A DNA stretch of 64,000 nt from Elusimicrobiota bacterium (GTDB taxonomy: Bacteria > Elusimicrobiota > Elusimicrobia > UBA1565 > JACRDR01): NCBI GenBank assembly GCA_016194745.1, contig JACQBA010000013.1, positions 192,822 through 256,821 of the forward strand, written 5' to 3'. The position numbers were made by a program, and so were the translations under genes. Below the pieces are notes generated by a model that ran no database searches, was not told where the DNA came from, and worked only from the letters and a program-made list of their open reading frames with translations. Within the stretch, counting starts at the first letter, position 1; every line of letters starts with the position of its first letter. Positions 1-64,000 of this stretch are shown one piece after another.

Positions 1-3000
1 AAGATCGGAAGGATCGAGTCGGGATAGGCCTCGAGTTCGGAGGCCAAGAGATGCTCCGCCAATTTATCGGTCATCCCTCTTGCGAGAGCCCGAGGGACGC
101 CCGCGTCCGCGTGGCCGGCGCGCACCAAGGTCCCCACCCGCTTGAGCATGTCGACGAGTTCGGAATGCTGGAACATGGACGCCAGTTGGTTGGAATCGAA
201 CCTTGCATTCTTGAGCATCTCCAGGAGGACGGGAATTCGACCCGCATGCCGCCGAGGATCGCGCTCGATCGCGTCCAGCAGTCGCTTCGCCAGCTGCAGG
301 TCGAAGGCATCGAAGAAGGACAGGGAAACCACCATGAAGTTGTGGCGGCCGGTAACGGCGCTGAGCCTGCGGAGCGCGGCGCGCATCGAGCTTCGGAAGG
401 CGAGCAATTCCTCGACGCCGGCTTCACCCCGATCGAGCCTGGCCGTGAACTCCGACATCAGAGCTCTCATCCAGATCTCGACGAAGCTGCGGCCCTCGCC
501 GCGATCGAAGACGTTGCGCTCGGCATAGGCTTCCTTTTTGTATTGGGAATAGAGGTAGCCGTCCGCGTCCAGGAACTCCGGCAGCGGCGTTTCCACGAGC
601 CTGCGAAGCTCCTCTATAGACCGATCCTTCAGGAGACGCCCGAGTTCGCGGGTCTGGTCCGACTCGATCACCTCGCGGAACGTCCGATCCGCGCCGGGGA
701 AGCGCGGGTCCGGCGAGCGAGTCTTCTCGACCTTCGCGTGCCGCTCCAAGGACGACGACACGAAGGAGAAGTACGCGGCGAGCTCGGGCGAGGCCTCGGC
801 CAGGCGGTCGATCCGGCGCTGGACCGCCTCGATCACCTTCTCGTTCCGGAACTTCCTAGCGTCGGGACGCGGTATCTTGTTATCGGGAAGCGCATACTCG
901 TCGAACGCCCCGGTTTTCTCGAGCGCCGCCATGGCCAAGAACTCGATCTCCGCCAAGGAGCGCGCCTTGTCCAGTAGAACTTCGAACTGAGCGAAGTTCC
1001 GCATTCCGCGGGCGAGCTCGAGGAACCGGCTCCTCTCAGTGCCCGCGAGGATCTCCGCCCGCGCCGCGTCCGAGAAATGAGCGACGCGGCCCCAGTCTCC
1101 CCGAGGATAGAGGTCTTGAATGATGAGCTCGAGCCTCCGGATGCGCTCCTGGAGCTGCGGGTGGGTCCCGAACGGAGACTCGACGTCGGTCCCGTTGTTC
1201 GATCTCTTCCCTGCCAGCTGCGCCGCGAGCATGCGGAAGACGAAGGGGGCCTGGCCCACGACGTAGCTCTTGCGTCCATTGGACTTCACGTGCAGCGCCT
1301 CCAGGAGCTGCAGCGCGCGCCAGTCGGCGTCGTATTCGTCGGTGTAGTTCTCGACGAATGTCTTCCTGGCGTTATCGAGAGTCCTCGGCGGCTTCTGCGC
1401 CGCCTTCCCGGACAGAACGTCCTCCCGGTTCTGGAGGATGTGCGTGAGCTCGTGCGCGATCACGAACGCGAGCGCGTCCCTCGTCCCGCCGGCACGGACG
1501 ATGTCCCGAACAAGACCCGTATGGATGAAGACGTGGTTGGAATGCCGGAGGATGAAGGCGTTGCTTTGGGGATCGTCCACGAGATGCACGATGAAGTGGC
1601 GCGGCTCGAGACCCGCCGCCCACAGCAGGTCCTCCGTCATCTCGCGGACCTCCCGATAGAGCGTCCGCAGCTCCGGAGACTTCTCGTCCACCAGGGGCGA
1701 CGCTTCGTGGAGCGCGCTGATGAGCTCCGCGACGCGTTCCGCATCGCGCTGGAACTTTGCTTCGGCGGCTGGAAGCGGGACGGAATCCACGTAGCCGTCA
1801 CCGCGGCGCCGGATGCCCGGTTTGGCAAAGTCGAGCGTCCGCACCAGCGTCGCCGGATCCGCGGGCGCCGCCGCGGTCTTCGCCGCCGGAGCCTTCGCTT
1901 CGGATGGCCTCAAGGACCCGGCGGGAGCCCTGGCCTCCCCGACCCTCGGGCGTAGTGCGGCGGCGCGGCGGAGCGCCCACGCCGCAATCCCAACCGCGAT
2001 CGCGGCCCCGCCGAGCAGCGCGGGCGTCATCCAATCGCCGAACATGGCCGAGACCGCCACTTGCTTGCCGGCGCCGAGCATCGGAGTCGCGGCGCCGGCG
2101 CTCTTCAGCATGCCGTCGATCGCCGTCCAGCCCGCCAGCGCGAGCGTGCCGATGGAGAGCGAGACCAGCGTGCCGCGGCCGCGCTTGGGAGCGCTCTCCT
2201 GCGCCAGCCCGCCCTGGATCACCCGGAGAGAGGGCTTCGTACCGCCGCCATCCGGATTGCGCCCGCGCAGCGCGTCGTCGAGGAGCTTGAGAGCCGCCTC
2301 CGTCCGCTCGTTCCAGTCCGCCGGCTTGTCGCGGCGAGCCTGCATCCGCGCCGTCGCCTGATATCTGTCCGCGTCCGTCAGGCCGTTCGGGCGCTCCGTC
2401 GCGAGCACGACCGCCTCGTCGGGATGGAGGTGGAAGTCCGGCCGATTCAAGGCGATGTTCATCCCCTCGACGACCTCGAACGGGAGACCTGGCCGCAGCT
2501 CGCTCGGGGCGCGTTGCGGTTCGCCGAATTCGCCTACGGACGGCTGTTGGCGACGGAACGTAGGTTGATCCAAGATGGCGCGGACGACCGGCAGAAGGTC
2601 GCCGCCGGGTATCTTGTCCGCCGCGCCGTTGACCTGGTCGAGCAGACTTCGGGTCCGGGCATCGACCGGGTAGCGGCCCTGCCACTGCTCGAATCGCCGG
2701 TCGCCCCACGCGAGGTCGCCGCGGACGCGGCCTTCCGCGCGGTCTAGGTTTTCCTTGAACGCTCCCACGAGCTCCGCGGCCCGCCGAGGCTCGATCCCCG
2801 CGTTGATCAGAGCGCGGTGAACCTCGCGCCAGGGCTCGCTTTCTCCCCACCGTCGCCACTTTGCCACCTCGGCCGCGTAGTCCCCGGCGGCGTTGCGATG
2901 GAACGAGCTGACCCACGGCCTTTCTCCGTCGACGGACTCCCTCGCGCCGATCGCTTCGATCCCAGCCAGCGTGATCGGCGCCGAGCGGTCCCCGCCGTCC

Positions 3001-6000
3001 CGGAAGTGCAGGCCGCCGCGTCCCGATACCCGCAGTCCGAATACCGCGGCGAAAGCGGCCAACGATGCTTTCTGCGGCGTCGGCAAGGACTCGGTCCGGG
3101 GGAAATTCACGTGTCCCGGCACTTCGGTAACCAGGTAGTGCCTCCGAAAAGGCCAGAAGCCGCGAGAGAACGCCTCGGCGCGCGGTACCGAGAGGGCCCC
3201 GGCCAATTCAGCTGGGAGCACGCCAGAGACCGCTCGAAGCGCGAGCTCACTCTCGATGGCCGCTCGGCTGCGCGCTTCCTTAATTAGGTAGAAGCGGCTG
3301 CGCCAGCCGTTTTCGCCGCGAACGGTGACGAGGGTCTCCGCCACGCCTCCGCCGCGCCTCTGCGGGACCGACCACGCGTTCTCCGACTGAGGCGGCCTCA
3401 CGGGATCGAATCCGAGGACTTGGGCCGCGTCGCGGCGGGTCGTCCAACCGTTGGACAAGGAGCGGTTGTCGTTGGCCGGCGATCGGGGCGCGGACCTCGT
3501 CTCGGTCCGCCGCAGCATGACCCCGGCCGTCAGCACGGCCGCCGCCAGGATCGTCCCGGACCCGAGCGTCGTCGCGAGGTCCACCACCGGCAACAGCGCC
3601 GTCGCCAGCGTGCCGGCGTGGGAGACGGTCGGCAGCGTGATCACGGCGGCCCCGAGGATCAGCTTCGGCCCAAGATGCCACCGTCGCGGACCAGGCGCGC
3701 CTACGGGCGGCTCGCGGCCGGCGCCGGGCGAACCGTGCCCGGGCACCGGCGTACCCCGGACCGGAGCCAGGAGCTCTTCCGGGACGACCCCGAGCTCCAG
3801 CATCTCGCCGATCGTCGAACGCATGCGCTCGATGAACGCTTGATTGTGGGTGGCCTCGGAGCCGGGCTCCCACGCGTGCGAGTTCTCGTGGACGACGTCC
3901 TCGATCAGCTTGGTGACGTACTGGTAGTCCTCGTCGGCGGTCGTGCGCCGTTCGGCGACCCGCACGATCCAATCGAAGTAGTCCTTCATCGCCCGGGTAT
4001 TCAGGCTGATCCAATCCTTGCCGAAGACGGCGAGCCGCGGCGATTCCGTGATGCCGAAGCTCACGCGGTACGGCGCGGAGGCGTCGTAGAAGTGGCGCTC
4101 CACCATCGTGCCGGTCACCTGCGCCAGCGCATCGCCGGCGCGCCCGAGGAGGGACGGAGCTCGTCGCTCCGCGACCGGCCGCATGACGCCCGAGATGAAT
4201 GCCGCCAAGAGCTGCCGGCCGCGCTGGCCTCGCTCGCTCGCGACGCTGGCGGGGTCTTCAAACGCCCAGGTGTCCTGCTCAGCCTTGATCATCAACGACT
4301 CGCCGAAATCTCCAAGCGCCTCGCGGATCATCGCGTCGTAGCCCGACAATCCGGTCGAGAGGTTCTCCATCGCGTCCCGGAACGCCCGCCGCGACGGCAT
4401 GTTCTGGGATGCCCCGCCGCCCTGGCGTGACGCCGCCCCGCCGCCGGTTCCCGCCCCGTCCTTGGAAGCGTCCTCCATGATCCGGGCGCTCCTCTGCTTC
4501 ACCATGTCGCGAAGCTTCTCCCGTTCGCGCAGCAGCGAATTGGGGCGGCCGCCGCGCTCGAACTCCACGGACGCGACGAGGTAGGCGAGCAAGCCTCCGG
4601 AGTCGTCCGCCTTGATCTCCTCCACAAGCCGCTTTGCGTTCATGCGGTCCCACCGCGGCCGGTTCATCTTGACCGCCCACGCGAACGCCCTCCGCTCCAG
4701 CGGGACCAGTCTGTTCGCCAAGTGGACCGGTTCGTAGAGGTAATCGGCGGGCAATCCGCGCGGCCGCCAGCGGCTCTCGGCCACGGCGAGCGCCGCTGCC
4801 CGGAGCACCGCCACCAGCACGGCCCGCTGCAGACGCTCCATGTAGCGGTCTTTTTCGGCCAGGCCGCTGCGGTTGCGGTTGAGCACGATGGAATGGCGCT
4901 GCGCCGATAGGCTCGTCGGAAGGTCCAGCGTGAAGCGGCTCGTATGGACGAACTCCATGAGCTCGGGCGGGACGAGTTCCCACACGCGCGGATCCTGCAC
5001 GAGATCCATGACGAAGAAGCCGGCTTGGGTGAGGCGCTTCTTCCGCGACGACGTCTCGACGAGCGCAAGGGCCTCCCCCTTCTGCCACTGAACGGAGGCG
5101 CGCTCCGTCACGATCTCCGTCACCGCCTTGCCGTCGAAGGTCACGGTCGCGCCGCGGCGAGACAGGACTCCCCCGAACGTCTGGAGGCTGTCCCCGATCA
5201 TCGCAGCCTCGAGCTCCATCGCGTCCCGGCTCGACTCAAAGGAGCGGTCGAAGTTCTTCATCCATTCGACGCGTGTCCCGACGAACTCCCCCTTTTGCTC
5301 GGACATCCGCTCGACCTTCCAAACGAAGCTTCCGTCCGCCGCGACTTCCTTATATACCTCCAGGACCGTGTGGCGTCCTCTGCCCCTCATGCCGGTGACC
5401 ACTCGGACGCGATCGGAACCGACCAGGAACTTGTACCAGCCTCTCCCGTTGAATCCAAGGGACGGGTCCTGTCCTTCGCGATGGCTGGTGCTCCCCACGG
5501 ACATTAGGAACCGCAGGACCGAGTAGGGATCCATGCCTACGCCGTAGTCCCGCACGCCCACGACCAGCCGCGACGAGAAGGTTCCGGTCCGCTGGCCGTA
5601 CACGCCGACGTCGACGACCGGCTCGACCCCGGCCTCTTCCGACGCCTTGATCGCGTTCTGGATGCCTTCGCGGACGAACTCGTGCCCCGACTCGGGCTGT
5701 AGCATGCGTTGAAGCGCGTCTTCGCTGCCCGAGAAGCGGCGCTGCGGGAGCGAATCCACGAGCATGTCCACCGTCAGCCGGCGCCCCGCTTTCTCGATGA
5801 AGGCGAAACTCTCCCAGGCCGACGCCAACGTCGATACTAGAATCCCTCTCAACACGCGACCGATGGCCGGCCCGTTGTCCGAGACGATCGGCCGCTCCTC
5901 GATGGGGACCTCGACCTCTTGCCGTTTCAGATAATCGATCAACGGCAGGGACTCCTCGCGAGAGTCTTTCACGAGCAGATCGAAGCGCCCCCCCAGGGAA

Positions 6001-9000
6001 CGCGCAAGATCGAGCGCTCGCTTCTCGTCCGCCCCGAGGACTCTGAGCCAGCGTCCTACGATTTGATTGAAGCGCGCGTCGTCGGCCACCGTCTCATGCA
6101 CGCCTTGGAGGAATGCAAAGGCTTCCCGCTGATGGCGCTCCATCAGATTGGAGACGCGCGACGCCCAGAGGGGCTCGTTCTCCCGGCTGAGGCGGTCGAT
6201 GGTCGGGATCTCCACGAACGGCAGCCCGAAGCCGAGGCGCTGCAGGCGTTCCGCCGGCCACGACAGACGCAGCAGGTTCTCGGCCAGGCGCAGTCGCTCC
6301 GCCTCCCGGAGGCCCGAGGAGAACTTCGGCAGCGAGGAGAGCGCTCCGGCGCCCACGTGCATCATGCCGTTCGCCGAGTCAGTCAAGCGCCATAGGCTCT
6401 TGCTGTCCTTGCGGGACATGACGATGACGCCGCCCGTGGTGCCCCTGCCAGTGAAAATGTGATACGGGGTGCCGATGCCCGGGAGAGGCACGAAGCGGCC
6501 CTCTTCGATTCGGCCGATGATCGAACCGTCTGAATAGGAGTTGTCCGCGACGATGACCTCGCTTCCGAAGATCCTGAAGTACGAGCCGCGAAGTCCCTCG
6601 AGCGGCACCCATTGATTGCCCTTGAGGACGTGACCCTGGCTCAGGTTGCGCTCCCCCTCGATGCCAATGAACGTGAATCCGTTCGCCAAGGTCGAGCTGG
6701 AATGGCGCTTGCCCGGCGGGTTGTCGATCGGAACGATCTGGCCGTCCTTGATCCAGAGATAGTTGTGCCGCCCATGGACCAAGACGCCGTCGGCATCGAT
6801 GCGCTCGATGAACGGTTGGTAGTCGTAGTCCCTGTCCTTCTTCAGCTCGCCGAGCTTCGCCGCTCGATCCCCGCTCAGCTCGTAGAACTCGGTGAACGTG
6901 CCGTCCCGGCGCTGGACCTCGAACTGAACGACTCTGCGGCCGGATCCGAACCGCTCGGAGAACAGCCCGCCGTAGGGCGACATGCCCTCCATCGGGATCA
7001 TCCGGCCCTCGTGGAATCGATGGACCCGGATCTCGCCGCTGTCCATGCGCTTGAGGAGGTACCCGTTGTCGGTGAGCGGGTCCGCCACATGAATGATGTA
7101 ATCCGGCGTGACGCCCCTATGCTCGACGACCCACTCTTCGCCCTTCCGGACCTGGATCTCGAAACTGTCATCGTTCCCGCGGAGCACTCCCACGTAGACC
7201 TTATCCCCGTGGACGGCGTACGCGGTAACCTTCCTGGCGTTGAATTTGCCAACGAGAATCGCGCGTTCGCCTCTGATCTCGTACAGGGCCGCCCCGTCCG
7301 AGTGCATCGTGGCGATGAACGTCCTTCCGTCCAGGACATGGACGCGATCGATCCATCGCACGTCGGAGATCCCGTCGATCTTCACGCCCCTGCCTAGGTT
7401 GCCCCGTACGTGGAAGACGCCGACTTCGCCTGCCGAGTTCTGCGCGACCGTGAACTCTCCGCCCCGCCCGCTGACCGGCGACCATCCTTCCATGCCCGGC
7501 AGAAGTCCGGATCGGCGCCCCTGAAGGAGGTAGTACGCCGTATTTCCCCTCTCGTCCGTCACGGTGACGACCGGCGCCCGCGCGCCCTCCACCCGTTGGA
7601 TATTGCGGACGTGCCTCATGCCGTCCACCACCTCGAGCCCCTGAGACGTCGCATAGTACAGCGTCAGGAGCTTCTCCGTTCCGCCATATGAGCCGTCCGG
7701 CTTTGCCGGCAATTCCCTCGACGTCTCGGTCAAGACGTAGCCGTCCGGGATAGAATGCCCGCCGGAACCTCCCCACTCGCGAGGCCCAAGATGAACGGTC
7801 ATCTGAGAAATCGCTTCATAGGGGAGGTTAGGCGCATGGCGGTAGACCTGGACGATCCTCGCCAACTTGGCTTTCAACTCCGCCGGTGACGCTCCGGTAC
7901 GGAGGAGATCTCGAACGACAGGCACGAGGTACTCGTGCAGCCCCGGGCTGACAGACCGCGGATGCTCGGACGCGTCCAGCCCGGCGAAGAAGCGCTCGGC
8001 CGCCGCCTGCGCGACCTTGAAGGGATCGACCGGAACCGCCTCGCGGGCGGGCGTCCGCTCCTGCGTCGGCGCGACCGTCGTCTCCGCCTCCGGCCGCACC
8101 GCGTGCTCGGCTCCCGCGCCGACGTTGAGCAGCACCGCCTCCGGCGGCGGGCGCTTGCCGTAGTCGTGCCAGACGTTCATGAAGGCGTTGAGCAGCATCG
8201 GCCCGAAGCCCTTGAGCGCCCACTTCATGTGCCGGTCGACGAGCTTCGAGTCGAAGAGGATGATGCGGTCGCCGACGCGGACGAACAGCGTCTTGAGCGG
8301 TACCGACCATAGGGCTTTTCCGTTCCCCGGCAGCGCCTTGCCGCCCACGGTCTCAGGGTTGAAGTCCCACAACTGCGAGTCGAGGGCGACGGGGGTGCGG
8401 CCCCGGAGCGCCTCTCCCCTCAAGCTGCCGAGCAGCCCGGCGGGGACGACCACGAAGTCCGCGTTCGCCGCCATCCGATCGACCGCCGCCGCGACGCGCG
8501 TGCGCAGGTGCTCGAAAAGGTCGTCCTCCTTGCTTACGCTCTCGACTCGGTTCTTGATACGGTTCTCGCTGTTGTTGATCTCGGAGAACGCCGCCGCGAG
8601 GGCGTTGAGCACGGGCGCCAGGCGCTCCGGGTTCTTCTCGAAGGCGACCAACGTTCGGTCGACGAGCCGCTTCAGGGAGTCGATGGCGTTCTTTCCGAAC
8701 ACGATCCGTACCCGGTCCTCCTCCTGGGTCACGCCGACCGGGAGGTCGACGATCACCGATCGCGCCACGGCGTCTCCCTTGACGGGGATGCGCTCGACGA
8801 TCGTGCCGCCGACCGCGATGACGAGTTCTCCCTCGCGTCTGGCCTTGCCGCGGCCGTAGAAAATCGATTCCTGCGCCACTCCTTCGCCGCGGCTCAGCCC
8901 GCGCGCAAGCTCGCCCGCCGTCCGGTTGCCGGAGGCGCTCGGGATAGTCAGGAGCTCCGCCACCGTCGTGGGGCCGAGTCCGCGGCCTTGGTCCCGCACC

Positions 9001-12000
9001 ACGATCTCCCGGCCTTCTCCGGCGATCTCGACCCGGACCGGCCGGCGGTCCCCGAGCCGGTAGTCGACCGTCTTTCCCTCGACGGTCAGGTATGGATCGA
9101 GCCCGTTGATCCAAGTCTCGAGATTCCCGTCATTGAACAGGATCACGCCGCGCCGGCTCAGGCCGAGGCGATCGCGGAGATTGTCGCGCAAGCCGACGGC
9201 GTCGACCGCCTCGTTCTTCCTAAGCCGGACTTCGGCAAAGCTCTCCGTCGCGGGCGGAACTTCGCGGCTGCCCATACGGAGCCACAGTTCGCCGTCCGCG
9301 CGATGGAACTCGACCCAGTACTCGCGGCCGGGATGCTCCTTCGAGACGCCGCGGAAGGTCACGCTCTCGCCGTTCGCCTTGACCCAGCCGACGGCCTGAT
9401 AGACGCCCATCCCGAATCGGCCGATCGCGTCGCCCATCGCGTCGAAGCCGTTGTTGACAAGCTCGACGATCGCCTGACCGGCGGTCTCGGTCTGCCGCGT
9501 GAGGTCGGTGTCGAGGCGGGCCGGCTTGAAGAGGAAGCCGTCTCGGACCGCCTGTTCGGCCATCCTCTTCATCGATTGGGCGAGCGCTTCCGGAGAGGCG
9601 TCATGCAGTGCTTCGGTATAGAGTCCCCGGGTCCGGGAGAGCGCATCCTCGTTCTGGTCGCGCAGATGACGCATCAGAGAGACGTAAAGGTCCGTCCTCA
9701 TGCCGTGCTCCTTGTGGACGAAGGCCTCGACCGAGCGCTGACCTGAAAGGGTCACGGGATCGAGCGGAGGCGCCGCGGGGCCTTTGATCTTCTCCAACGC
9801 GGTCCTCAGGAATCCTCGGGGTGCCGCCGGAGCGATCGGCCTACCCGCCGGCTCCTCGATTCGGGCCGTCGCCTCGCGGCTCGTGGCAGCGCGTCCCTTC
9901 GCCCATCTCACGGCGAGCCAGCCGCCGACGGCCGCGGCGCCCGCGGCGGCCAGCGCGACGAGGGGCACGATCCCCGCCCCGTCCGAGAAGACCTGGCCAA
10001 GAGTGTCGGCCCTTGCCCCCGGGATGCGGCCCATCAGCGCGGAGGCGAACGCGAGCGGCCCGGCGATCAGGAGAGCCAATCGGGCCGCCATGTCGGAGCC
10101 CCGTCCGGGTTCCTTCGGAGCCGGGCCACGCATCGACTCGAGAAGCTCTTCCGGCGCCACCTTCTTCCTTGCGATCTCCATCAGCGTATCCATCATGCGC
10201 CGCAGGAACGCCGCGTCGTGCGTCTCCTTGCCGCCGGGCTCCATCGAGTGGGTGTCCTCGTGCACGACGCCCTCGAGAATCTGGCCCAGCGCGTCGAAAT
10301 CTTCGCGCGCCGTCGTCTGGCGCCGCTGTGCGCGGCCGACCCATTCCAACAGACCCTGCGCCCGCGCAACGTTGAGACTGAACGAGTCCTTCGTGTAGAT
10401 ACCGATCGTGTCCACGTTCTTGCGTCCGAAGCCGACCGAATAGCGCTTGTCCGCATCTCGGAAGCGTCCCGGCATCACCGGGTCCATGAAGCCTTTGACC
10501 AGCGTCGAGAAGAAGCCCCTCTGGCGGCGCTCTTGTCTCGTCAGAGTCGCGGAATCTTCCTTGACCCAAACGCGATCGGAGGCGGTCTCGGTCAAGCTCT
10601 CCATGCGGGCCTCTTGAACCTCGCGAACCATCGAGGCTAAGCCGGCGGGCAGCGTTTTAGGATCGACGGTCTCCCTCGCGCGCGCCGCCCGATGCAGTTC
10701 CTCTCGAAGGCCCGCCAAAGATTGGGTCTTGCCGTTCCATTGGAATTCCGCCGAGGCGACGATATGGGCGAGGCGGGAGCCGCCCTCGTCGTGCGCGAAT
10801 GCGGCCTCGATCGTCCTGCGGTCGGCCGAAGGCCACCGGTCGCTTCCCAGCGCGCGGGCCGCATCCATCGCACTCGCCCGCAGACCGGCGGTCGCCTGCC
10901 AGTTCGCCTCGGCGCGGTAGAGATAATCGGGAGGCAGGCCGGAAGGAGTCCACCGTCCCTCGGCCGTCGCGACGGCGGCCGCCTGCACGACGGCCGCGAG
11001 CACGGCCAACTGCAGGCGCTCGAGGTACCGTCCCTTCTCCGCCAACCCGCTTCGGTCCCAGTCCAGCGAGATGGAGTAGCGATGCGCTCTGGAGCTGGAC
11101 GGCAAGTCGAGGCTCAGGCCCTGCTGGCGTACGAAGTCTCGAAGCTCTTCGGGCACCAACGTCCAAAGGTCCGGGTCGCGGAATACGTCCCCGATCCACT
11201 GCCCGGACTGTAGGAGCCGCCGCTTCTTGGAAGACGTCTCGACGATCCGCACACGCTCGCCTTTCGCCCACTCCACTCCACCGACCTCGCGGACCGTCTC
11301 CGCGAGGTCTCGGCCGTTGAAGTCGAGCGAGACGCCGCGGCCGCCCAGCGCTCCGGAGAATGTCTCCAGGCTGTCGGCGAGGAGAGCGGCCCGCAGGCGC
11401 ATGCCAAATCTTCCGTCGTCGCGGCCGCGCGTTACGGCAAGCCATTCGATCTCGGTCCCGAGGAACTCCCCGCGAACCTCGGCCAGGCGCGCCACCTTCC
11501 AGACATAGCTCCCGTCCTCTTGGTAGTCGCGGACCACCTCCAGCACCGTATGGTGCGACGCACCCCGCTTGCCGGTGCGGACCTGCACGGCATCCGAACC
11601 CGCGAGGAACTTGTACCAGCCCCGGCCGTTGAAGCCGAGGGCGGAGTCCTCGTTCTCGCCGCGTCCGCTGCGATCGATCGGCAGCAGGAAGTTGAGGACT
11701 TCATAGAGGTCCATCCCGACGCCCCGGTCCCGAAGCCGCGCGGCGAGGCGTTCGCGGCCGCCCACGCGGCGGGTACCCACGCTCAGCTCCACGCGCGTCG
11801 GCTCGGGCGACTTCACCACCACCGGCCGGCGGGCCACCCAGGCAATCAGCGCGCGGCCCCAGCCGGCCGCTCTCGCCGCCCAATTCGAGATTTCCCGTCC
11901 GCCGGCGTTGATCCGTTCGATCGCTTTCAGGGCGTTCTGAACGCCTTCTCGCAGCTTTTCGTCGCCCGCGTCGGGCCCCTGCGCGTCCCGGATGGTCTTG

Positions 12001-15000
12001 TTCGTCGCTTCAAACCCCGTCTCGGGCGCGCCCTCGGGGAGGTCGGCCAGCCGCAGCGCGTGTCCGCGACGCTGCACGACGCCGAGCCTCGCGCGGGCGG
12101 TCGCGAGCTCCGCGAGCATCATGCCCGAGCGCTGGGCCAGCACGCGGTCCCCCTCGTCCTCCCGCTCCAAATGGCTGATGGTCTCCGATTTGGCGTCACC
12201 GCGCAGGTATTCCACGATGGGCGTAGCCCGCTCATTCAAGGCGGCGAGGATGGAGTAGCGTCCCGCCAGATACTCAATCGCGTCGAACGCGGACATGGGG
12301 TTCGACTCGAGGACGTCGATCAGCCGGTTCACGGCGTCGTTGAACGCCCGGTCGTCCGCTAGCACGCGGCCCGCGCCCACGAGGAAGGCGCCAACGTCCC
12401 TCCGTTCGAGCTCGGACCAGCTGCGCATCGCCTCGGCCAATCGCGCTTCGACGGCCGACGACAACCGCGACAGCGTCGCTCCGTCCGCGAACGGCAGCGC
12501 CCAAGCCAGACGTCCCCAGCGCGCCGCCGGCCAGTCCATCGACAGCAGGTTCGTGGCGAGCCGGACCTTTTCATCGGACCTCAAGCCGGCGGTGATCGCG
12601 ACGCCGAGAATCTCCCGCGTCACCGCATCCATGGAAGCGTCGCGGATATGGGACGTCGGGTCGGCAAGGTCGCGGGTTAGCCATTGATGAGAGTCCTGCC
12701 GCTTGTATGCCGCGCGCAGACGCCCAGGCTGATCGCGCACGACCATCAGCTCCTCGAGCCTCGTCATCCCGGGCAGCGGATCGGCACCCGACGCCGTAAG
12801 CTCGAAGAGAGAGCGCGCCGTCTCCCGCTGTGCGACCCAGAAATGCGTCTCGACGAGCCATCGTCCGCCGCCGAGCCGGCGGAATTGATAGGGCCGATGC
12901 TGCTCGACGGCCGCGCGATGCGCCAACCCCGGGACCGGCTGTGCGCCGCCGCCCCGGACCTCGTACAATTCGAAGTGCAGATCGTGCTCTTGGACCGAGA
13001 CGAATATCCTGCTGCCGATCATCCGGACTTCGCCCACGCGCTTTTTGCCCTCGATGCCTGCGATCGGGATCACCCGTCCTTCGTCCAGGACGGCCAGGGT
13101 CTCCCGCTCATCGCCGATCTTGCGCGATTCGCGGTCCTTGACGACGACGAACGTGCGTCCGTTGAGCTCTACCGGATGGTGCACGCCCATCCCCGCCCCC
13201 GCCTCGATCGTCCGCGCCCCATCGCCGCGCAACTCCATCTCCACATAGTTGCCGCCGCGATTGACCATCGCGATGGCGCGGTCTCCGACGAATTCCAGCA
13301 TCACGATCCTATCCGCGTCGACGCCAGGCAGCTGCACCGGCCGGTTGGCTCCGTCGCCGATCCGTTGGATCTGTCCGCGCTCCTCCTCCGAACCGAGGTG
13401 GGCGACCAGGCGATCGCCGATGAAGCCGAAGGAGTAGATGATGTGGTTGTGGGTGACCAACCGTTCGGCGCGATTTCCCTTGAGTTCGTAGAGGCTCTCG
13501 ATCAACGTGTCATGGCCGTACGTGGGCCTCTGTTCCGTCGCCTTAACGAACAACCGGCCTTGTATCTCCACGACGTCGTCGAAGTGCTCCTTGTCCCTTA
13601 GGCCCTCGATCGGCTCGGCCTTGCCGCCGCGGATCTCGTAGAGCGTCACCGGCCGCCGCCAATCCACGTTCTTATCGATCACCCAGACGAACGTACGGCC
13701 TCCTGCTTCCGTGACCGATCCCACTGCGTCCCTGTCTTGGAGTCCTTCCACCGGCACGACGCCGTCCGGCCCGCCGCGCAACAGCGAGAACTTTTCGCCG
13801 TCCTTCGTGACGATGTACTCACCCTCCGGGCGGAAAGGCGTCTTTCTTCCGGGCATCTCGAACGGGACTCCAAGGAGCGCGTCCGACGGGACCCGCTGCT
13901 CCATCATCGCCAGCACCGAGCGGACGCGCTCGAGACGTCGGGCGATGGTATCGCGGTCCACGCCGGCGACGAGCCCGTCGACGACCGCGGGATGGAGCTG
14001 ATCGGCCGACTCCCGGAGCTCCGCCCGTTGGAGGAGGTCCCTCGCCGGCGCTTCGTGGTCGAGCCGCACGCCCCGCGTCGCTCGTACGTCCGGCGCGTGC
14101 TCGCGGTGCAGGCCCGGCTCGGCCTCGATCGGCGGCTTCACCCCGTAGCCGCTCCACTTCCGGACCATGATCATCACCGCCAGCATCACGGGTGCGTGCC
14201 CCGGGAGAGCCTGCGCCTGATAGTGGTCGAGCAGCTCCTTGCTGAAGAGGATCATTTCGTCGCCAATCCAGGCGATCGGCCGCTCCATCCTGACCGACCA
14301 CATGCTCTTGCCCGAGCCCGGCACCGGGACGCCGCCCAGCGTCGCTGGATCGAAGTCCCAGAGCCGAGGATCGAGCGGTATCGGCCGGCGACCCCCGAGC
14401 GCTTCGGTGCTCCAGCCGAGTTCCTCGGCCACCGCCGGCACCGCGACATGGTCTTCGCCGAAGCGGCGGACGATCTGGGATACGCGCTCCCGAAGGTTGA
14501 GCAACAGGTTGTCGCCCGAAGTCGTCCCTTTCACGCGGCTAGCCTTGTGAAGCTCGTGGAGCGCGGCGGCGAGCCCATTGACGACGGGCGCCATCTCTTG
14601 CGGGTTGCGCTCGAACGCGACCGAAACCTCCCGGATCGCCCTCTTCATCGACGCCAGAGTCGGCGCGTCCAAGATGAGCTGCGTTCGCGACGGCTTGAGT
14701 GAAATCCAGCCGGGCAGACTGACGACGATCTCGGGCGCGACGTTGACGCCCTTGACCTCGATCGACTCGACGACGGCGCCTCCCGCGGTGATCAGCACTC
14801 TGCCCCGCTGGGCCGGCGCGTCCGCCCCGCGGTAGTAGACCGACTCCGTCCTCGGCAGTTCCTCGCGGGCGACCCGGAGCTCAAGCTCCGCGGCCGAGGG
14901 CTTCGTCGACAAACCGGGCACCGGGAGCGTCTCCATCGCCACGGTCGCCTTCATCCCTTCGCCGGTGTCGATGACGCGGATCTCCCGCCCTCCGTCCAAG

Positions 15001-18000
15001 ATCATCACCCGTATCGGTTCGGCGATCCGATAGCCGGCCTCGCTCCCGTCGAGGGACTTGTAGCCGTCGAGCCGGTTGATCGGGCGCTCCGTCCCGTCGG
15101 CCAGAACCTCGACGACCCGGCCGCGCGACGTCGGCCCGAGGCGGTCCGCCAAGAACTCGCGCAGCGCCGCCTCGTCCACAGGGCGGCTCGATCGGAACGA
15201 CCACTCGGTGCCGGGCTCCCGCAACGGCTCCGACGGCGCCAGGCGCAGGTAGAGGTCCCCCGAGGACGCTCGCTCGAAGTCGAGGGCGTAGCCCTTTCCG
15301 GGCTCCGCGCGCGGCGTGCTGCGGTACGATAACTGGTCGCCCGCGTTCACGAGCCGGCCGAGCGCCATGAACGCGCCGACTCCGAAGCGCCCGTTCGGGT
15401 CGCCGAGCGCGTCGAAGCCGTTGCTGATCGCCTCCAGAATGAACTGGTGCGGGTCGCCGGAAGTGCGGTGGAGGTAGGCCTCCAATCGCTCCGGCTCGAA
15501 GAGGAATCCCTTCGCGACTCTTTCGGCGGCGATGTCCCGCAGGACATTGGCGACGTCCTCGCGCGATCTCTCCATCGCCGCGAGATAGCGGTCCCTGTAC
15601 GCGTTTCGCTCCGCCTCCGGAAGATCCTGCAGGTGCTTCATGAGCGCCACGTACAAGTCGAGCCGCATGCCAAGCTTGGGATCGACGAACGCGCGGAGCG
15701 CTCGCTCCCCGCTGAGCGGCTGCCTCGAGACCAGTCCTCCGAAAGCGCTATCCAAAAGCCCGCGGGCGCCGGAGATCGCCCTGCGCACCGAGCCGTTCCG
15801 CATTCCGTAGAACGCTCCGATCCCCAGGACTCCCAGCGTGATCAAGGTGCCCACGGTGCCGCCGCTCAGAACGTCGCTCGCGACGAGGCCCGTGGAGGCC
15901 CATCCCTTGGCGGCTCCTACGAACTGCGCTCCGAAGAGGGTGACGCCCACCACTCCCATCGGCAAGAGCATGCGGAGGACGCCGCGGCGGGCGCCGGCGT
16001 CGTTCCGCTCGGCCGCCGCAGGGCCCTGCCGAGCGAGCCGGTCGGCCTCGGGAAGCCGAGCCGTGGCTCCGGGCTCGGCCATCGTCCGATCCAGCAGCGT
16101 TCTGTCCCTCCGAGGCAGCGCCAAGAGCGATTCGGTTTCGAGCCAATGGCGCACACCGTCGGCCTCTCGAGACGAGCCGCGCCGGAACGACCCTCCCTCC
16201 TTGATGCCGGCTGTTTCCGGAACGAGCCGGAACACGGTGTCCCTCAGGTCCGCGCCCATCCGGAAGAGCTGATCCGCCACCTGCGCGAGGAAGCGGCCCG
16301 GCAGCTCGTAGTGACCGGAGTGGTTGTCCAGGTTGACGATCTTTCCGTTCCTGACCTCCATATTGCCCGCGAAGGCGACTTCGCCGCCTCGGACCACCCA
16401 AGGATGGTCCCGATCTTCGGAATGCGGCACGGCAAAAATCTCGACGGCGCCGCTGTTCTCATTGAGCCTCATCAGCAGCAGGTACTTGCCGTCGAGCAGC
16501 CGACCGTCGACGATCGGGCGTCCCTTGTCGATGTCCACCCGGTACTTCACCGGATTCTCCCGGATGTGGGTATCGGTGGAGAATCGGTTCTTGACCGGCC
16601 GAAGCTCGAGGGGCGGCGTGGTGCGGAGGACCGTGACCGGCCTCCGTTCCTGGGGAGCGGACTGCGCCGCCCGCCATGCCTCGGCGTAGAAGGGGCGTAA
16701 GGAGGCATGCAGGCGCGTCGAGTAATCAGATCCAAGCCGGTTCGCGCGGATCAGTTCGCGGATGTCCCGCAGGTCCTTTTCCCGGTCCTGTTGGAGTCCG
16801 GACGCCAGTTTCAGCTCGATCATCTCGCGCAGCTTGAGCACCCGGACCCCGCCGATTTCCTGCGACGCCGAGACCGGTTCGGGGAACGCGAGGTCCTTCG
16901 AGACGCCCTTGAACGGAAGCTCGCCGGTCACGATGAAGTCGATGTTTACGCCGTGCTGCGCGTCGCGGAGCCGCTTGATGCTGTCGCTCCGGTGCGTGTA
17001 CCCGAGGTTCGCCAGCGCTTCATGAGCCCGCGCCAGATCCTCCTTTTTAACAAGCACGTCGATGTCCGGAGTCGAGCGCGGGAATCCGTGCGCGGAAAGC
17101 GCCAAACCACCCGCTAGGGCGTATGGGATCCCCGCTCGATTGAGGCGCTCCACGAGCGCGTGCAGGGCGGCGTGCACCGGGATGTTCTCCGAGAAGGGAG
17201 ACCGTCGCGCCGCGGAGATCGCAAGCGGCGCAAGCGGCTGGCTCGCAGGCCGCACCGTGAGAACGACGCCGATGGCCACGGTCGCAGCCGTCAAGATCCT
17301 TCCCATGCCTTGGCCGACGGCGTCGGCGGCGACCGACGCGTTGCCGATGTCGAAGGAAAGACCTAAGAATAGAGCCGACAGGGCGCCCGTCACGGCGAGG
17401 GCGGGGAGCCAAGACCGGCGGACCGGACCCGGGGCGCGGGGACCCGCCGAGGCCGGCGCTCCGCCTGTAAGCGCTCTCCAGAATCGCCGCGGCAGGCTCT
17501 TCGGAGCCTTGCGCAGGACGAAGAGATGGCCCTTGTCGGACCTGTCCGTCAGGTCCAAGACGATCTCGGGATGATTGGCCTTGAGATGATCCACCAGCGC
17601 GCTGATCTTGTCGCCCGAGTACGTGTTGAACCGGATCGTCCCTCCCGCCTCGGTGATGCGGATCATCTCATCGAGCGCTTTCGTCGCTTTCGCGGGCCCG
17701 TCGCGCAGCAGCCAGTACATCAGATTGGCGGCGACCACCTCGCGGAAGGACTCGTCCGCAACGTTGATGCGCGGGAGCCGGGCGACAATCCGACGCTCCG
17801 GCGGCAAGAGATTTCGCGCGAACGCCTCGACCGCGGGGATGGACCTTCGGGAGTTGACGCCCGACGAGCCTCCGGAGATCTTGATCAGGCCATGCTGATC
17901 GATATCCTCCGGCTTCAAGCCGTACCACCAATCGGCAGAATAGATATCGACTCCGTCTTCATGGAGCTTCCGCGCAAAGGTGGACGCGCCCTCTCCGATC

Positions 18001-21000
18001 GACAGAACCCGCCCTCCTTCCTTTATAAGCCGTGCCGGCGTGCGCTCGCCGTATCCCAACTGCGGCGCAACGCCGTGGTAGTCCCTGGAAGTGACTTGAG
18101 TGTCCGTTTCGGACCTGGCGAAGAACATCGCCAGCGACTTCTCTGTCCACGGTTCACGGAACATCAAGGACTCATCCGAGGCCGCTCTCGTCAGGTCGGC
18201 CGGCAAGGGAGATCTTCGCCCGCTTCGTTCCATGAGCGCGCGGACCCGGTTCAATACGCCCAAGCCCACGATCGCCCCGGCTAGAGTCAGGCTTCCCAGG
18301 TTTCCGGTCATGCCGTCGAATACGATCATCGTCGTGCTCGCCCAACCGCTGTCGACCGCGAACTGCGCGCCCAGTAGCGTCGCGGCCGCGACGGCCAGCG
18401 GCTTGAGCATCTTCGGACCGCCGCCTCCGGGCGTCTTGCCGCCGTCGAGAACGGACAAGGTGATGGAGCCGGGCTGCGGCCGCCGGCCGGAGCCGGAGGG
18501 ATCGGGGACCTCCGGATTGTGCTTCCAATAGCGCTCCACCGCGGCTTCGACGGCGGCGGCCGCCTCGATGAACGCGCTGGACAGGATCGTCGTGGAGCGG
18601 CCCTCCCGATCCACGACGCGGGCGTCCGTGGCCTCGCGGATGTCGCTCAGCCATCGTCTGAAGGAGTCACCCCGACTGACCGTACCCACCCTCAGGAGCA
18701 TCTCCCGCACCGTGCGCCAGTCCCCTGTCTGCCGGAAGTCCGCCACCATGAGGGAGGCGGCGACGTCTTGATGGTCCGACAGGATCGTCCGCAGGCTATT
18801 TGAGCTATTACGTCCGGAGCCTTCAGCTACGAGGCCGACGTGCTGCTGCAGCTCGGTCCAAGCCTTAAGATTCGCATCAAGCTCGTCGACCACTTTCGGG
18901 CGCCCGCTCATCTCGGTCTTCACGTCGGCGAGCGACCGACTCGTCGCCAACAGACGCAACCCCAGGCTCCACGCCATCGGGCGGTCGTCCTTCTCCACCA
19001 TGACGTTGATATAGTGCGCCATGGCCTTCAGATGGGGGTTGGACGTCTGCTCGTTGTACGCCACCGCGGTCAAGGCGAACGCCGCGAACTCCCGCCGGTC
19101 GCGGTCCTTGGCGGAGGAGGCATCGGCCAGCGCGTCGCGACCCATGTTCACGAACGAGCGCAGATCGAGCCTGCCCCCGCGATAGGCGGTCAAGAGATGC
19201 GACAGAAGGGCCTGCACCTCCGGATTCCCGCTGTCGCGTCCGATATCGCGCCACGTTGCGAGCTCCTTAACAAGGTAAGGAGTCGGGTATTCGTTGCCCG
19301 TCTCGCCGCGCAGGTCATAGCCCCGAAGATCGACGGGCTCGGGATCGCGCTCGCGCGTCGGCACGACCGTCAGCTTCGCGGGACCCTTCGGCGCTTCCGG
19401 CCGCCGGGACTCCGCCGCCTTGGGATCCCCTCCGACGACGCTAAATAGCGCCTTCTTGCCGGCGAGCTTGAGCCCGATCGCCTCCTCCGTCACGCGCGAC
19501 CACTCCGAGACGGACCGGGTGATCTCGCGGCCCGCGATCTCCTGCTGCAGCTTCGACATGTCCTTCAAGAGCTCGAACGCCCGAGCGTGGCGGTTGGACA
19601 TCATGGCGACGTGCCGCAGGTTCCGGGAGACGGGGTGGTCGTTCCCGATGTACTTGATTAGACTCGCTCGCGCCTCGGCGTCAGTCATGGCGCGCGCCAG
19701 CACGATGGCGGAGAAGCGCATCGCGACTTCGATGGACTCGGGATGTTCGCCCTTCGGGAAGTGATCCAGCTGCCGGCGCAACTGGTCTCCCAGCGTGTCC
19801 TTGCGGCGATCGGCCAAGTCTATCATGCGCATGAGAATGTCCAGATGCAGTCCGATTTGGTGTGCGAGAGCGCCGCGGTCGATGATCCCGCGCAGGGTCC
19901 GCTGCAGCGGGTTCCTGTCGTTCGCGGGATGGAACTTGGCGAAGAACGCGCCCTGGATGCTGTGCTCGCGGTCCTGGTAGCGCTGCCGATGGGTCGCGTT
20001 CGCCGCGCCGGTCTCGGGCTCCACGGCCGCCCACGCTTCGTGGAAGAACGCCTCCGCGAGCTCGAGGTGAGGATCGCGTGCCGTCTTGACCGCCGCGAAG
20101 ATATCCCGCGCCAGGCGAACTTCCGCCCTCCTTTCGCGGGTGCCGGTCGAACCGTACCCGAGGACGTAGTCCTCCAAATCGTGGATGGGAGCGTCGAACA
20201 CGCCCAGCTGGAACCTCTCGGGGCCGTCCTTGAGCTTCCACGACTCGGGTACGCGGTCGCCGCGTCCGATCGAGCGCGCGATGGCGCCGACGAGGCCCTG
20301 CACGAAATCCTTGTTCACGCCGTCGTACGTTTCCGCGCCGCGCAGAAGGTAACGGTCGAAGGCCCCCTGCAGCGCCTCCATGTGTGGGCCGCGGTCCGGG
20401 ATCGCCGCGGCGTTGATCTCGCCGGCGCGGACCGATCTCAACGAACTCTCGCCCTTTCCGATGAAGCTCTGTTCGCCCGATCGTGGAGCGAAGGGATCCG
20501 AGAGATTGGGGATGATCCCACCGCGGCTCCAGGGGCCCGTGGAGATCGGCCGTCGCTGGAGAATGACGATTTGCAGCTCTCCATTCGGCAGCTGGCGGAC
20601 GCCGGGCTCGATGTCGAGTGGGTAGCCGTAATAATCCTCCAACGCTCGCGCGATCTCGACCGCCTTGCGCACGGCTTCGTGAGGCCAAGAACGGATGAGT
20701 CGCTGAGCTCTCGGAAGCAGTTCGGTCACGGTGCCGGACATGAGGCTCGGCTTCGTAAAGTGAGTCTTCTCCGGAATGGTCAGGCCGATCTCCCGACCGC
20801 CCCTGTCGTAGGACCATACGTATCGATCGGAAGCCCCCGTCGTACCGCCGACGCCCGCCCCTATGCCGAAGTTTCCTTCCAGCACCGCCACGCGACGGCC
20901 GGTGGTCGGATCGACCGTGAACAGCACACCCGAACTTCGCAAGTCCATGGCCTGCTGTAAGATGACGGCAGGGTCCAGGTCGATGCCCGGACGCCCGTCG

Positions 21001-24000
21001 CGGCCCACGTTGGAGAACCAAGTGCGGCGGTATAGGACACTGGATTCGGTCCAGAATGATGCATAGACGTCGGCGACCTTATCCAGCACCTCGTGGTACG
21101 AGTGGAATACGAACGACTCCGCGATGCCGGCTCCCGAGGCGGCATGAGAGTCCTCGGTACCGGCCGAACGAATCGCCCACGTGATCGTCTTGGCCTCCTC
21201 ACCGAACTCCGCGACGAGGCGCTTCAAGATGCGCGCGCCCAATGGGGTGTCCTTGTTGAGCGCCTTAAGACGGATATCGCCGATCAGCTTCTCCATCTCT
21301 TTCAGGAGACTCTGGAACCTAGCCCGCTCTGCGTCGGCTCCGTTCTCGAATTCTCGGCTGCGGATGATCGCGTCCATCTCGCGGACGACACGTTCATAGC
21401 GCTCCTTGGCGCCGGCCGCCTCGATAGCCATTCTCCAGACCCGCCCCGAAAGCCCTACGCCGTCCGGGACGAATCCGTCCAGGGCCTCCACGATCTTTCG
21501 AGTCTCCCGGCCCAGAGATACTGTCTTGGCGCCGAACTCAGCCTCGTGCTCCGGCCCGAGTTCGCTGAGCCGGAGCGCGATGTTGACCTCCGCCACCCGG
21601 GCATCCCGCCGTTCGACGAGAGTCTTTTCGGAGCGCTGCAGATCGGCGAGCGCCTCGACGCGATCCATGGCCCGAGATATCCAACGGGCGACGGCGTCCG
21701 GGAACGAGGCCGAACTCTCGCGCTGCGCCCTGGCACTGCGGACATGCACGGCCTCGATCGGATTCGTCACGCCGCCCAAGCCGTCTCCGGCAAAGTCGGC
21801 AGCGTAGAAAGTCTTTCGTAGCGCGGAGGGGTACAGATCCATCATCGAATCCATGGTCGCGCGTTCGACGGCGAGCACGATGTCCGCCGCTCTGACCTCC
21901 TCGGGCGCCGCCTCCCTGACGGATCGGACCATGACGCGGATTCCGGCCTGCTGATATTGAGCGCGCCCGACGCGGTCAACGTGCTCCGCCACGGCGCGGG
22001 AACAGGCCGCACCCTCGCACAAGAACAGAACGTTGACGCGCTCGGTCTTGGAGAGCCAGTTCGGCACGAGGCGATACAGGATTCGGCTGACGAGCGGAAG
22101 AACACTCTCATCGCCGCGCTCGGCCGCCTCACGCATTAGGGCACGCTGGGACACGGCTTGCTTCAGCCAGGCGTCCCGATCCAAGGCGCGCATCGCTTCG
22201 GCGAATTGGAATCGCCTTTCCACATCCGCCGCGTGCTTGTCGATCGTCTCCCGATCCAGACCGAATGCGGAAGCCAATTGGCGAAGACCCTCGATCCGGC
22301 GCCGTTTGCTCAAAAGAAGATCCGCCTCGTCGCGGCCTGACTGGCTCAGTTCGAGGCGCGCGGTCGCACGCTCCGCCTCGATCAACGCCGCCGCGAAGTC
22401 TTTCGCGTGATCGCGGACCGCCGCGATGCTCGCGATCTCCGCGAAGATGCGAGCGCGCACGTCCGCGGTCAGGCTCTCGTCCAGCAACGCTTGCCTCAGG
22501 GCGAACTCGACGACGGTCCTCCCCTTCACACCGGTCGGATCACCCGCCGCCTCCCGCGTGATCATCTCCGCCAGGACGTTGACGAGCTTGGAGGCCTCGG
22601 GGCCGAGCGCCGCGATGTTGGATAGAGTCCTGCGGATCGACTCGATCGCCGGAGTGACCTTGACCACGAAGCCGTTCGGATCGACCATGACCACGTCGCC
22701 CTCGCGGATGATGACGAACTCACGCTCCATGGACCTCACGTGCAAGTCTCCGGCCTTTCTGGCCTCGCCGACGCGATAGATCGGAGCCCGCAGGATCGGT
22801 CGACCCTGGGAGTCAAGTTCCAAGCTGGCTCCGCGCAGCCCGACTGCGGGGGCCTTCCGCTCTCGAATGAGATTGTCGCCATGCGTCAATTGGCCGACGC
22901 TCGTGAAGACGAAGCCCTTTGCGACTCCCACGTGCGTATCCGAGGCGCTCACCGGATTGAGAGCGACGAGGATGCCCCCGCTGTTCTTGCTCCAAGGCGA
23001 TTCGGCGAAGAACACCGCACCAATCTCGGGCCTTCCGCGTCCAGGAGAGGCCGTCATACCGAGCAATTCGCCTTCGGAAGCGTGCGCCGGCAGTGCAGCG
23101 TTCAGCATCTCCCGCCAATGAGCGCTCTGTCCCCGGGTTACGGGATCCGGCGCCTTGATCACGAAGCCTACCTCCTCGAGGTAGCGGGACAGTTTCCTGA
23201 AACCCATCGGGCGCAGCCCGCCGTTGCGCCACTCGCGCGCCGTAGCGTAGGCGACCTTGCCGGTCTCATCGCGGAGCATCCAGATCTGCACGCCCCGCTC
23301 TGCGTCGCCTTCGCCGTGATGCCACTGCGCGACTTCGACCCGGAACCGGCCGATCTCACCTACGATCATGATCGGAAGTCGGGCGGCCTCCGCGACCGAA
23401 AGGATCGCCCCAGCCCTGACGAGAGCGCGGCTGCCGCTCGCCCGCGACAATCCGGTCCCTACGGCCTGCGCGATCCTTTCCGAGACTGAAACGGGGGACC
23501 GCTCGTACCGACCGCTCGAATCGACGACGTCTCCGCGGGCCACCGCCATGCGGATCTGGCGAGTGAACTGCTCGTCGATCACACGCTGACCGAAGGGTTG
23601 GTCTTCCGGGATGACCTTGAGGCCCAGCCGCGCCAGCTCGGCGTTCAGGGTCTTGAGGACGGCCCGGTCCCGCGACGCGTTCTTGCCGGGCAGACCGTCG
23701 TCCGCGCGGTGGCGAGCGCCTAGCTCGCGGCCCATCTCCTCCGGCGAGCGCCTGCGGCCGTCGGCCGTCTTGTCCACACGCCTCGCGTAGTCGCCCAACT
23801 CCAGCGTCGAGCCGATCGTTTTGAACAACGGAGCGATCGTTTCGTGGATCGTGAGCGAAGAGCTCGGGAAGTCCCGCTTGTTCCAAGTGACGGCAGCCGA
23901 TCGCTCGGTCGCCACCGCTTCCGGAAATCCGATCGAGCCGAGGGCAGACTCTAGGAACGACATCCGGAACTTCGGATCGTCTCCGCCCTGGCCTTCCGCG

Positions 24001-27000
24001 TAGTAAAGTTTGAACGATCCGGAACGCCTTTCCAGTCCGGGTATCTCGAGGTTCATCTCGACGACGAAGAAGCGATCGCCGCTATGGCCGAACGCCGACA
24101 CCGACCCTTGGGCATCCGGGTCGCTCAGGTAAATCTCGCCTTTGAAGCCTGATTCCAGGATGCCCCTGATGAAGCTGCTGCGGACGCCTCCGTCCGCAAC
24201 AAGCTTCCGTCCGGAAGGACCGATCACGTAGACCGTGGTGGGACCCGAGACCAATACCGCGTCCGCTCTCAGCTTGAAAAGTTCGACGCCCCGCTTGAGG
24301 TACTCCGCGGACGACGCACCCTCGAGTTTCTCACCGCTGGCCCGTTCGTAATGGACCGCGACCTCTTTCACGCTGCTCTCGCGCGTGTTCGTCATGGCGT
24401 TGATGGTGTGCTTCTGGAACATATATCCCAAGTTGAAACCGTCCCGTTCGTGGGAAGCGTTGCGCCTTTGGATCGACACCCTGGAAGCAGGCAGTTTCCC
24501 CGGCACGGCGCCCGGCACGGCGCGCGGCAGCCAATAGCCGTTCAGGATCCAGCCGTCGCGCTCGGGCCGGACGACCGCGGACCGGGTATCATGGGACGTG
24601 CCCGCGAGGCCCAGCAGGATCGGCAGTCGAATCTGCTCCTGCGTAAGGTCGAAAACCAGCTGGTCGAACGGCAGATTCTTGAGTTGGCCGTGCCGCTGCA
24701 CGAGACCGCGGAACTCGCGTGCGAAGACGTCGCGCACCAAACGCATCTTCCGTCGCATCATGCCGAAGTCGAAGGGAGCGAGCACCGGGTGGAGCGCGAA
24801 GCCGTGCGCGTAGCGGACCGCGCGCGCATATGCCTCGAGCGCCGCTTCGCGCAGCGCCGATGTCTGTAGCGGCGTGAGGTTGGCCGCCCGCGCGCGCGAT
24901 TCGATATCCAGGGTCGCTTCGAGCACCGCCTTGGCCATCTCCGTCCGGGCCTCGCCCAGTTCGTCCAGCGCCGCGACGCGCTCGACCATCTCCCGCGGGA
25001 TAGGCCGCCCCGAGGTCACGGCGAGGCGGACGTGCTCGCGGAGCAGGTGCTCGCCGAGCGTGAGCTTCGGACGGTCGAGCGTGTCCCGGAAGTACCGCAG
25101 CAGCGGCATCTCGGACGCGGGCCTTTCCGCATACTCCGCCAGGCTCTCGAGACCGCCGAAGGCGATGATCTGGTCGTGGTACGTCTTGAAGTCCTCGGCC
25201 GCGACCTCTCGCACGTGGATCCGGCCAAGGACCCCCTCCATGGTATGAAGCGCCTCGGAAACGTACTTCGCCCTCTTCTCCTCGAGGCTCACCCGCGGCG
25301 GCGCCAGGAGGCGAATCTCCTCGTCGGGCCGCACGAGGAACATGTCGCGGACGTACGTCTCGAGCGACACACCGTGGCCCCTCCGGGAGGCGGGGTCGTG
25401 AATCTTCCCCTCATAGGAGAAGACCACGTGGTAGCGCCAGCGCTCCATCGGCAGCTGCCCGGGCTGCTCCCTCGCGCCGCGCACCGAAAGGCCGAGCTCC
25501 GGATCCGTCCGGTGGAGGATGAGGACCTTGGCCTTCGAGGGATCGAATCCCGCAAGCCGCCCGTCCCGATGCAGCTGCTGGAGATGCTCCGTCAGGGCCA
25601 GGACGTTGCCGTGGCAGACCCCGACGCGGCAGACGTCTCGGCCGGTCTTGCTGAGCCACTGCCTCGCCTCCCGGAGGACCGCGCTCGCGCCTTCGAGCGG
25701 CCGCGGCGCGCGCGGCTTGCCGAAGCTTCCGATCGTCGCGATCGCGAGGATCGAGTCCGTGCCCGCGCGGACGAGCTCGCCCACCGCGGTCGGCGATCCG
25801 ATCTCCCCAGTCAACAGGAACCGGGTACCGATCAATGCCCCGACCACTCCGACGCCGAGCAGCGTCTTCGCCGCCGCCTTCGCGGAGATGCTGAAACCCG
25901 CTCGCTCAGGCGCCGCACTTGCGAGGAGCGTCGATGCCTTCTCGAGGGACGCACGCGCCGCGGCGGCCTCGGGAGTCTGCAGCGACAGCTCCGGCGTCTT
26001 GCTCAAGACCTCAAGGCGCCGCGCCAGCTCCTTGACGACGCCGGGCTCGATCGGCCGCGCAAGCCTGGCTGCCACGATGTCGGCGAACACAGTCGCGGCC
26101 GCGGCCCGAGTGATCGGCTCATTCGCCGCGGCGTTGAAGATCCTCTCGATGAGCGCAGAGTCCTCGGCCGAACCCGACAGGCGCCGCATCGCCTCAGGCA
26201 GCGCCAGGACGATCGCCCGGCGAATGCCCGGAAGATTGATCGGGTCCGTCGAGACGATCTCGGCGCGGCCCTTGGAGAACTCCTCGACGCTCCTAGCCAG
26301 GACGGCACGCAAGCCCTCCACCGAAAGACCCTCGATCACGCGGGGCATCCCGGCCGCCAGGCGTTCGATCCTCTCGCGCTCTTCATTTCCGAATGGCCGG
26401 GCGCTTCGCGTGGCCGTCCGGGCCTTCGGGTCGCCCGGGTCGATCCGATATTCGCCTCTAAGGAGGGCGTGGAGGACTTCTTCGTTGGACCCGCGCTGCT
26501 GGACCTGCTGATGCAGCCACTCCGCCGTGCCGATGCCGGGCGGGCGCCGGGCTCCGATCGCAGGCTCGATCACGAGCCGGCGGAGCATCTCGGCCAGATC
26601 GCTTCTCCCGCCGAGCGCCCGGCGGACCGCGGTGACGTCGCCGCCGGGAGACAGGGCCTCCCAGACGGCCCGCAGGAGGAACTCGTCGCGAAGGTACTTC
26701 GAGGCATTGTCGAACCGCGAGAAGACTTTTCGGGAGAGCGCGACCTCGAACCCGCCGTCCACGGCGCGGCCGTAGGCGAATAGGTAATCATGCTCCCCGT
26801 TGACGGTCAACTCGTCGAACAGCCGGATGCTGAGCTTGCGCTGGAATCTCTCGTCTACAAACTTCTCCTTCGTGAGGAAGAATCCCCTCAAGTAATCGCG
26901 GACCGCCTCGATCGCCTGCCGGGAGCCCTCTAGAGAGGCCATTCTTTCGGGATCCCCCAGAAGCTTGTCGAGCTTTCCGGCGAGCTTGATCACGAGCTGC

Positions 27001-30000
27001 TGGACCTCGGGCGTCTCGAACCGGGTCGGCGGCGTGAGCGTCGGCCGCGCCTTCCCCGCCTCGCCGTCCGCGAGGAGGCGCGAGGATTCCAGATCGACCG
27101 CCGTGCGAGGACGCCCGAGGCGCGGGTCGACGAACGCAGGCTTGGCGGCGGGCGTAGGTACGGCGGGGGCCGGTTGCTTGGCGGCTGGGGCGGGTTGGGG
27201 CGCTTCTTCCTTTATAGAGGGGTTAGCACGGCGATCCGCCAGAGCCTTGCCCAATTCGGCCGCCCTCTGCTCCTCGGCCCGGGTCAGGCCCCAATCACCC
27301 ACCAGCTTGGCCTCGATGGCCGCCTTGATCAGTTCAGGCGTCACGTAGTGGGTAGGGATCTTGTCCCGCATGGCGTCCATGAGAAGATCGACTCGATTTG
27401 AGACCTCCTCACGCCGCGGGAACGCGCTCCCGAGGGCCTTCACGAAAGCGTCGCGGACCGCAGCTTTCGCGCCGGAATCGTTCGTCATGGCCGTCCACTG
27501 GCGCCGCAACTCCAAGCGCTCGGGCGACAGGGTCTCTTGAGCCACGCCTCCGGCGCCGCGCCGGCCGGGAACGACGTCGTCTCCCAGCATGAACCGGTTG
27601 AAGAAGCTCGCCGCTTCCGACGCGGGGAACCGGCTCGCCGAGACGCCTGCGCGCTCCTCGCTCCGCGCCCCGAACGCGTTGCGCTCGAGACCCAGCGCCG
27701 CGAGCAGCTCCGGCACGCGCCGAGCGCCGAGCGCGTCCACGATCCGAGGGAACTCCGACTCGATCCGCGGGCGTACGGTCGACTCAGAGTCGCGGGCGCT
27801 TGCGGCGACCAACTTGATGAACTCGCGGACCAGCGCGTTGTCGGCGACGGCCATAGAGAGCGACGCCGCGATGTCGCCGAACCTCCCGGCGATCTGCTCC
27901 AGAGTCTGGGTGTCCTTGCGCGACAGCTGCTCTCGGATCAATTCCAGGACGAGCGGCGCCCCGTCACGCCCGAACATCGCGGCCGCTCCCGACGGCGTCC
28001 GGCCGCGGATGCTCGCCGCGTAGCCCCCAAGCACGTCGTCCATGGCGCGGATGATCTTCTCCTCGTTCCAAGGCCGCTGGCCGTTCTCCACCATCTTCTT
28101 GTTCTGCTTCTCCAGATCCGCGCGGATCGACGCCCTCGCCGCTGGCCCGAAGAGCGCCTCGATGCCGCCGGGCGCCAGCAGGGCGCGGATCTCGCCCTTG
28201 TCGAGGCCTGGGAAGGAGTGCAGGATCCGGTCGAGCGTCGCGCCCGCGTTCCTCACGACGTGCGGATCGCCGTCCTTGAGCGAGGCCTTAAATAGGATCA
28301 GCAGCGCCTCGCCGTCCTTCGGAGTCCCTCGCGCCCCGAGCACGGAGGCGATCTGTCCCATCGATTCCATCGCGAACCAGCGCACTTGGCTCGGACTCCT
28401 GTCGGAGAGGAGCGACGTGAGGGTCGCCATGAGCCAGCGCTTCTGAGCCCGAGTGATAGGCCTCTCGCCCCACGCCGTCGCGATCTCGCCGAGGGCGCGA
28501 GCGAACGGCATCATGACGATCCCGGCCATCTGCGTTCCGTCCCGCTCGAGCGCCGCGGCGTCGTCGGGAGAGTCGGGATGCGCCTTGCGCGCCGCCTCGA
28601 TCTCCCTCTTGAGCAGGCCCTGGTCGACGATCCTCATGATCAGCGCGCGGCCCTTCGGCCCGGCCGCCGAGGCGATCCGCCCCAGGACGCGCGCGAGTTC
28701 GGCCATCCCCGAGCGGTTGCCCTTCTGCGCGGCGGCCTCGACCCAGTCGAGCGGAACGTCGAGCCCGGCGCGCGCGCGCGCCTGCGCCGCAGCCGCCATC
28801 AGCGTGAAGGCGTCCTTGCGGTTCATCGAATCCGAATCGTCGAACATCCGCCGCGACCTGACGAGCCCCTCGATCAGCTCTATCGCCGCGCGGCTCGGCG
28901 CGGCCGCCTTGTCGAGCATGCCCACCAAAGCCTCCACCGCGAACGTCCGCCTCTGGCCCGCGCCGGACAGGGCAAGGGCCTCCCATTGGGAGCGGACCGC
29001 CTGGACGCGCTGAGCCGTCCCCGGCGCCTCGGCGTCGAAGGCCGTCAGCATCTCGGCTACGACCCGCGAAACGTTCTCCGGCGAAGGGACGCCGTGCTCT
29101 CCCTCCTTGGCGCGGAGCCAGCTTTCGGCCAGCGTCAACGCGCCGTCGCGATCGATCCTTGCGAGCGTCGCGCCGAAGCCTGCGGGCAGTTCCACGCTTC
29201 GGAAGACGTCGCGCCGGGTGAGCTCGCGGAACGCCTCGAGCGCGGCCCGGGCGCCGTCCGCGCCATGCGCGCGACCGGCAGCCTCCACGAAGGAGGCAAA
29301 GGCCGCCGTTGCGAAGTTGCGGCCGCCGCTAGGCGTCGCCGGGTCGGACAGGACGCGGGTGAGGTCTTTCAGCAGCCCCTCCATCCGCGCGAGTTCGACG
29401 CCGCGCTCGCCAAGCGTCCGGAACACGGCCGACAAGGAGCGCATAGCCCCGGCCCGGGTTTCGGGCAGCGCCTTGGGTCCAAGAGCGGTCGACATTAGCT
29501 CGAGCAGCGTCGGCGTGTCGAGCCGCGCCGCCATCGCCCCGATCATGCGAGCGACCCGCGCGCCCGCCCCGGGTTCGCGCGAGAGCAGGCCATCGGCGGC
29601 GCCCACGCCGGCGATGATCTCGATCGGCACGACGATGCCGAGGTCCGCGAGCGGCTCTCCGCGGAGGATCGACTGTATCTCGGCGTCTGCCCGGGCGCCC
29701 CACGCCCGCATGAGCTCCAATGCGCGGTTCGGTACGCGGATGGCGGGGACTCCCTGCATCTCCGCAAGCCGAGCGAAGGCGTTGTAGAAATCCTGATCGT
29801 GGGACCAGACTGCGGGCAGCAGACTCTTCGGCGTCGCTCGTCCTTCCCCGATGGCCTTAATCAGGAGTTCGACGCTCTCCGCGACCCGCTTGACGCGATC
29901 GACCTGATAGCGGCGAATCTCGAGACGGTCGTCGCGATAGTTCCAGACGTAGTCCTTGTCGCCGGGCGCGAGGTTGAGCCAGGGCTGGAGGTCCCGGCGA

Positions 30001-33000
30001 TAATCCATCGCGTGGCCCAGATAGGTACTGATGACCTGTTCGACGACACGGTTCGCGCGTCCCGCCCAGAACGCCCAGCTGTCGAGCATCTCCTGGAATT
30101 CCTGCTTCTTGTAGTCCTTGGAGTAGCGCGTAAGGTCGAAATTGGCCCCGACCTCCCCCAGTATCCTCGAGAGAGTATCGTGCAGGAGCGCGTGCGCCCG
30201 GTGCGAGGCGATCTCTCCGAGCCCGAGCTTATAATGGAAAAGTTCATGCAGGAGATACGCCGCCAGAGCGGTCGGCGGAGCCGTGCGCGCGAGAGTGCTA
30301 TGTCGATTGAAGAGGATGGGCGCGCCCCCGTCCGCCTTATGGCTCGGCCGATAGACCGCTATCGTCGACGAATCAAGAAGCGACGTGCTGCCGGTTTCAT
30401 CCACCGAGCGGGAGAACCGAATCGGGGCGGACAAGCCCTCCTGGAGCACGGCGGCGACCTCGGCGTCGGTCATCGAAGCGAAGCGCGCCGTGTGCTCGCC
30501 CTGCCGTCGGACCAGCTCGCCGAGCTTCGCGAGGAACGACGGGTCGCGGAGCAGCAGGCTCACGATGTCCCGCGCCACGTTCAACCGCTGGTCGCCGACG
30601 CGCAAGGCCTCGGTCTCGCGCTCGGGAGTGTTTGCCAGGAGCTTGATCGTGGCGGAGTCGATCAGCCCGGCGATCCATTCCCGGATGCCGACATCCGGCG
30701 TGATCGTGGACTCCCACGCGCTCTCGGCCGCAAGCCGCGCGAACTCGGCCGTCCGCTGCGTCGCCTGCTGAGCCTCCCGCTCGTCCTGCGCGCGCTCTCT
30801 CCGCTGGAACGCCGCGTTCTTGGCGTCCGATTCCAGCCTCGACGCGTAGAAGTCGTATTGCTGCGGCGCCTCGCTCCGTTCGACGCGCCCCGAATCGATC
30901 AAGTACGCCCGGACCGTCTGATCTCCGTTAGGCGCGGCCGAGCGCCCGTAACGGATGGCGCCCGGCATATTGATGTTGTGGAGCACGTAGCCGTTCTTCC
31001 GTAGAGTCTCGAAAAGGGCCCTCGCCGCACGGACTTGCGCCGCGTCCGGCTCGTGGAGGGTGGGACCGTCGATCCTCTCTAGAACCATCCAGCCGACGTC
31101 GTGCCCGGCGCCCCTCGCCGACTTCAGGCGCCCCTGACCGAACGTCGCGGGGCCTGCGCCGATCTGGGCGAGATGGACGCTGCGCCGGTGCTCTAGCGCC
31201 GCGCGAGCCGCGCTTCCGCCGGCCACTAGAGTGTCGACGCCGTTGAAGAGGACGCCCACGCGTCCGGGATGTCCAGGCAGGTCGAAGACGGTCTTCGTCA
31301 TTCCGACGTGAACGTTCTCGGCCTTGCGTCCATTTACGTAGAGAGTCGGCCGGTCCCCGGCGGTGTCCCAGCGGACGTTGCGAATCTCCGGGACGCCGTC
31401 TCGCGGCGCGCCGGGCTCGCCGGCGGCCTCGATGTCGCGCGGAAGGCCTAGGCTGGGGCGTAGCCCGAACGGATCGTCGATCTCGTTGCCCCGGATCACG
31501 TCGAGAAGCTTCTCCGGATTCATGTGAGGCGAGCCGGGCAGCCATAGATCGAGTCCGCCGTACTGCGTGGCGATCTTTTGGAAATCGGTCGGCGCCAGCC
31601 TATCCTTGAGCCAAGCGAGCTGCTCCCGCGCCGAGAGGAGACGTCCCGAGCGAACGATGCCCGCGAGCAGGGCGAGATGGGGCTCGACTCGGACGTCTCT
31701 CGCTGCGTCCTCGGGAGTCCGCCACGCGGCGCCAGAACGTTCCTGGTCACGCTCCGGACGCGCGTCGCTCCGCAGCCCCTTGGCGGGCGGAGCGCGCGGT
31801 CCCGCTCCCGGCAGTACGTCCCGGCCGGGAAGCGCGCGCTCGGGCGTTCCGACCGGAAGGCGTTCGCCACCCGCGCGGGCGGCCGCGACGGGCCGGTCGG
31901 CAGGCATGTAGCGGACGCCGACGAAGCGCCCCAGCCAAGTCCACGCCTGTTGCCTCAGCCACAACCCTCGCAGGGACGGCTCGCCCGCGCCCATGCCTTC
32001 GAAGAAAGCCCGGGCGTACGCCTCCCGGCCCATCGCGTCGGCGTAGTAGGCGATCTTTCCGAGGGAGATCACCGCCGCCCGCGCGCTCCGCGTCAATCGA
32101 AGATCGACGTCGCCGACGCCCGCGCGACGGAACTCGCGCTCGAGGGCGTCCTGCACGAACAAGAGGCGTTCGACCGGCTCCGAGAATTTGGGCAGGCGCG
32201 ACTGGCGAAGGACGGCGAAAAGGGCGTTGTCGAACACCGCGTCCGAGATCGTCTCCCTCGGCACGCCGAGGATCTTGCGCAGGTTCGGCAGCAAATGCCG
32301 CCGCATCGAAGCGTCGGTCTCGGGACGCAGGAAGGCGCGCATCACCTCGCGGAAGGCGTCGATCTCGCCCTTGTCGTATCCGGGGGCGTCCGCATGGTCC
32401 TTGATCTGCGCGAAGTCGATGCGCACCAGCCGGTCGCCCACCTGGATCAGCCAGTTGCCCGGATGGCCGTCGGGATCGAAGATGCCTTTGGCGATCGCGG
32501 CCAACTCCGCTCGTACGATCTGCTCCGCGATCGCGGCGCGAGCCTCGGGAGCGAGCGCCTCGAACCTCGTATTGGGCACGTATTCGAAGACCGCCATCGT
32601 CTTCGCGATGCGAGCCCGCTCCGCAGGATCGGGATGCGCCGCCGCAAGAAGCCTCTCCTGAAGTGGGACGAGCGGCTGGACCGCCTCGACCTTCAGGCGG
32701 CCGCCTTCCGTCGAGGGATCATTGTACGCCTTGACGGCCAGAGGGTGTTGACGCGACTCATGGCCGAGGTCGAACTCGATGCCGCCCTTGTCGAGCGTCT
32801 CCATTGCGTGGCGCCGGGCCTCCTCGATAAGCCGGCCCGCACGGCGGACCTGGGCGTCCGGGTCCTTCAGCAGCGCCTCGACCGCGCCGATCCACACTTG
32901 ATTCTCGTTCTCGATGCGGCCGGCAGCGGTGTCGCGCAGGAACCGGACCGTGACCGTGTGCTCCGTCCCGGTCGCCGGGTCCTTCAGCCTGGCGACGGCG

Positions 33001-36000
33001 ACAAAGTTGAGCGAGCCGGAACCCACCATCTCCCCGACGTATTCGACGCCGGCCAGGTTCTTTCCGAAGGCCTTCTCGAGCGACCGATAGAGCTCGCCGC
33101 GGGTTGGCCGCGCGGCGTCGTGGAAGAAGCCGTCCAGCTGCGCGCGCTCCTCCTTCGGAAGTGCGCCGCTGGTGCGCAGGAGCTGAGCGGCGCGGATGCC
33201 GAGAGGACCCATCGCCTCCAGCACCGACTTCAGCGACGCCCGATCGGACCGCTGATCGACCAATGTCGAGAGGATCGCCGCGACGATCGGCTTGCGCTCG
33301 TCCATGGTCAAGGATCCCAAATACGCCTCGAGGACTCGCCGCGCGACGCGATTGTTCGCGTATTCGCCGAGTATGCGATTGAGCAGCGTCTCCATCGACT
33401 TCGGCTGGCTGAGCAGGCCCTGCCGCTCGTCCAGCAGCGGCTGCAGGAAGAACGTCCTTTCGTGAATGTCCGCCTCGCGGAAATGGCGCTTCGCCATCCA
33501 GAGCGCGTTCTCCCGGACGGGACGGTAGTGAGGCGACTCGTGATACCAGCTCGAGAGCTTCGGCGGAACATCGTCCGCGCTGAGAAGGTACTCGAGGAAC
33601 GCCCACCGGTCGGCGTTGTTGCGGAGGTCCCGCTCCAGGACGGTGTTGAAATCGGAGTATTCGAGGCCCCGCGCCTCGGTCCAGCCCTGCATGGTGAGGC
33701 GATGCTTGTCCAGGTGCTCCGTCTCGGACCGGTTCGTCTTGAGGATGTCTTGCGCGATCGTAAGCGCCTCGTTTCGCAGGGAGGACTTCTCCGGGAACTG
33801 GGCCAGGATGAGAGCCTCGATGTCGAGGACGACCTTTCGGATGCCGCTCGATTCACCCTGCGGCTGTCGCTCGGTCTTCGGCGCGCGCTCGATAGCCTGC
33901 TCGATCTGCCAGCGAGCGAGCCTCAGACGGTTCTGCTTGAAATGCGGCAGATTGACGACCTTCGGATCAAGGAACGGCGCTCGCGCAGAAGGACGGCCCT
34001 CCGTTCCCCGCCATGCGTCCTCGAAGGCCGCCTCCCGATGGAAAACTTCCCGATCGCCGTAGGGGTTGACGTCGATCGCGCTGAAGCGGACCCAAGCCTC
34101 AGCAAGGAGCTCCGGCGGCACCGCCCGGCGGGAGTCTGCGTCCGCGATGAGCCGGTTGAGTGACTTGCTGTGATAGCGGCCGAACAACTCCGCCCCCATG
34201 CCGCTCTCAGCCTTGGTTCCCCGGACCAAGGACCGGATGCCGTCGAAATAGGCGACGAAGAACTCAAGGGCACCGCGTGCGTCCTTCGGTCCCCACGCCT
34301 CACCGAGCAGGTCGAACTGCTCGCCATTCCGTAGGCCTAAGTCGAGCCATTCCTTCCAAAAATCGCGGGTCGCGCCGCTCGTCTTCTCGCGGGTGTTTCC
34401 GGTCGCGTTCCGCCGGAGCTCCTCAAAACGATTGCGGAAGAGAACGGCACGGAGCGCGTATGCGCGCCCGTTGGCCGAGTAGAATGGAAGCCCCGCTCCG
34501 ACCGCCGCTTCCTGCGGCCGGTTGCGGATGAGCCATTCGAGGAATTCGGTCGAAATGCGGTCGATCGTCCGCTTGCGCAGGGCCTCCCCCGGCTGATCGC
34601 CGCGCTGGCGGTCGGCTTCGAATGAATGGCCCAGGAATATACTCCGATAGCGAGGGTCGTCCCCGTGCTCCAGCAGCACGACGCTCTTCATGGAAAGCAC
34701 CAGCTCGTAGAAGGGCGCCGGGTTGGCGGCATCGTGGAACGCGTCGAGCAGCCCCTCGTAAGAGACGATGCGCCCAAGCGCCTTATCGATGCCGGGTACT
34801 TCTAGGAGCGCCCGCATGTCGTCCACAAGACGGCGGCGGTCCGCGTCTGTGCGCAGCCCATCGAGCAAAAGCCCTTCGACTACGGCGGAGAGACTCCGCA
34901 TCGATTCGCGTGAGAACTCGCGGCTGAGGGCCCTACCAAGCAGCCGCTGGAACGCCTCTGCGGAAGCGTCCAGCATTGCGGCGCGGATGTCGCGCAGGGA
35001 CTCCGCCGGAGCGTTCCTGGCGAATGCTCGCTCGTTTTGGCGGTACTCTTGAAGCGCCTTTGCGACTTCTTCGATCGAGGAGGCCTTCGTGAGGTCCTTG
35101 GCGCCGATAGACGCCGCCCGCTCCATCCAGATCGCAACGACCGCCGGGTCGCTGATCAGCTGTTTGTTGCTGAACTGGAATGCGGAACGTACTGCCTCGA
35201 GACTCGCGGTGTCCTGCGTCCCACGTGCCAAAGTCGCCATGAGACGCAGGAACGATTGATGCGCGGCCGACGGATTCTCTTTCGCGAAGAAGGAGTACTG
35301 GACCCAAAAGCCGAAGGGATCGCCCTGCTGGTCGAAGAGAGTGAAGAACGACTTGACGACCTTGAAGCGGTCGGCGTCGCTCCTAGCGGCGTCGATCGCC
35401 CTGGACAGCACTCTCTCGAGCGCCGATAGAATCGTCTCGCTGTAGGCTTTTCCCACCAAGCGCTTGGCATAGGCACGGGCGTTCGTGGCAAACGTCTCGA
35501 GGTTCTGGCGGTCCGATAGAAGCACGCCGGCCTGCGACTCGAGCGCCGCGGACAGCCGCCGTTCGCCGTCCTCGACGATTCCGCCGATCTTGCGGAGACG
35601 GAATCCATTCCTCGCCAGCCAGCGCGCGTCTGAACGCTCTCCTGCGAGGTTCCACGAATGGCCTTTCTTGCGGACCGCCGACAGCCTGAGTTCGTGGAGA
35701 TTGGCTCCCACGTGCGGAAGGAAGCCGACTTGATAGCGCAAGCGCGCCGACTCCCCCGCCTTGAGCGCCCAATCGATCAGCCGCCACTGCGAGCGCGGCG
35801 AGGGCGGCTCGTAGGCGTACAGGGCGGCTCGGAGCTCCTCACGCGATTTGCGATACTGGGACCAAGAGGTCCCGATCATCGCGGCCATCACACGCCAGTT
35901 GCTCAGCGAGGGTTCCTTGAAGGGCATCTTCAAGGCGTCCCGTAGCTGACGCCAGCGACCCTCGACCAACAAATGCGCATCGATCAAGGATCGCGACAGC

Positions 36001-39000
36001 TCGGGCTGACGGTCCTGCAGAGAGATATACGCCGCCGCCTGGATCGACCCCTTCGCGACGAATTCCGGCGGCAGCAGCCGCGACGCCTCTACGAAGCGCG
36101 CCTCGATCGCTCCGTGAAGCTCCAGCTCGCGGTCGATCATCTGTTCTGGAGTGAGGAGCTGGTGACCGAGGCGATTGAGCTCGAGACGGTTCACCCTCAC
36201 GACCTCCTCGTAGAGCTGCATCATCGACAGCACTTCCGCCCGCCCGTCACGCACGGCGCGGTAGGCCGCTTCGGGCCAAGCCAATGGCGAGCGGATCAAC
36301 GCATCGACGGCCGCAGTGCGGGCAGTGCGGAATGCGTCCGAGTTCAGCCAGGCGTTGATCTCGCCGATCGCCTCTGTCTGCCGGCGCGTGTCCGCCAGGC
36401 GGAAGGCGGTCGTCCGGCCTTCCTCGCGGATACGGTACGTCCGCGCCAAGCCGATGGAGTCGCGCCGGGAGGAATCCATGGTGTGGAGTTCGTCGCCGCC
36501 GTCACCGACCCGTTCCAACTCCCGATTCTTGAACTCGATCGCGGCATGCGGGTTGTAGCCTGCCTCCTCCATACGCGCGAACGATTTGATGTCGACCTCC
36601 GTCTCCATCGTCCGCCAGAGGAGGTCGGCACGCTTCTGATCGGCGCTCTTGCTCGAGGCTCGCAGTTTCTCAATGACGGGCAGCAGCTCAGCCACGCCGT
36701 GCGAGAGCTCGTGACCGATGAGGAAGGCGAGCTCGTCGTCGCTGCGCACTGCGCGAAGCAGGCCCAGCGTAAGCAGTACCGCCTTCTCGCCCGGCTTGCC
36801 TCCGGGAGCCTTTGAGAGATCGGCGAACATGCCGTTGACTCGCATGTCGTCGACGACGGCGATGCGGATTGGGCCCTTGCCGTCCTCCGGCAGGAGCAGG
36901 CGTTCGACCATCTCCTTGATCTTCGGCATCACGCTGCGCAGGGACGGATGCAGCGACGGATCGACGAAGCGCAGCTTCTCGTTGTGCATGGCCCACCGCA
37001 GGGCCTCGCTGTCCGTACGGCCGATCTCCCCGACGACCAGCGCCTGCGAGACTCCCGCGGCGCGGCGCGCGTCGATCTCCGCCCGCTTCGTCTCCCGCGC
37101 GGCAGCCAGCGCGGCTTCGCGCCGGTCGTCGAGGTAATCCCTCACGCGCCGAACGACGGCACGCACCGTCAAGACGGTGAGCAGGGACCCGCCGAAGAGG
37201 ACCGCGTCCGCGAACACGCCGATGGCGGCGTCGATCGCGTGCGGCGCCCCCGCATCCCGCGCGATCGCGACTCCGACTCCCGCCTTAGAGAGCGACCACG
37301 CCGCCGGCGCCAGCACGAGCGCCGCGAGGAGTCCGCGCCCCTTGCGGGACGGCTTCGGGTCGGCCCGCCGGTCGTCGGCGGACTTGACCTTGTCGGCCGG
37401 CTCCCTGGGCGCGCGACCGGCCACCTCGCTCGCCACGCTCGCCGCCACGGACTCCGGCCGCGCGGCGGCGCGCAGCGCCTGGTCGATCACGTTGTCCTTG
37501 ATGGATCCCTTCGGCCGCGCCGCCATGGCCTCGCGGACCACCTTCTCCGGGATGACGCCCAGCCTGGCCATTTCCAAGAAGGTGTTCTCCATCCGCGCGA
37601 GGAACGCGTCGTTGTGCGTCTCCTCCCCGGTGCCTTCCAACGCGTGCGTGTGCTCGTGGACCACGTCGCGGACGATCTCGGCGAGCTTTTTGAAGTTCTC
37701 CTCGGGAGTCGACTCGCCGCGCTCGAGGCGCACGGCCCAGTCCAGCCAGTCCCGGACGCCGCCTTCGAACTTGCCGGATTTTTCGTTCAATCTGCCGCCG
37801 TTCAAGCTGATCCAATCCCTGCCGAACATGGCGAGCCGGGAGCCGGCGGACTCGCCGAAGCCGACTTTATACGCCTGCCTCGGGTCCATGAAGTGCCGGT
37901 TCACTTCGAATACGCCCCTGAGGACGGACGCGACGGCTCCGATGCCGCCGGTCGGCTCCCTAAGCCGCTGCTCCTCGATGACGCGCCGCATCAGACTCGA
38001 GACAAGCGTCGCGAGGAGCGCGCGGGCTCTGCGCTCCTCGACCGGGAGCCTCGCGGCGTCCACGTACGTCCATGCGTCGTCGCTCCGCCTGGCTCCGGCA
38101 AGGTCCGCGAAGCCGGTGGCCGCTTCGCGTCCTCGCGAGGCGTACCCCGCCGGCTCTCCGCTCCAATCGTGGGTCTTCAGCGCTTTCTTGCGCGCCATCG
38201 AGACGACCGATTCGCGCAGTTTCGCCAGGGAATTGATGCGTCCGGGCCCGTACGCGACCTCGACCGACGCGAGGAAATGCGCCAGGAAGGCTCCTTCCGC
38301 GTCCTCGCGGAATGCCCGGCGCAGGCCGGCGGCGTCCAGGCTCTCCCAGCGCCCGCCGTTGAGCCGCCGCGCGTGCTTCGCCGCCGGACCCGCCGCTCCG
38401 GCATTCATCAAGTGCTCCGACCGGTAGACGTAGTCCACCGGCAGTCCCTGCGGCTTCCACGTGCCCTCGGCGATGGCCCGCGCGGCCGCCTGGGCGACCG
38501 CCGTCAGGACCGCCGCCTGCAGCCTCTCGAGGTAGCGGGAGGTCCCAGCCAGGTCGCCCCGCTCGTGGCCCTCCAGGTCGATCGTATAGCGATGGCGGTT
38601 CTGGCTGGACGGCAGGTCGATGCTCAGCTTCTGCTCCTTCATGAAGTCGCGCAGCTCCTGAGGCACGAGCTCCCACAACGCCGGATTGCGGTTGATGTCC
38701 ATGACGAAGAGCCCGCTCTGCAGGAGCCGCTGCTTTCCCGAGGAGGTCTCGATGACGCGCACGCGCTCGCCCGGAGCCCACTCGACCGAGGCGCGCTCCG
38801 TCACCGTCTCCGCGATGTCGACGCCGTTGAACTCGATCTTGATCCCGCGCTCGCCCAGCCCGCCCACGAAAGTCTCCAGCTTGTCGCCCATGACGGCCGC
38901 GTCCAGTTCCGCCAGGATGCGGTTGCTGTCGGGGCGGCCGCTCAAGTCGCGGCTCCACTCCATGAGGGTGCCTTCGAACTCCCCTCTCACCTCGCGGAGG

Positions 39001-42000
39001 CTGTCGACGCGCCAGTGACCGTCCTCCGCGCGCGACGCCTCGAGGATCACGTGCACGGGGGCGCGCGTGCCGTCCACCAGCTTCCCGCTGACCACCCGCA
39101 CACGGTCCGCGCCGGCGCGGATCTTGTGCCAGCCTCGACCGTTGATCCCGAGCGCGGAGTCCTGCCCCTCGCCTCCGGTCGTGCCTCCGATCGGAAGCAA
39201 GGTATGGACGATGTCGAACACGTCCATGCCGACGCCGCGGTCGCGGACGGAGCCGATGATCCGCGTCTTGCCGTCCACCTCCTGCATGCCGATGCCGACT
39301 TCGACCGCCACCTCTTCGGGCTTGCGGCCCGCGACGAGCGAGGCCTTCACCGAGTTCTGCACGAGCTCCCTCAATTTCTCGTCACCCGCGGGCCCGCGCG
39401 CATCCTCGAGCACCTTGTCCATGTCGGCCGAACGACGGTCCTGGACGCGCCCCTTGAGATCCTGGACGCGAAGTTCGTGACCCTTGGTCTTGAGGAGGGA
39501 GTCTCGAGCTCGCAGAGAGACCAGTTCCGACAACGGGAAGCCGCCGATTCCGGCGACGACGTCCTCCTTTCCGGACGTTTCGACGGCCCGAACGACCACC
39601 GGCCGCAGCGTCGTCTCGCCGCGGAGGAACGCCACCATCGGCGAGCGATGCGTCGACAGCTCGTTGACGAGCTCGTGGAAGCGGCCCTTCAACGCCGCGG
39701 CGAGCTCGATGGCGCGGCGCGGATCCGCTTCGAAGAGCCGGAGCCAGCGCTCCATGATCGCCCGCATGTTGATCGACGTCGTCGCTTGCCCGACGCCCTG
39801 CAGGAACTTCCCCGCCTCCCTCTGATACGCCTCGTTATAGGCTCCGATCTTGCTCCAAGCCGGCAGCAGGTGGCTCAAGCCGCTGACGTAATAGGAATGC
39901 ACGAACGGGAGCGACCAGCCCTGCGCCCTCGTCATCTCATCGGTCCACGTGATCCTGAGCAGATTTTCGGCGAGCTGGCGCTTCTCGTGATCCTTGAGTC
40001 CCGGCGCGACCTCCACTCGCACATCGACCGCCTTATGCGACACGTTCTCGAGCGCGGGCCTCGGCTCGCCCGCGAACCACGTGTCGTTCGTAAGCGCGGC
40101 GGCGTCGCCCTTGCGCGCCAAGACGCGCGGGGACGAATGCGCATTCGGCTTATAGACGACCAGCTGGCGGTATCCACCTTCGATGGTTGGAGGGAAGTGA
40201 GGCAGGAGCTCGAAGCCGTGCTCAAGGCCGTAAAGACCGTAACCGTTGCTGTCCCTGGGCTTGGCGACGACGTATCCCATCGGACTGACAGGCTCGATGC
40301 TCCAGGCGCCGACGATCCGAGTTTTGACCACGTCCCGCTCGATCTCGTAGAGGACCGAGGTCTCGTGCCGCTCGCCCGCGCCGTTGACGAACACCCGGCC
40401 GTTGAAGGATTCCAGCTCGAGCTTCGCCTCGGTGAACGGGAGATCGAATCGCCGCACCTGGTCGCCGACGATCTCGAAGAGCTGCGATCGGTGCTCCAGC
40501 GTCTTCGCGTTCACGAATAGGCGTCCTCCGATTTCGACGGGTTGCTTGAACGCATATCCCTCCATCCCCGAGAAAGGGACAGCCCGCTCGCCCTTGATCT
40601 CGAAGAGCTGCGTCGTCTTGTCGTTGTTGTAGCGGATCACGAACTCCCTCTGGCCGACCTGAACCGGAGTCGGAAGCCCCCACTCGGCATCTAGGAGCTT
40701 GATCCGCCGACCGCCTTCGATGGCGTGAAGCTCGCCGCCCTCGCCCTCCGGGCGCATCAAGTACGTGTAGAGCCGGTTGCCGAGGCGGACGGGATAGGAC
40801 CAGTGACGGCCGTCCACGGCCGGCAAGTCTATCTCCTCGGTTTCGCCTCTATGGAACAGGGTGAACCGCTCCGCGGCTTTGCCGTACGGGACGAACAAGA
40901 CCTGGTTGGCGGCGTCGTGCTTGAGAACATGGACTTGGCCCATGCCGGTGACCGGCCGAACGTCGCTCAGCGGTCCGATTTGGAAAACATCCAGCATTGA
41001 TTTCGAGACAGAGGAGACGCCGGCGATAACGTGATCGCCCGCGGACCACACTTCGATCTGCTTGGAGGGCCCTACGATCCTGCGCGTCGCGTTGGGCGTG
41101 ATCTCATGCATCGAATAGTTCGAGTCCTTATCGAGCACCACGATCAACGGCGCCGCGGTCGGCCGAAGATGGAGGGTGTATGATCGAACGTCCTCGAAGC
41201 CCTTCAACGGCGAGAACCCGTAGTAGTCGATCCGATGAATGGACAAGGACGCCGGGTTCGATCCATTCTTGAGCACGACCAGCCCCAACTCGGGGTAGAT
41301 CTTCTCCACGGTTCCTTCTCTGGAGAACGTCGAGCCGCTTCGGACTATCACGTCGATGGGGAAATCCGGGTGAGCGCCGTAAACCGACGAGATGCGAGCC
41401 AGCACCTCGCGGACGGTCGTCTCTCCCGAGGCTCGGAGCGCGTTCTCGACGTAAGGCGTCAGAAGTTCGATGAGGCGCGCCTTAAGCGAGCGATCCACCA
41501 CGAGCACCTCGTTCATGAGACTGACGGCGCGAGCGGCGCCTCCCTCGTCGCTCGCCGCAAGAGCTTCGATGACCTTGGGGGCGGACAGCGCCTCGGCAGT
41601 CCCTCCTTCCGAGGTCGCCTTGTCTCCGTCGTGGGACCCCGTGTCCCCGGCGGACTTCCTTTCTCGGAGAGGGTTCGCCGCCAGGCGCGCTTCCACTCTC
41701 GGTTTGCGCGTGTAGCCGTCATCCTTGACGCCGATCTCCTCTCCCAGAACGAAAGGCTGTCCCTCGTAGGCATGCCTCTGGTGCTCCTCCACGAGCGACC
41801 GGCTCCACATGACGACGTCGCCCACCCGGACGATCGGTTCGGCCATGTCGACCGCCCACGAAGCCTTGCCGGTGCCCTCCAGCCGCTCCCCGCCGACCGT
41901 CTCGGGCTTGAATTTCCAGAGGCGGCCGTCGAGATGGACCGCCCGCAGTCCCTCGGCGAGCCGGATGTCGAGAGGGACCTCGGCCGCGGGCAGCAATACG

Positions 42001-45000
42001 CGTCCCTCGAGGGATTCCGATAGAGCCGCGACGGCTCTCTCCAGGTGGAGGACCAGGTTGTTTTCGTTGCGGGCGGCGAACGCCGCGTCGGCCGGCTGGA
42101 TGCGCGTGGCCTCCTGCATTTGGCGCAGGACTTCCGAGAGCGCGTTGACGACGGGCGCCAGCCGCTCGGGCGAGTCGCGGAACGCCAGGACGGTCCTGTC
42201 GATGGCCTCCTTCAGCGACCGGACTGCGCCCTCGTTGAGGATGATTTGGGTACGGGAGGTGGAGAGGCGGACGCCCGGCGGCAGGTCGACGATGACCTGC
42301 GGCGCGACGTTCGGACCCTTCACCGTGATGATCTCGACCGGCGTTCCGCCCACCGAGATGATGACCTTCCCCTCCTGGTTGAACGGCTGGAGCGCGCCGT
42401 CTTTTCCTCGCTCCGGCGCCGGAATGGGGCGGAACAGCACCGGCTGGTCCGCCTGCTCGGCGGCCTTGCGGGCCAAGAGGCGGCGTTCCTGCTCGGCCGC
42501 GCTCGGCTTTTCAGAAAGACCTGACACCGGCAGGGACTCGGCCGCCGCCCGCGCCTCGAGGCCCGCTCCATCGTCCCGTACGACGATCCGCCGGCCGCCG
42601 GCGGCGATCTCGACGGCGACGCTCCCCTCCGGGATCATGTAGCGCGCCGGCTGGCCGTCCAGCGAGGTGAGGTGCTCGATCTCGTTGATCGTCCGGCCGT
42701 CCACCACGATCCGGCCCCGCCGATTGAGGCCGAGACGCTCCGCGAGATATTCGCGGAGCCCGGTTTCGTTGATCCCGTTCTTTAAGTCCAGCGTCACCGT
42801 GGTCCCGTCGCGGTCCTGCGACACGGCGTCCCGCCGGTCGATCTTCACCCACAGCTCCCCGTCCACCTTGGAAAAGCGGACGGTGAAGACGCTGCGGTTG
42901 TCGCCGCGCGGCCGGCTCTCGAACGTCAGGCTGTCGCCGTTCGACTTGAGCCAGCCGATCGCCTGGTAGACGCCGATGCCGAAGCGGCCGGTGGGATCGC
43001 CCATCGCGTCGAAGCCGTTGTTGATGAGCTCGACGATCGCCTGGTGGTCGGAGACCGTCTGCCGCTCGAGCTCGAAGTCGAGGCGCTCCGACTCGAAAGC
43101 GAATCCTTTTCGCACGAGCCTCGCCGCCTCGCCCACCATGAGGCGCTCGAAGGCGCCGGGCTCCTTGGACTCGAGCGCGGCTCCGTAGCGGGCGCGCAAG
43201 GCCTCGGGATCGTTCCGGCGGAGTTCTTTGATCAGGGGAGCGTACAGGTCGAGCCGCAGGCCGCGCGTCGGATCGGCGAAGACTTCGAGCGCGGCCTCGC
43301 CGTGGATGCGGGATTCCCCGTTGAGGAATCGGGAAGGGCCGGCCGCGAGCCGCGCGACCCATCTCACGAACCGCTGGCGCAAAGTCGGCGCCGGAGGCCG
43401 TATCGGGGCGGGCGCCGTCTGCTCCTTAGGAGGCGCCCGCGGCTGGGAGCCGAGCGTCTCCGCATCCTTTTCAGTCGTGCCCTCCGTCTTCGACGGCTCG
43501 CGCACCGCCGTATCGTTCTTCGCCACGGGTCGGCCGGTGACCTCGGCGCCCTGCTGCGATCCCTGGCGGCGCTCCCCTTCCGGCGCGCTCGAGACCTCGC
43601 CCTCCGACGACTCCCTCATCACCACGTAGCGCGTCGCCGCGCCCTTGGCCAAGCCCTCATAGATCGCCTTGCCGTTCCTTCGGTTGGTCGACAAGTCGAG
43701 CCATTGCCCGTCTCGATACTCTTCGTACCTGATCACTTTGTTGGGACCGTGGAGCCGCGCGGAGGCGATCGGCTTGCCGTCCGCGTCGAGGTGCACGACT
43801 CGGAAGAGCCCTCGTTCGCCGTGAGGCACATTCAAGCCTGCCAGCGCTTTGTCGAGCCGGTTCGGCTTGATCTCTAGTCCATGGTAGGGCGCGAAGGGTT
43901 GGAGTCGGAGCGGCGCGACCGGCTTGGGCGGCGTCCTCGTTTCGGCTGGAGCCTTCTCGTCCGGAACTCTATCCTCGGGCTCGCCGTTGAGCCGACGGAG
44001 CCGATCCTTGAGCGCCGAGATGATCCCGTCCTGCTCGGCGATCGCCCGATCGAGCTCCGCCCGCTCCCGATCGCGGCGCGCCATCGCCTCGCCGAGGTCG
44101 GCCAGGTCTTTCGTCATGGTCTTCTTCTTGGATTTCTCGCGCTCGAGGGACTGCTTCGCGTTGCGCGCGGCACGCAATGCCTCCTCGGCGGCCGCAAGGT
44201 CAGTGGACCGATCTACCCCGGCGAGGGCCTTCTCTATTGAATCCAGAGACGCTCGAGCCTTCGCCTCCGCGATCCTTGCGTCGGTCAACGCTTCCCTGGC
44301 CGCATCGAGCCTGGCTAGAGCGGACTGTATCTCCGCCTCTGGCGACCGTTGCGCCCGCAGCGCCTCGAGTTCGGCTCTCGCGCGGGCCAGCGCCGTCTGC
44401 GCTCGGAGCGTCGCGGCGGTCGCGACCCGGAGCAGCCGCTGCGCCGCCCGAACTTCGGGATGCGCGTTCACATCCAGCGGCGGCCGCAGGTTTGAGGGCT
44501 GCCTCACGGTCTCAGGAGCGCCGGCCTTCGCCTGCGCCAGCTCGCGCGACACCTGCACCCGGAGCTGGTAATATTGAGCCTGGTCCTTCGCGCGAGGGTT
44601 CGTGCTGGCGCCAAGGGCCTCCGACAGGACCGATGTCGCCGCCTTCACTTCCAGCCTCAGTTCGTCGACCCTTTGGCTTTGAGCGGAGATCCGCGCCGCG
44701 ATCTCTTGGGCGCGCTTCGCCTCCGCTTCCGCGTCGGCCCTGGCCAAACGGCGCGAGGCCTGGCGCTTCAGCAGGGCGCGACCGACCTGGAAGGTGATCA
44801 TGATCGGCGCCAAGAACAAGGGATTGATGGAAGCTCCGACGGTCCAAAGGGCCGCCAAGACGCCGTCCGCCGCGTGGGCGGCCGCCGGAAGCTTGAAGAT
44901 CATCACGGCGGCGAGCGCGGAGCTCAGCGCGAGCTTAGCTTTGGAGCTCAACGGAAGATTGCGGTCGGAGTTGCTAGCCTCGGCCGGCCTACTCGCTTCA

Positions 45001-48000
45001 GCCTGGATCGCCTCGAGAGCGTCCATTGCGGCGTTCAGGTTCTCGACCGCGCGTCGGACCGCCTCGAATTCCTTGTCCAGACCGCCTGATCTCGCCAAGT
45101 CGCGGACCGCCGCGGTATCGACGCCGTCCGCCGCGGCGCGGCGCTCGAGCTCGAGCATCCGGCGGTAGGCGTCCTCGATCCGGGACGCCGGCGCCCCAAG
45201 CTCCGCCAGCCGCTCGAGAGCGCTCTCCGCGGCCTTGCGTTCCTTTTCCGCCGACACTCCGCGACGGGCCGTCTTCGCCTCCCAAACGTCCAACGCGCGC
45301 ACGGCGTCCGCGCGCGCGGCGGCCACCGTCTCCCGATCGCGACGCTGTGAGTCCTTGTCTGCCTTGATCGCCGCCGCCTCAATCGCGGACAAGCGATCCA
45401 CCAAGGAGCCTTTGAGTCGCTCTTCGGTCCGAACGCGCGCCGCGATTGTCTCCGGATCGCGGCCGAGACGCGACAGACCGCCTTTGAGCTGAGCGATTGA
45501 GCCGTCGAGCTCGCGCGCGGTCTCCTTCGATCCCGGCATCTCCTCTATCCGAGCCCGGGCGCGAAGAGCATCCTCATAGCCACGCTCGTGCGCGCGCTCG
45601 ATGTCTCGAGCCGCGAGATCGGCATGACGGAGGGCCGCCTCGACTCCGTCGTGGCTGACCGGCACGAGCGCGCCAAGTTCCGTTCCTCGCAGAACTTCCG
45701 CGGCCTCTATCGCCGCCTTCGCATCGCCGCCCGCCTTGGTGATCATCTCGAGAGACGTTTCGACCAGAATGCCCCCGCGCTTGGCGGCCTCCGCGTCCTG
45801 AGAGGAATCCCGAAGCCGCACGGCACCCAGGAGCGCGTCGAACCGCTCTGCATCCGCGGCCGACTGTGCCAGCCGCGCTTCCTCCAGACGTTCGCGAGCG
45901 GCCGCTTCGGCGGCGTGCGCGATGCGGCGAGCGGGCCGCGCCTCGGAACCCAAGCGGATATCCTCGGCCGTGGCGCCGCGAGACGTCCGCGTCTGCTCGA
46001 TGAGCGCGCGCCTTGCGGCATCCGGCATCGGCAGAGAGTCGAAGAACAGGGGCTCGAACGCGCGCAAGCCTCCTTCCGGCGTGCGCTCCACGTGCACTCC
46101 GGCGCGGGGTGCCGTCCCCTCGTCCTCGGGGCGCGCGACTCGCCAGCGGCCGTCTTGAAACGCCAAGACCGTGAACCGGGCCTGGGGCCCGATTCCGCCT
46201 GCGGCGTCGTCCGCGAACTCGGGAGACCGAAGCGTCTCGCGCGCCGACTCTGCGGCGGCCGTCGCCGCCCCGCGGGCGTCCTCGAGACGCGCGCGGAGCT
46301 CGTCGCGGCCGGCCAGATAGTCCGCCGCTTGGATATCGCGCTCGAATGCCTCGCGCAGCTCCTTCGGGATCGAATCCAGGCGCGCCTCGATCTCGGCCCT
46401 CGCCTCGCCCTCAGCGACGGAGAGCGCCTGACGCTCCCGGGCCCAGAACGCCGCGATCGCGCCGCGAGAGGAAAGACGCGCCTCGCCCAGCGGGCCCGCC
46501 GCCTCGTGCTCCACGATGGCGTCCCTCTCGGCGAGCAAGGGCGACTCCAAGCCGAGCTTCCTGGCGGCTTCGACGGCGCTTCGCCAGCCGTCGACGGCCA
46601 GCGGCAGGCCCGCCGCCAAGTCCACGGGATCCCAATGAGCCAGCGCGCTCTGGAAACGGGACCACGCGAGCTCCAGTTCGATGCGCGCGCGGCGAGCGTC
46701 GAGGACTCGGTCTCCGGTCCCGGCGCCTGCTGTCTCCAGCCAATCGGCGGCCGCGTCGTCTATTTGATGACGCGTGCCGCGATCCGCGGCGGCTTGAAAC
46801 GCGATCCACGCCGAGTCCTCGGTCGCGGCGGCGCCTCGTCCCGCCAGTTCCTCGCCCGCGCCCTTTAGAGCGGTCCCTGCGGATGCGCGCTCCGCCTCGC
46901 GAAGCAATGATAGTGCGGACATGAGATCGAGGAAGAGCCGCGTCTGGCGGTCCAGCGCAGCCTCGTCAATTCCCTTCGCCATGAGACCCGCCTTGAGTGC
47001 GGCGACCTCGGCCTCCACCTTGCGCTTCTCACGCTGCGCCTGCTTGACCTGCTCCGCGACCTTTTTGAGCCGTTCCTCGAAGGACTGTATCCGCTCCAGT
47101 CCGGCCGAAGCATCCGGACGATTCCGGAGCAGGAACTGCTGCATCGCGCGGGAGCTCGTCGCTTCGCTCTCCAAGGCTTTCAAACGAAGAGCGGCGGCGT
47201 GGAGAGCCGCGCGGTCCGGCTGGGAGAGCGCGTCGAGCGCGGCGGCGATATCGACCGGGCGGCCGCCCTCGGGATGCAGGATGTCCGCCAAATTCCTCCA
47301 GGCCTCCATGGCCGCGCTAAGCGCAATCCCGTTCCGCTTGGCCTCCGCCCAGATTTTCCGGAACTCGTCGATCGCCTGGCGGACCGTCTGTCCGCTGCGA
47401 TCCGCGCCGAGAGCGCGCAACGACGCGTCGATCTTGCGCGCCGCGTTCTCGAGCGGCGGATGCGCCGCAGGCGCGCCGTCCTTCGGCCGCACGCCCTCCG
47501 GCAGGACCCTCGCCCCGGCCAACGCGGAGCGCGCGTTGCCGGACAAGCCCTTCGGGATGGAGGCCAACTCATAACGACCCGAGTGCGGATTTTGTTCGTA
47601 GGTCAGCCGCACCCTCTTCAAGTTCTTCATCCCCGGCGGCGGCGTTCCACCGGAGAAGGTCATGAAGATGCCCGAAGGCTCGTGCCAGTACGCGGTGACC
47701 GCGACGCGGTTGTCCACGGCGTGACTCTGGCGCACGGTCTCGGCAAGTTCGGCGCTATGGGCGAAGCCGAGTCCCGCGCTAGCCGCGACCTCCGACCCCG
47801 CCGACTTCGCGACAAGGAACGAGAGATGCTGCCATCCTCCGGGCGGAAGGTATTCCTTTCGCGCGTCGGTCGTCATATGGCCGACAGCGTTGAGCCCCTG
47901 CGTGTCAAGCCGAGCGCTCGAGGCCGCGGCCTGCGCCTTGCGCACCGAGGCCGCTTCGGATTCGGAGAGTTTGAACAGCGACAAGACGCCGGACACGACA

Positions 48001-51000
48001 TCCTGGCCGCTGCGGCCGCTGTCGAGGAATGCACTAAATGCGCCGTCCGCGGACTTAAACTCCCCGGAGAGAACGTGCGCAGCTCCGTCCGAGAGCCGCC
48101 GTGCCATCGCGTCGATCATGCCTTCGACGTGCCGCCCCAAGTCCGCGTGCCCGACCGTCGGAGGCAGGAGGCCGAGACGGCGTCCGGTGAGGCTCCGCAG
48201 CGCCACGAGCGCCTGCGCCTGCCCCTTCAAGACCTCGACGACGGGTTGCGGCAGCGCGGCGAAGGCCGCCCCGCGCTGCATATCCACCTCGCGATTCGCG
48301 CGGCCGCGGCGGACGAGGACGACCCCTTCCGCCATGGCGCGGACCACCGCTTCCGCCGGGATCGCCCCGTTCGCGTCAAGCCGGCCCACATACTCCCGGA
48401 AATGGATGGCGATCATCGCATGGGGATCGGTCATCATGCGGCTCTTGTTCCATGCGGCGATCCGGCTGTTCATCTCGGCAACCATGGGATACCGCAGCCT
48501 GCCGCTGGAGCGAGGCACTATCCCGAGCCGCCGGTGCAGGGCCGGCCAGCGGTCACCGGGAGCGCCCGCCCGCGGGGTGGACGTCACTTCGGAGACGGCA
48601 ACGATCTCAAGACCCTCCTTGCCGCGCCGGACGGTGAACTGAAGCGCGATCGCTCCCTCCGTGGACTCGAGCCGGGAACCGGTGAACCGGCTCATGCGCC
48701 AGCTTTCAGCATCCATATGCGTGAAGAGGACCGTCTCGAAGGGTCCGGTTTTCGACGGCGTCTTGCCCTGCGCGATCTCCGCCTCGCGGCGCGCCTTCTG
48801 CTCTTCGACCCACTTCTTCTCGGCCGCGGCCGCGGTCTCCTCGAATCCGGGGAACTTTTGCAGTCGACCGTAGCGCATCTCGTCGAGGCTCTGATAACCC
48901 ACTCCCGACGCGCCCGCACCGCGAATGACGGAAGAGACGTCCGTCAGCACGCCGGAAATACCGCGGTACTGAGCGATCGAATGCGGCTCCTCCCAGTTCC
49001 CGTGGCGAAGGCCCCTATAAAGCATGATGCCCAGGCCGACAGGATGGAAGACCGTCGCGACCAGAATGCGTGACGCCTTGTCGAAGGGAGCGACGACCTT
49101 AGCGGCGGTCTCAAGTCCGCGACCTAGACTCTGCGCTCCCGCTCCGGCGCGTCGGCTGACCCACAACGTCGCCCGTCCCGCGGGCGCCGCGACGCGCATG
49201 ATCCCGCGTCCCACGGGCGCAGCGAGACGGCGAAGCCCGCGGTCCGTCTCCTTCACCGGCGCCGCCGCCGCGGCGGCGCGTTTGTCCTTCGCGCCGCCAG
49301 GCGCGGTGGATGGCGCACTGGACTTCACTCCCGCCGCCTCACTCCGAGCATCGCGCTTCGCCTCGGCTTCCACACCTCGTCGCTGCGCCTCGTAGCGCAA
49401 GCGGCCTTCGGTCGCCGCCATCGAGTTCGCCATGCGATCGATGGCGCGGCCCATGCCGGCGTCCACCGCCGCCATCATCGTCTTTGGAAGGTTGTAGACC
49501 GCCCTCACGCCGTCCGCGAACGTGGTCCAAGCGCCGCGGCGGACCGGCGCCGGCTCGGGAACAGAAGCCGCGTCCGGCTGGAGCTTGCCCACCGGAGCGG
49601 CCTTGATGCCGCGGTCCACGTTATTCGTGAAGTCCTGCATCTGCTTTCCGCTCGCCGCGTCCGTCTTGACGGTAAGATTCCCAGTATCGCCCTTTGACGG
49701 CGGGTGAGGATTTGCCGGTTCATTGAAGAACGGAGTCCCTCCCTTGTCGGGTGCCTTATCGTTGACGCCGTGTCCCGGCAGCGCGCGCTGCGCCGCGGTC
49801 AGCGCAGGCGTCTTGTCCGCTCCGCGAGTGACCTCGGCAGTCTTGACGGTCGTGTCGGAGCCTCGAGCGGGCGTCGGATGGGAGCTCGCCGAGTTCGATC
49901 CGATCCCGACAGGAGCGCGGGCGCTGGCTGTGTGGATGCCGGGCGCCACGGGAGCGTCGCCGCGGAAGTACCCTTTGATCGCGCCCGCGGTGTATCGGCT
50001 GCCGGCGGTCGCCGCCTTCGCGATCGACATGCCCCACATCCTGGCCGCGGTGAAGTCGGACATGGCCTGCCTAAGATCGTTCAGAGCGGTCCACCGCTGA
50101 TCCGCGGTGGTCGCCCGGCGATACGCGTCCACCGCGTTGTGATACCGGAGAAGCGCGTCCACGCCCTGCAGCGCCATGTCGCGCTGGAAGCTCCAGTGCA
50201 GCGTCTTCTGAAGGACCGTCACGCCGCGGCCTGCCGCGTGCAGGATGCCCGCCGTCACCGGGGCGGTAGGAGCGACGGCGGCCGGGACGAACTTCGTCGT
50301 AATGACGGGTCCGACAGGCCTGCTGGTGAGCGTGGGGACCGCCGCCCGCAGCGTCTCCGCTCGCCGGAGAAGATGGAGCGCAAGCCGGCCCATTCCGCCG
50401 ATGGCCCCCATCCAGATGTACAAGCTCGGATCGAGCAGGGTCTCGATCGCTCCGCCGACGAAGCCCGCGGCAGTCGCGACCCATGGGTTGTTCTGCGCGT
50501 AACGGGTGCTCATGATCCGATCGACGACGTGCGTCGCGATATGGCGGCCTGCGTTCCAGATCGTAACGAGCTCGTCCGTGTAGTAATGATAGCCGGGGAC
50601 CTCGTGTCCACCGAGCATCAGCGGCTGGGACGCGTGGACGGCTGTACCGCCGGCCCAAGCGGGGATGAACCATGCCAACACATTCCTCTGGCTGAGCCCC
50701 GCCTCGCGCTCTGCGCCCAACGTGAGGGCATGAAAACCGAGTGCTCCGGGAACATACTCGGCATCCCGGATCGGCATGAGCTGCGGGAATTCGAAGGAGC
50801 CCTCCGCATACACGGCCGGAATGTGCCTGCCGGGACCGCGGCCGTAATACCCGACAATCCGATTTTGGCCGTCGTAGAAGAAGATCGCAGAATGAGCGGC
50901 CGTGATGCGGGCGACCGAAGCTCGCATGAAGTCGTTGTAGGTCTCGATGACCTTGCGATCCCGTTCGGGATCCAGCGCCTTCGGCGGCTCGGCGTACTGG

Positions 51001-54000
51001 TGCGGGCCCGCAGGGATCGTCAGGGTCTCGATGCGCGCGGTGTAGGAGATATCGAGGTCCCTGCTGTAGACCGTGGCCTCGAAGGTGTAGCCGCGGCGGT
51101 AGACGTCCTGGCCGATCGTCATATCCTGTAAGGCGAAGTGATGCTGACCATCGAGCAGGAAGCCGTTGTTGGCGAAGAGCTCCTCGGCCCGCGCTACGAG
51201 CTCGGCGTGCGTCAGCGGTTTATGCGGCGCACCGACGAGCTGCGCCCAGGTCTGGGCGGCTCCAGGCATGATGATATGCCCTAATGTCTCCCCCAACATG
51301 TAGCCGATCGGATTGACCAAGAGGGCGCGCTCCGCCGCTATCCGGGCGATCGTTTCCTGCTCCGTGTCGAGCTTTCGGACCGACTGCATCCACCCCAGGC
51401 CGTCCACAAGCTCCTGCTTGAGCCGCGCGGCGAGTTCCGCTCCGCGCAGATTTCCGAGCCGCGAGTGCTCGATGCGGAAGCTATGATCGTGCGGCTCCGA
51501 ACGGACGGCCAGAGCGGAAGTGCGGATCTGCTCGAGGAGATGGGACTGTCCTACGTTCCGAAAATCGGTGGACCCGCTGGGCGTCGCAAGAAGGCGGTCC
51601 ACCCACTGCACGCGCGCTCCGGCGTATTCGAAATCCCGCTGGATGAGGTGCTGTCCGCCCACGCGGCCCCGGATGATGTCGCTCGCGCGATGGTAGGTTC
51701 CTCCCGGAGTCGGAGGCGCGTCGCGCAGGAAGACGGAGCGCGTGCGGAGCCATTCCTCCCGCCCGTCGTCCGTTTGCCGTATAGCGAAGAAGTCGTGCCG
51801 GAGGTCAGACGCGGGCGCCACGGTCCGCTGGTGCAGCGCGGTGAAATTCTCGTTCAAGTGATAGACGACCGCGGTGTCGCCGTGCCGGATCGTCCAAGAG
51901 GTCGACAGCCGCCTGTCGGTCTCCTCGGGATTGCGCACCTGGTGGCGGAAGTCGAGCTCGTGGTAGTGCGACTGGCTGCCGTTGATGTACTCGCGGTAGG
52001 TGAGGACCCGCGGCCGGTCGACCCCTGCGAGCGTCATCGAGAATTCCTCGATAGCGACGCGCCGGCCATTGACGACCTCGAAGCGGTGCTGCGAGAACTG
52101 GTACATGGGCACGAGTCCGTCGGCGGGAGTCATCGCCCGCACCAGCGTCGGCGCCGTATCGCCGGGGTTGACGCGGTAGATGTTGCCGTCGCGGACGAGG
52201 AACGTCTCGTTCTTGTCGTTGATAAACTGCTGGAAGAACTCGCGCGCCGCTCCCTCGCCGAACGGCACCACCGACGCCTGGATTGTACGGCGGTTGTCGA
52301 AGTCCTGGTACGTCGATCCGGTCGCGGCGCGATCGTACCTCAACCCGTCAAAGACGCCTCCCGGCGTGCCCTGGATCGCGTGGCGCTCGTCCTGCACGAG
52401 CGTCCTTCCATCCACTCTCGCCGTCGAAAACTGCACGACCGTCACGCGGTCGGCGGTCGGATCTCCGAATATCCAGCCCGCCGCGTTAAAGCCGAGCGGC
52501 GCTTGTCGGCCCAGCATGAACGTCGACACCGCCGCGCTCATCCTCGGCAGATATTCGGCGATCGCGTGCCGCCTCTGGCCCGCAGGATCGCGCGCGTCGA
52601 TGCCGGCGACCTCCTCGAACCTTCGGCCGGCCGCGGCCCGCACGGTCACGTCACGCGCGAGACCGTCCAGGAGCCTGCGCGCAAGCGCCTCAGACATGCC
52701 GCCCATGAGCACGAGCCTCTGTGCCAACGCGTCGCGGTTGCCCAGCGCCTCCCCCAGCCGGGAATAGGCGCGCTCGAGCGCCGCGGTTGGACTGACGACC
52801 AACTCGCGCATCCTCTGGTCGTGAAGGTCGCCCGCGCGAGCTCCCATCGCCCGCCAGAACGCGTCCTGCAGCTTCGCCGCCGCCTGGCGGTCCGCCGGAT
52901 TGATGCGGTAGGCGCGCAGAAGGTTCTCGTACGTCTCTCGGTCGCGCCGCGCTTCCTCGACGGTCACGGCTCCGCCGACCTGCCGCGGGCCGTTCTGGAC
53001 GACGTTGACCGCCCGTTCGTCGTAGATCGGCATCAAGCCGCCCAACGCGGCCGTCAGGTTCTCCTTCGTAGGAGAGGCGATGGCGGCCTGGATGCGGGTC
53101 AGGAGCGGCTGCAGGTCGCGCCGGCCGGAACGCGCGATCTGGTCGCGCGAGCGCTCGAGCAGGGCGAGGAAGGAGTTCTGCCTTTGCTGCGGGTTGCCGC
53201 CCTCGCCGTTCCAAAGCATGCGCAGCTGCCGCTGGTCGGGAGTCAGCTCGTTGGGCGGCGCGCTGATCGCCTTGGCGAGATTGTCCAAGAAGGCGGGCGT
53301 GATGAAGTTGGGATCGAGACCGGAGCGCGGATCGCTGAAGAACGTCCGCAGGAATTCGAAGTTGCGCGCCTGCACCGCCGCCGCCAATTCGCGCGCCGGC
53401 GCGGTCTCGTGCTGCAGGACCGACGGATCGTGGACCGCGCGGGCGATCTCTCCGTACATGGTCGCGCAGACCCGCGCGTTGTTCCGGCAGAGCCCCATCT
53501 TCTCGGCCTCCATGGCCAAGCCGAAGAGCGGTATGTTATGGCTCTGATCGAGCCTCTCGAGGAGTTCGACAGGCAGCAGCCTCCGTACCGGTTCGGGCAA
53601 GTCGCGTAGCGCCCGCAGTTGCGTCGCCAAGGAGACGTTCGCCGCGTTGAGATCCATCATCGCCTTGACCGCGGGGATGTCGCGGACGGTCGACGCGACG
53701 GTCTCGAGCAGAGTGATGTGCTCCTGCGCGAACGCGGCCCATGCTTGGTGGGTGCTCGGCATCGTCCCGCCCCTCAGCCGCGCGAAGTCGGCTAAGAAGC
53801 GCTCTTGTGCGGCGTCGCGAGTCGGAAGACCGCGCAGGTGCTGCGCCACGAGCTCGTTCATGCGCAGCATACTGCGCGCGGCGACGCGCGCCTTTGCGAG
53901 ACGCGCGACCTCAGGATCGGTGGAGCGACTCAGCAGATCGTCTTGGATGTCCCCGATGCCCCGCGTGATCTCGTGGAGCTTGGCCTCGGCACCTGCGGTG

Positions 54001-57000
54001 TCGCCGTTCGCCAGCAGGGTCTGCCGCTCGCTCCAGGCGCGCCTCAATGCTTCCAGGGGAGTCCCGCGGATATCGTGGCGGCTGGCCGGACCGTCGAAGA
54101 ACGCCTGGAGCTGCTGCTCGATGCCCGCGACGGGTCCGAGAATATTGAGGGTCCTGACGAAATCGTTGAGCTGGAGCATCCGGCGGTCCGACTCGAAAAG
54201 GCGGCTCGTCGCGGCCATGGCGGTCACACCGAGCGGGCCGAGGTGGGCGAGCGCCTGGCGCTCGCTCCAGAAGGAGCGGTTCGCGAAGTTGCCGAGGACG
54301 AGGCGCCGGGCGACGTCCTCCGGTAGCGTCCCGAGGCCGAGGCCGAGGCGCGGCAGCGCGTCGACCGCGCGCATGAGCGAGGCCACGACGCGCGCCCGGA
54401 CCTTGTCGACCGTAGACACCTGGCGGCATGCGGCGGGGGCGTTGCGTCCCGAGCACATCTGCTCGACAGAACCAAAGAGGCCGTTGTTTCCGAGGAGCGT
54501 CTCTAGCTCCCGCCGCGCGGCCTGGCGGAGATCGAGGTCGGGATGAGTCAGGTGCGGCATGAGGGCTAGCATCCGTTCGGTGGCGAGGCGGTAGCGGTCC
54601 GCCGGCTTGGTCGCGGCGATAACCTCGCGCAGGACCGCCGCAGCGTCGACGGTAGGGCCTCTGCGGGCCAGGTCGTCGTAGAAACGCTGCAGCATGTCGG
54701 GCGTGTACCCTCGAAGGTCGCCCAGGACGCGGTTGATCACACCGTTGACGTCCGCGTTGCCGCTTGTCGCGGCAAATGCCCTCAGCTGCTCGACAACCCT
54801 CGAGCCGCCGGTGAACGTACCCTGAAATCCGCCGAAAGGAGCCGAGGTGCGCTCCGCCGGGTTCGCCGCAGGTGTCGGCAGCCCTGGCAGCCGGAGCCGA
54901 TGGCGTCCCTCGAGGCTGGCCGGGTTGAGCGCCATTGCGTTGAAGTAGGCGTCCATTTGCGCCTGCGCGCGGGCCACGAGCTCGGTCACACTGCGAGGCA
55001 CGATCACCCGGCCGTCGCGGCCGACGCGCGAGCCGTCAAAGACTTCTCCTAAGTTCCTGGCCACCTGCATGAAGCGGTCCCCATTGGCGGGATTATTGAT
55101 TGCGGCGAGATAGGATCGAGCGGTCCTCTCGCGACGCCAATTGCCATCGCGCCGCGCGCGAGCGAGCATGCCGCCGGCGACGGCGCGCATCCTTGCCGCG
55201 AGCTCGTAGTACTGGTCGAGGACCATGTTGTCGAAAGGCGTGCGCTCGCTGCGCGGCTTGCGCGCCGCGGCGGCGGCGGCGTCGATGAGCGCCCGGGTGG
55301 GAAGCCGACCGCTCATGATCTGACTAAGAGCGAGCTCGATCGCCTGCCGGTTGCCGGACTTCAGCGCGGCGTCAAGTTCGGACCATATCCGACGCATGTG
55401 CGCGAGCGCACCGGACGCGGCGCCGCCCATCACGATCTCGAGCACGCGGTCTCGGGCCGCGATCCACCCTGTCGTGTCACCTTCAAAAGCGCCGCTGCGG
55501 TAGCCGTGCTGTAGCAGGCGCAGCAGCGCGATCCGGGCCTTGTCGTCGATGCGCTGCCCGAGGATCGTGATATGCGTCGGCAGGTTGCCGAGGACCTCCG
55601 GCGGAAGGTTCGGATTCAGCAGGAGGCGGCCGAGCGGAGTCAGATTCCGCAGGCACGCCGCGCGATCCGCGCAGTCGCCGGGCGTTCCGACCAGCGCGCC
55701 GAGTGTGTGATGATCCACTCCGGGGATGTCTTTGATGCGGTTGTAGATGTCCGCGAGGAGGAGCGCCCGGGCGCAGCCCTCCGCAGACGGCGTCGCCCGG
55801 CACGCCCGCTCGATCAGCTCGAAGTTGCCGCGAGCCGCCGCGAACTTCTCGGCCGTGTCGGCACCGAGGATGCCCGCGACTAGCTCTGTCGGCGTCTTCG
55901 GCCGCTCGACCACCGCTGCCGGAGCCTCGGGCGCGTCCAGCATCGTGTTGAGCTCCGCGCCGAATCTCGGGTTGGTGATGTTCTCGAGGTTGTCTTGCTC
56001 GATCCTCCTGATCCGTCCCAGGAGCGCCTCGAGCTGCGCGAGCGGCATGTTCTCCGACTTTTGCCTGAGCTTTGCGAGGACGTCCGCAGGAACGCGGTTC
56101 TCGTATCGGGCGATCAGAGACTCCAGCTGCTGTTGGGCGATGGCGAGCTTGAAGACGTTCTGGAAGTCCTCACGCGACGCGCCGACGTCCTGGTGCCCCG
56201 CCAACGATGCGCGCAGCCGCTCCAAGCCTTCCGGAGACATGCCGCGAAGCTCGGGTCGGGCCAACAGATCGGCGACACCGTGACTGCGCGCGAACTCCTC
56301 GATCTGCGCCCACAAGAACGCGCCGCGGACTTGATGCTCCATCGTCCGCACGCTGTCCCCCGGCGTCAGCTGCGCGAGCCGCCGTCGAAGCGCATCCAGC
56401 TGCTCCTTCGTCTTCGCCTCAGCGAGCATTTCCCGCACCGCCGCGTGGAATCGAGCCACGTCCTGCGGATTGCCTTCGACGTTGAGCGCGAGCGCCAGAC
56501 GCGCGATCTCCCGGCGGTCTGAGCGCTGGCTCACGAGCGCCTGGATGGCGGCGTCGGTCGGGTTGGCCATTGCCGCGATCTCGGTGCGCAGCGCGGCGAG
56601 ATCCTGCGCGGAGAGGTCTAGATGCCTCATAGCCTCGATCGATGGGAGGGTATTCAGCCCCCCGCGTCTCAACAGATCGTCGTTGATCCCGCGAAGCGCC
56701 GCGAGGCGCGCCCGCTGCTCGTTGGCTTGACCGACGAGGAAATCCTTGAGGCCGGGATGAGCATCGACCCACGTCTGCTGCGCTAGCGCTATGATCGCCT
56801 CGGGGCTGGAGAAGCCGTTGACACCCAATCGCGCGAGGTCCCGGAGCAGCGGGGGTGTGACCGGACCGTTGACATGGGACAATGCCATGCCGAGCGGGCC
56901 GAGATTGGCGCGGTAGCCGGGCAGCAAGTGCACCGCGCCGATGTCGCTCGGCGGCAACGTGGCGATGTGCGTCTCGATGAAACGGCGCAACGCTTCATTG

Positions 57001-60000
57001 CGCTGCTGTCCGAAGGGCAGACGGAGAAGCGCCTGATAGTCGCCCATCATCCGTTGTGCCGCGGCCGTGCGGGAAGCCTGGAGCGCCTCGGCGGCCCCGC
57101 GGACGATGCCGTCGACCGCACCGGCGGCCAGCGGATCGGCGTGGTTCGTCACGGCCTCGATGATGCGCGGACGAAGCGCAGGCTCTACGCGATCGATCGC
57201 CTGCATTAGCTGGATGGCCTGCCGTACCGCGGAAGGCTCCGCCCCCGGGACGAGCTTCGCCCTCAACGCCTCCGCCAATTCAGGATGGCGCGCAGCCAAG
57301 ACTTGGTAATCTCGCCAATGTTGAGCAGCGAGGAACTCGTTGCGCAGGAACTGCTCCGCCGCCGCTCCCTCCAATCGCTTGAACGCGGCCTGGACCGTCT
57401 CGTCCGTCAAGCGATCGCGGATCGCCCGCAATGTGATGGCAGTAATGTTGGGTTCGGAAAGGAGCCGCTCGACCAGAGGGCGGCCAAACGACCCGGCGGC
57501 GTCGAAGACTTCCTTGCGTGCCAGGAACACGTCAACGACACCTTCGATCCGCCTGCGGATCGCGAGCCGGTCGCCTCCGGCGTGCTGGGCCGCAAAGACC
57601 GCGGCGCGCAATCGCGAGAGTTCCTCCCCGCTCATCTCGGGCAGCGTGACGCTCGCACCTAGAGCGGAGAGCTCTTCCCTCAATCGAGCGAGACGGGAGG
57701 GAGCAAGGAGTTGCTCCTGGGGGCTGCCGTGAGGCACTTCCGGGCCGCCCCGAAGCTCGGCCAAGGCGCTCGCCAATTGATCCGCGTCCAATGCACTCAC
57801 GGCCGTGCGGATCGCGTTCTCCGGATGCCGGCCGCCGAGCCGGAGGAGCAGGTCGTCGCGCAGGCTTGACCATTGGCGCCGCTCTCCGATCCGGTCGGTC
57901 AGGAACTGCCACATCGGATTTTTGTCGCCGTTGCTGAGGAACTCCGGGATGTTTGCGTCGCGAAACTGCTCGAGCCTCGTGACGTTCATTCGGCGAGGGT
58001 CTCCCAACTCGAGCACGGAGAGTCCCTGGTAAAATTGAAGCGCACGCTCGAAGTTCGTGCCGCGGCGCTCTGCGAGAAGCATCGCCTGCAGCGTGCGGTC
58101 ACCGGTGAGGTCGCCGCTGAAATCGCGCATGAGGACGGCGCGCAGCGCGTCTCCCGCGTCGCCGTACGCCAATCGCCGCGCGATGAATTCGCGCAGCGCC
58201 GCCTGGCGCTCCGCTCCCGCGGGCATCTCTCGGATGGCCTTGAGCCGCTCCTCCTGATGGTGCCCGACGGCCGCCTGGATCTGCTCTTCGAAGTCGGCCG
58301 TTACGCCATTGCGCAGGGCGGCCAGCGCAGCGGCCCGCTCGGGGCCCTGAAGCTGCATCGCACGCTGGATCGCCGCCATCGTCCTCGCCGTGACCGCCGG
58401 ATCCGCGTCCGGCGCGGCGAGCCCGTCGCGGAAGGCCGCCAAGTTAAGAGTCGGGTTGGCCGCGATCAGCTGGTCCAGCTGCCTCAGCCGCGGCGCCGCC
58501 AGGACGTTGTTCGCGATCTCGGCGCTGACCGTGCCGCGCGCCGCCTCGGCGATGAGGCGCCGGACCGCGTCTTCGTTCTTGTTCTCGCCGCGCTGCAGCG
58601 CGCTCAGCAGTTCCTGCAGCCTCTGCGAGCTCACGCCCGCGTCGTGCATCGCGTGGATCGCACGGACGACCTCCGGCCCGTAGTGGCCGAACTCTCCCGC
58701 CAGCAAGTTCCGCGCCTGGAAGCGCTGGAAGAGTTCGGCGTTGGTCCCCATGATAAGCTTGCCGAGATCCGTCCCCTCGAGGCCCGAGACGATCCGGCCA
58801 TGCTGGCGGATGAACTCGTGGACCTGGTCCCGATTCGTCCAATCGAGACCGGCGAGCGCGGCGCGGAATTCGGGCCCGAGCGCGGCGGCGCGTTCGGGCG
58901 ACAACCCTTGGACATGCTGCTCGAGCAAGAGCAGCGCCCGCGCCGCCGGACCCAGCGCGTCGCTCAAGGACCCGACCGTAGCGCGCTCGTCGACGCGCAT
59001 CGTCGCGACGGTCCCGAACAATTGGTTCAGCCGGATCCCGGCGAGGTCGCCGCCCGCGGCCTGATAGCGCGTCACGGCGTCGAGCATGGCCTTGAGGCGC
59101 GCCGACTCGCCCGTCGGCGGATGGCTCACCCATAGGCCTTCGAGCCGCGTCCGGTGCTGGTCCAGGAACGCCTGCACCTGGTCCGGCCGGATCGTCCGCA
59201 GTTCCTGAGTCAGTCTAGCGATCTGCTCGCTGCGGATGACCGGCGCGAGTTGCTCGAGGATCCTGTTGCGCAGCTCGATCGCTCCCGGGACGCCCGCGGC
59301 GATGACGCGCTCGGCGATCTCGCGGACGTTCGCCGGCGGGTTGTCTCCCCAGAAGGCCGCGATGATCCCCCGCGCCATCGTTTGGATCATGTGCTCGTTG
59401 CCGGCCCTAGCGGTCGATGCGAGCAGGATCTGCCGCTCGAGCTGGGAGCGGAAGCCGGCGGCGGCAGGATCGAGCGCCATCCCCGCGATTACCGCGTCGC
59501 GCCGGTCCGGCGGAAGGCGCTGCATGAGGGCGCGGAACGCAGGATCGGTCCGCATGAGCCGGTCTATCTCCCCGTTGATCTGGACGCGGGCCAAGGACGC
59601 CGCGTACTCGCGCTCCGGCCGCGTCGTGCCCAGTCGGGTCCATGCGTCGAGAACTTGTCCCGCCTGTTCGTAGTTGAGCCGGTCCAGTCTCGCCTCGATC
59701 GCCGCACGCCTTTGGGGAGGCACGTGTTGCAGCATCTCTTTCGCGCGAAGGATCGACGCGGATCGGATCGCCGCGAACACGCCGTCTTGTCCGCGCGCCG
59801 CCGTGAGCTCCGCGACCAATTTCCGCATTGGCTCCAGGTCCAAGCCTAGTCGCAGAACCCTGGCCAAGGCGAGGTCGCGATCCGGCCGGCGTTCCCCCGG
59901 CATGCGCGCCTCGATCAGTGATCGGATGGTGCCGATGAGGCTTCTCGCCTGAGCCTGCTCTCGCTTGAGGACTTCGGCCGCCCTCACAAGATCGGCGCCC

Positions 60001-61319: not shown

Positions 61320-61337
61320 ATAGAGGGGTTACGAGTT

Positions 61338-61365
61338 AGTGTAGCCCCGGATGTTGTGATGTCAA
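61338..61365 (-). promoter_or_regulatory. Candidate sigma70-like promoter of the giant gene: -35 TTGACA (plus 61360-61365), 16-bp spacer, -10 TACACT (plus 61338-61343). It sits about 18 nt upstream of the ATG and no Shine-Dalgarno sequence is present.
   Basis: Read off the reverse complement of 61320-61380: ..ggtcTTGACAtcacaacatccggggcTACACTaactcgtaacccctctatATG. Confidence 0.4.
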
Positions 61366-61382
61366 GACCTAGATAATAAAGA

Positions 61383-61395
61383 AATGTGACACATT
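61383..61395. promoter_or_regulatory. Perfect 6+1+6 inverted repeat AATGTGaCACATT (TGTGA/TCACA-like half sites), immediately upstream of the giant-gene -35
   Basis: Seen directly in the sequence. Confidence 0.4.
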
Positions 61396-61412
61396 ACGCG
61401 CGCGCGCGCGTA
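61395..61412. repeat. 18-bp alternating pyrimidine-purine tract tacgcgcgcgcgcgcgta, i.e. (CG)7, Z-DNA-prone and palindromic
   Basis: Seen directly in the sequence. Confidence 0.8.
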
Positions 61413-61450
61413 CGGAGAATGCTCAAAGTGCGAAATCCGGAAACAGGGTC

Positions 61451-61469
61451 CGTTTTTGCATTAAAAACG
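61451..61469. promoter_or_regulatory. Inverted repeat CGTTTTTgcattAAAAACG. Further CGTTTT/AAAACG-type copies lie at 61472-61480, 61483-61489 and 61506-61526 (ccaaaatcgaccgttttttgg).
   Basis: Seen directly in the sequence. Confidence 0.45.
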
Positions 61470-61525
61470 ATCCGTTTTCCGCAAAATCGGGGGGCCTAGA
61501 TCGGCCAAAATCGACCGTTTTTTGG

Positions 61526-61534
61526 TGCTATAAT
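61526..61534 (+). promoter_or_regulatory. Candidate extended -10 element TGcTATAAT for nth, about 100 nt upstream of its ATG
   Basis: 'ggtgctataatgag' on the plus strand. The 'tataat' hexamer matches the consensus exactly and the TG lies at the right distance. Confidence 0.4.
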
Positions 61535-61633
61535 GAGAAAATCGCGAGCGGATCTTGGGAGCCTCCCGCAAGCGCCCTCCAAAACCGCTTAAAATCGTCC
61601 ATTACGGGCTCAAAAATAGCCGGCCTATGATCC

Positions 61634-62287
61634 ATGCGCGACGCTGATATCCACTCGATAGTGCCCATCCTAAAGCGCGAGGTACGGCGCTGGAAAGTCC
61701 CGGTCGTGGGGGTCGTGGCGGAAGACGAGGACCCATTCCTCGTTTTGGTCTCGACGTTGCTCAGCCTGCGCACGAAAGACGCGGTGACCGAAGCGGCCGG
61801 CGAGCGCTTGTTCAAGCTCGCGCGCACGCCGGAGGCGCTGCTCAAGCTCCCGCTCAAAACCATCGAGCGCGCGATCTATCCCGTCTGCTTCTACCGCGTC
61901 AAGGCGAAGACGCTGCGCGGCGTCGCGCGAGACTTGATCGATCGCTTCGACGGACGCGTGCCGGACGATCTCGACGCCCTCCTCTCGCTGAAGGGCGTCG
62001 GCCGCAAGACCGCGAACCTCGTCGTCACGCTGGGGTTTCGCAAGCCGGGCATCTGCGTCGACATCCACGTGCACAGGATCTCCAATCGCCTCGGCTACGT
62101 CCGCACGAAGACGCCCGACGAGACGGAGGCGGCGCTGCGCGAGAAGCTCCCGCGCAAATACTGGATGATCTTCAACGACCTGCTCGTGCCGTACGGGCAG
62201 AACCTATGCGCTCCGGTCTCGCCGTGGTGCAGCCGCTGCAAGATCGCGGCGTACTGCAAGAAGCGCGGCGTGACGCGCAGCCGCTAG
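61634..62287 (+). CDS. nth: Endonuclease III (base-excision-repair DNA glycosylase/AP lyase) of the HhH-GPD family, with a C-terminal 4Fe-4S cysteine cluster
   Basis: Translation contains LLSLRTKD, LLSLKGVGRKTANLV (helix-hairpin-helix Gly/Pro-rich loop region), DIHVHRISNRLG and C-x7-C-x2-C-x5-C (CAPVSPWCSRCKIAAYC). Confidence 0.85.
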   Translation: MRDADIHSIVPILKREVRRWKVPVVGVVAEDEDPFLVLVSTLLSLRTKDAVTEAAGERLFKLARTPEALLKLPLKTIERAIYPVCFYRVKAKTLRGVARDLIDRFDGRVPDDLDALLSLKGVGRKTANLVVTLGFRKPGICVDIHVHRISNRLGYVRTKTPDETEAALREKLPRKYWMIFNDLLVPYGQNLCAPVSPWCSRCKIAAYCKKRGVTRSR

Positions 62288-62309
62288 CCTAGTTGTATAA
62301 TCCGGACCG

Positions 62310-63488
62310 ATGACCCTCGCGGCCGCGGCTACGGCGCTCGAAGCGGTGCTCGCCGTCCACGCGGCCGCGATGACCGCGGCGCTCCTCGCCTGCGTGGCCG
62401 CCAGCGCGTCGTTTTTCCGACGAGACACCGGCCGCGGACCCGTCGATCCGTTCACGGTGATCAAGCCGTTGCGCGGCGCCGAGGCCGGGCTCGAGGACCG
62501 GCTCCGCTCGCTGCTCGAGGCCGACGAGCAGGGCGTCCTTCAGGTCCTCTTCGCGGTGGAAAGCGCGGACGATCCCGCCTACGCCGCGGCCGCGCGCGTC
62601 GCGGCCGAGTATCCAAAGCGCGACGCGCGCGTCGTGGTCACCGGACCGAGCGGCGCGCGCATGGGCAAGATGCACAACCTGATCGAGGCCTACAAGCATG
62701 CGCGCCATGCGGCCGTCGTCTTCTCGGACTCCGACGTAGCGACCGACCGCGCGCTCCTCGTCGAGACGACGCGCGCCCTCCGCGCGGGCGCGGGCGCGGC
62801 GAGCGCGATCCCGGACGCTTCGGGCGCGCGCCGCGCGGCGGACGTGCTCGTCGGGGTGGTCTTCAACCACTACTTTTGCGCGCCGTGCGCTTTGCTCTAC
62901 AAGCTCGGCCTCGTCACGGCCTTCGCGGGAAGCTGGATGGCGTTCACCAAGGAGACGATCGCGCGCATCGGCGGGCTCGAGCGCTACGAACGCGCCGCGG
63001 CCGACGACTTCTCGATGGGCTTAGCCGCGCAGGTCCTCGGAGCCAAGACGGTGCTGCTGCCCCGACAGGCGGCTCTGTTCGAACGCGGCGGCTCGCTCGT
63101 CGAGACGGCGCGTCACATGCTGAAGTGGCTCAAGGTCGGCCGCTGGTCCGCGCCGCCGGTGTATGCCGCGCTGCCGCTCATAAACGGCCTCCTATCGGCT
63201 TGCGCGCTATGCCTCCTGCACGCGGCCCGCTTTGGAGAGCTCGGCTGGACGGCGCGCCTGCTCGCGGGCACGGCGTTCGCCCGCGCGGTGGGCGCCTGGG
63301 TCTACGACCTCGCCTGCTCCGGCCGGCGGTTTCCGTCCTGGGCGTACCCGGCCATCCCGGTCCTAGATGTGGCCGGAATGGCCCTATGGGCGATTGGACT
63401 GTTCGCGGATACGATAGAATGGCGTGGAAAAACCTATATAATTTTACCCGGCGGGTCGCTCGAGGTGGTCCGAACTAAAACGGACTAG
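62310..63488 (+). CDS. Glycosyltransferase of the ceramide-glucosyltransferase family (GT21/GT2-like; bacterial HpnI-like), with a membrane-bound C-terminal half
   Basis: VIKPLRGAEAGLEDRL...YPKRDARVVV...GKMHNLIEAYKHARHAAVVFSDSDV...DDFSMG...IEWRGKTY align with eukaryotic UGCG (LLKPLKGVDPNL...YPNVDARLFIGG...NPKINNL...LIWICDSGI...ISWRTGRY). Several hydrophobic C-terminal segments are present. Confidence 0.75.
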   Translation: MTLAAAATALEAVLAVHAAAMTAALLACVAASASFFRRDTGRGPVDPFTVIKPLRGAEAGLEDRLRSLLEADEQGVLQVLFAVESADDPAYAAAARVAAEYPKRDARVVVTGPSGARMGKMHNLIEAYKHARHAAVVFSDSDVATDRALLVETTRALRAGAGAASAIPDASGARRAADVLVGVVFNHYFCAPCALLYKLGLVTAFAGSWMAFTKETIARIGGLERYERAAADDFSMGLAAQVLGAKTVLLPRQAALFERGGSLVETARHMLKWLKVGRWSAPPVYAALPLINGLLSACALCLLHAARFGELGWTARLLAGTAFARAVGAWVYDLACSGRRFPSWAYPAIPVLDVAGMALWAIGLFADTIEWRGKTYIILPGGSLEVVRTKTD

Positions 63489-64000
63489 AGATCCGGCCGC
63501 CGTCGACTTGCAGGACCGATCCGGTGATGAACGACGCGCGCGAGGACGCGAGGAACGCGACCGCGTCGCCGATTTCCTCCGGCGAGGCGAGGCGCTTGAG
63601 CGGCGTCGCCTCGGCCCACGCCTTGTAGACCTGATCGACCGTCGTCTTGCGCTTGGTCGAGAGCGTGCGCGCCATGTCCTCCAAGCGCTCGGTCTTCGTG
63701 TAGCCCGGGCAGATCGTGTTGACGAGGACGCCGTAGGGTCCGTACTCGCGCGAGAGCGTCTTGCTGAGTCCGAGGAGTCCCGAGCGGACCGCGTTGGACA
63801 CGACGAGCCCGTCGATCGGCTGCTTGGCGGAGGTCGAGGCGATGAAGAGGACGCGCCCCCACTTCTGGCGCTTCATGTGCGGCAGCACCCAGCGCGTGAG
63901 CCGCACCGCGCCCATGAAATTCTGGTCGATGCCGAGCGCCCAGTCCGCGTCGCCGATCTCGTCGAAAGAGCCTTCGGGCGGGCCGCCCGCGTTGTTGACG
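63475..64000 (-). CDS. Short-chain dehydrogenase/reductase (3-oxoacyl-ACP reductase-like); C-terminal part only, with the N-terminus beyond the window end
   Basis: ...NAGGPPEGSFDEIGDADWALGIDQNFMGAVRLTRWVLPHMK...SVLQVDGGRISSPF. The reading frame stays open through to position 64000. Confidence 0.75.
   Translation of the reverse strand, partial: VNNAGGPPEGSFDEIGDADWALGIDQNFMGAVRLTRWVLPHMKRQKWGRVLFIASTSAKQPIDGLVVSNAVRSGLLGLSKTLSREYGPYGVLVNTICPGYTKTERLEDMARTLSTKRKTTVDQVYKAWAEATPLKRLASPEEIGDAVAFLASSRASFITGSVLQVDGGRISSPF

Follow-up and report, generated by a model that had tools for sequence, protein, structure and literature searches.

The window analyzed here is a 64,000-nucleotide stretch of DNA whose sequence derives from a metagenome-assembled genome (uncultured Elusimicrobiota bacterium). 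On its minus strand, positions 3 to 61328 form one stop-to-stop open frame of 20,442 codons with zero stops. The left edge of this giant open reading frame (ORF) is open, and its C terminus lies outside the window, past the left end. Codon signal was uniform (GC3 of 0.81 to 0.88 and GC2 of 0.44 to 0.53 in all 3-kb bins), indicating that the whole stretch is coding in a single frame. The N terminus resembles a signal peptide or anchor (MVRFVRLFKKFLAIVVSASLL...AWA/AP). Domain searches returned no recognizable domains for the greater part of the ORF.

The giant ORF holds exactly three paralogous modules of ~2,000 residues (A, B, and C), each with two predicted HSP90-like ATPase domains, here called Y and X, and a small predicted zinc protease (Table 1). 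Chunked self-BLASTP recovered three collinear copies with E values down to 1e-93 and protein identities of 33 to 48%, and HMMs built for the two conserved halves of the module each gave three matches and none elsewhere in the ORF. An initial annotation of this DNA had proposed such a threefold repeat with a shared order of elements, two of the copies (B and C) being in tandem. The self-comparison of the translated protein confirms that proposal, as the three intervals are significantly similar; in all three copies the annotated positions of the Y N-box, the X DxGxG motif, the HExxH motif, and the hydrophobic segments match ours, and the three peptides cited from the copies are found verbatim in the translation. 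The ATP-binding motifs and the predicted metal-ligand motifs are all intact in A, B, and C. Two M48-like peptidase regions also lie in the ORF; the one after module C matches Peptidase_M48 with an E value of 3e-13 (50.4 bits). Both are context of the giant ORF, outside the family module, and such domains were not found in relatives of the module family.

TABLE 1 Features of the giant ORF and its three modules (positions are those of the window; aa, residue numbers in the ORF)
Feature	Position (nt)	Strand	Residues (aa)	Details
Giant ORF	3..61319	-	>20,439	First ATG at 61319; contains modules A, B, C
Module A	37446..43376	-	5985-7961	Y GHKL, beta repeats, helical region, X GHKL plus middle domain, zincin
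Y_A permuted GHKL core	42474..43076	-	~6085-6285	N-box ELINNGFDA 6100 (nt 43031), GRFGIGVYQA 6114, DDGAGL 6252
Beta-repeat region, A	40308..40679	-	6884-7007	Three ~40-aa units, GRxFV...(L/F)(F/Y)EIxGxxA
X_A GHKL plus middle domain	38439..39386	-	~7315-7630	ELVQNSVKA 7321, DRGVGM 7363 (DxGxG at nt 39242), GINGRGWHK 7394
Zincin_A	37524..37871	-	~7820-7935	HExxH 7891 (nt 37658); motif VVHEHTHALEGTGEETHNDAF
Hydrophobic segments behind A	37179..37331	-	8000-8050	Hydropathy 1.57, 1.72; weak TM-hairpin candidate
M48-like peptidase motif region	36684..36947	-	8128-8215	GHELSH 8206; behind module A and TM
Hydrophobic hairpin directly upstream of B	15816..15983	-	15116-15171
Module B	10104..15785	-	15182-17075
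Y_B permuted GHKL core	14820..15479	-	~15284-15503	EAISNGFDA 15299 (N-box at nt 15434), GRFGVGAFMA 15313, DTGEGM 15454
Beta repeats, B		-	15868-16135	Equivalent of the A region
X_B GHKL plus middle domain	10989..11966	-	~16455-16780	DxGxG at nt 11729; ~40-aa insertion behind N-box, absent from A and C
Zincin_B	10128..10475	-	~16952-17067	HExxH 17023 (nt 10262); motif VVHEDTHSMEPGGKETHDAAF
TM hairpin between B and C	9906..10091	-	17080-17141	Clearest of the three; segments 1.76, 1.97
Module C	3747..9818	-	17171-19194	Tandem with B
Y_C permuted GHKL core	8844..9509	-	~17274-17495	ELVNNGFDA 17289 (N-box at nt 9464), GRFGMGVYQA 17303, DQGRGL 17446
Beta repeats, C		-	17992-18163	Equivalent of the A region
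X_C GHKL plus middle domain	4749..5687	-	~18548-18860	DxGxG at nt 5549
Zincin_C	3756..4103	-	~19076-19191	HExxH 19147 (nt 3890); motif VVHENSHAWEPGSEATHNQAF
Hydrophobic segments behind C	3513..3662	-	19223-19272
M48-like peptidase domain	1428..1655	-	19892-19967	AHELTH 19959; behind module C and TM

X is predicted to be a canonical HSP90-like GHKL domain followed by an HSP90-type, transducer-like middle domain. Compared with PDB sequences, its profile matched HSP82 (E = 1.2e-7), the N-box, G1, and G2 all falling in register, and the HSP90 family supplied every one of the best 60 matches. Structure models, built from five-sequence alignments, were of moderate confidence (pLDDT of 60 and 67.5); in Foldseek the X model matched the N and M domains of HSP90, TRAP1, and GRP94 (E = 1e-6; 404 to 588 alignment columns), with MutL, TopoVI-B, SMCHD1, and MORC following in the list. 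Matches of X to the HATPase_c, HSP90, and sacsin models were sub-threshold.

Y is likewise predicted to be a genuine GHKL ATPase of the HSP90/sacsin type, but its sequence is permuted: as the motif positions directly show, the G1 segment (DxGxG) comes after the GxxGxG segment, displaced ~150 residues downstream of the G2 box. Reordering the segments in silico raised the HATPase_c_3 score (cut-off, 25 bits) from 17.9 to 32.4 bits for Y_A, whose native match is a 21-residue fragment only, and from 13.3 to 27.5 bits for Y_C; reordered Y_B reached 22.1 bits with HATPase_c, slightly under the cut-off. The Y HMM matches distant family members in pieces whose order is swapped, and the N-terminal domains of those members match Pfam HATPase_c_3 significantly (E = 1e-10 to 1.6e-14). 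Motif order among family representatives was permuted in 48 and canonical in 18. No direct link between Y and X was found with hhalign.

The C-terminal domain of each module is a predicted metallopeptidase, a minimal zincin with the pattern HExxH-x(~9)-H[ND]xxF that is closest to Wss1/WLM and SprT. Across 26 diverse members the motif residues H, E, H, H, and F never vary, and 90+ members carry the motif. Against the PDB, Wss1p was the best match at a marginal E value of 0.004 over ~115 residues, and the next zincin in the ranking was Spartan. Pfam searches of the 26 family zincins returned WLM, the most frequent hit, for 4 and SprT-like for 2, and no Pfam protease model attained its cut-off. 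Modeling predicts beta-strands and then the HExxH helix, a layout compatible with a zincin. All four domain calls of the initial annotation hold, two of them in sharper form: X is HSP90-like by both profile and structure model, the Y N-box belongs to a whole permuted GHKL domain, the zincin is of the WLM/SprT-like kind, and hydrophobic helices come after each copy.

The beta-repeat region is variable and poorly conserved, and behind it come the helical region and X. Moderately hydrophobic helices follow every copy; transmembrane (TM) calls, made from Kyte-Doolittle hydropathy alone, are convincing for B and weaker for A and C (1.5 to 1.74). An equivalent hairpin lies between the two modules of relative P0003, and TM segments precede Y in P0002, P0003, P0006, P0007, P0009, and P0010. 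TM bracketing of the unit is confined to near relatives (one named Elusimicrobiota), so that the hairpin, annotated initially as part of the module, stands for the three copies and their closest relatives and not for the family. Because the N terminus is signal-like and the weak hydrophobic segments may be even or odd in number, the modules could lie on either side of the membrane.

A profile search at E ≤ 1e-3 retrieved 353 cluster representatives. Among the 110 matches listed at ≥1,400 residues, the median length was 2,021 residues and 96 contained both Y and X. Judged by these sequences, the module is a member of an unnamed, uncharacterized bacterial family of mostly single, stand-alone soluble proteins of 1,700 to 2,100 residues; P0001, for example, is one free-standing module, equivalent end to end to a module of the giant ORF. 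Named matches come from Elusimicrobiota, Omnitrophota, and Patescibacteria. No model in Pfam, NCBIfam, or PADLOC covers the module, and nothing turned up in searches of the literature. Source names, where checked for full-length relatives, always read "hypothetical" or "ATP-binding protein." These results support the earlier view, which did not recognize the architecture from any described family. That view had also placed its iteration within one polypeptide; the three copies are indeed here, but the module is not peculiar to the giant ORF. The architecture is new and is assembled from known domains.

Similarity among A, B, and C at the DNA level is confined to patches of 38 to 805 bp with 65 to 89% identity. 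Because the copies are only 33 to 48% identical as proteins and barely alignable as DNA, they are no assembly duplicate. They group as a clade in 85 of 100 neighbor-joining (NJ) bootstraps, and the module pair of P0003 does so in 100 of 100. In the subclade nearest to the giant ORF, modules have multiplied inside very long ORFs on at least two independent occasions, giving two copies in P0003 and three here, and the initial reading of an ancient duplication is supported.

GHKL ATPases act as dimeric clamps closed by ATP. We consider it reasonably probable that the three paralogous ~2,000-residue units are each an ATP-gated protease or remodeling machine that couples a two-headed GHKL clamp to a Wss1-like protease. 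Y and X of a unit, or of neighboring units, would close together upon ATP binding; the intramolecular Y-X clamp is here pure inference. Closure would capture a client bound by the variable beta-repeat region and either present it to the adjacent protease or unmask the protease. In the giant ORF, membrane hairpins may suspend the three units on the side where ATP is present, the cytoplasm.

We regard as doubtful a second reading, in which the family is a mobile-element effector of defense or counter-defense, a DNA-clamping GHKL of the MORC/MutL/TopoVI-B kind working with a DNA-dependent Wss1/SprT/ArdC-like protease to destroy DNA-bound proteins, and the giant gene recruited three copies of this effector. 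Several stand-alone members have suggestive neighbors: an integrase and SocA_Panacea (L007); serine recombinases, Prim-Pol, and DUF3800 (L010); a ParB-methyltransferase three genes upstream and a DEAD/SNF2 helicase immediately downstream (L011); IS110 (L012); and M78/DUF4411 and HicAB (L022). Both of the nearest zincins (Wss1 and Spartan) are proteases that depend on DNA, and a GHKL stretch weakly matches PADLOC TmtA (Tiamat), although that match is limited to generic GHKL motifs and absent from the modules of the window. Other members, however, sit in purely housekeeping contexts, and across the contexts no partner gene is conserved. A tblastn search with P0071 gave zero matches in 72,556 plasmids and 50,697 phages, and a pattern search of IMG/VR viral contigs gave no match for it. 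The GHKL domains are nearest HSP90, a protein clamp, rather than DNA-clamp families, and no DNA-binding domain was found.

It is quite unlikely that the giant ORF is a polyprotein precursor whose zincins, perhaps with the M48-like peptidases, cut at or near the hairpins to free module-sized proteins like the stand-alone members. The end-to-end match of every module to a free-standing protein, the zincin as final domain ahead of each hairpin, and the M48-like domains behind A and C with their TM segments all fit such processing, and self-processing is proposed for other giant bacterial proteins in a preprint (10.1101/2023.11.21.568195). Yet no conserved cleavage motif was found, relatives lack the M48-like domains, and the zincin motif is equally strictly conserved in stand-alone members, which have nothing to be cut from; processing therefore cannot be the zincin's primary role.

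It is very improbable that the folds are catalytically dead and persist only as repeated structural elements in a giant envelope protein. Most of the ORF is without detectable domains, and the X N-box has K where the canonical ExxxNxxDA has D, but neither the catalytic E and Mg-binding N of the N-box nor the DxGxG, GxxGxG, and HExxH...H motifs vary among the three copies or in distant relatives, an invariance that at this overall divergence is the signature of selection on active sites. The chance of an artefact, whether duplicated assembly or chimeric ORF, is negligible: beyond the metagenomic origin nothing supports it, and the divergence of the copies, the single frame with uniform codon signal across 61 kb, and the one- and two-module relatives in independent assemblies all oppose it.

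The clamp-and-protease unit that we favor can be set against several known systems. The giant ORF resembles the giant multi-TM proteins ("Archaeovorins") of Omnitrophota and other PVC bacteria in being an ORF of >20,000 residues with many predicted TM segments and a sequence that is mostly unannotatable; passages of the study describing them delimit a PVC supergroup that takes in the present host and list Elusimicrobiota among phyla with genes of at least 10,000 residues (10.1101/2023.11.21.568195). The SecA-DEAD, C39/S8 peptidase, and glycan-degrading domains given there as typical were not found in the window, and those passages make no mention of a GHKL-zincin module. Tiamat TmtA is likewise large, encoded by one gene, and equipped with a sacsin/HSP90-like GHKL, and it weakly matches X of P0063 (E = 9e-6) and P0097 (E = 5e-3); the match covers ~80 residues of GHKL motifs, does not extend to the modules of the window or P0001, and leaves an otherwise unrelated architecture. 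FtsH is a functional analogue only: it too joins an ATPase and an HExxH zinc protease in a membrane-tethered polypeptide, but as an AAA+ hexamer rather than a GHKL clamp, with a zincin of family M41 and no sequence relationship.

With Wss1 (WLM), SPRTN, bacterial SprT, and the ArdC C-terminal metalloprotease the module shares a minimal zincin in which HExxH is followed shortly by a third His and then an aromatic residue (Wss1, HELTHNLFGPHDKKFY; module, HEHTHALEGTGEETHNDAF). The similarity is marginal. More residues separate HExxH from the third His in the module than in Wss1, and DNA-binding, SIM, and UBZ/VIM modules are absent. Fusion to GHKL ATPases further sets it apart from WLM/SprT; no such fusion appeared in the literature searched. 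X aligns motif by motif with the N-domain of HSP90, HtpG, TRAP1, and GRP94, its model superposes on their N and middle domains, and an ATP-driven clamp mechanism is presumably common to both. The module nonetheless has two heads per chain, one of them permuted, a fused protease, and no HSP90 C-terminal dimerization domain, and the full-length HSP90 model scores 18 to 36 bits here against a cut-off of 455. Sacsin (SACS) differs in being eukaryotic, in having a single GHKL per repeat and C-terminal DnaJ and HEPN domains, and in lacking a zincin and TM hairpins; its domain model PF25794 matches here only faintly (E = 0.03), whereas at the domain level X of family members matches the NCBIfam sacsin ATP-binding model best (E = 1e-10), yet below cut-off. 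Like the giant ORF, however, sacsin is a very large protein in which a supradomain (SIRPT/SRR) is internally triplicated around an HSP90-like GHKL ATPase.

The window (G+C of 67%) is filled practically entirely by one giant open reading frame (ORF). A stop-to-stop scan revealed a single open frame of 20,442 codons with zero stops on the minus strand, spanning positions 3 to 61328 and leaving the window at its left edge. GC3 (0.81 to 0.88) and GC2 (0.44 to 0.53) stayed within these ranges in all 3-kb bins, and this uniformity indicates that all 61 kb are coding in a single frame. At its N terminus, the encoded protein has a peptide that resembles a signal sequence or an anchor (MVRFVRLFKKFLAIVVSASLL...AWA/AP). 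The product of the neighboring endonuclease III gene (nth) is 100% identical to "MAG: endonuclease III [Elusimicrobia bacterium]"; thus, the source is an Elusimicrobiota metagenome-assembled genome (MAG), and the context of the giant gene is chromosomal. The divergent intergenic region between the start of the giant gene (61319) and nth (61634) contains a (CG)7 alternating run at ~61397 to 61410. A Pfam scan of all 20,442 amino acids matched only PPDK_N, NTP_transf_5, Peptidase_M48 and, weakly, HATPase_c. Next to nothing is recognizable outside the three modules described below, and a search of 5.8 billion proteins returned zero homologues of residues 504 to 2003 at E ≤ 1e-3. The PPDK_N-type domain stands without the remaining dikinase parts, and the NTP_transf_5 domain lies directly after a transmembrane (TM) hairpin (residues 14641 to 14692), ~400 residues ahead of module B.

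The initial annotation had proposed that a unit made of two GHKL-type ATPase domains (Y and X), an HExxH zincin motif, and a TM hairpin is repeated three times within this ORF. Self-BLASTP of the uncut giant protein gave the identity match only; after chunking, three collinear copies surfaced (modules A, B, and C), which share 33 to 48% identity (E down to 1e-93) and have a mean column identity of 56% in a three-way alignment. The Y N-boxes, X DxGxG motifs, and HExxH motifs all lay where they had been placed. HMMs of the two conserved module halves had exactly three matches each in the giant protein; a fourth, degenerate module was considered and rejected because these HMMs match nowhere beyond A, B, and C. 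At the DNA level, similarity among the copies is confined to short patches (65 to 89% identity), which excludes an assembly duplicate. In a neighbor-joining tree of the X-zincin region, A, B, and C formed a clade in 85 of 100 bootstraps, and A and B were sisters in 80 of 100, despite B and C being the tandem pair. Collectively, these comparisons indicate that the duplications are old, lineage internal, and not simply tandem. The repeat is real, and its interpretation as a set of ancient duplications was essentially right.

Features of the giant ORF and its neighbor (window positions; residues numbered along the giant protein)
Feature	Window position	Strand	Residues	Remarks
Giant ORF from first ATG	3-61319	-		>20,439 codons; C-terminus past left window edge
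Endonuclease III gene (nth)	61634-62287	+		Divergent upstream neighbor of giant gene
Module A		-	~5969-7981
Module B		-	~15205-17134
Module C		-	~17158-19243
Y N-box, modules A, B, C	43031, 15434, 9464	-
Beta-repeat regions (~40-residue units)	40308-40679, 12924-13727, 6840-7355	-		One region per module
X N-box/G1 (DxGxG)/G2 (GxxGxG), module A	39242 (DxGxG)	-	7321/7363/7394
X N-box/G1/G2, module B	11729 (DxGxG)	-	16461/16534/16565
X N-box/G1/G2, module C	5549 (DxGxG)	-	18554/18594/18625
Module HExxH, A, B, C	37658, 10262, 3890	-	7891, 17023, 19147	No Peptidase_M48 match
M48-like peptidase domain, GHELSH	36684-36947	-	Motif 8206; Pfam 8181-8212	Pfam/motif; after module A and TM segment
M48-like peptidase domain, AHELTH	1428-1655	-	19892-19967; motif 19959	After module C and TM segment
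Weak UbiB-kinase-like stretch	~32400-32570	-	~9585-9640	E 7.5e-4
Extra HExxH, AAYLLHELFHYKLG	30248	-	10361	Matches no family
PEP-synthase/PPDK_N-type ATP-grasp nucleotide-binding domain	20538-21536	-	13265-13597	Pfam E 8e-26
NTP_transf_5 nucleotidyltransferase domain	16938-17192	-	14713-14797	Pfam E 5e-9

The X domain carries its ATP-binding motifs in the order N-box, G1, G2. Pfam reported HATPase_c below threshold only (E 1.5e-4), and phmmer with module A found no match among PDB sequences. A five-sequence profile of X, searched against the same sequences, matched the yeast HSP82 N-domain (E 1.2e-7) with all three motifs (N-box, DxGxG, and GxxGxG) in register, and its best 60 PDB sequences were all HSP90, TRAP1, GRP94, or HtpG. 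An AlphaFold2 model of X (pLDDT 60 overall, 70 to 85 in the GHKL core) was matched by Foldseek to the N and middle domains of HSP90, TRAP1, and GRP94 over 404 to 588 columns (E 1e-6, for a model of pLDDT 60); MutL, TopoVI-B, SMCHD1, GyrB, and MORC ranked next. Profile and model thus both identify X as a GHKL ATPase of the canonical HSP90 type, followed by a middle domain that resembles a transducer, as the HSP90-like label first given to it implied. In module B, X contains a ~40-residue insertion (…INAGGREISNWAARAAGWGRALIAWVARRPVVVK…; window 11720 to 11945, minus strand) between the N-box helix and the first strand, which is absent from A, C, and all relatives.

The Y domain contains a perfect HSP90-style N-box, ELINNGFDA, which is followed by the G2 box GRFGxGVYQA at +14 and only then by G1 at +152 to +157. 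This permuted order is common to A, B, and C and to the related proteins P0001, P0063, P0047, and P0097; the canonical order N-box, G1, G2 was found in none of the three Y copies. In native order, Y gave Pfam matches that were fragmentary and below threshold. A Y HMM matched the N-terminal domains of five distant relatives (P0052, P0081, P0084, P0037, and P0055), aligning as four pieces in swapped order (HMM positions 97 to 127, 254 to 296, 131 to 250, and 326 to 478). These N-terminal domains have the canonical motif order and match HATPase_c_3 at E 1e-10 to 1.6e-14. We then excised the 52-residue G1 segment of A, B, and C in silico and inserted it between the N-box and G2. Reordering raised the HATPase_c_3 score of Y from 17.9 to 32.4 bits for A and from 13.3 to 27.5 bits for C (cutoff, 25), and Y of B went from no match to 22.1 bits in HATPase_c; the matches now spanned most of the profile. 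The homology of Y to GHKL domains is thus transitive, through the distant N-terminal domains, while reordered A and C pass the cutoff directly. The swapped-order HMM matches, the canonical-order relatives, and the gain in score together show Y to be a predicted sequence-permuted GHKL domain, and the GHKL assignment made at the outset was upheld for both ATPases. Among family representatives whose Y could be classified by motif, 48 are permuted and 18 canonical. Structure-based support for Y was weak, and aligning the Y and X profiles with hhalign gave no meaningful link, probably owing to shallow alignments and to the permutation. In the literature searched, no GHKL or Bergerat fold with permuted sequence was described.

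The HExxH of each module sits in a longer motif, HExxHxxE-x(4-9)-[TS]H[ND]xxF, which more than 90 family members carry near their C terminus. In an alignment of 26 diverse members, H116, E117, H120, H130, and F134 were invariant. The best PDB match of the zincin profile was Wss1p (E 0.004, ~115 residues), whose HELTHNLFGPHDKKFY aligned with HE..H....THN..FY; Spartan also appeared (E 2.4). Scanned singly, 4 members of this alignment matched Pfam WLM (best E 9.5e-5) and 2 matched SprT-like; neither model matched the copies in the window itself. The structural model has three short strands (residues 713 to 732), an HExxH helix (765 to 788), and a further helix (797 to 812). We therefore predict a minimal zincin nearest the WLM/SprT group, a link that is marginal. 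M48 was rejected as the identity of the module zincin, as Peptidase_M48 (PF01435) matches only outside the modules. The two M48-like domains, each 150 to 700 residues past a module and TM segment, are 33% identical over 85 residues; they were also rejected as conserved module partners because none follows the modules of relatives.

Y and X are separated by a poorly conserved interval of 500 to 700 residues. The middle of each module holds two to four copies of a ~40-residue unit, GRxFV...(L/F)YE(I/L/V)xGxxA, which also occurs in P0001 and is probably a beta-repeat or propeller-like element. The initial annotation placed a TM hairpin at the end of each copy. Kyte-Doolittle analysis, the only method applied, did detect hydrophobic segments at ~37.3, 10.0, and 3.6 kb of the window; the hairpin was clear after B (between B and C), and the segments after A and C were weaker. 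Another hydrophobic hairpin directly precedes module B. By the same measure, the hairpin is strong at the corresponding position in relatives P0002, P0006, and P0010. Bracketing by TM segments is limited to the nearest relatives (P0002, P0003, P0006, P0007, P0009, and P0010). For the predicted modules, the signal-like N-terminal peptide would be compatible with either side of the membrane.

To place the module among known proteins, we searched with it at increasing depth. A word-indexed protein search returned two relatives only, P0001 and P0002; a genome-contig scan found the same two loci only, and a metagenome-contig scan added one close relative; the gene of the window itself was in none of these sets. 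P0001, from an Elusimicrobiota MAG, is 1,856 amino acids long and consists of one complete module without a TM segment. P0002 (3,456 residues) has an N-terminal Glyco_hydro_77 match and one module flanked by TM helices. Its gene overlaps by 4 bp a downstream 2,095-residue ORF without a Pfam domain (contig L002, 20368 to 26655), and the two together may be a split giant gene. P0003 (5,875 residues) has two tandem modules, 69% identical, with a TM hairpin between them, a doubling independent of the tripling in the giant gene. When 1.84 billion cluster representatives (50% identity) were searched exhaustively with a HMMER profile, 353 proteins matched at E ≤ 1e-3, 145 of them at E ≤ 1e-10. Among the matches listed of at least 1,400 residues (n = 110), the median length was 2,021 residues, and 96 had both Y and X. 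Most members stand alone as soluble proteins and end in the X-zincin half. Where given, source names read "hypothetical protein" or "ATP-binding protein," and the named taxa are Elusimicrobiota, Omnitrophota, Patescibacteria, and "bacterium F11." The module thus represents a protein family rather than a peculiarity of the giant gene. In agreement with the view that it belongs to no described family, no model in Pfam, NCBIfam, or PADLOC covers it, and literature searches on sacsin/WLM/GHKL combinations found nothing relevant.

The family gene was solitary in all contexts examined, with no conserved partner. Several members adjoin mobile-element or toxin-antitoxin markers: integrase and Panacea; serine recombinases and Prim-Pol; IS110; and M78/DUF4411 with HicAB. 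On Logan contig L011 (1516 to 13948), a ParB_N-N6_N4 methyltransferase lies three genes upstream, and a gene for an 857-residue DEAD/ResIII/SNF2 helicase starts 12 bp after the family gene. Such a gene set is typical of the anti-restriction regions of conjugative elements. These contexts are suggestive of a DNA clamp with a protease that acts in a conflict system, but they are inconsistent, since other members sit among housekeeping genes. A tblastn search with one representative, P0071, matched neither PLSDB plasmids nor INPHARED phages, and a pattern scan of viral contigs was likewise negative. On many contigs (L005, L006, L009, and others), a stand-alone family gene is alone on 6 to 8.7 kb, with the contig ends a few hundred bases away, which suggests flanks that are hard to assemble, e.g., variable or repeated.

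Each unit is predicted from sequence to combine two HSP90-type ATP-binding heads with one Wss1-like zinc site. The giant ORF could also be read as a self-processing polyprotein; however, the zincin is equally well conserved where the family protein stands alone, and this speaks against processing as its principal role. No catalytic motif varies among A, B, and C, whose sequences agree at only a third to a half of their positions, or in distant relatives. This invariance argues for active enzymes and speaks against the module being a catalytically dead scaffold. That the repeat is an artefact is excluded. HSP90, MutL, GyrB, and MORC, all GHKL proteins, close as dimers upon ATP binding. From this established behavior we infer, as the most likely mode of action, that the two heads of one unit would close on each other, or on the heads of a neighboring unit. 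Clients would most obviously be recognized by the variable beta-repeat region, and the protease at the far end may be gated or positioned by head closure. In the giant protein, three units would be tethered by hairpins and, as ATP is needed, would face the cytoplasm. The domain assignments behind this proposed mechanism are well supported. A bolder reading, which we consider unlikely, is that the family represents a new class of ATP-dependent protease or remodeling machine, in which a Wss1-like zincin is driven or gated not by an AAA+ ring but by a GHKL (HSP90-type) clamp with two heads. One head would be the first recognized sequence-permuted Bergerat-fold ATPase, and the giant gene would line up three of these machines along hairpins in the membrane like one assembly line.

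Three aspects of these data appear to be new. The first is an unnamed and fairly widespread family of ~2,000-residue proteins predicted to contain two HSP90-type ATPases and a WLM-like zincin. It comprises several hundred cluster representatives, and those named to taxon come from poorly understood uncultured Patescibacteria, Elusimicrobiota, and Omnitrophota. To our knowledge, every protease that needs energy and has been studied well (Lon, FtsH, Clp, HslUV, and the proteasome) relies on an AAA+ motor. HSP90-type ATPase heads joined to a protease in a conserved manner would point to a different route by which ATP is coupled to proteolysis or to the handling of clients. The second is a predicted sequence-permuted GHKL domain overlooked by curated models. 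A whole branch of the superfamily is systematically missed by curated HMMs, which is of practical relevance to the annotation of "dark" giant proteins. The third is a gene of more than 20,000 codons that has grown by concatenation of whole protein copies through membrane hairpins; the independent two- and threefold multiplications show that giant genes can grow by joining whole proteins in this way. As a soluble single-module homologue, P0001 offers a tractable experimental way into a protein that, with more than 20,000 residues, is otherwise intractable.

Giant multi-TM genes occur in Omnitrophota and related phyla, including Elusimicrobiota (10.1101/2023.11.21.568195); among the hallmarks of the Omnitrophota-type giants (Archaeovorin and Dockerin types) are SecA-DEAD, C39/S8, dockerin, and glycan-active domains, none of which was found in the giant ORF by Pfam. 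HSP90 proper differs from the module: the full-length model NCBIfam PRK14083 scored 18 to 36 bits here (cutoff, 455), over the N-domain only. The sacsin model NF047352 (cutoff, 50) peaked at 41.4 bits among distant members and had no match in module A, and the SACS domain PF25794 (cutoff, 32.8) scored 14.4 to 14.6 bits. Tiamat TmtA from PADLOC gave matches of ~80 residues over generic GHKL motifs in P0063 and P0097 only, with none for module A, P0001, or P0056. Similarity of the module zincin to the WLM family is marginal. The nearest architectural analogy is sacsin, with its triplicated HSP90-like supradomain within a giant protein, and the nearest functional analogy is FtsH, a membrane-tethered ATPase with an HExxH protease. 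Judged by these comparisons, the module belongs to none of the HSP90, sacsin, WLM, and TmtA families; it would work like a head of the HSP90 or sacsin type coupled to a protease of the Wss1/SprT/ArdC type.

What the first reader, a model, noticed from the sequence alone, without database searches (positions are those of the whole stretch)
3846..3935. Conserved 'VVHExxHxxEPGxxETHxxAF' motif: a possibly new zincin-like module
The HExxH is followed 8 residues later by an invariant E-T-H and then A-F in all three repeat copies (3.9k, 10.25k, 37.6k). This spacing does not match thermolysin (Glu ~20 aa downstream), metzincins (HExxHxxGxxH) or M48. About 40 residues upstream all three copies also share a D-W-[IL] block (FGKDWISLN.. 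/ VRDWLDW..). Each copy lies ~100 aa N-terminal to a TM hairpin, which suggests a membrane-proximal catalytic or pseudo-catalytic site.
Basis: partly seen in the sequence, partly recalled or inferred. Interest (0 to 1): 0.6.

Follow-up and report, generated by a model that had tools for sequence, protein, structure and literature searches.

The report
New WLM/SprT-like zincin in giant protein
The conserved HExxH…TH motif is real and marks a previously uncatalogued zinc-protease-like domain, distantly related to Wss1/SprT proteases, that closes each of three ~2,000-residue ATPase-containing units inside one giant (more than 20,000 aa) membrane-anchored protein of an uncultivated Elusimicrobia bacterium.

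Summary
The motif is real. It lies on the minus strand, three times in one stop-free frame of 20,442 codons that runs off the window. Each copy ends a ~2,000-aa internal repeat: GHKL ATPase 1, a variable middle, GHKL ATPase 2 with transducer, a helical linker, then the HExxH domain and a hydrophobic hairpin.

An exhaustive profile search of 1.84 billion proteins found only 15 true relatives. All named ones are Elusimicrobiota "hypothetical proteins" of 1,856-5,875 aa. Only H-E-x-x-H, a third His ([ST]-H-[ND]-x-x-F, 9-12 residues later), the Phe and one Pro are invariant.

Verdict: a new, very rare family of tri-His minimal zincins of the WLM/SprT type, probably an active cytoplasmic metallopeptidase tethered to the membrane. 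Coupling to the upstream GHL-type ATPase is inferred from the fixed fusion. Substrate and metal geometry are untested.

The parts
3..61319 (-). Giant ORF. ATG at 61319, preceded by a stop-free frame from 61328. At least 20,439 codons. The 3' end lies beyond the low end of the window. The N-terminus looks like a signal peptide (MVRFVRLFKKFLAIVVSASLL...AWA).
3753..4274 (-). Zincin-like module, copy 3 (aa 19019-19192). HExxH at 3876-3890. Third His codon at 3846-3848. This copy contains the reported interval.
10125..10577 (-). Zincin-like module, copy 2 (aa 16918-17068). HExxH at 10248-10262. Third His at 10218-10220.
37521..38078 (-). Zincin-like module, copy 1 (aa 7751-7936). HExxH at 37644-37658. 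Third His at 37614-37616.
3600..9857 (-). Repeat unit 3 (aa 17158-19243): GHKL-1, variable middle, GHKL-2, helical linker, zincin.
9930..15716 (-). Repeat unit 2 (aa 15205-17133), same architecture, in tandem with unit 3.
37509..43424 (-). Repeat unit 1 (aa 5969-7940), same architecture.
4959..5696 (-). GHKL-2 ATPase core of unit 3. N-box REGIQNAIKA, G1 box DYGVGMD, G2 box GFNGRG. Equivalent blocks are at 11139-11981 (unit 2) and 38649-39401 (unit 1).
8964..9491 (-). GHKL-1 ATPase-like core of unit 3 (ELVNNGFDA ... DQGRGL). Equivalent blocks are at 14949-15461 (unit 2) and 42549-43061 (unit 1).
3513..3662 (-). Predicted hydrophobic hairpin after copy 3 (aa 19223-19272).
   Evidence: Kyte-Doolittle only
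9915..10079 (-). Predicted hydrophobic hairpin after copy 2 (aa 17084-17138).
37161..37331 (-). Predicted hydrophobic hairpin after copy 1 (aa 8000-8056).

Best explanation
The motif is the metal-binding centre of a small (~140-170 aa) zincin domain of the WLM/SprT type.

Proposed site: the two His of HExxH sit one turn apart on the active-site helix. The Glu is the general base. The invariant His of [ST]-H-[ND]-x-x-F, at the start of the next helix 9-12 residues later, is the third zinc ligand. The conserved (K)DWISLN strand ~43 residues upstream would be the edge strand that pairs with a peptide substrate.

Context: the domain is the fixed C-terminal element of a ~2,000-aa unit (GHKL ATPase 1, variable middle, GHL-type ATPase 2 with transducer, helical linker, zincin). 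The unit occurs once or twice in rare giant proteins of Elusimicrobiota and three times in this >20,000-aa protein. Here each copy is followed by a hydrophobic hairpin that tethers it to the membrane, most likely on the cytoplasmic face.

Most likely mechanism: an active metallopeptidase working next to the membrane, whose access to substrate is governed by the ATP-driven GHL clamp in the same unit. This is an FtsH-like or Cdc48-Wss1-like division of labour built from different parts.

Shown: motif conservation, rarity, domain order, zincin fold and the nearest folds.
Inferred: zinc binding, peptidase activity, cytoplasmic side and ATPase coupling.
Unknown: substrate.
For: - Conservation: among 15 module sequences with mean column identity 38%, the only invariant residues are H, E, H (HExxH), the third H, F and one P (alignment).
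- Model: AF2 gives pLDDT 77.5 and pTM 0.74 from 5 sequences, with order H14-38, E70-75, E82-85, E88-92, H97-107, H113-133 (HExxH at 129-133), loop, H145-160.
- Sequence: when members are scanned singly against Pfam, the only families hit by more than one member are SprT-like (3 members) and WLM (2 members, best E 1.1e-4, 22.8 bits). Both cover the HExxH-to-third-His stretch. The family consensus hits only SprT-like.
- Fixed domain order in all long relatives.
- Cytoplasmic side: outer hairpin flanks carry 3-6 K/R against 0-1 in the loops. P0009, P0010 and P0011 have 1, 3 and 3 hydrophobic segments between a signal-peptide-led N-domain and the unit. The protein also carries ATP-using domains.
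Against: - No curated model reaches its threshold: WLM 22.8 bits against a cut-off of 26, SprT-like 13.5 against 25.6.
- A profile search of PDB sequences finds no zincin.
- hhalign against E. coli SprT gives probability 0.7%.
- Foldseek E-values are not significant.
- The model rests on only 5 sequences, and its coordinates could not be inspected, so His-His distances are unverified.
- P0004 has a signal-peptide-like N-terminus directly before the unit, and the window protein also starts with one. This would argue for an extracytoplasmic location.
- ATPase-protease coupling rests on gene fusion alone.
- TM segments are hydropathy predictions in an Ala/Gly-rich protein.
Confidence: 0.6

Rival explanations
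1. Self-processing polyprotein. The zincin at the end of each unit, perhaps together with the M48 domains, cuts the giant translation product in cis at unit boundaries and releases ~2,000-aa membrane-tethered machines.
For: The module always lies at the C-terminal boundary of a unit. In P0002, P0004 and L003 it is the very end of the protein. Units 2 and 3 are in tandem, separated only by a hairpin. Single-unit proteins exist as free-standing genes in relatives. Peptidase-mediated cleavage of giant proteins has been proposed for Omnitrophota (10.1101/2023.11.21.568195).
Against: No conserved cleavage motif was sought or seen. Single-unit relatives keep the domain although they have nothing to be cut from. 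There are no proteomic data.
Confidence: 0.15
2. A metal-dependent hydrolase that is not a peptidase (for example a nuclease or phosphohydrolase, as in YbeY- or YgjP-like proteins) and that re-uses the minimal zincin scaffold.
Against: YbeY uses HxxxHxxxxxH without the catalytic Glu of HExxH, whereas here H-E-x-x-H is invariant. The best folds and the only recurrent sequence hits are proteases. No nucleic-acid-binding domain was detected.
Confidence: 0.12
3. A structural or pseudo-enzymatic domain. It would be a zinc-stabilised or dimerisation element that takes the place of the C-terminal domain in an Hsp90-like N-M-C chaperone, with no catalysis.
Confidence: 0.08
4. A chance HExxH in non-coding or mis-framed high-GC sequence.
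For: The window is 67% GC and full of long spurious ORFs.
Against: The frame is 20,442 stop-free codons with coding GC3 throughout. The motif is conserved in relatives from other genomes.
Confidence: 0.01

Closest known systems
WLM domain proteases (Wss1; Pfam PF08325)
   Different: WLM has HExxHx5H, whereas here the third His follows after 9-12 residues. All scores are below the Pfam cut-off. There is no ubiquitin-like, SHP/VIM or SUMO-binding context. The domain is bacterial, fused to GHL ATPases, and next to membrane hairpins.
SprT-like proteases (SPRTN, E. coli SprT/YggI; Pfam PF10263)
   Same: HExxH, then a variable loop, then H-x-x-x-[FW]-x-x-x-M. Compare E. coli SprT HELAH...HGKEWKWMM with HENSH...HNQAFIERM. 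Three members and the family consensus give sub-threshold hits over exactly this stretch.
FtsH (AAA+ ATPase plus M41 zincin at the membrane) and the Cdc48-Wss1 partnership
   Same: Works-like analogy only: an ATPase and an HExxH protease in one membrane-tethered assembly, or an ATPase that feeds a WLM protease.
   Different: The ATPase here is of the GHKL/GHL class, not AAA+. The protease is a tri-His minimal zincin, not M41. No homology is implied and coupling is untested.
Giant multi-domain membrane proteins of Omnitrophota ('Archaeovorins' and related)
   Same: Tens of thousands of residues, many TM segments, and mostly unannotated sequence. HATPase_c and PPDK_N are among their recurrent domains (10.1101/2023.11.21.568195). 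A membrane-anchored reading with cytoplasmic domains is proposed in 10.64898/2026.06.07.730766.
   Different: Different phylum (Elusimicrobia). No SecA_DEAD, dockerin or glycoside-hydrolase hits here. The GHKL-GHKL-zincin unit was not found in term searches of those two papers, which returned no zincin, metalloprotease or M48 mentions.
M48 peptidases (HtpX/BepA type)
   Different: The module gives no M48 hit at E<=10. The M48 third ligand is a distant Glu, and no such invariant Glu exists here.

Membership tests
Zincin fold / HExxH metallohydrolases (clan MA sense) | HExxH on a helix, invariant across the family | tested here: met
   Invariant H115, E116 and H119 in A2. The motif lies on helix 113-133 of the model.
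Zincin fold / HExxH metallohydrolases (clan MA sense) | Mixed sheet preceding the active-site helix, with overall fold similarity to solved zincins | tested here: met
   [not shown]
Zincin fold / HExxH metallohydrolases (clan MA sense) | A third metal ligand positioned next to the two His, and actual zinc binding | not testable with these tools
   The candidate His is invariant, but model coordinates are not returned and no metal modelling is available.
WLM (PF08325) | Score above the Pfam gathering threshold | tested here: not met
   Best score 22.8 bits against a cut-off of 26. Only 2 of 15 members hit at E<=10, and none of the three window copies does.
WLM (PF08325) | HExxHx5H spacing (from general knowledge of the family) | tested here: not met
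   Nine to twelve residues lie between the second and third His.
WLM (PF08325) | Fold match to Wss1 | tested here: met
   [not shown]
SprT-like (PF10263) | Score above the Pfam gathering threshold | tested here: not met
   Best score 13.5 bits against a cut-off of 25.6. Three of 15 members plus the consensus hit at E 0.066-0.14.
SprT-like (PF10263) | Profile-level similarity to a bona fide SprT | tested here: not met
   hhalign of A2 against E. coli SprT gives probability 0.7% and aligns the wrong region. The template was a single sequence, so sensitivity was low.
SprT-like (PF10263) | HExxH, loop, then H-x-x-x-aromatic-x-x-x-M signature | tested here: inconclusive
   The pattern is present in the module and in E. 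coli SprT by eye, but no statistical test supports the equivalence.
Metzincins | HExxHxxGxxH/D plus a Met-turn | tested here: not met
   The sequence is HExxHxxE(P/G)..., with no Gly at +3 and no His at +6.
Gluzincins (thermolysin, M48 and similar) | A conserved Glu third ligand on a downstream helix | tested here: not met
   No invariant Glu lies downstream. The HxxE Glu is replaced by D or K in P0006 and P0015. No M48 hit for the module.
DUF4157 (PF13699), M90, M91 | Any Pfam match | tested here: not met
   No hit at E<=10 for the 3 window copies, 15 family members or the consensus.
GHKL / GHL ATPases (partner domain, not the motif) | Bergerat fold with N-box E/N, G1 DxGxG and G2 GxxGxG, plus a transducer domain | tested here: met
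   [not shown]

The most novel reading that the evidence does not exclude
The ~2,000-aa unit is a previously unknown kind of ATP-driven, membrane-tethered proteolytic machine. A dimerising GHL (Topo VI-B/MutL/Hsp90-like) clamp captures a substrate and hands it to a built-in WLM/SprT-like zincin. In this giant protein the same protease also cuts the polyprotein into its units. That would make it a GHKL-based counterpart of FtsH, confined to Elusimicrobiota.
Probability: 0.15. Interest if true: 0.75.

Novelty: new variant of a known kind. Interest (0 to 1): 0.5.

Why it matters
It adds an uncatalogued family to the WLM/SprT branch of zincins. The family is recognisable by HExxH-x9-12-[ST]H[ND]xxF. 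It occurs only in an invariant fusion with GHL-type ATPases, a domain pairing that two targeted full-text searches did not turn up.

It gives a first functional handle on a family of giant Elusimicrobiota proteins that public annotation calls 'hypothetical' and that has only ~15 representatives among 1.84 billion protein clusters.

It also shows that this window is essentially one gene of more than 61 kb. If the ATPase-protease coupling or self-processing holds, it would offer a concrete, testable model for how bacterial giant proteins are organised and matured. That question is open in the Omnitrophota literature.

Tried and rejected
1. Plus-strand reading of the interval gives nonsense.
2. 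The ORF listing did not show the gene, because ORFs that run off the window are omitted. It was found by direct translation and a six-frame stop map.
3. Pfam on 4,900-aa pieces gave almost nothing. Pfam and NCBIfam on the modules gave no family. PADLOC gave nothing.
4. PDB sequence searches with the unit, the 15-sequence profile and the consensus found no zincin.
5. hhalign against E. coli SprT was negative.
6. The word-indexed homologue search with the profile returned only P0013.
7. The afdb50 fold library was unavailable.
8. P0016 (E 1.2e-4) was rejected as a false positive. It is a Gram-positive-type repeat surface protein without the motif.
9. Attempts to recover the source contig and the gene's 3' end failed. 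The exact DNA scan of JGI metagenomes found nothing. Exact-protein look-ups of Nth, SDR and P0024 found nothing. The glycosyltransferase was found only on ~2-kb Logan contigs.
10. The GTDB-representative and JGI scans for the module found only the one MAG and one contig.
11. The 716-aa block model has low overall confidence (pLDDT 61.8). It was used only for its ATPase part and says nothing reliable about how the zincin packs against the ATPase.
12. The idea that the whole block is an Hsp90 N-M-C homologue is not supported.

Full report
**The observation**

The reported interval (3846-3935) is meaningless on the plus strand. On the minus strand it reads DEDYQYVTKLIEDVVHENSHAWEPGSEATH. A six-frame stop map shows that the minus strand is stop-free from 61328 down to base 3. 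That is 20,442 codons, and the frame runs off the low end of the window.

The first ATG is at 61319 and is followed by a signal-peptide-like sequence. GC3 is 0.80-0.88 and GC2 about 0.48 in every 1,000-codon block. The chance of no stop in this composition is about 1e-209. The window is therefore essentially one giant gene, which ORF listing cannot show because the ORF is open-ended.

The three copies read VVHE(HT/DT/NS)H..E(G/P)....(E/A)TH(N/D).AF. V-V-H-E-x-x-H, T-H and A-F are identical in all three. 'EPG' and 'E-T-H' each hold in two of three copies. The 'D-W-[IL]' block is DWISLN in copies 1 and 3 but DSFSLN in copy 2.

**Internal architecture**

Self-BLAST shows three ~2,000-aa repeats, at aa 5969-7940, 15205-17133 and 17158-19243. 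They are 35-45% identical, and the motif lies at the C-terminal end of each. Each unit contains:
- a first GHKL-like block (E..NNGFDA ... D.G.G);
- a variable middle;
- a second GHKL block (RE.(V/I)QN..KA, D(R/Y)GVGM; GFNGRGWYK in units 2 and 3);
- a helical linker beginning RSGLAEK..Y.ERLQ;
- the HExxH domain.

Hydropathy predicts a pair of hydrophobic segments 61-109 aa after each HExxH.

Pfam on the whole protein finds only:
- two M48 domains (aa 8181-8212 and 19892-19967);
- PPDK_N (aa 13265-13597, E 7.5e-26);
- NTP_transf_5 (aa 14713-14799);
- weak HATPase_c.

**Relatives**

A word-indexed search of 5.8 billion clusters with the GHKL-2-to-zincin stretch found two proteins. An exhaustive HMMER profile search of 1.84 billion representatives with the module alone found 16. 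One of these, P0016, is a false positive that lacks the motif.

The long relatives are 1,856-5,875 aa. They carry the same unit once, or twice in P0006. Every relative that carries a taxonomic name is an Elusimicrobiota 'hypothetical protein', except P0006, which is labelled only 'bacterium F11'.

The window itself comes from an Elusimicrobia MAG. Its Nth protein is 100% identical to MBI3549653.1, which lies on a 386,545-bp contig.

Scans of 185,579 species-representative genomes and of JGI metagenomes found one locus each. In P0002, P0004 and L003 the protein ends ~30 aa after the module. In the others, TM segments follow.

**What is conserved**

Fifteen modules have a mean column identity of 38%. 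The only invariant positions are H, E and H of HExxH, a further His, a Phe four residues after it, and a Pro. It is therefore not the conserved third ligand. The His is the candidate.

**Fold**

AlphaFold2 on a five-sequence alignment gave pLDDT 77.5 and pTM 0.74. The order of elements is long helix, three strands, helix, HExxH helix (113-133), an 11-residue loop carrying the third His, then a helix.

**Sequence-level relation to known families**

Several tests gave nothing:
- no Pfam or NCBIfam model matches the three window copies at E<=10;
- the profile and the consensus find no zincin among PDB sequences;
- hhalign against E. coli SprT is negative.

However, when the 15 members are scanned one by one, the only families hit by more than one member are SprT-like (three members, E 0.066-0.08) and WLM (two members). 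The best WLM hit is E 1.1e-4 at 22.8 bits, against a cut-off of 26. All these hits cover the HExxH-to-third-His stretch. The HMM consensus hits only SprT-like (E 0.14).

Fold and sequence therefore agree on the neighbourhood, but membership of either Pfam family is not met. DUF4157, M90, M91, M48, metzincin and gluzincin signatures are all absent from the module.

**The partner ATPase**

Histidine kinases score only ~6-7. The N-box Glu and Asn and the G1 and G2 glycines are invariant. This is therefore a GHL-type, probably dimerising, ATPase.

**Localisation**

Three points favour the cytoplasmic side:
- the outer flanks of the three hairpins carry 3-6 Lys/Arg, against 0-1 in the connecting loops;
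- relatives P0009, P0010 and P0011 have 1, 3 and 3 hydrophobic segments between a signal-peptide-led N-domain and the unit;
- the protein carries several ATP-using domains.

A comparable membrane-anchored, cytoplasmic-domain reading has been proposed for long Omnitrophota proteins (10.64898/2026.06.07.730766). Two points argue against. P0004 has a signal-like N-terminus directly before the unit. Most hydrophobic segments in the window protein come in pairs after a signal-like N-terminus. I regard the cytoplasmic placement as probable, not shown.

**Interpretation**

The best-supported reading is an active tri-His minimal zincin of the WLM/SprT type. It forms the terminal domain of a GHL-ATPase unit and is tethered next to the membrane. 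Peptidase chemistry is inferred from the invariant HExxH Glu and from the nearest folds. Coupling to the ATPase is inferred from the invariant fusion only.

The rivals are self-processing of the polyprotein, a non-peptidase hydrolase, and a structural or Hsp90-CTD-like role. All remain open at lower probability.

Term searches of the giant-gene literature I could reach returned no mention of a zincin, metalloprotease or M48 domain. The sections I read do not describe this unit, and two targeted full-text searches did not turn up the domain pairing.

**Verdict**

The larger fact, that it belongs to a 2,000-aa unit repeated in a >20,000-aa gene, was missed. Novelty: new variant of a known kind. 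Interest: moderate (0.5).

Noticed in passing
window 3-61319 (minus strand): A single ORF of at least 20,439 codons fills 96% of the window and is cut by its low end. It would be among the longest bacterial genes. The source is an Elusimicrobia MAG (Nth = MBI3549653.1, 386.5-kb contig).
   Followed up: partly
window 1428-1655 and 36693-36788 (minus): Two M48 (HtpX/BepA-like) peptidase domains, HELTH and HELSH. They lie 812 and 315 aa after zincin copies 3 and 1, beyond the hairpins. The hairpin plus M48 resembles an HtpX-like module, so the hairpins may belong to M48 rather than to the zincin.
   Followed up: partly
window 30234-30248 (minus): A further HExxH (LLHELFHYKLG, aa 10361) in a region with no family hit. 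Another one (HESPH, 33528-33542) looks incidental.
   Followed up: no
window 20538-21536 (minus): A clear PPDK_N (pyruvate phosphate dikinase AMP/ATP-binding, ATP-grasp) domain, E 7.5e-26, inside the giant protein. The same domain is listed among recurrent domains of Omnitrophota giant proteins.
   Followed up: no
window 16932-17192 (minus): NTP_transf_5 (uncharacterised nucleotidyltransferase) domain, E 4e-9, between two hairpin pairs just upstream of unit 2.
   Followed up: no
window ~43,500-61,319 (minus; aa 1-~5,900): The N-terminal ~5,900 residues have no Pfam hit above noise and no internal repeat. They are entirely uncharacterised.
   Followed up: no
window 18240-18779 and 15798-16319 (minus): A second, weaker internal repeat (aa 14184-14363 against 15004-15177, ~28-38% identity). 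Each copy contains a hydrophobic hairpin.
   Followed up: no
P0006, P0008-P0011 (relatives), N-terminal ~550 aa: The relatives share a signal peptide followed by a conserved N-domain (motifs HIQD.H...EAQ.NIA, GLEGA.G and GGFH) before a TM cluster. No Pfam hit was found in P0008, P0010 or P0011. No match between this N-domain and the window protein appeared in BLAST.
   Followed up: partly
P0004 (1,856 aa relative): A signal-peptide-like N-terminus is followed directly by the GHKL unit, with no TM segment. Taken at face value this would place ATPase domains outside the cytoplasm. It may be a mis-called start or a real exception.
   Followed up: partly
[not shown]
   Followed up: partly
window 61634-63915: Upstream neighbours are ordinary housekeeping genes: endonuclease III (61634-62287, +), a Glyco_transf_21-type glycosyltransferase (62310-63488, +; identical copies in Logan SRR12113409/10) and a short-chain dehydrogenase fragment (63475-63915, -).
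   Followed up: partly
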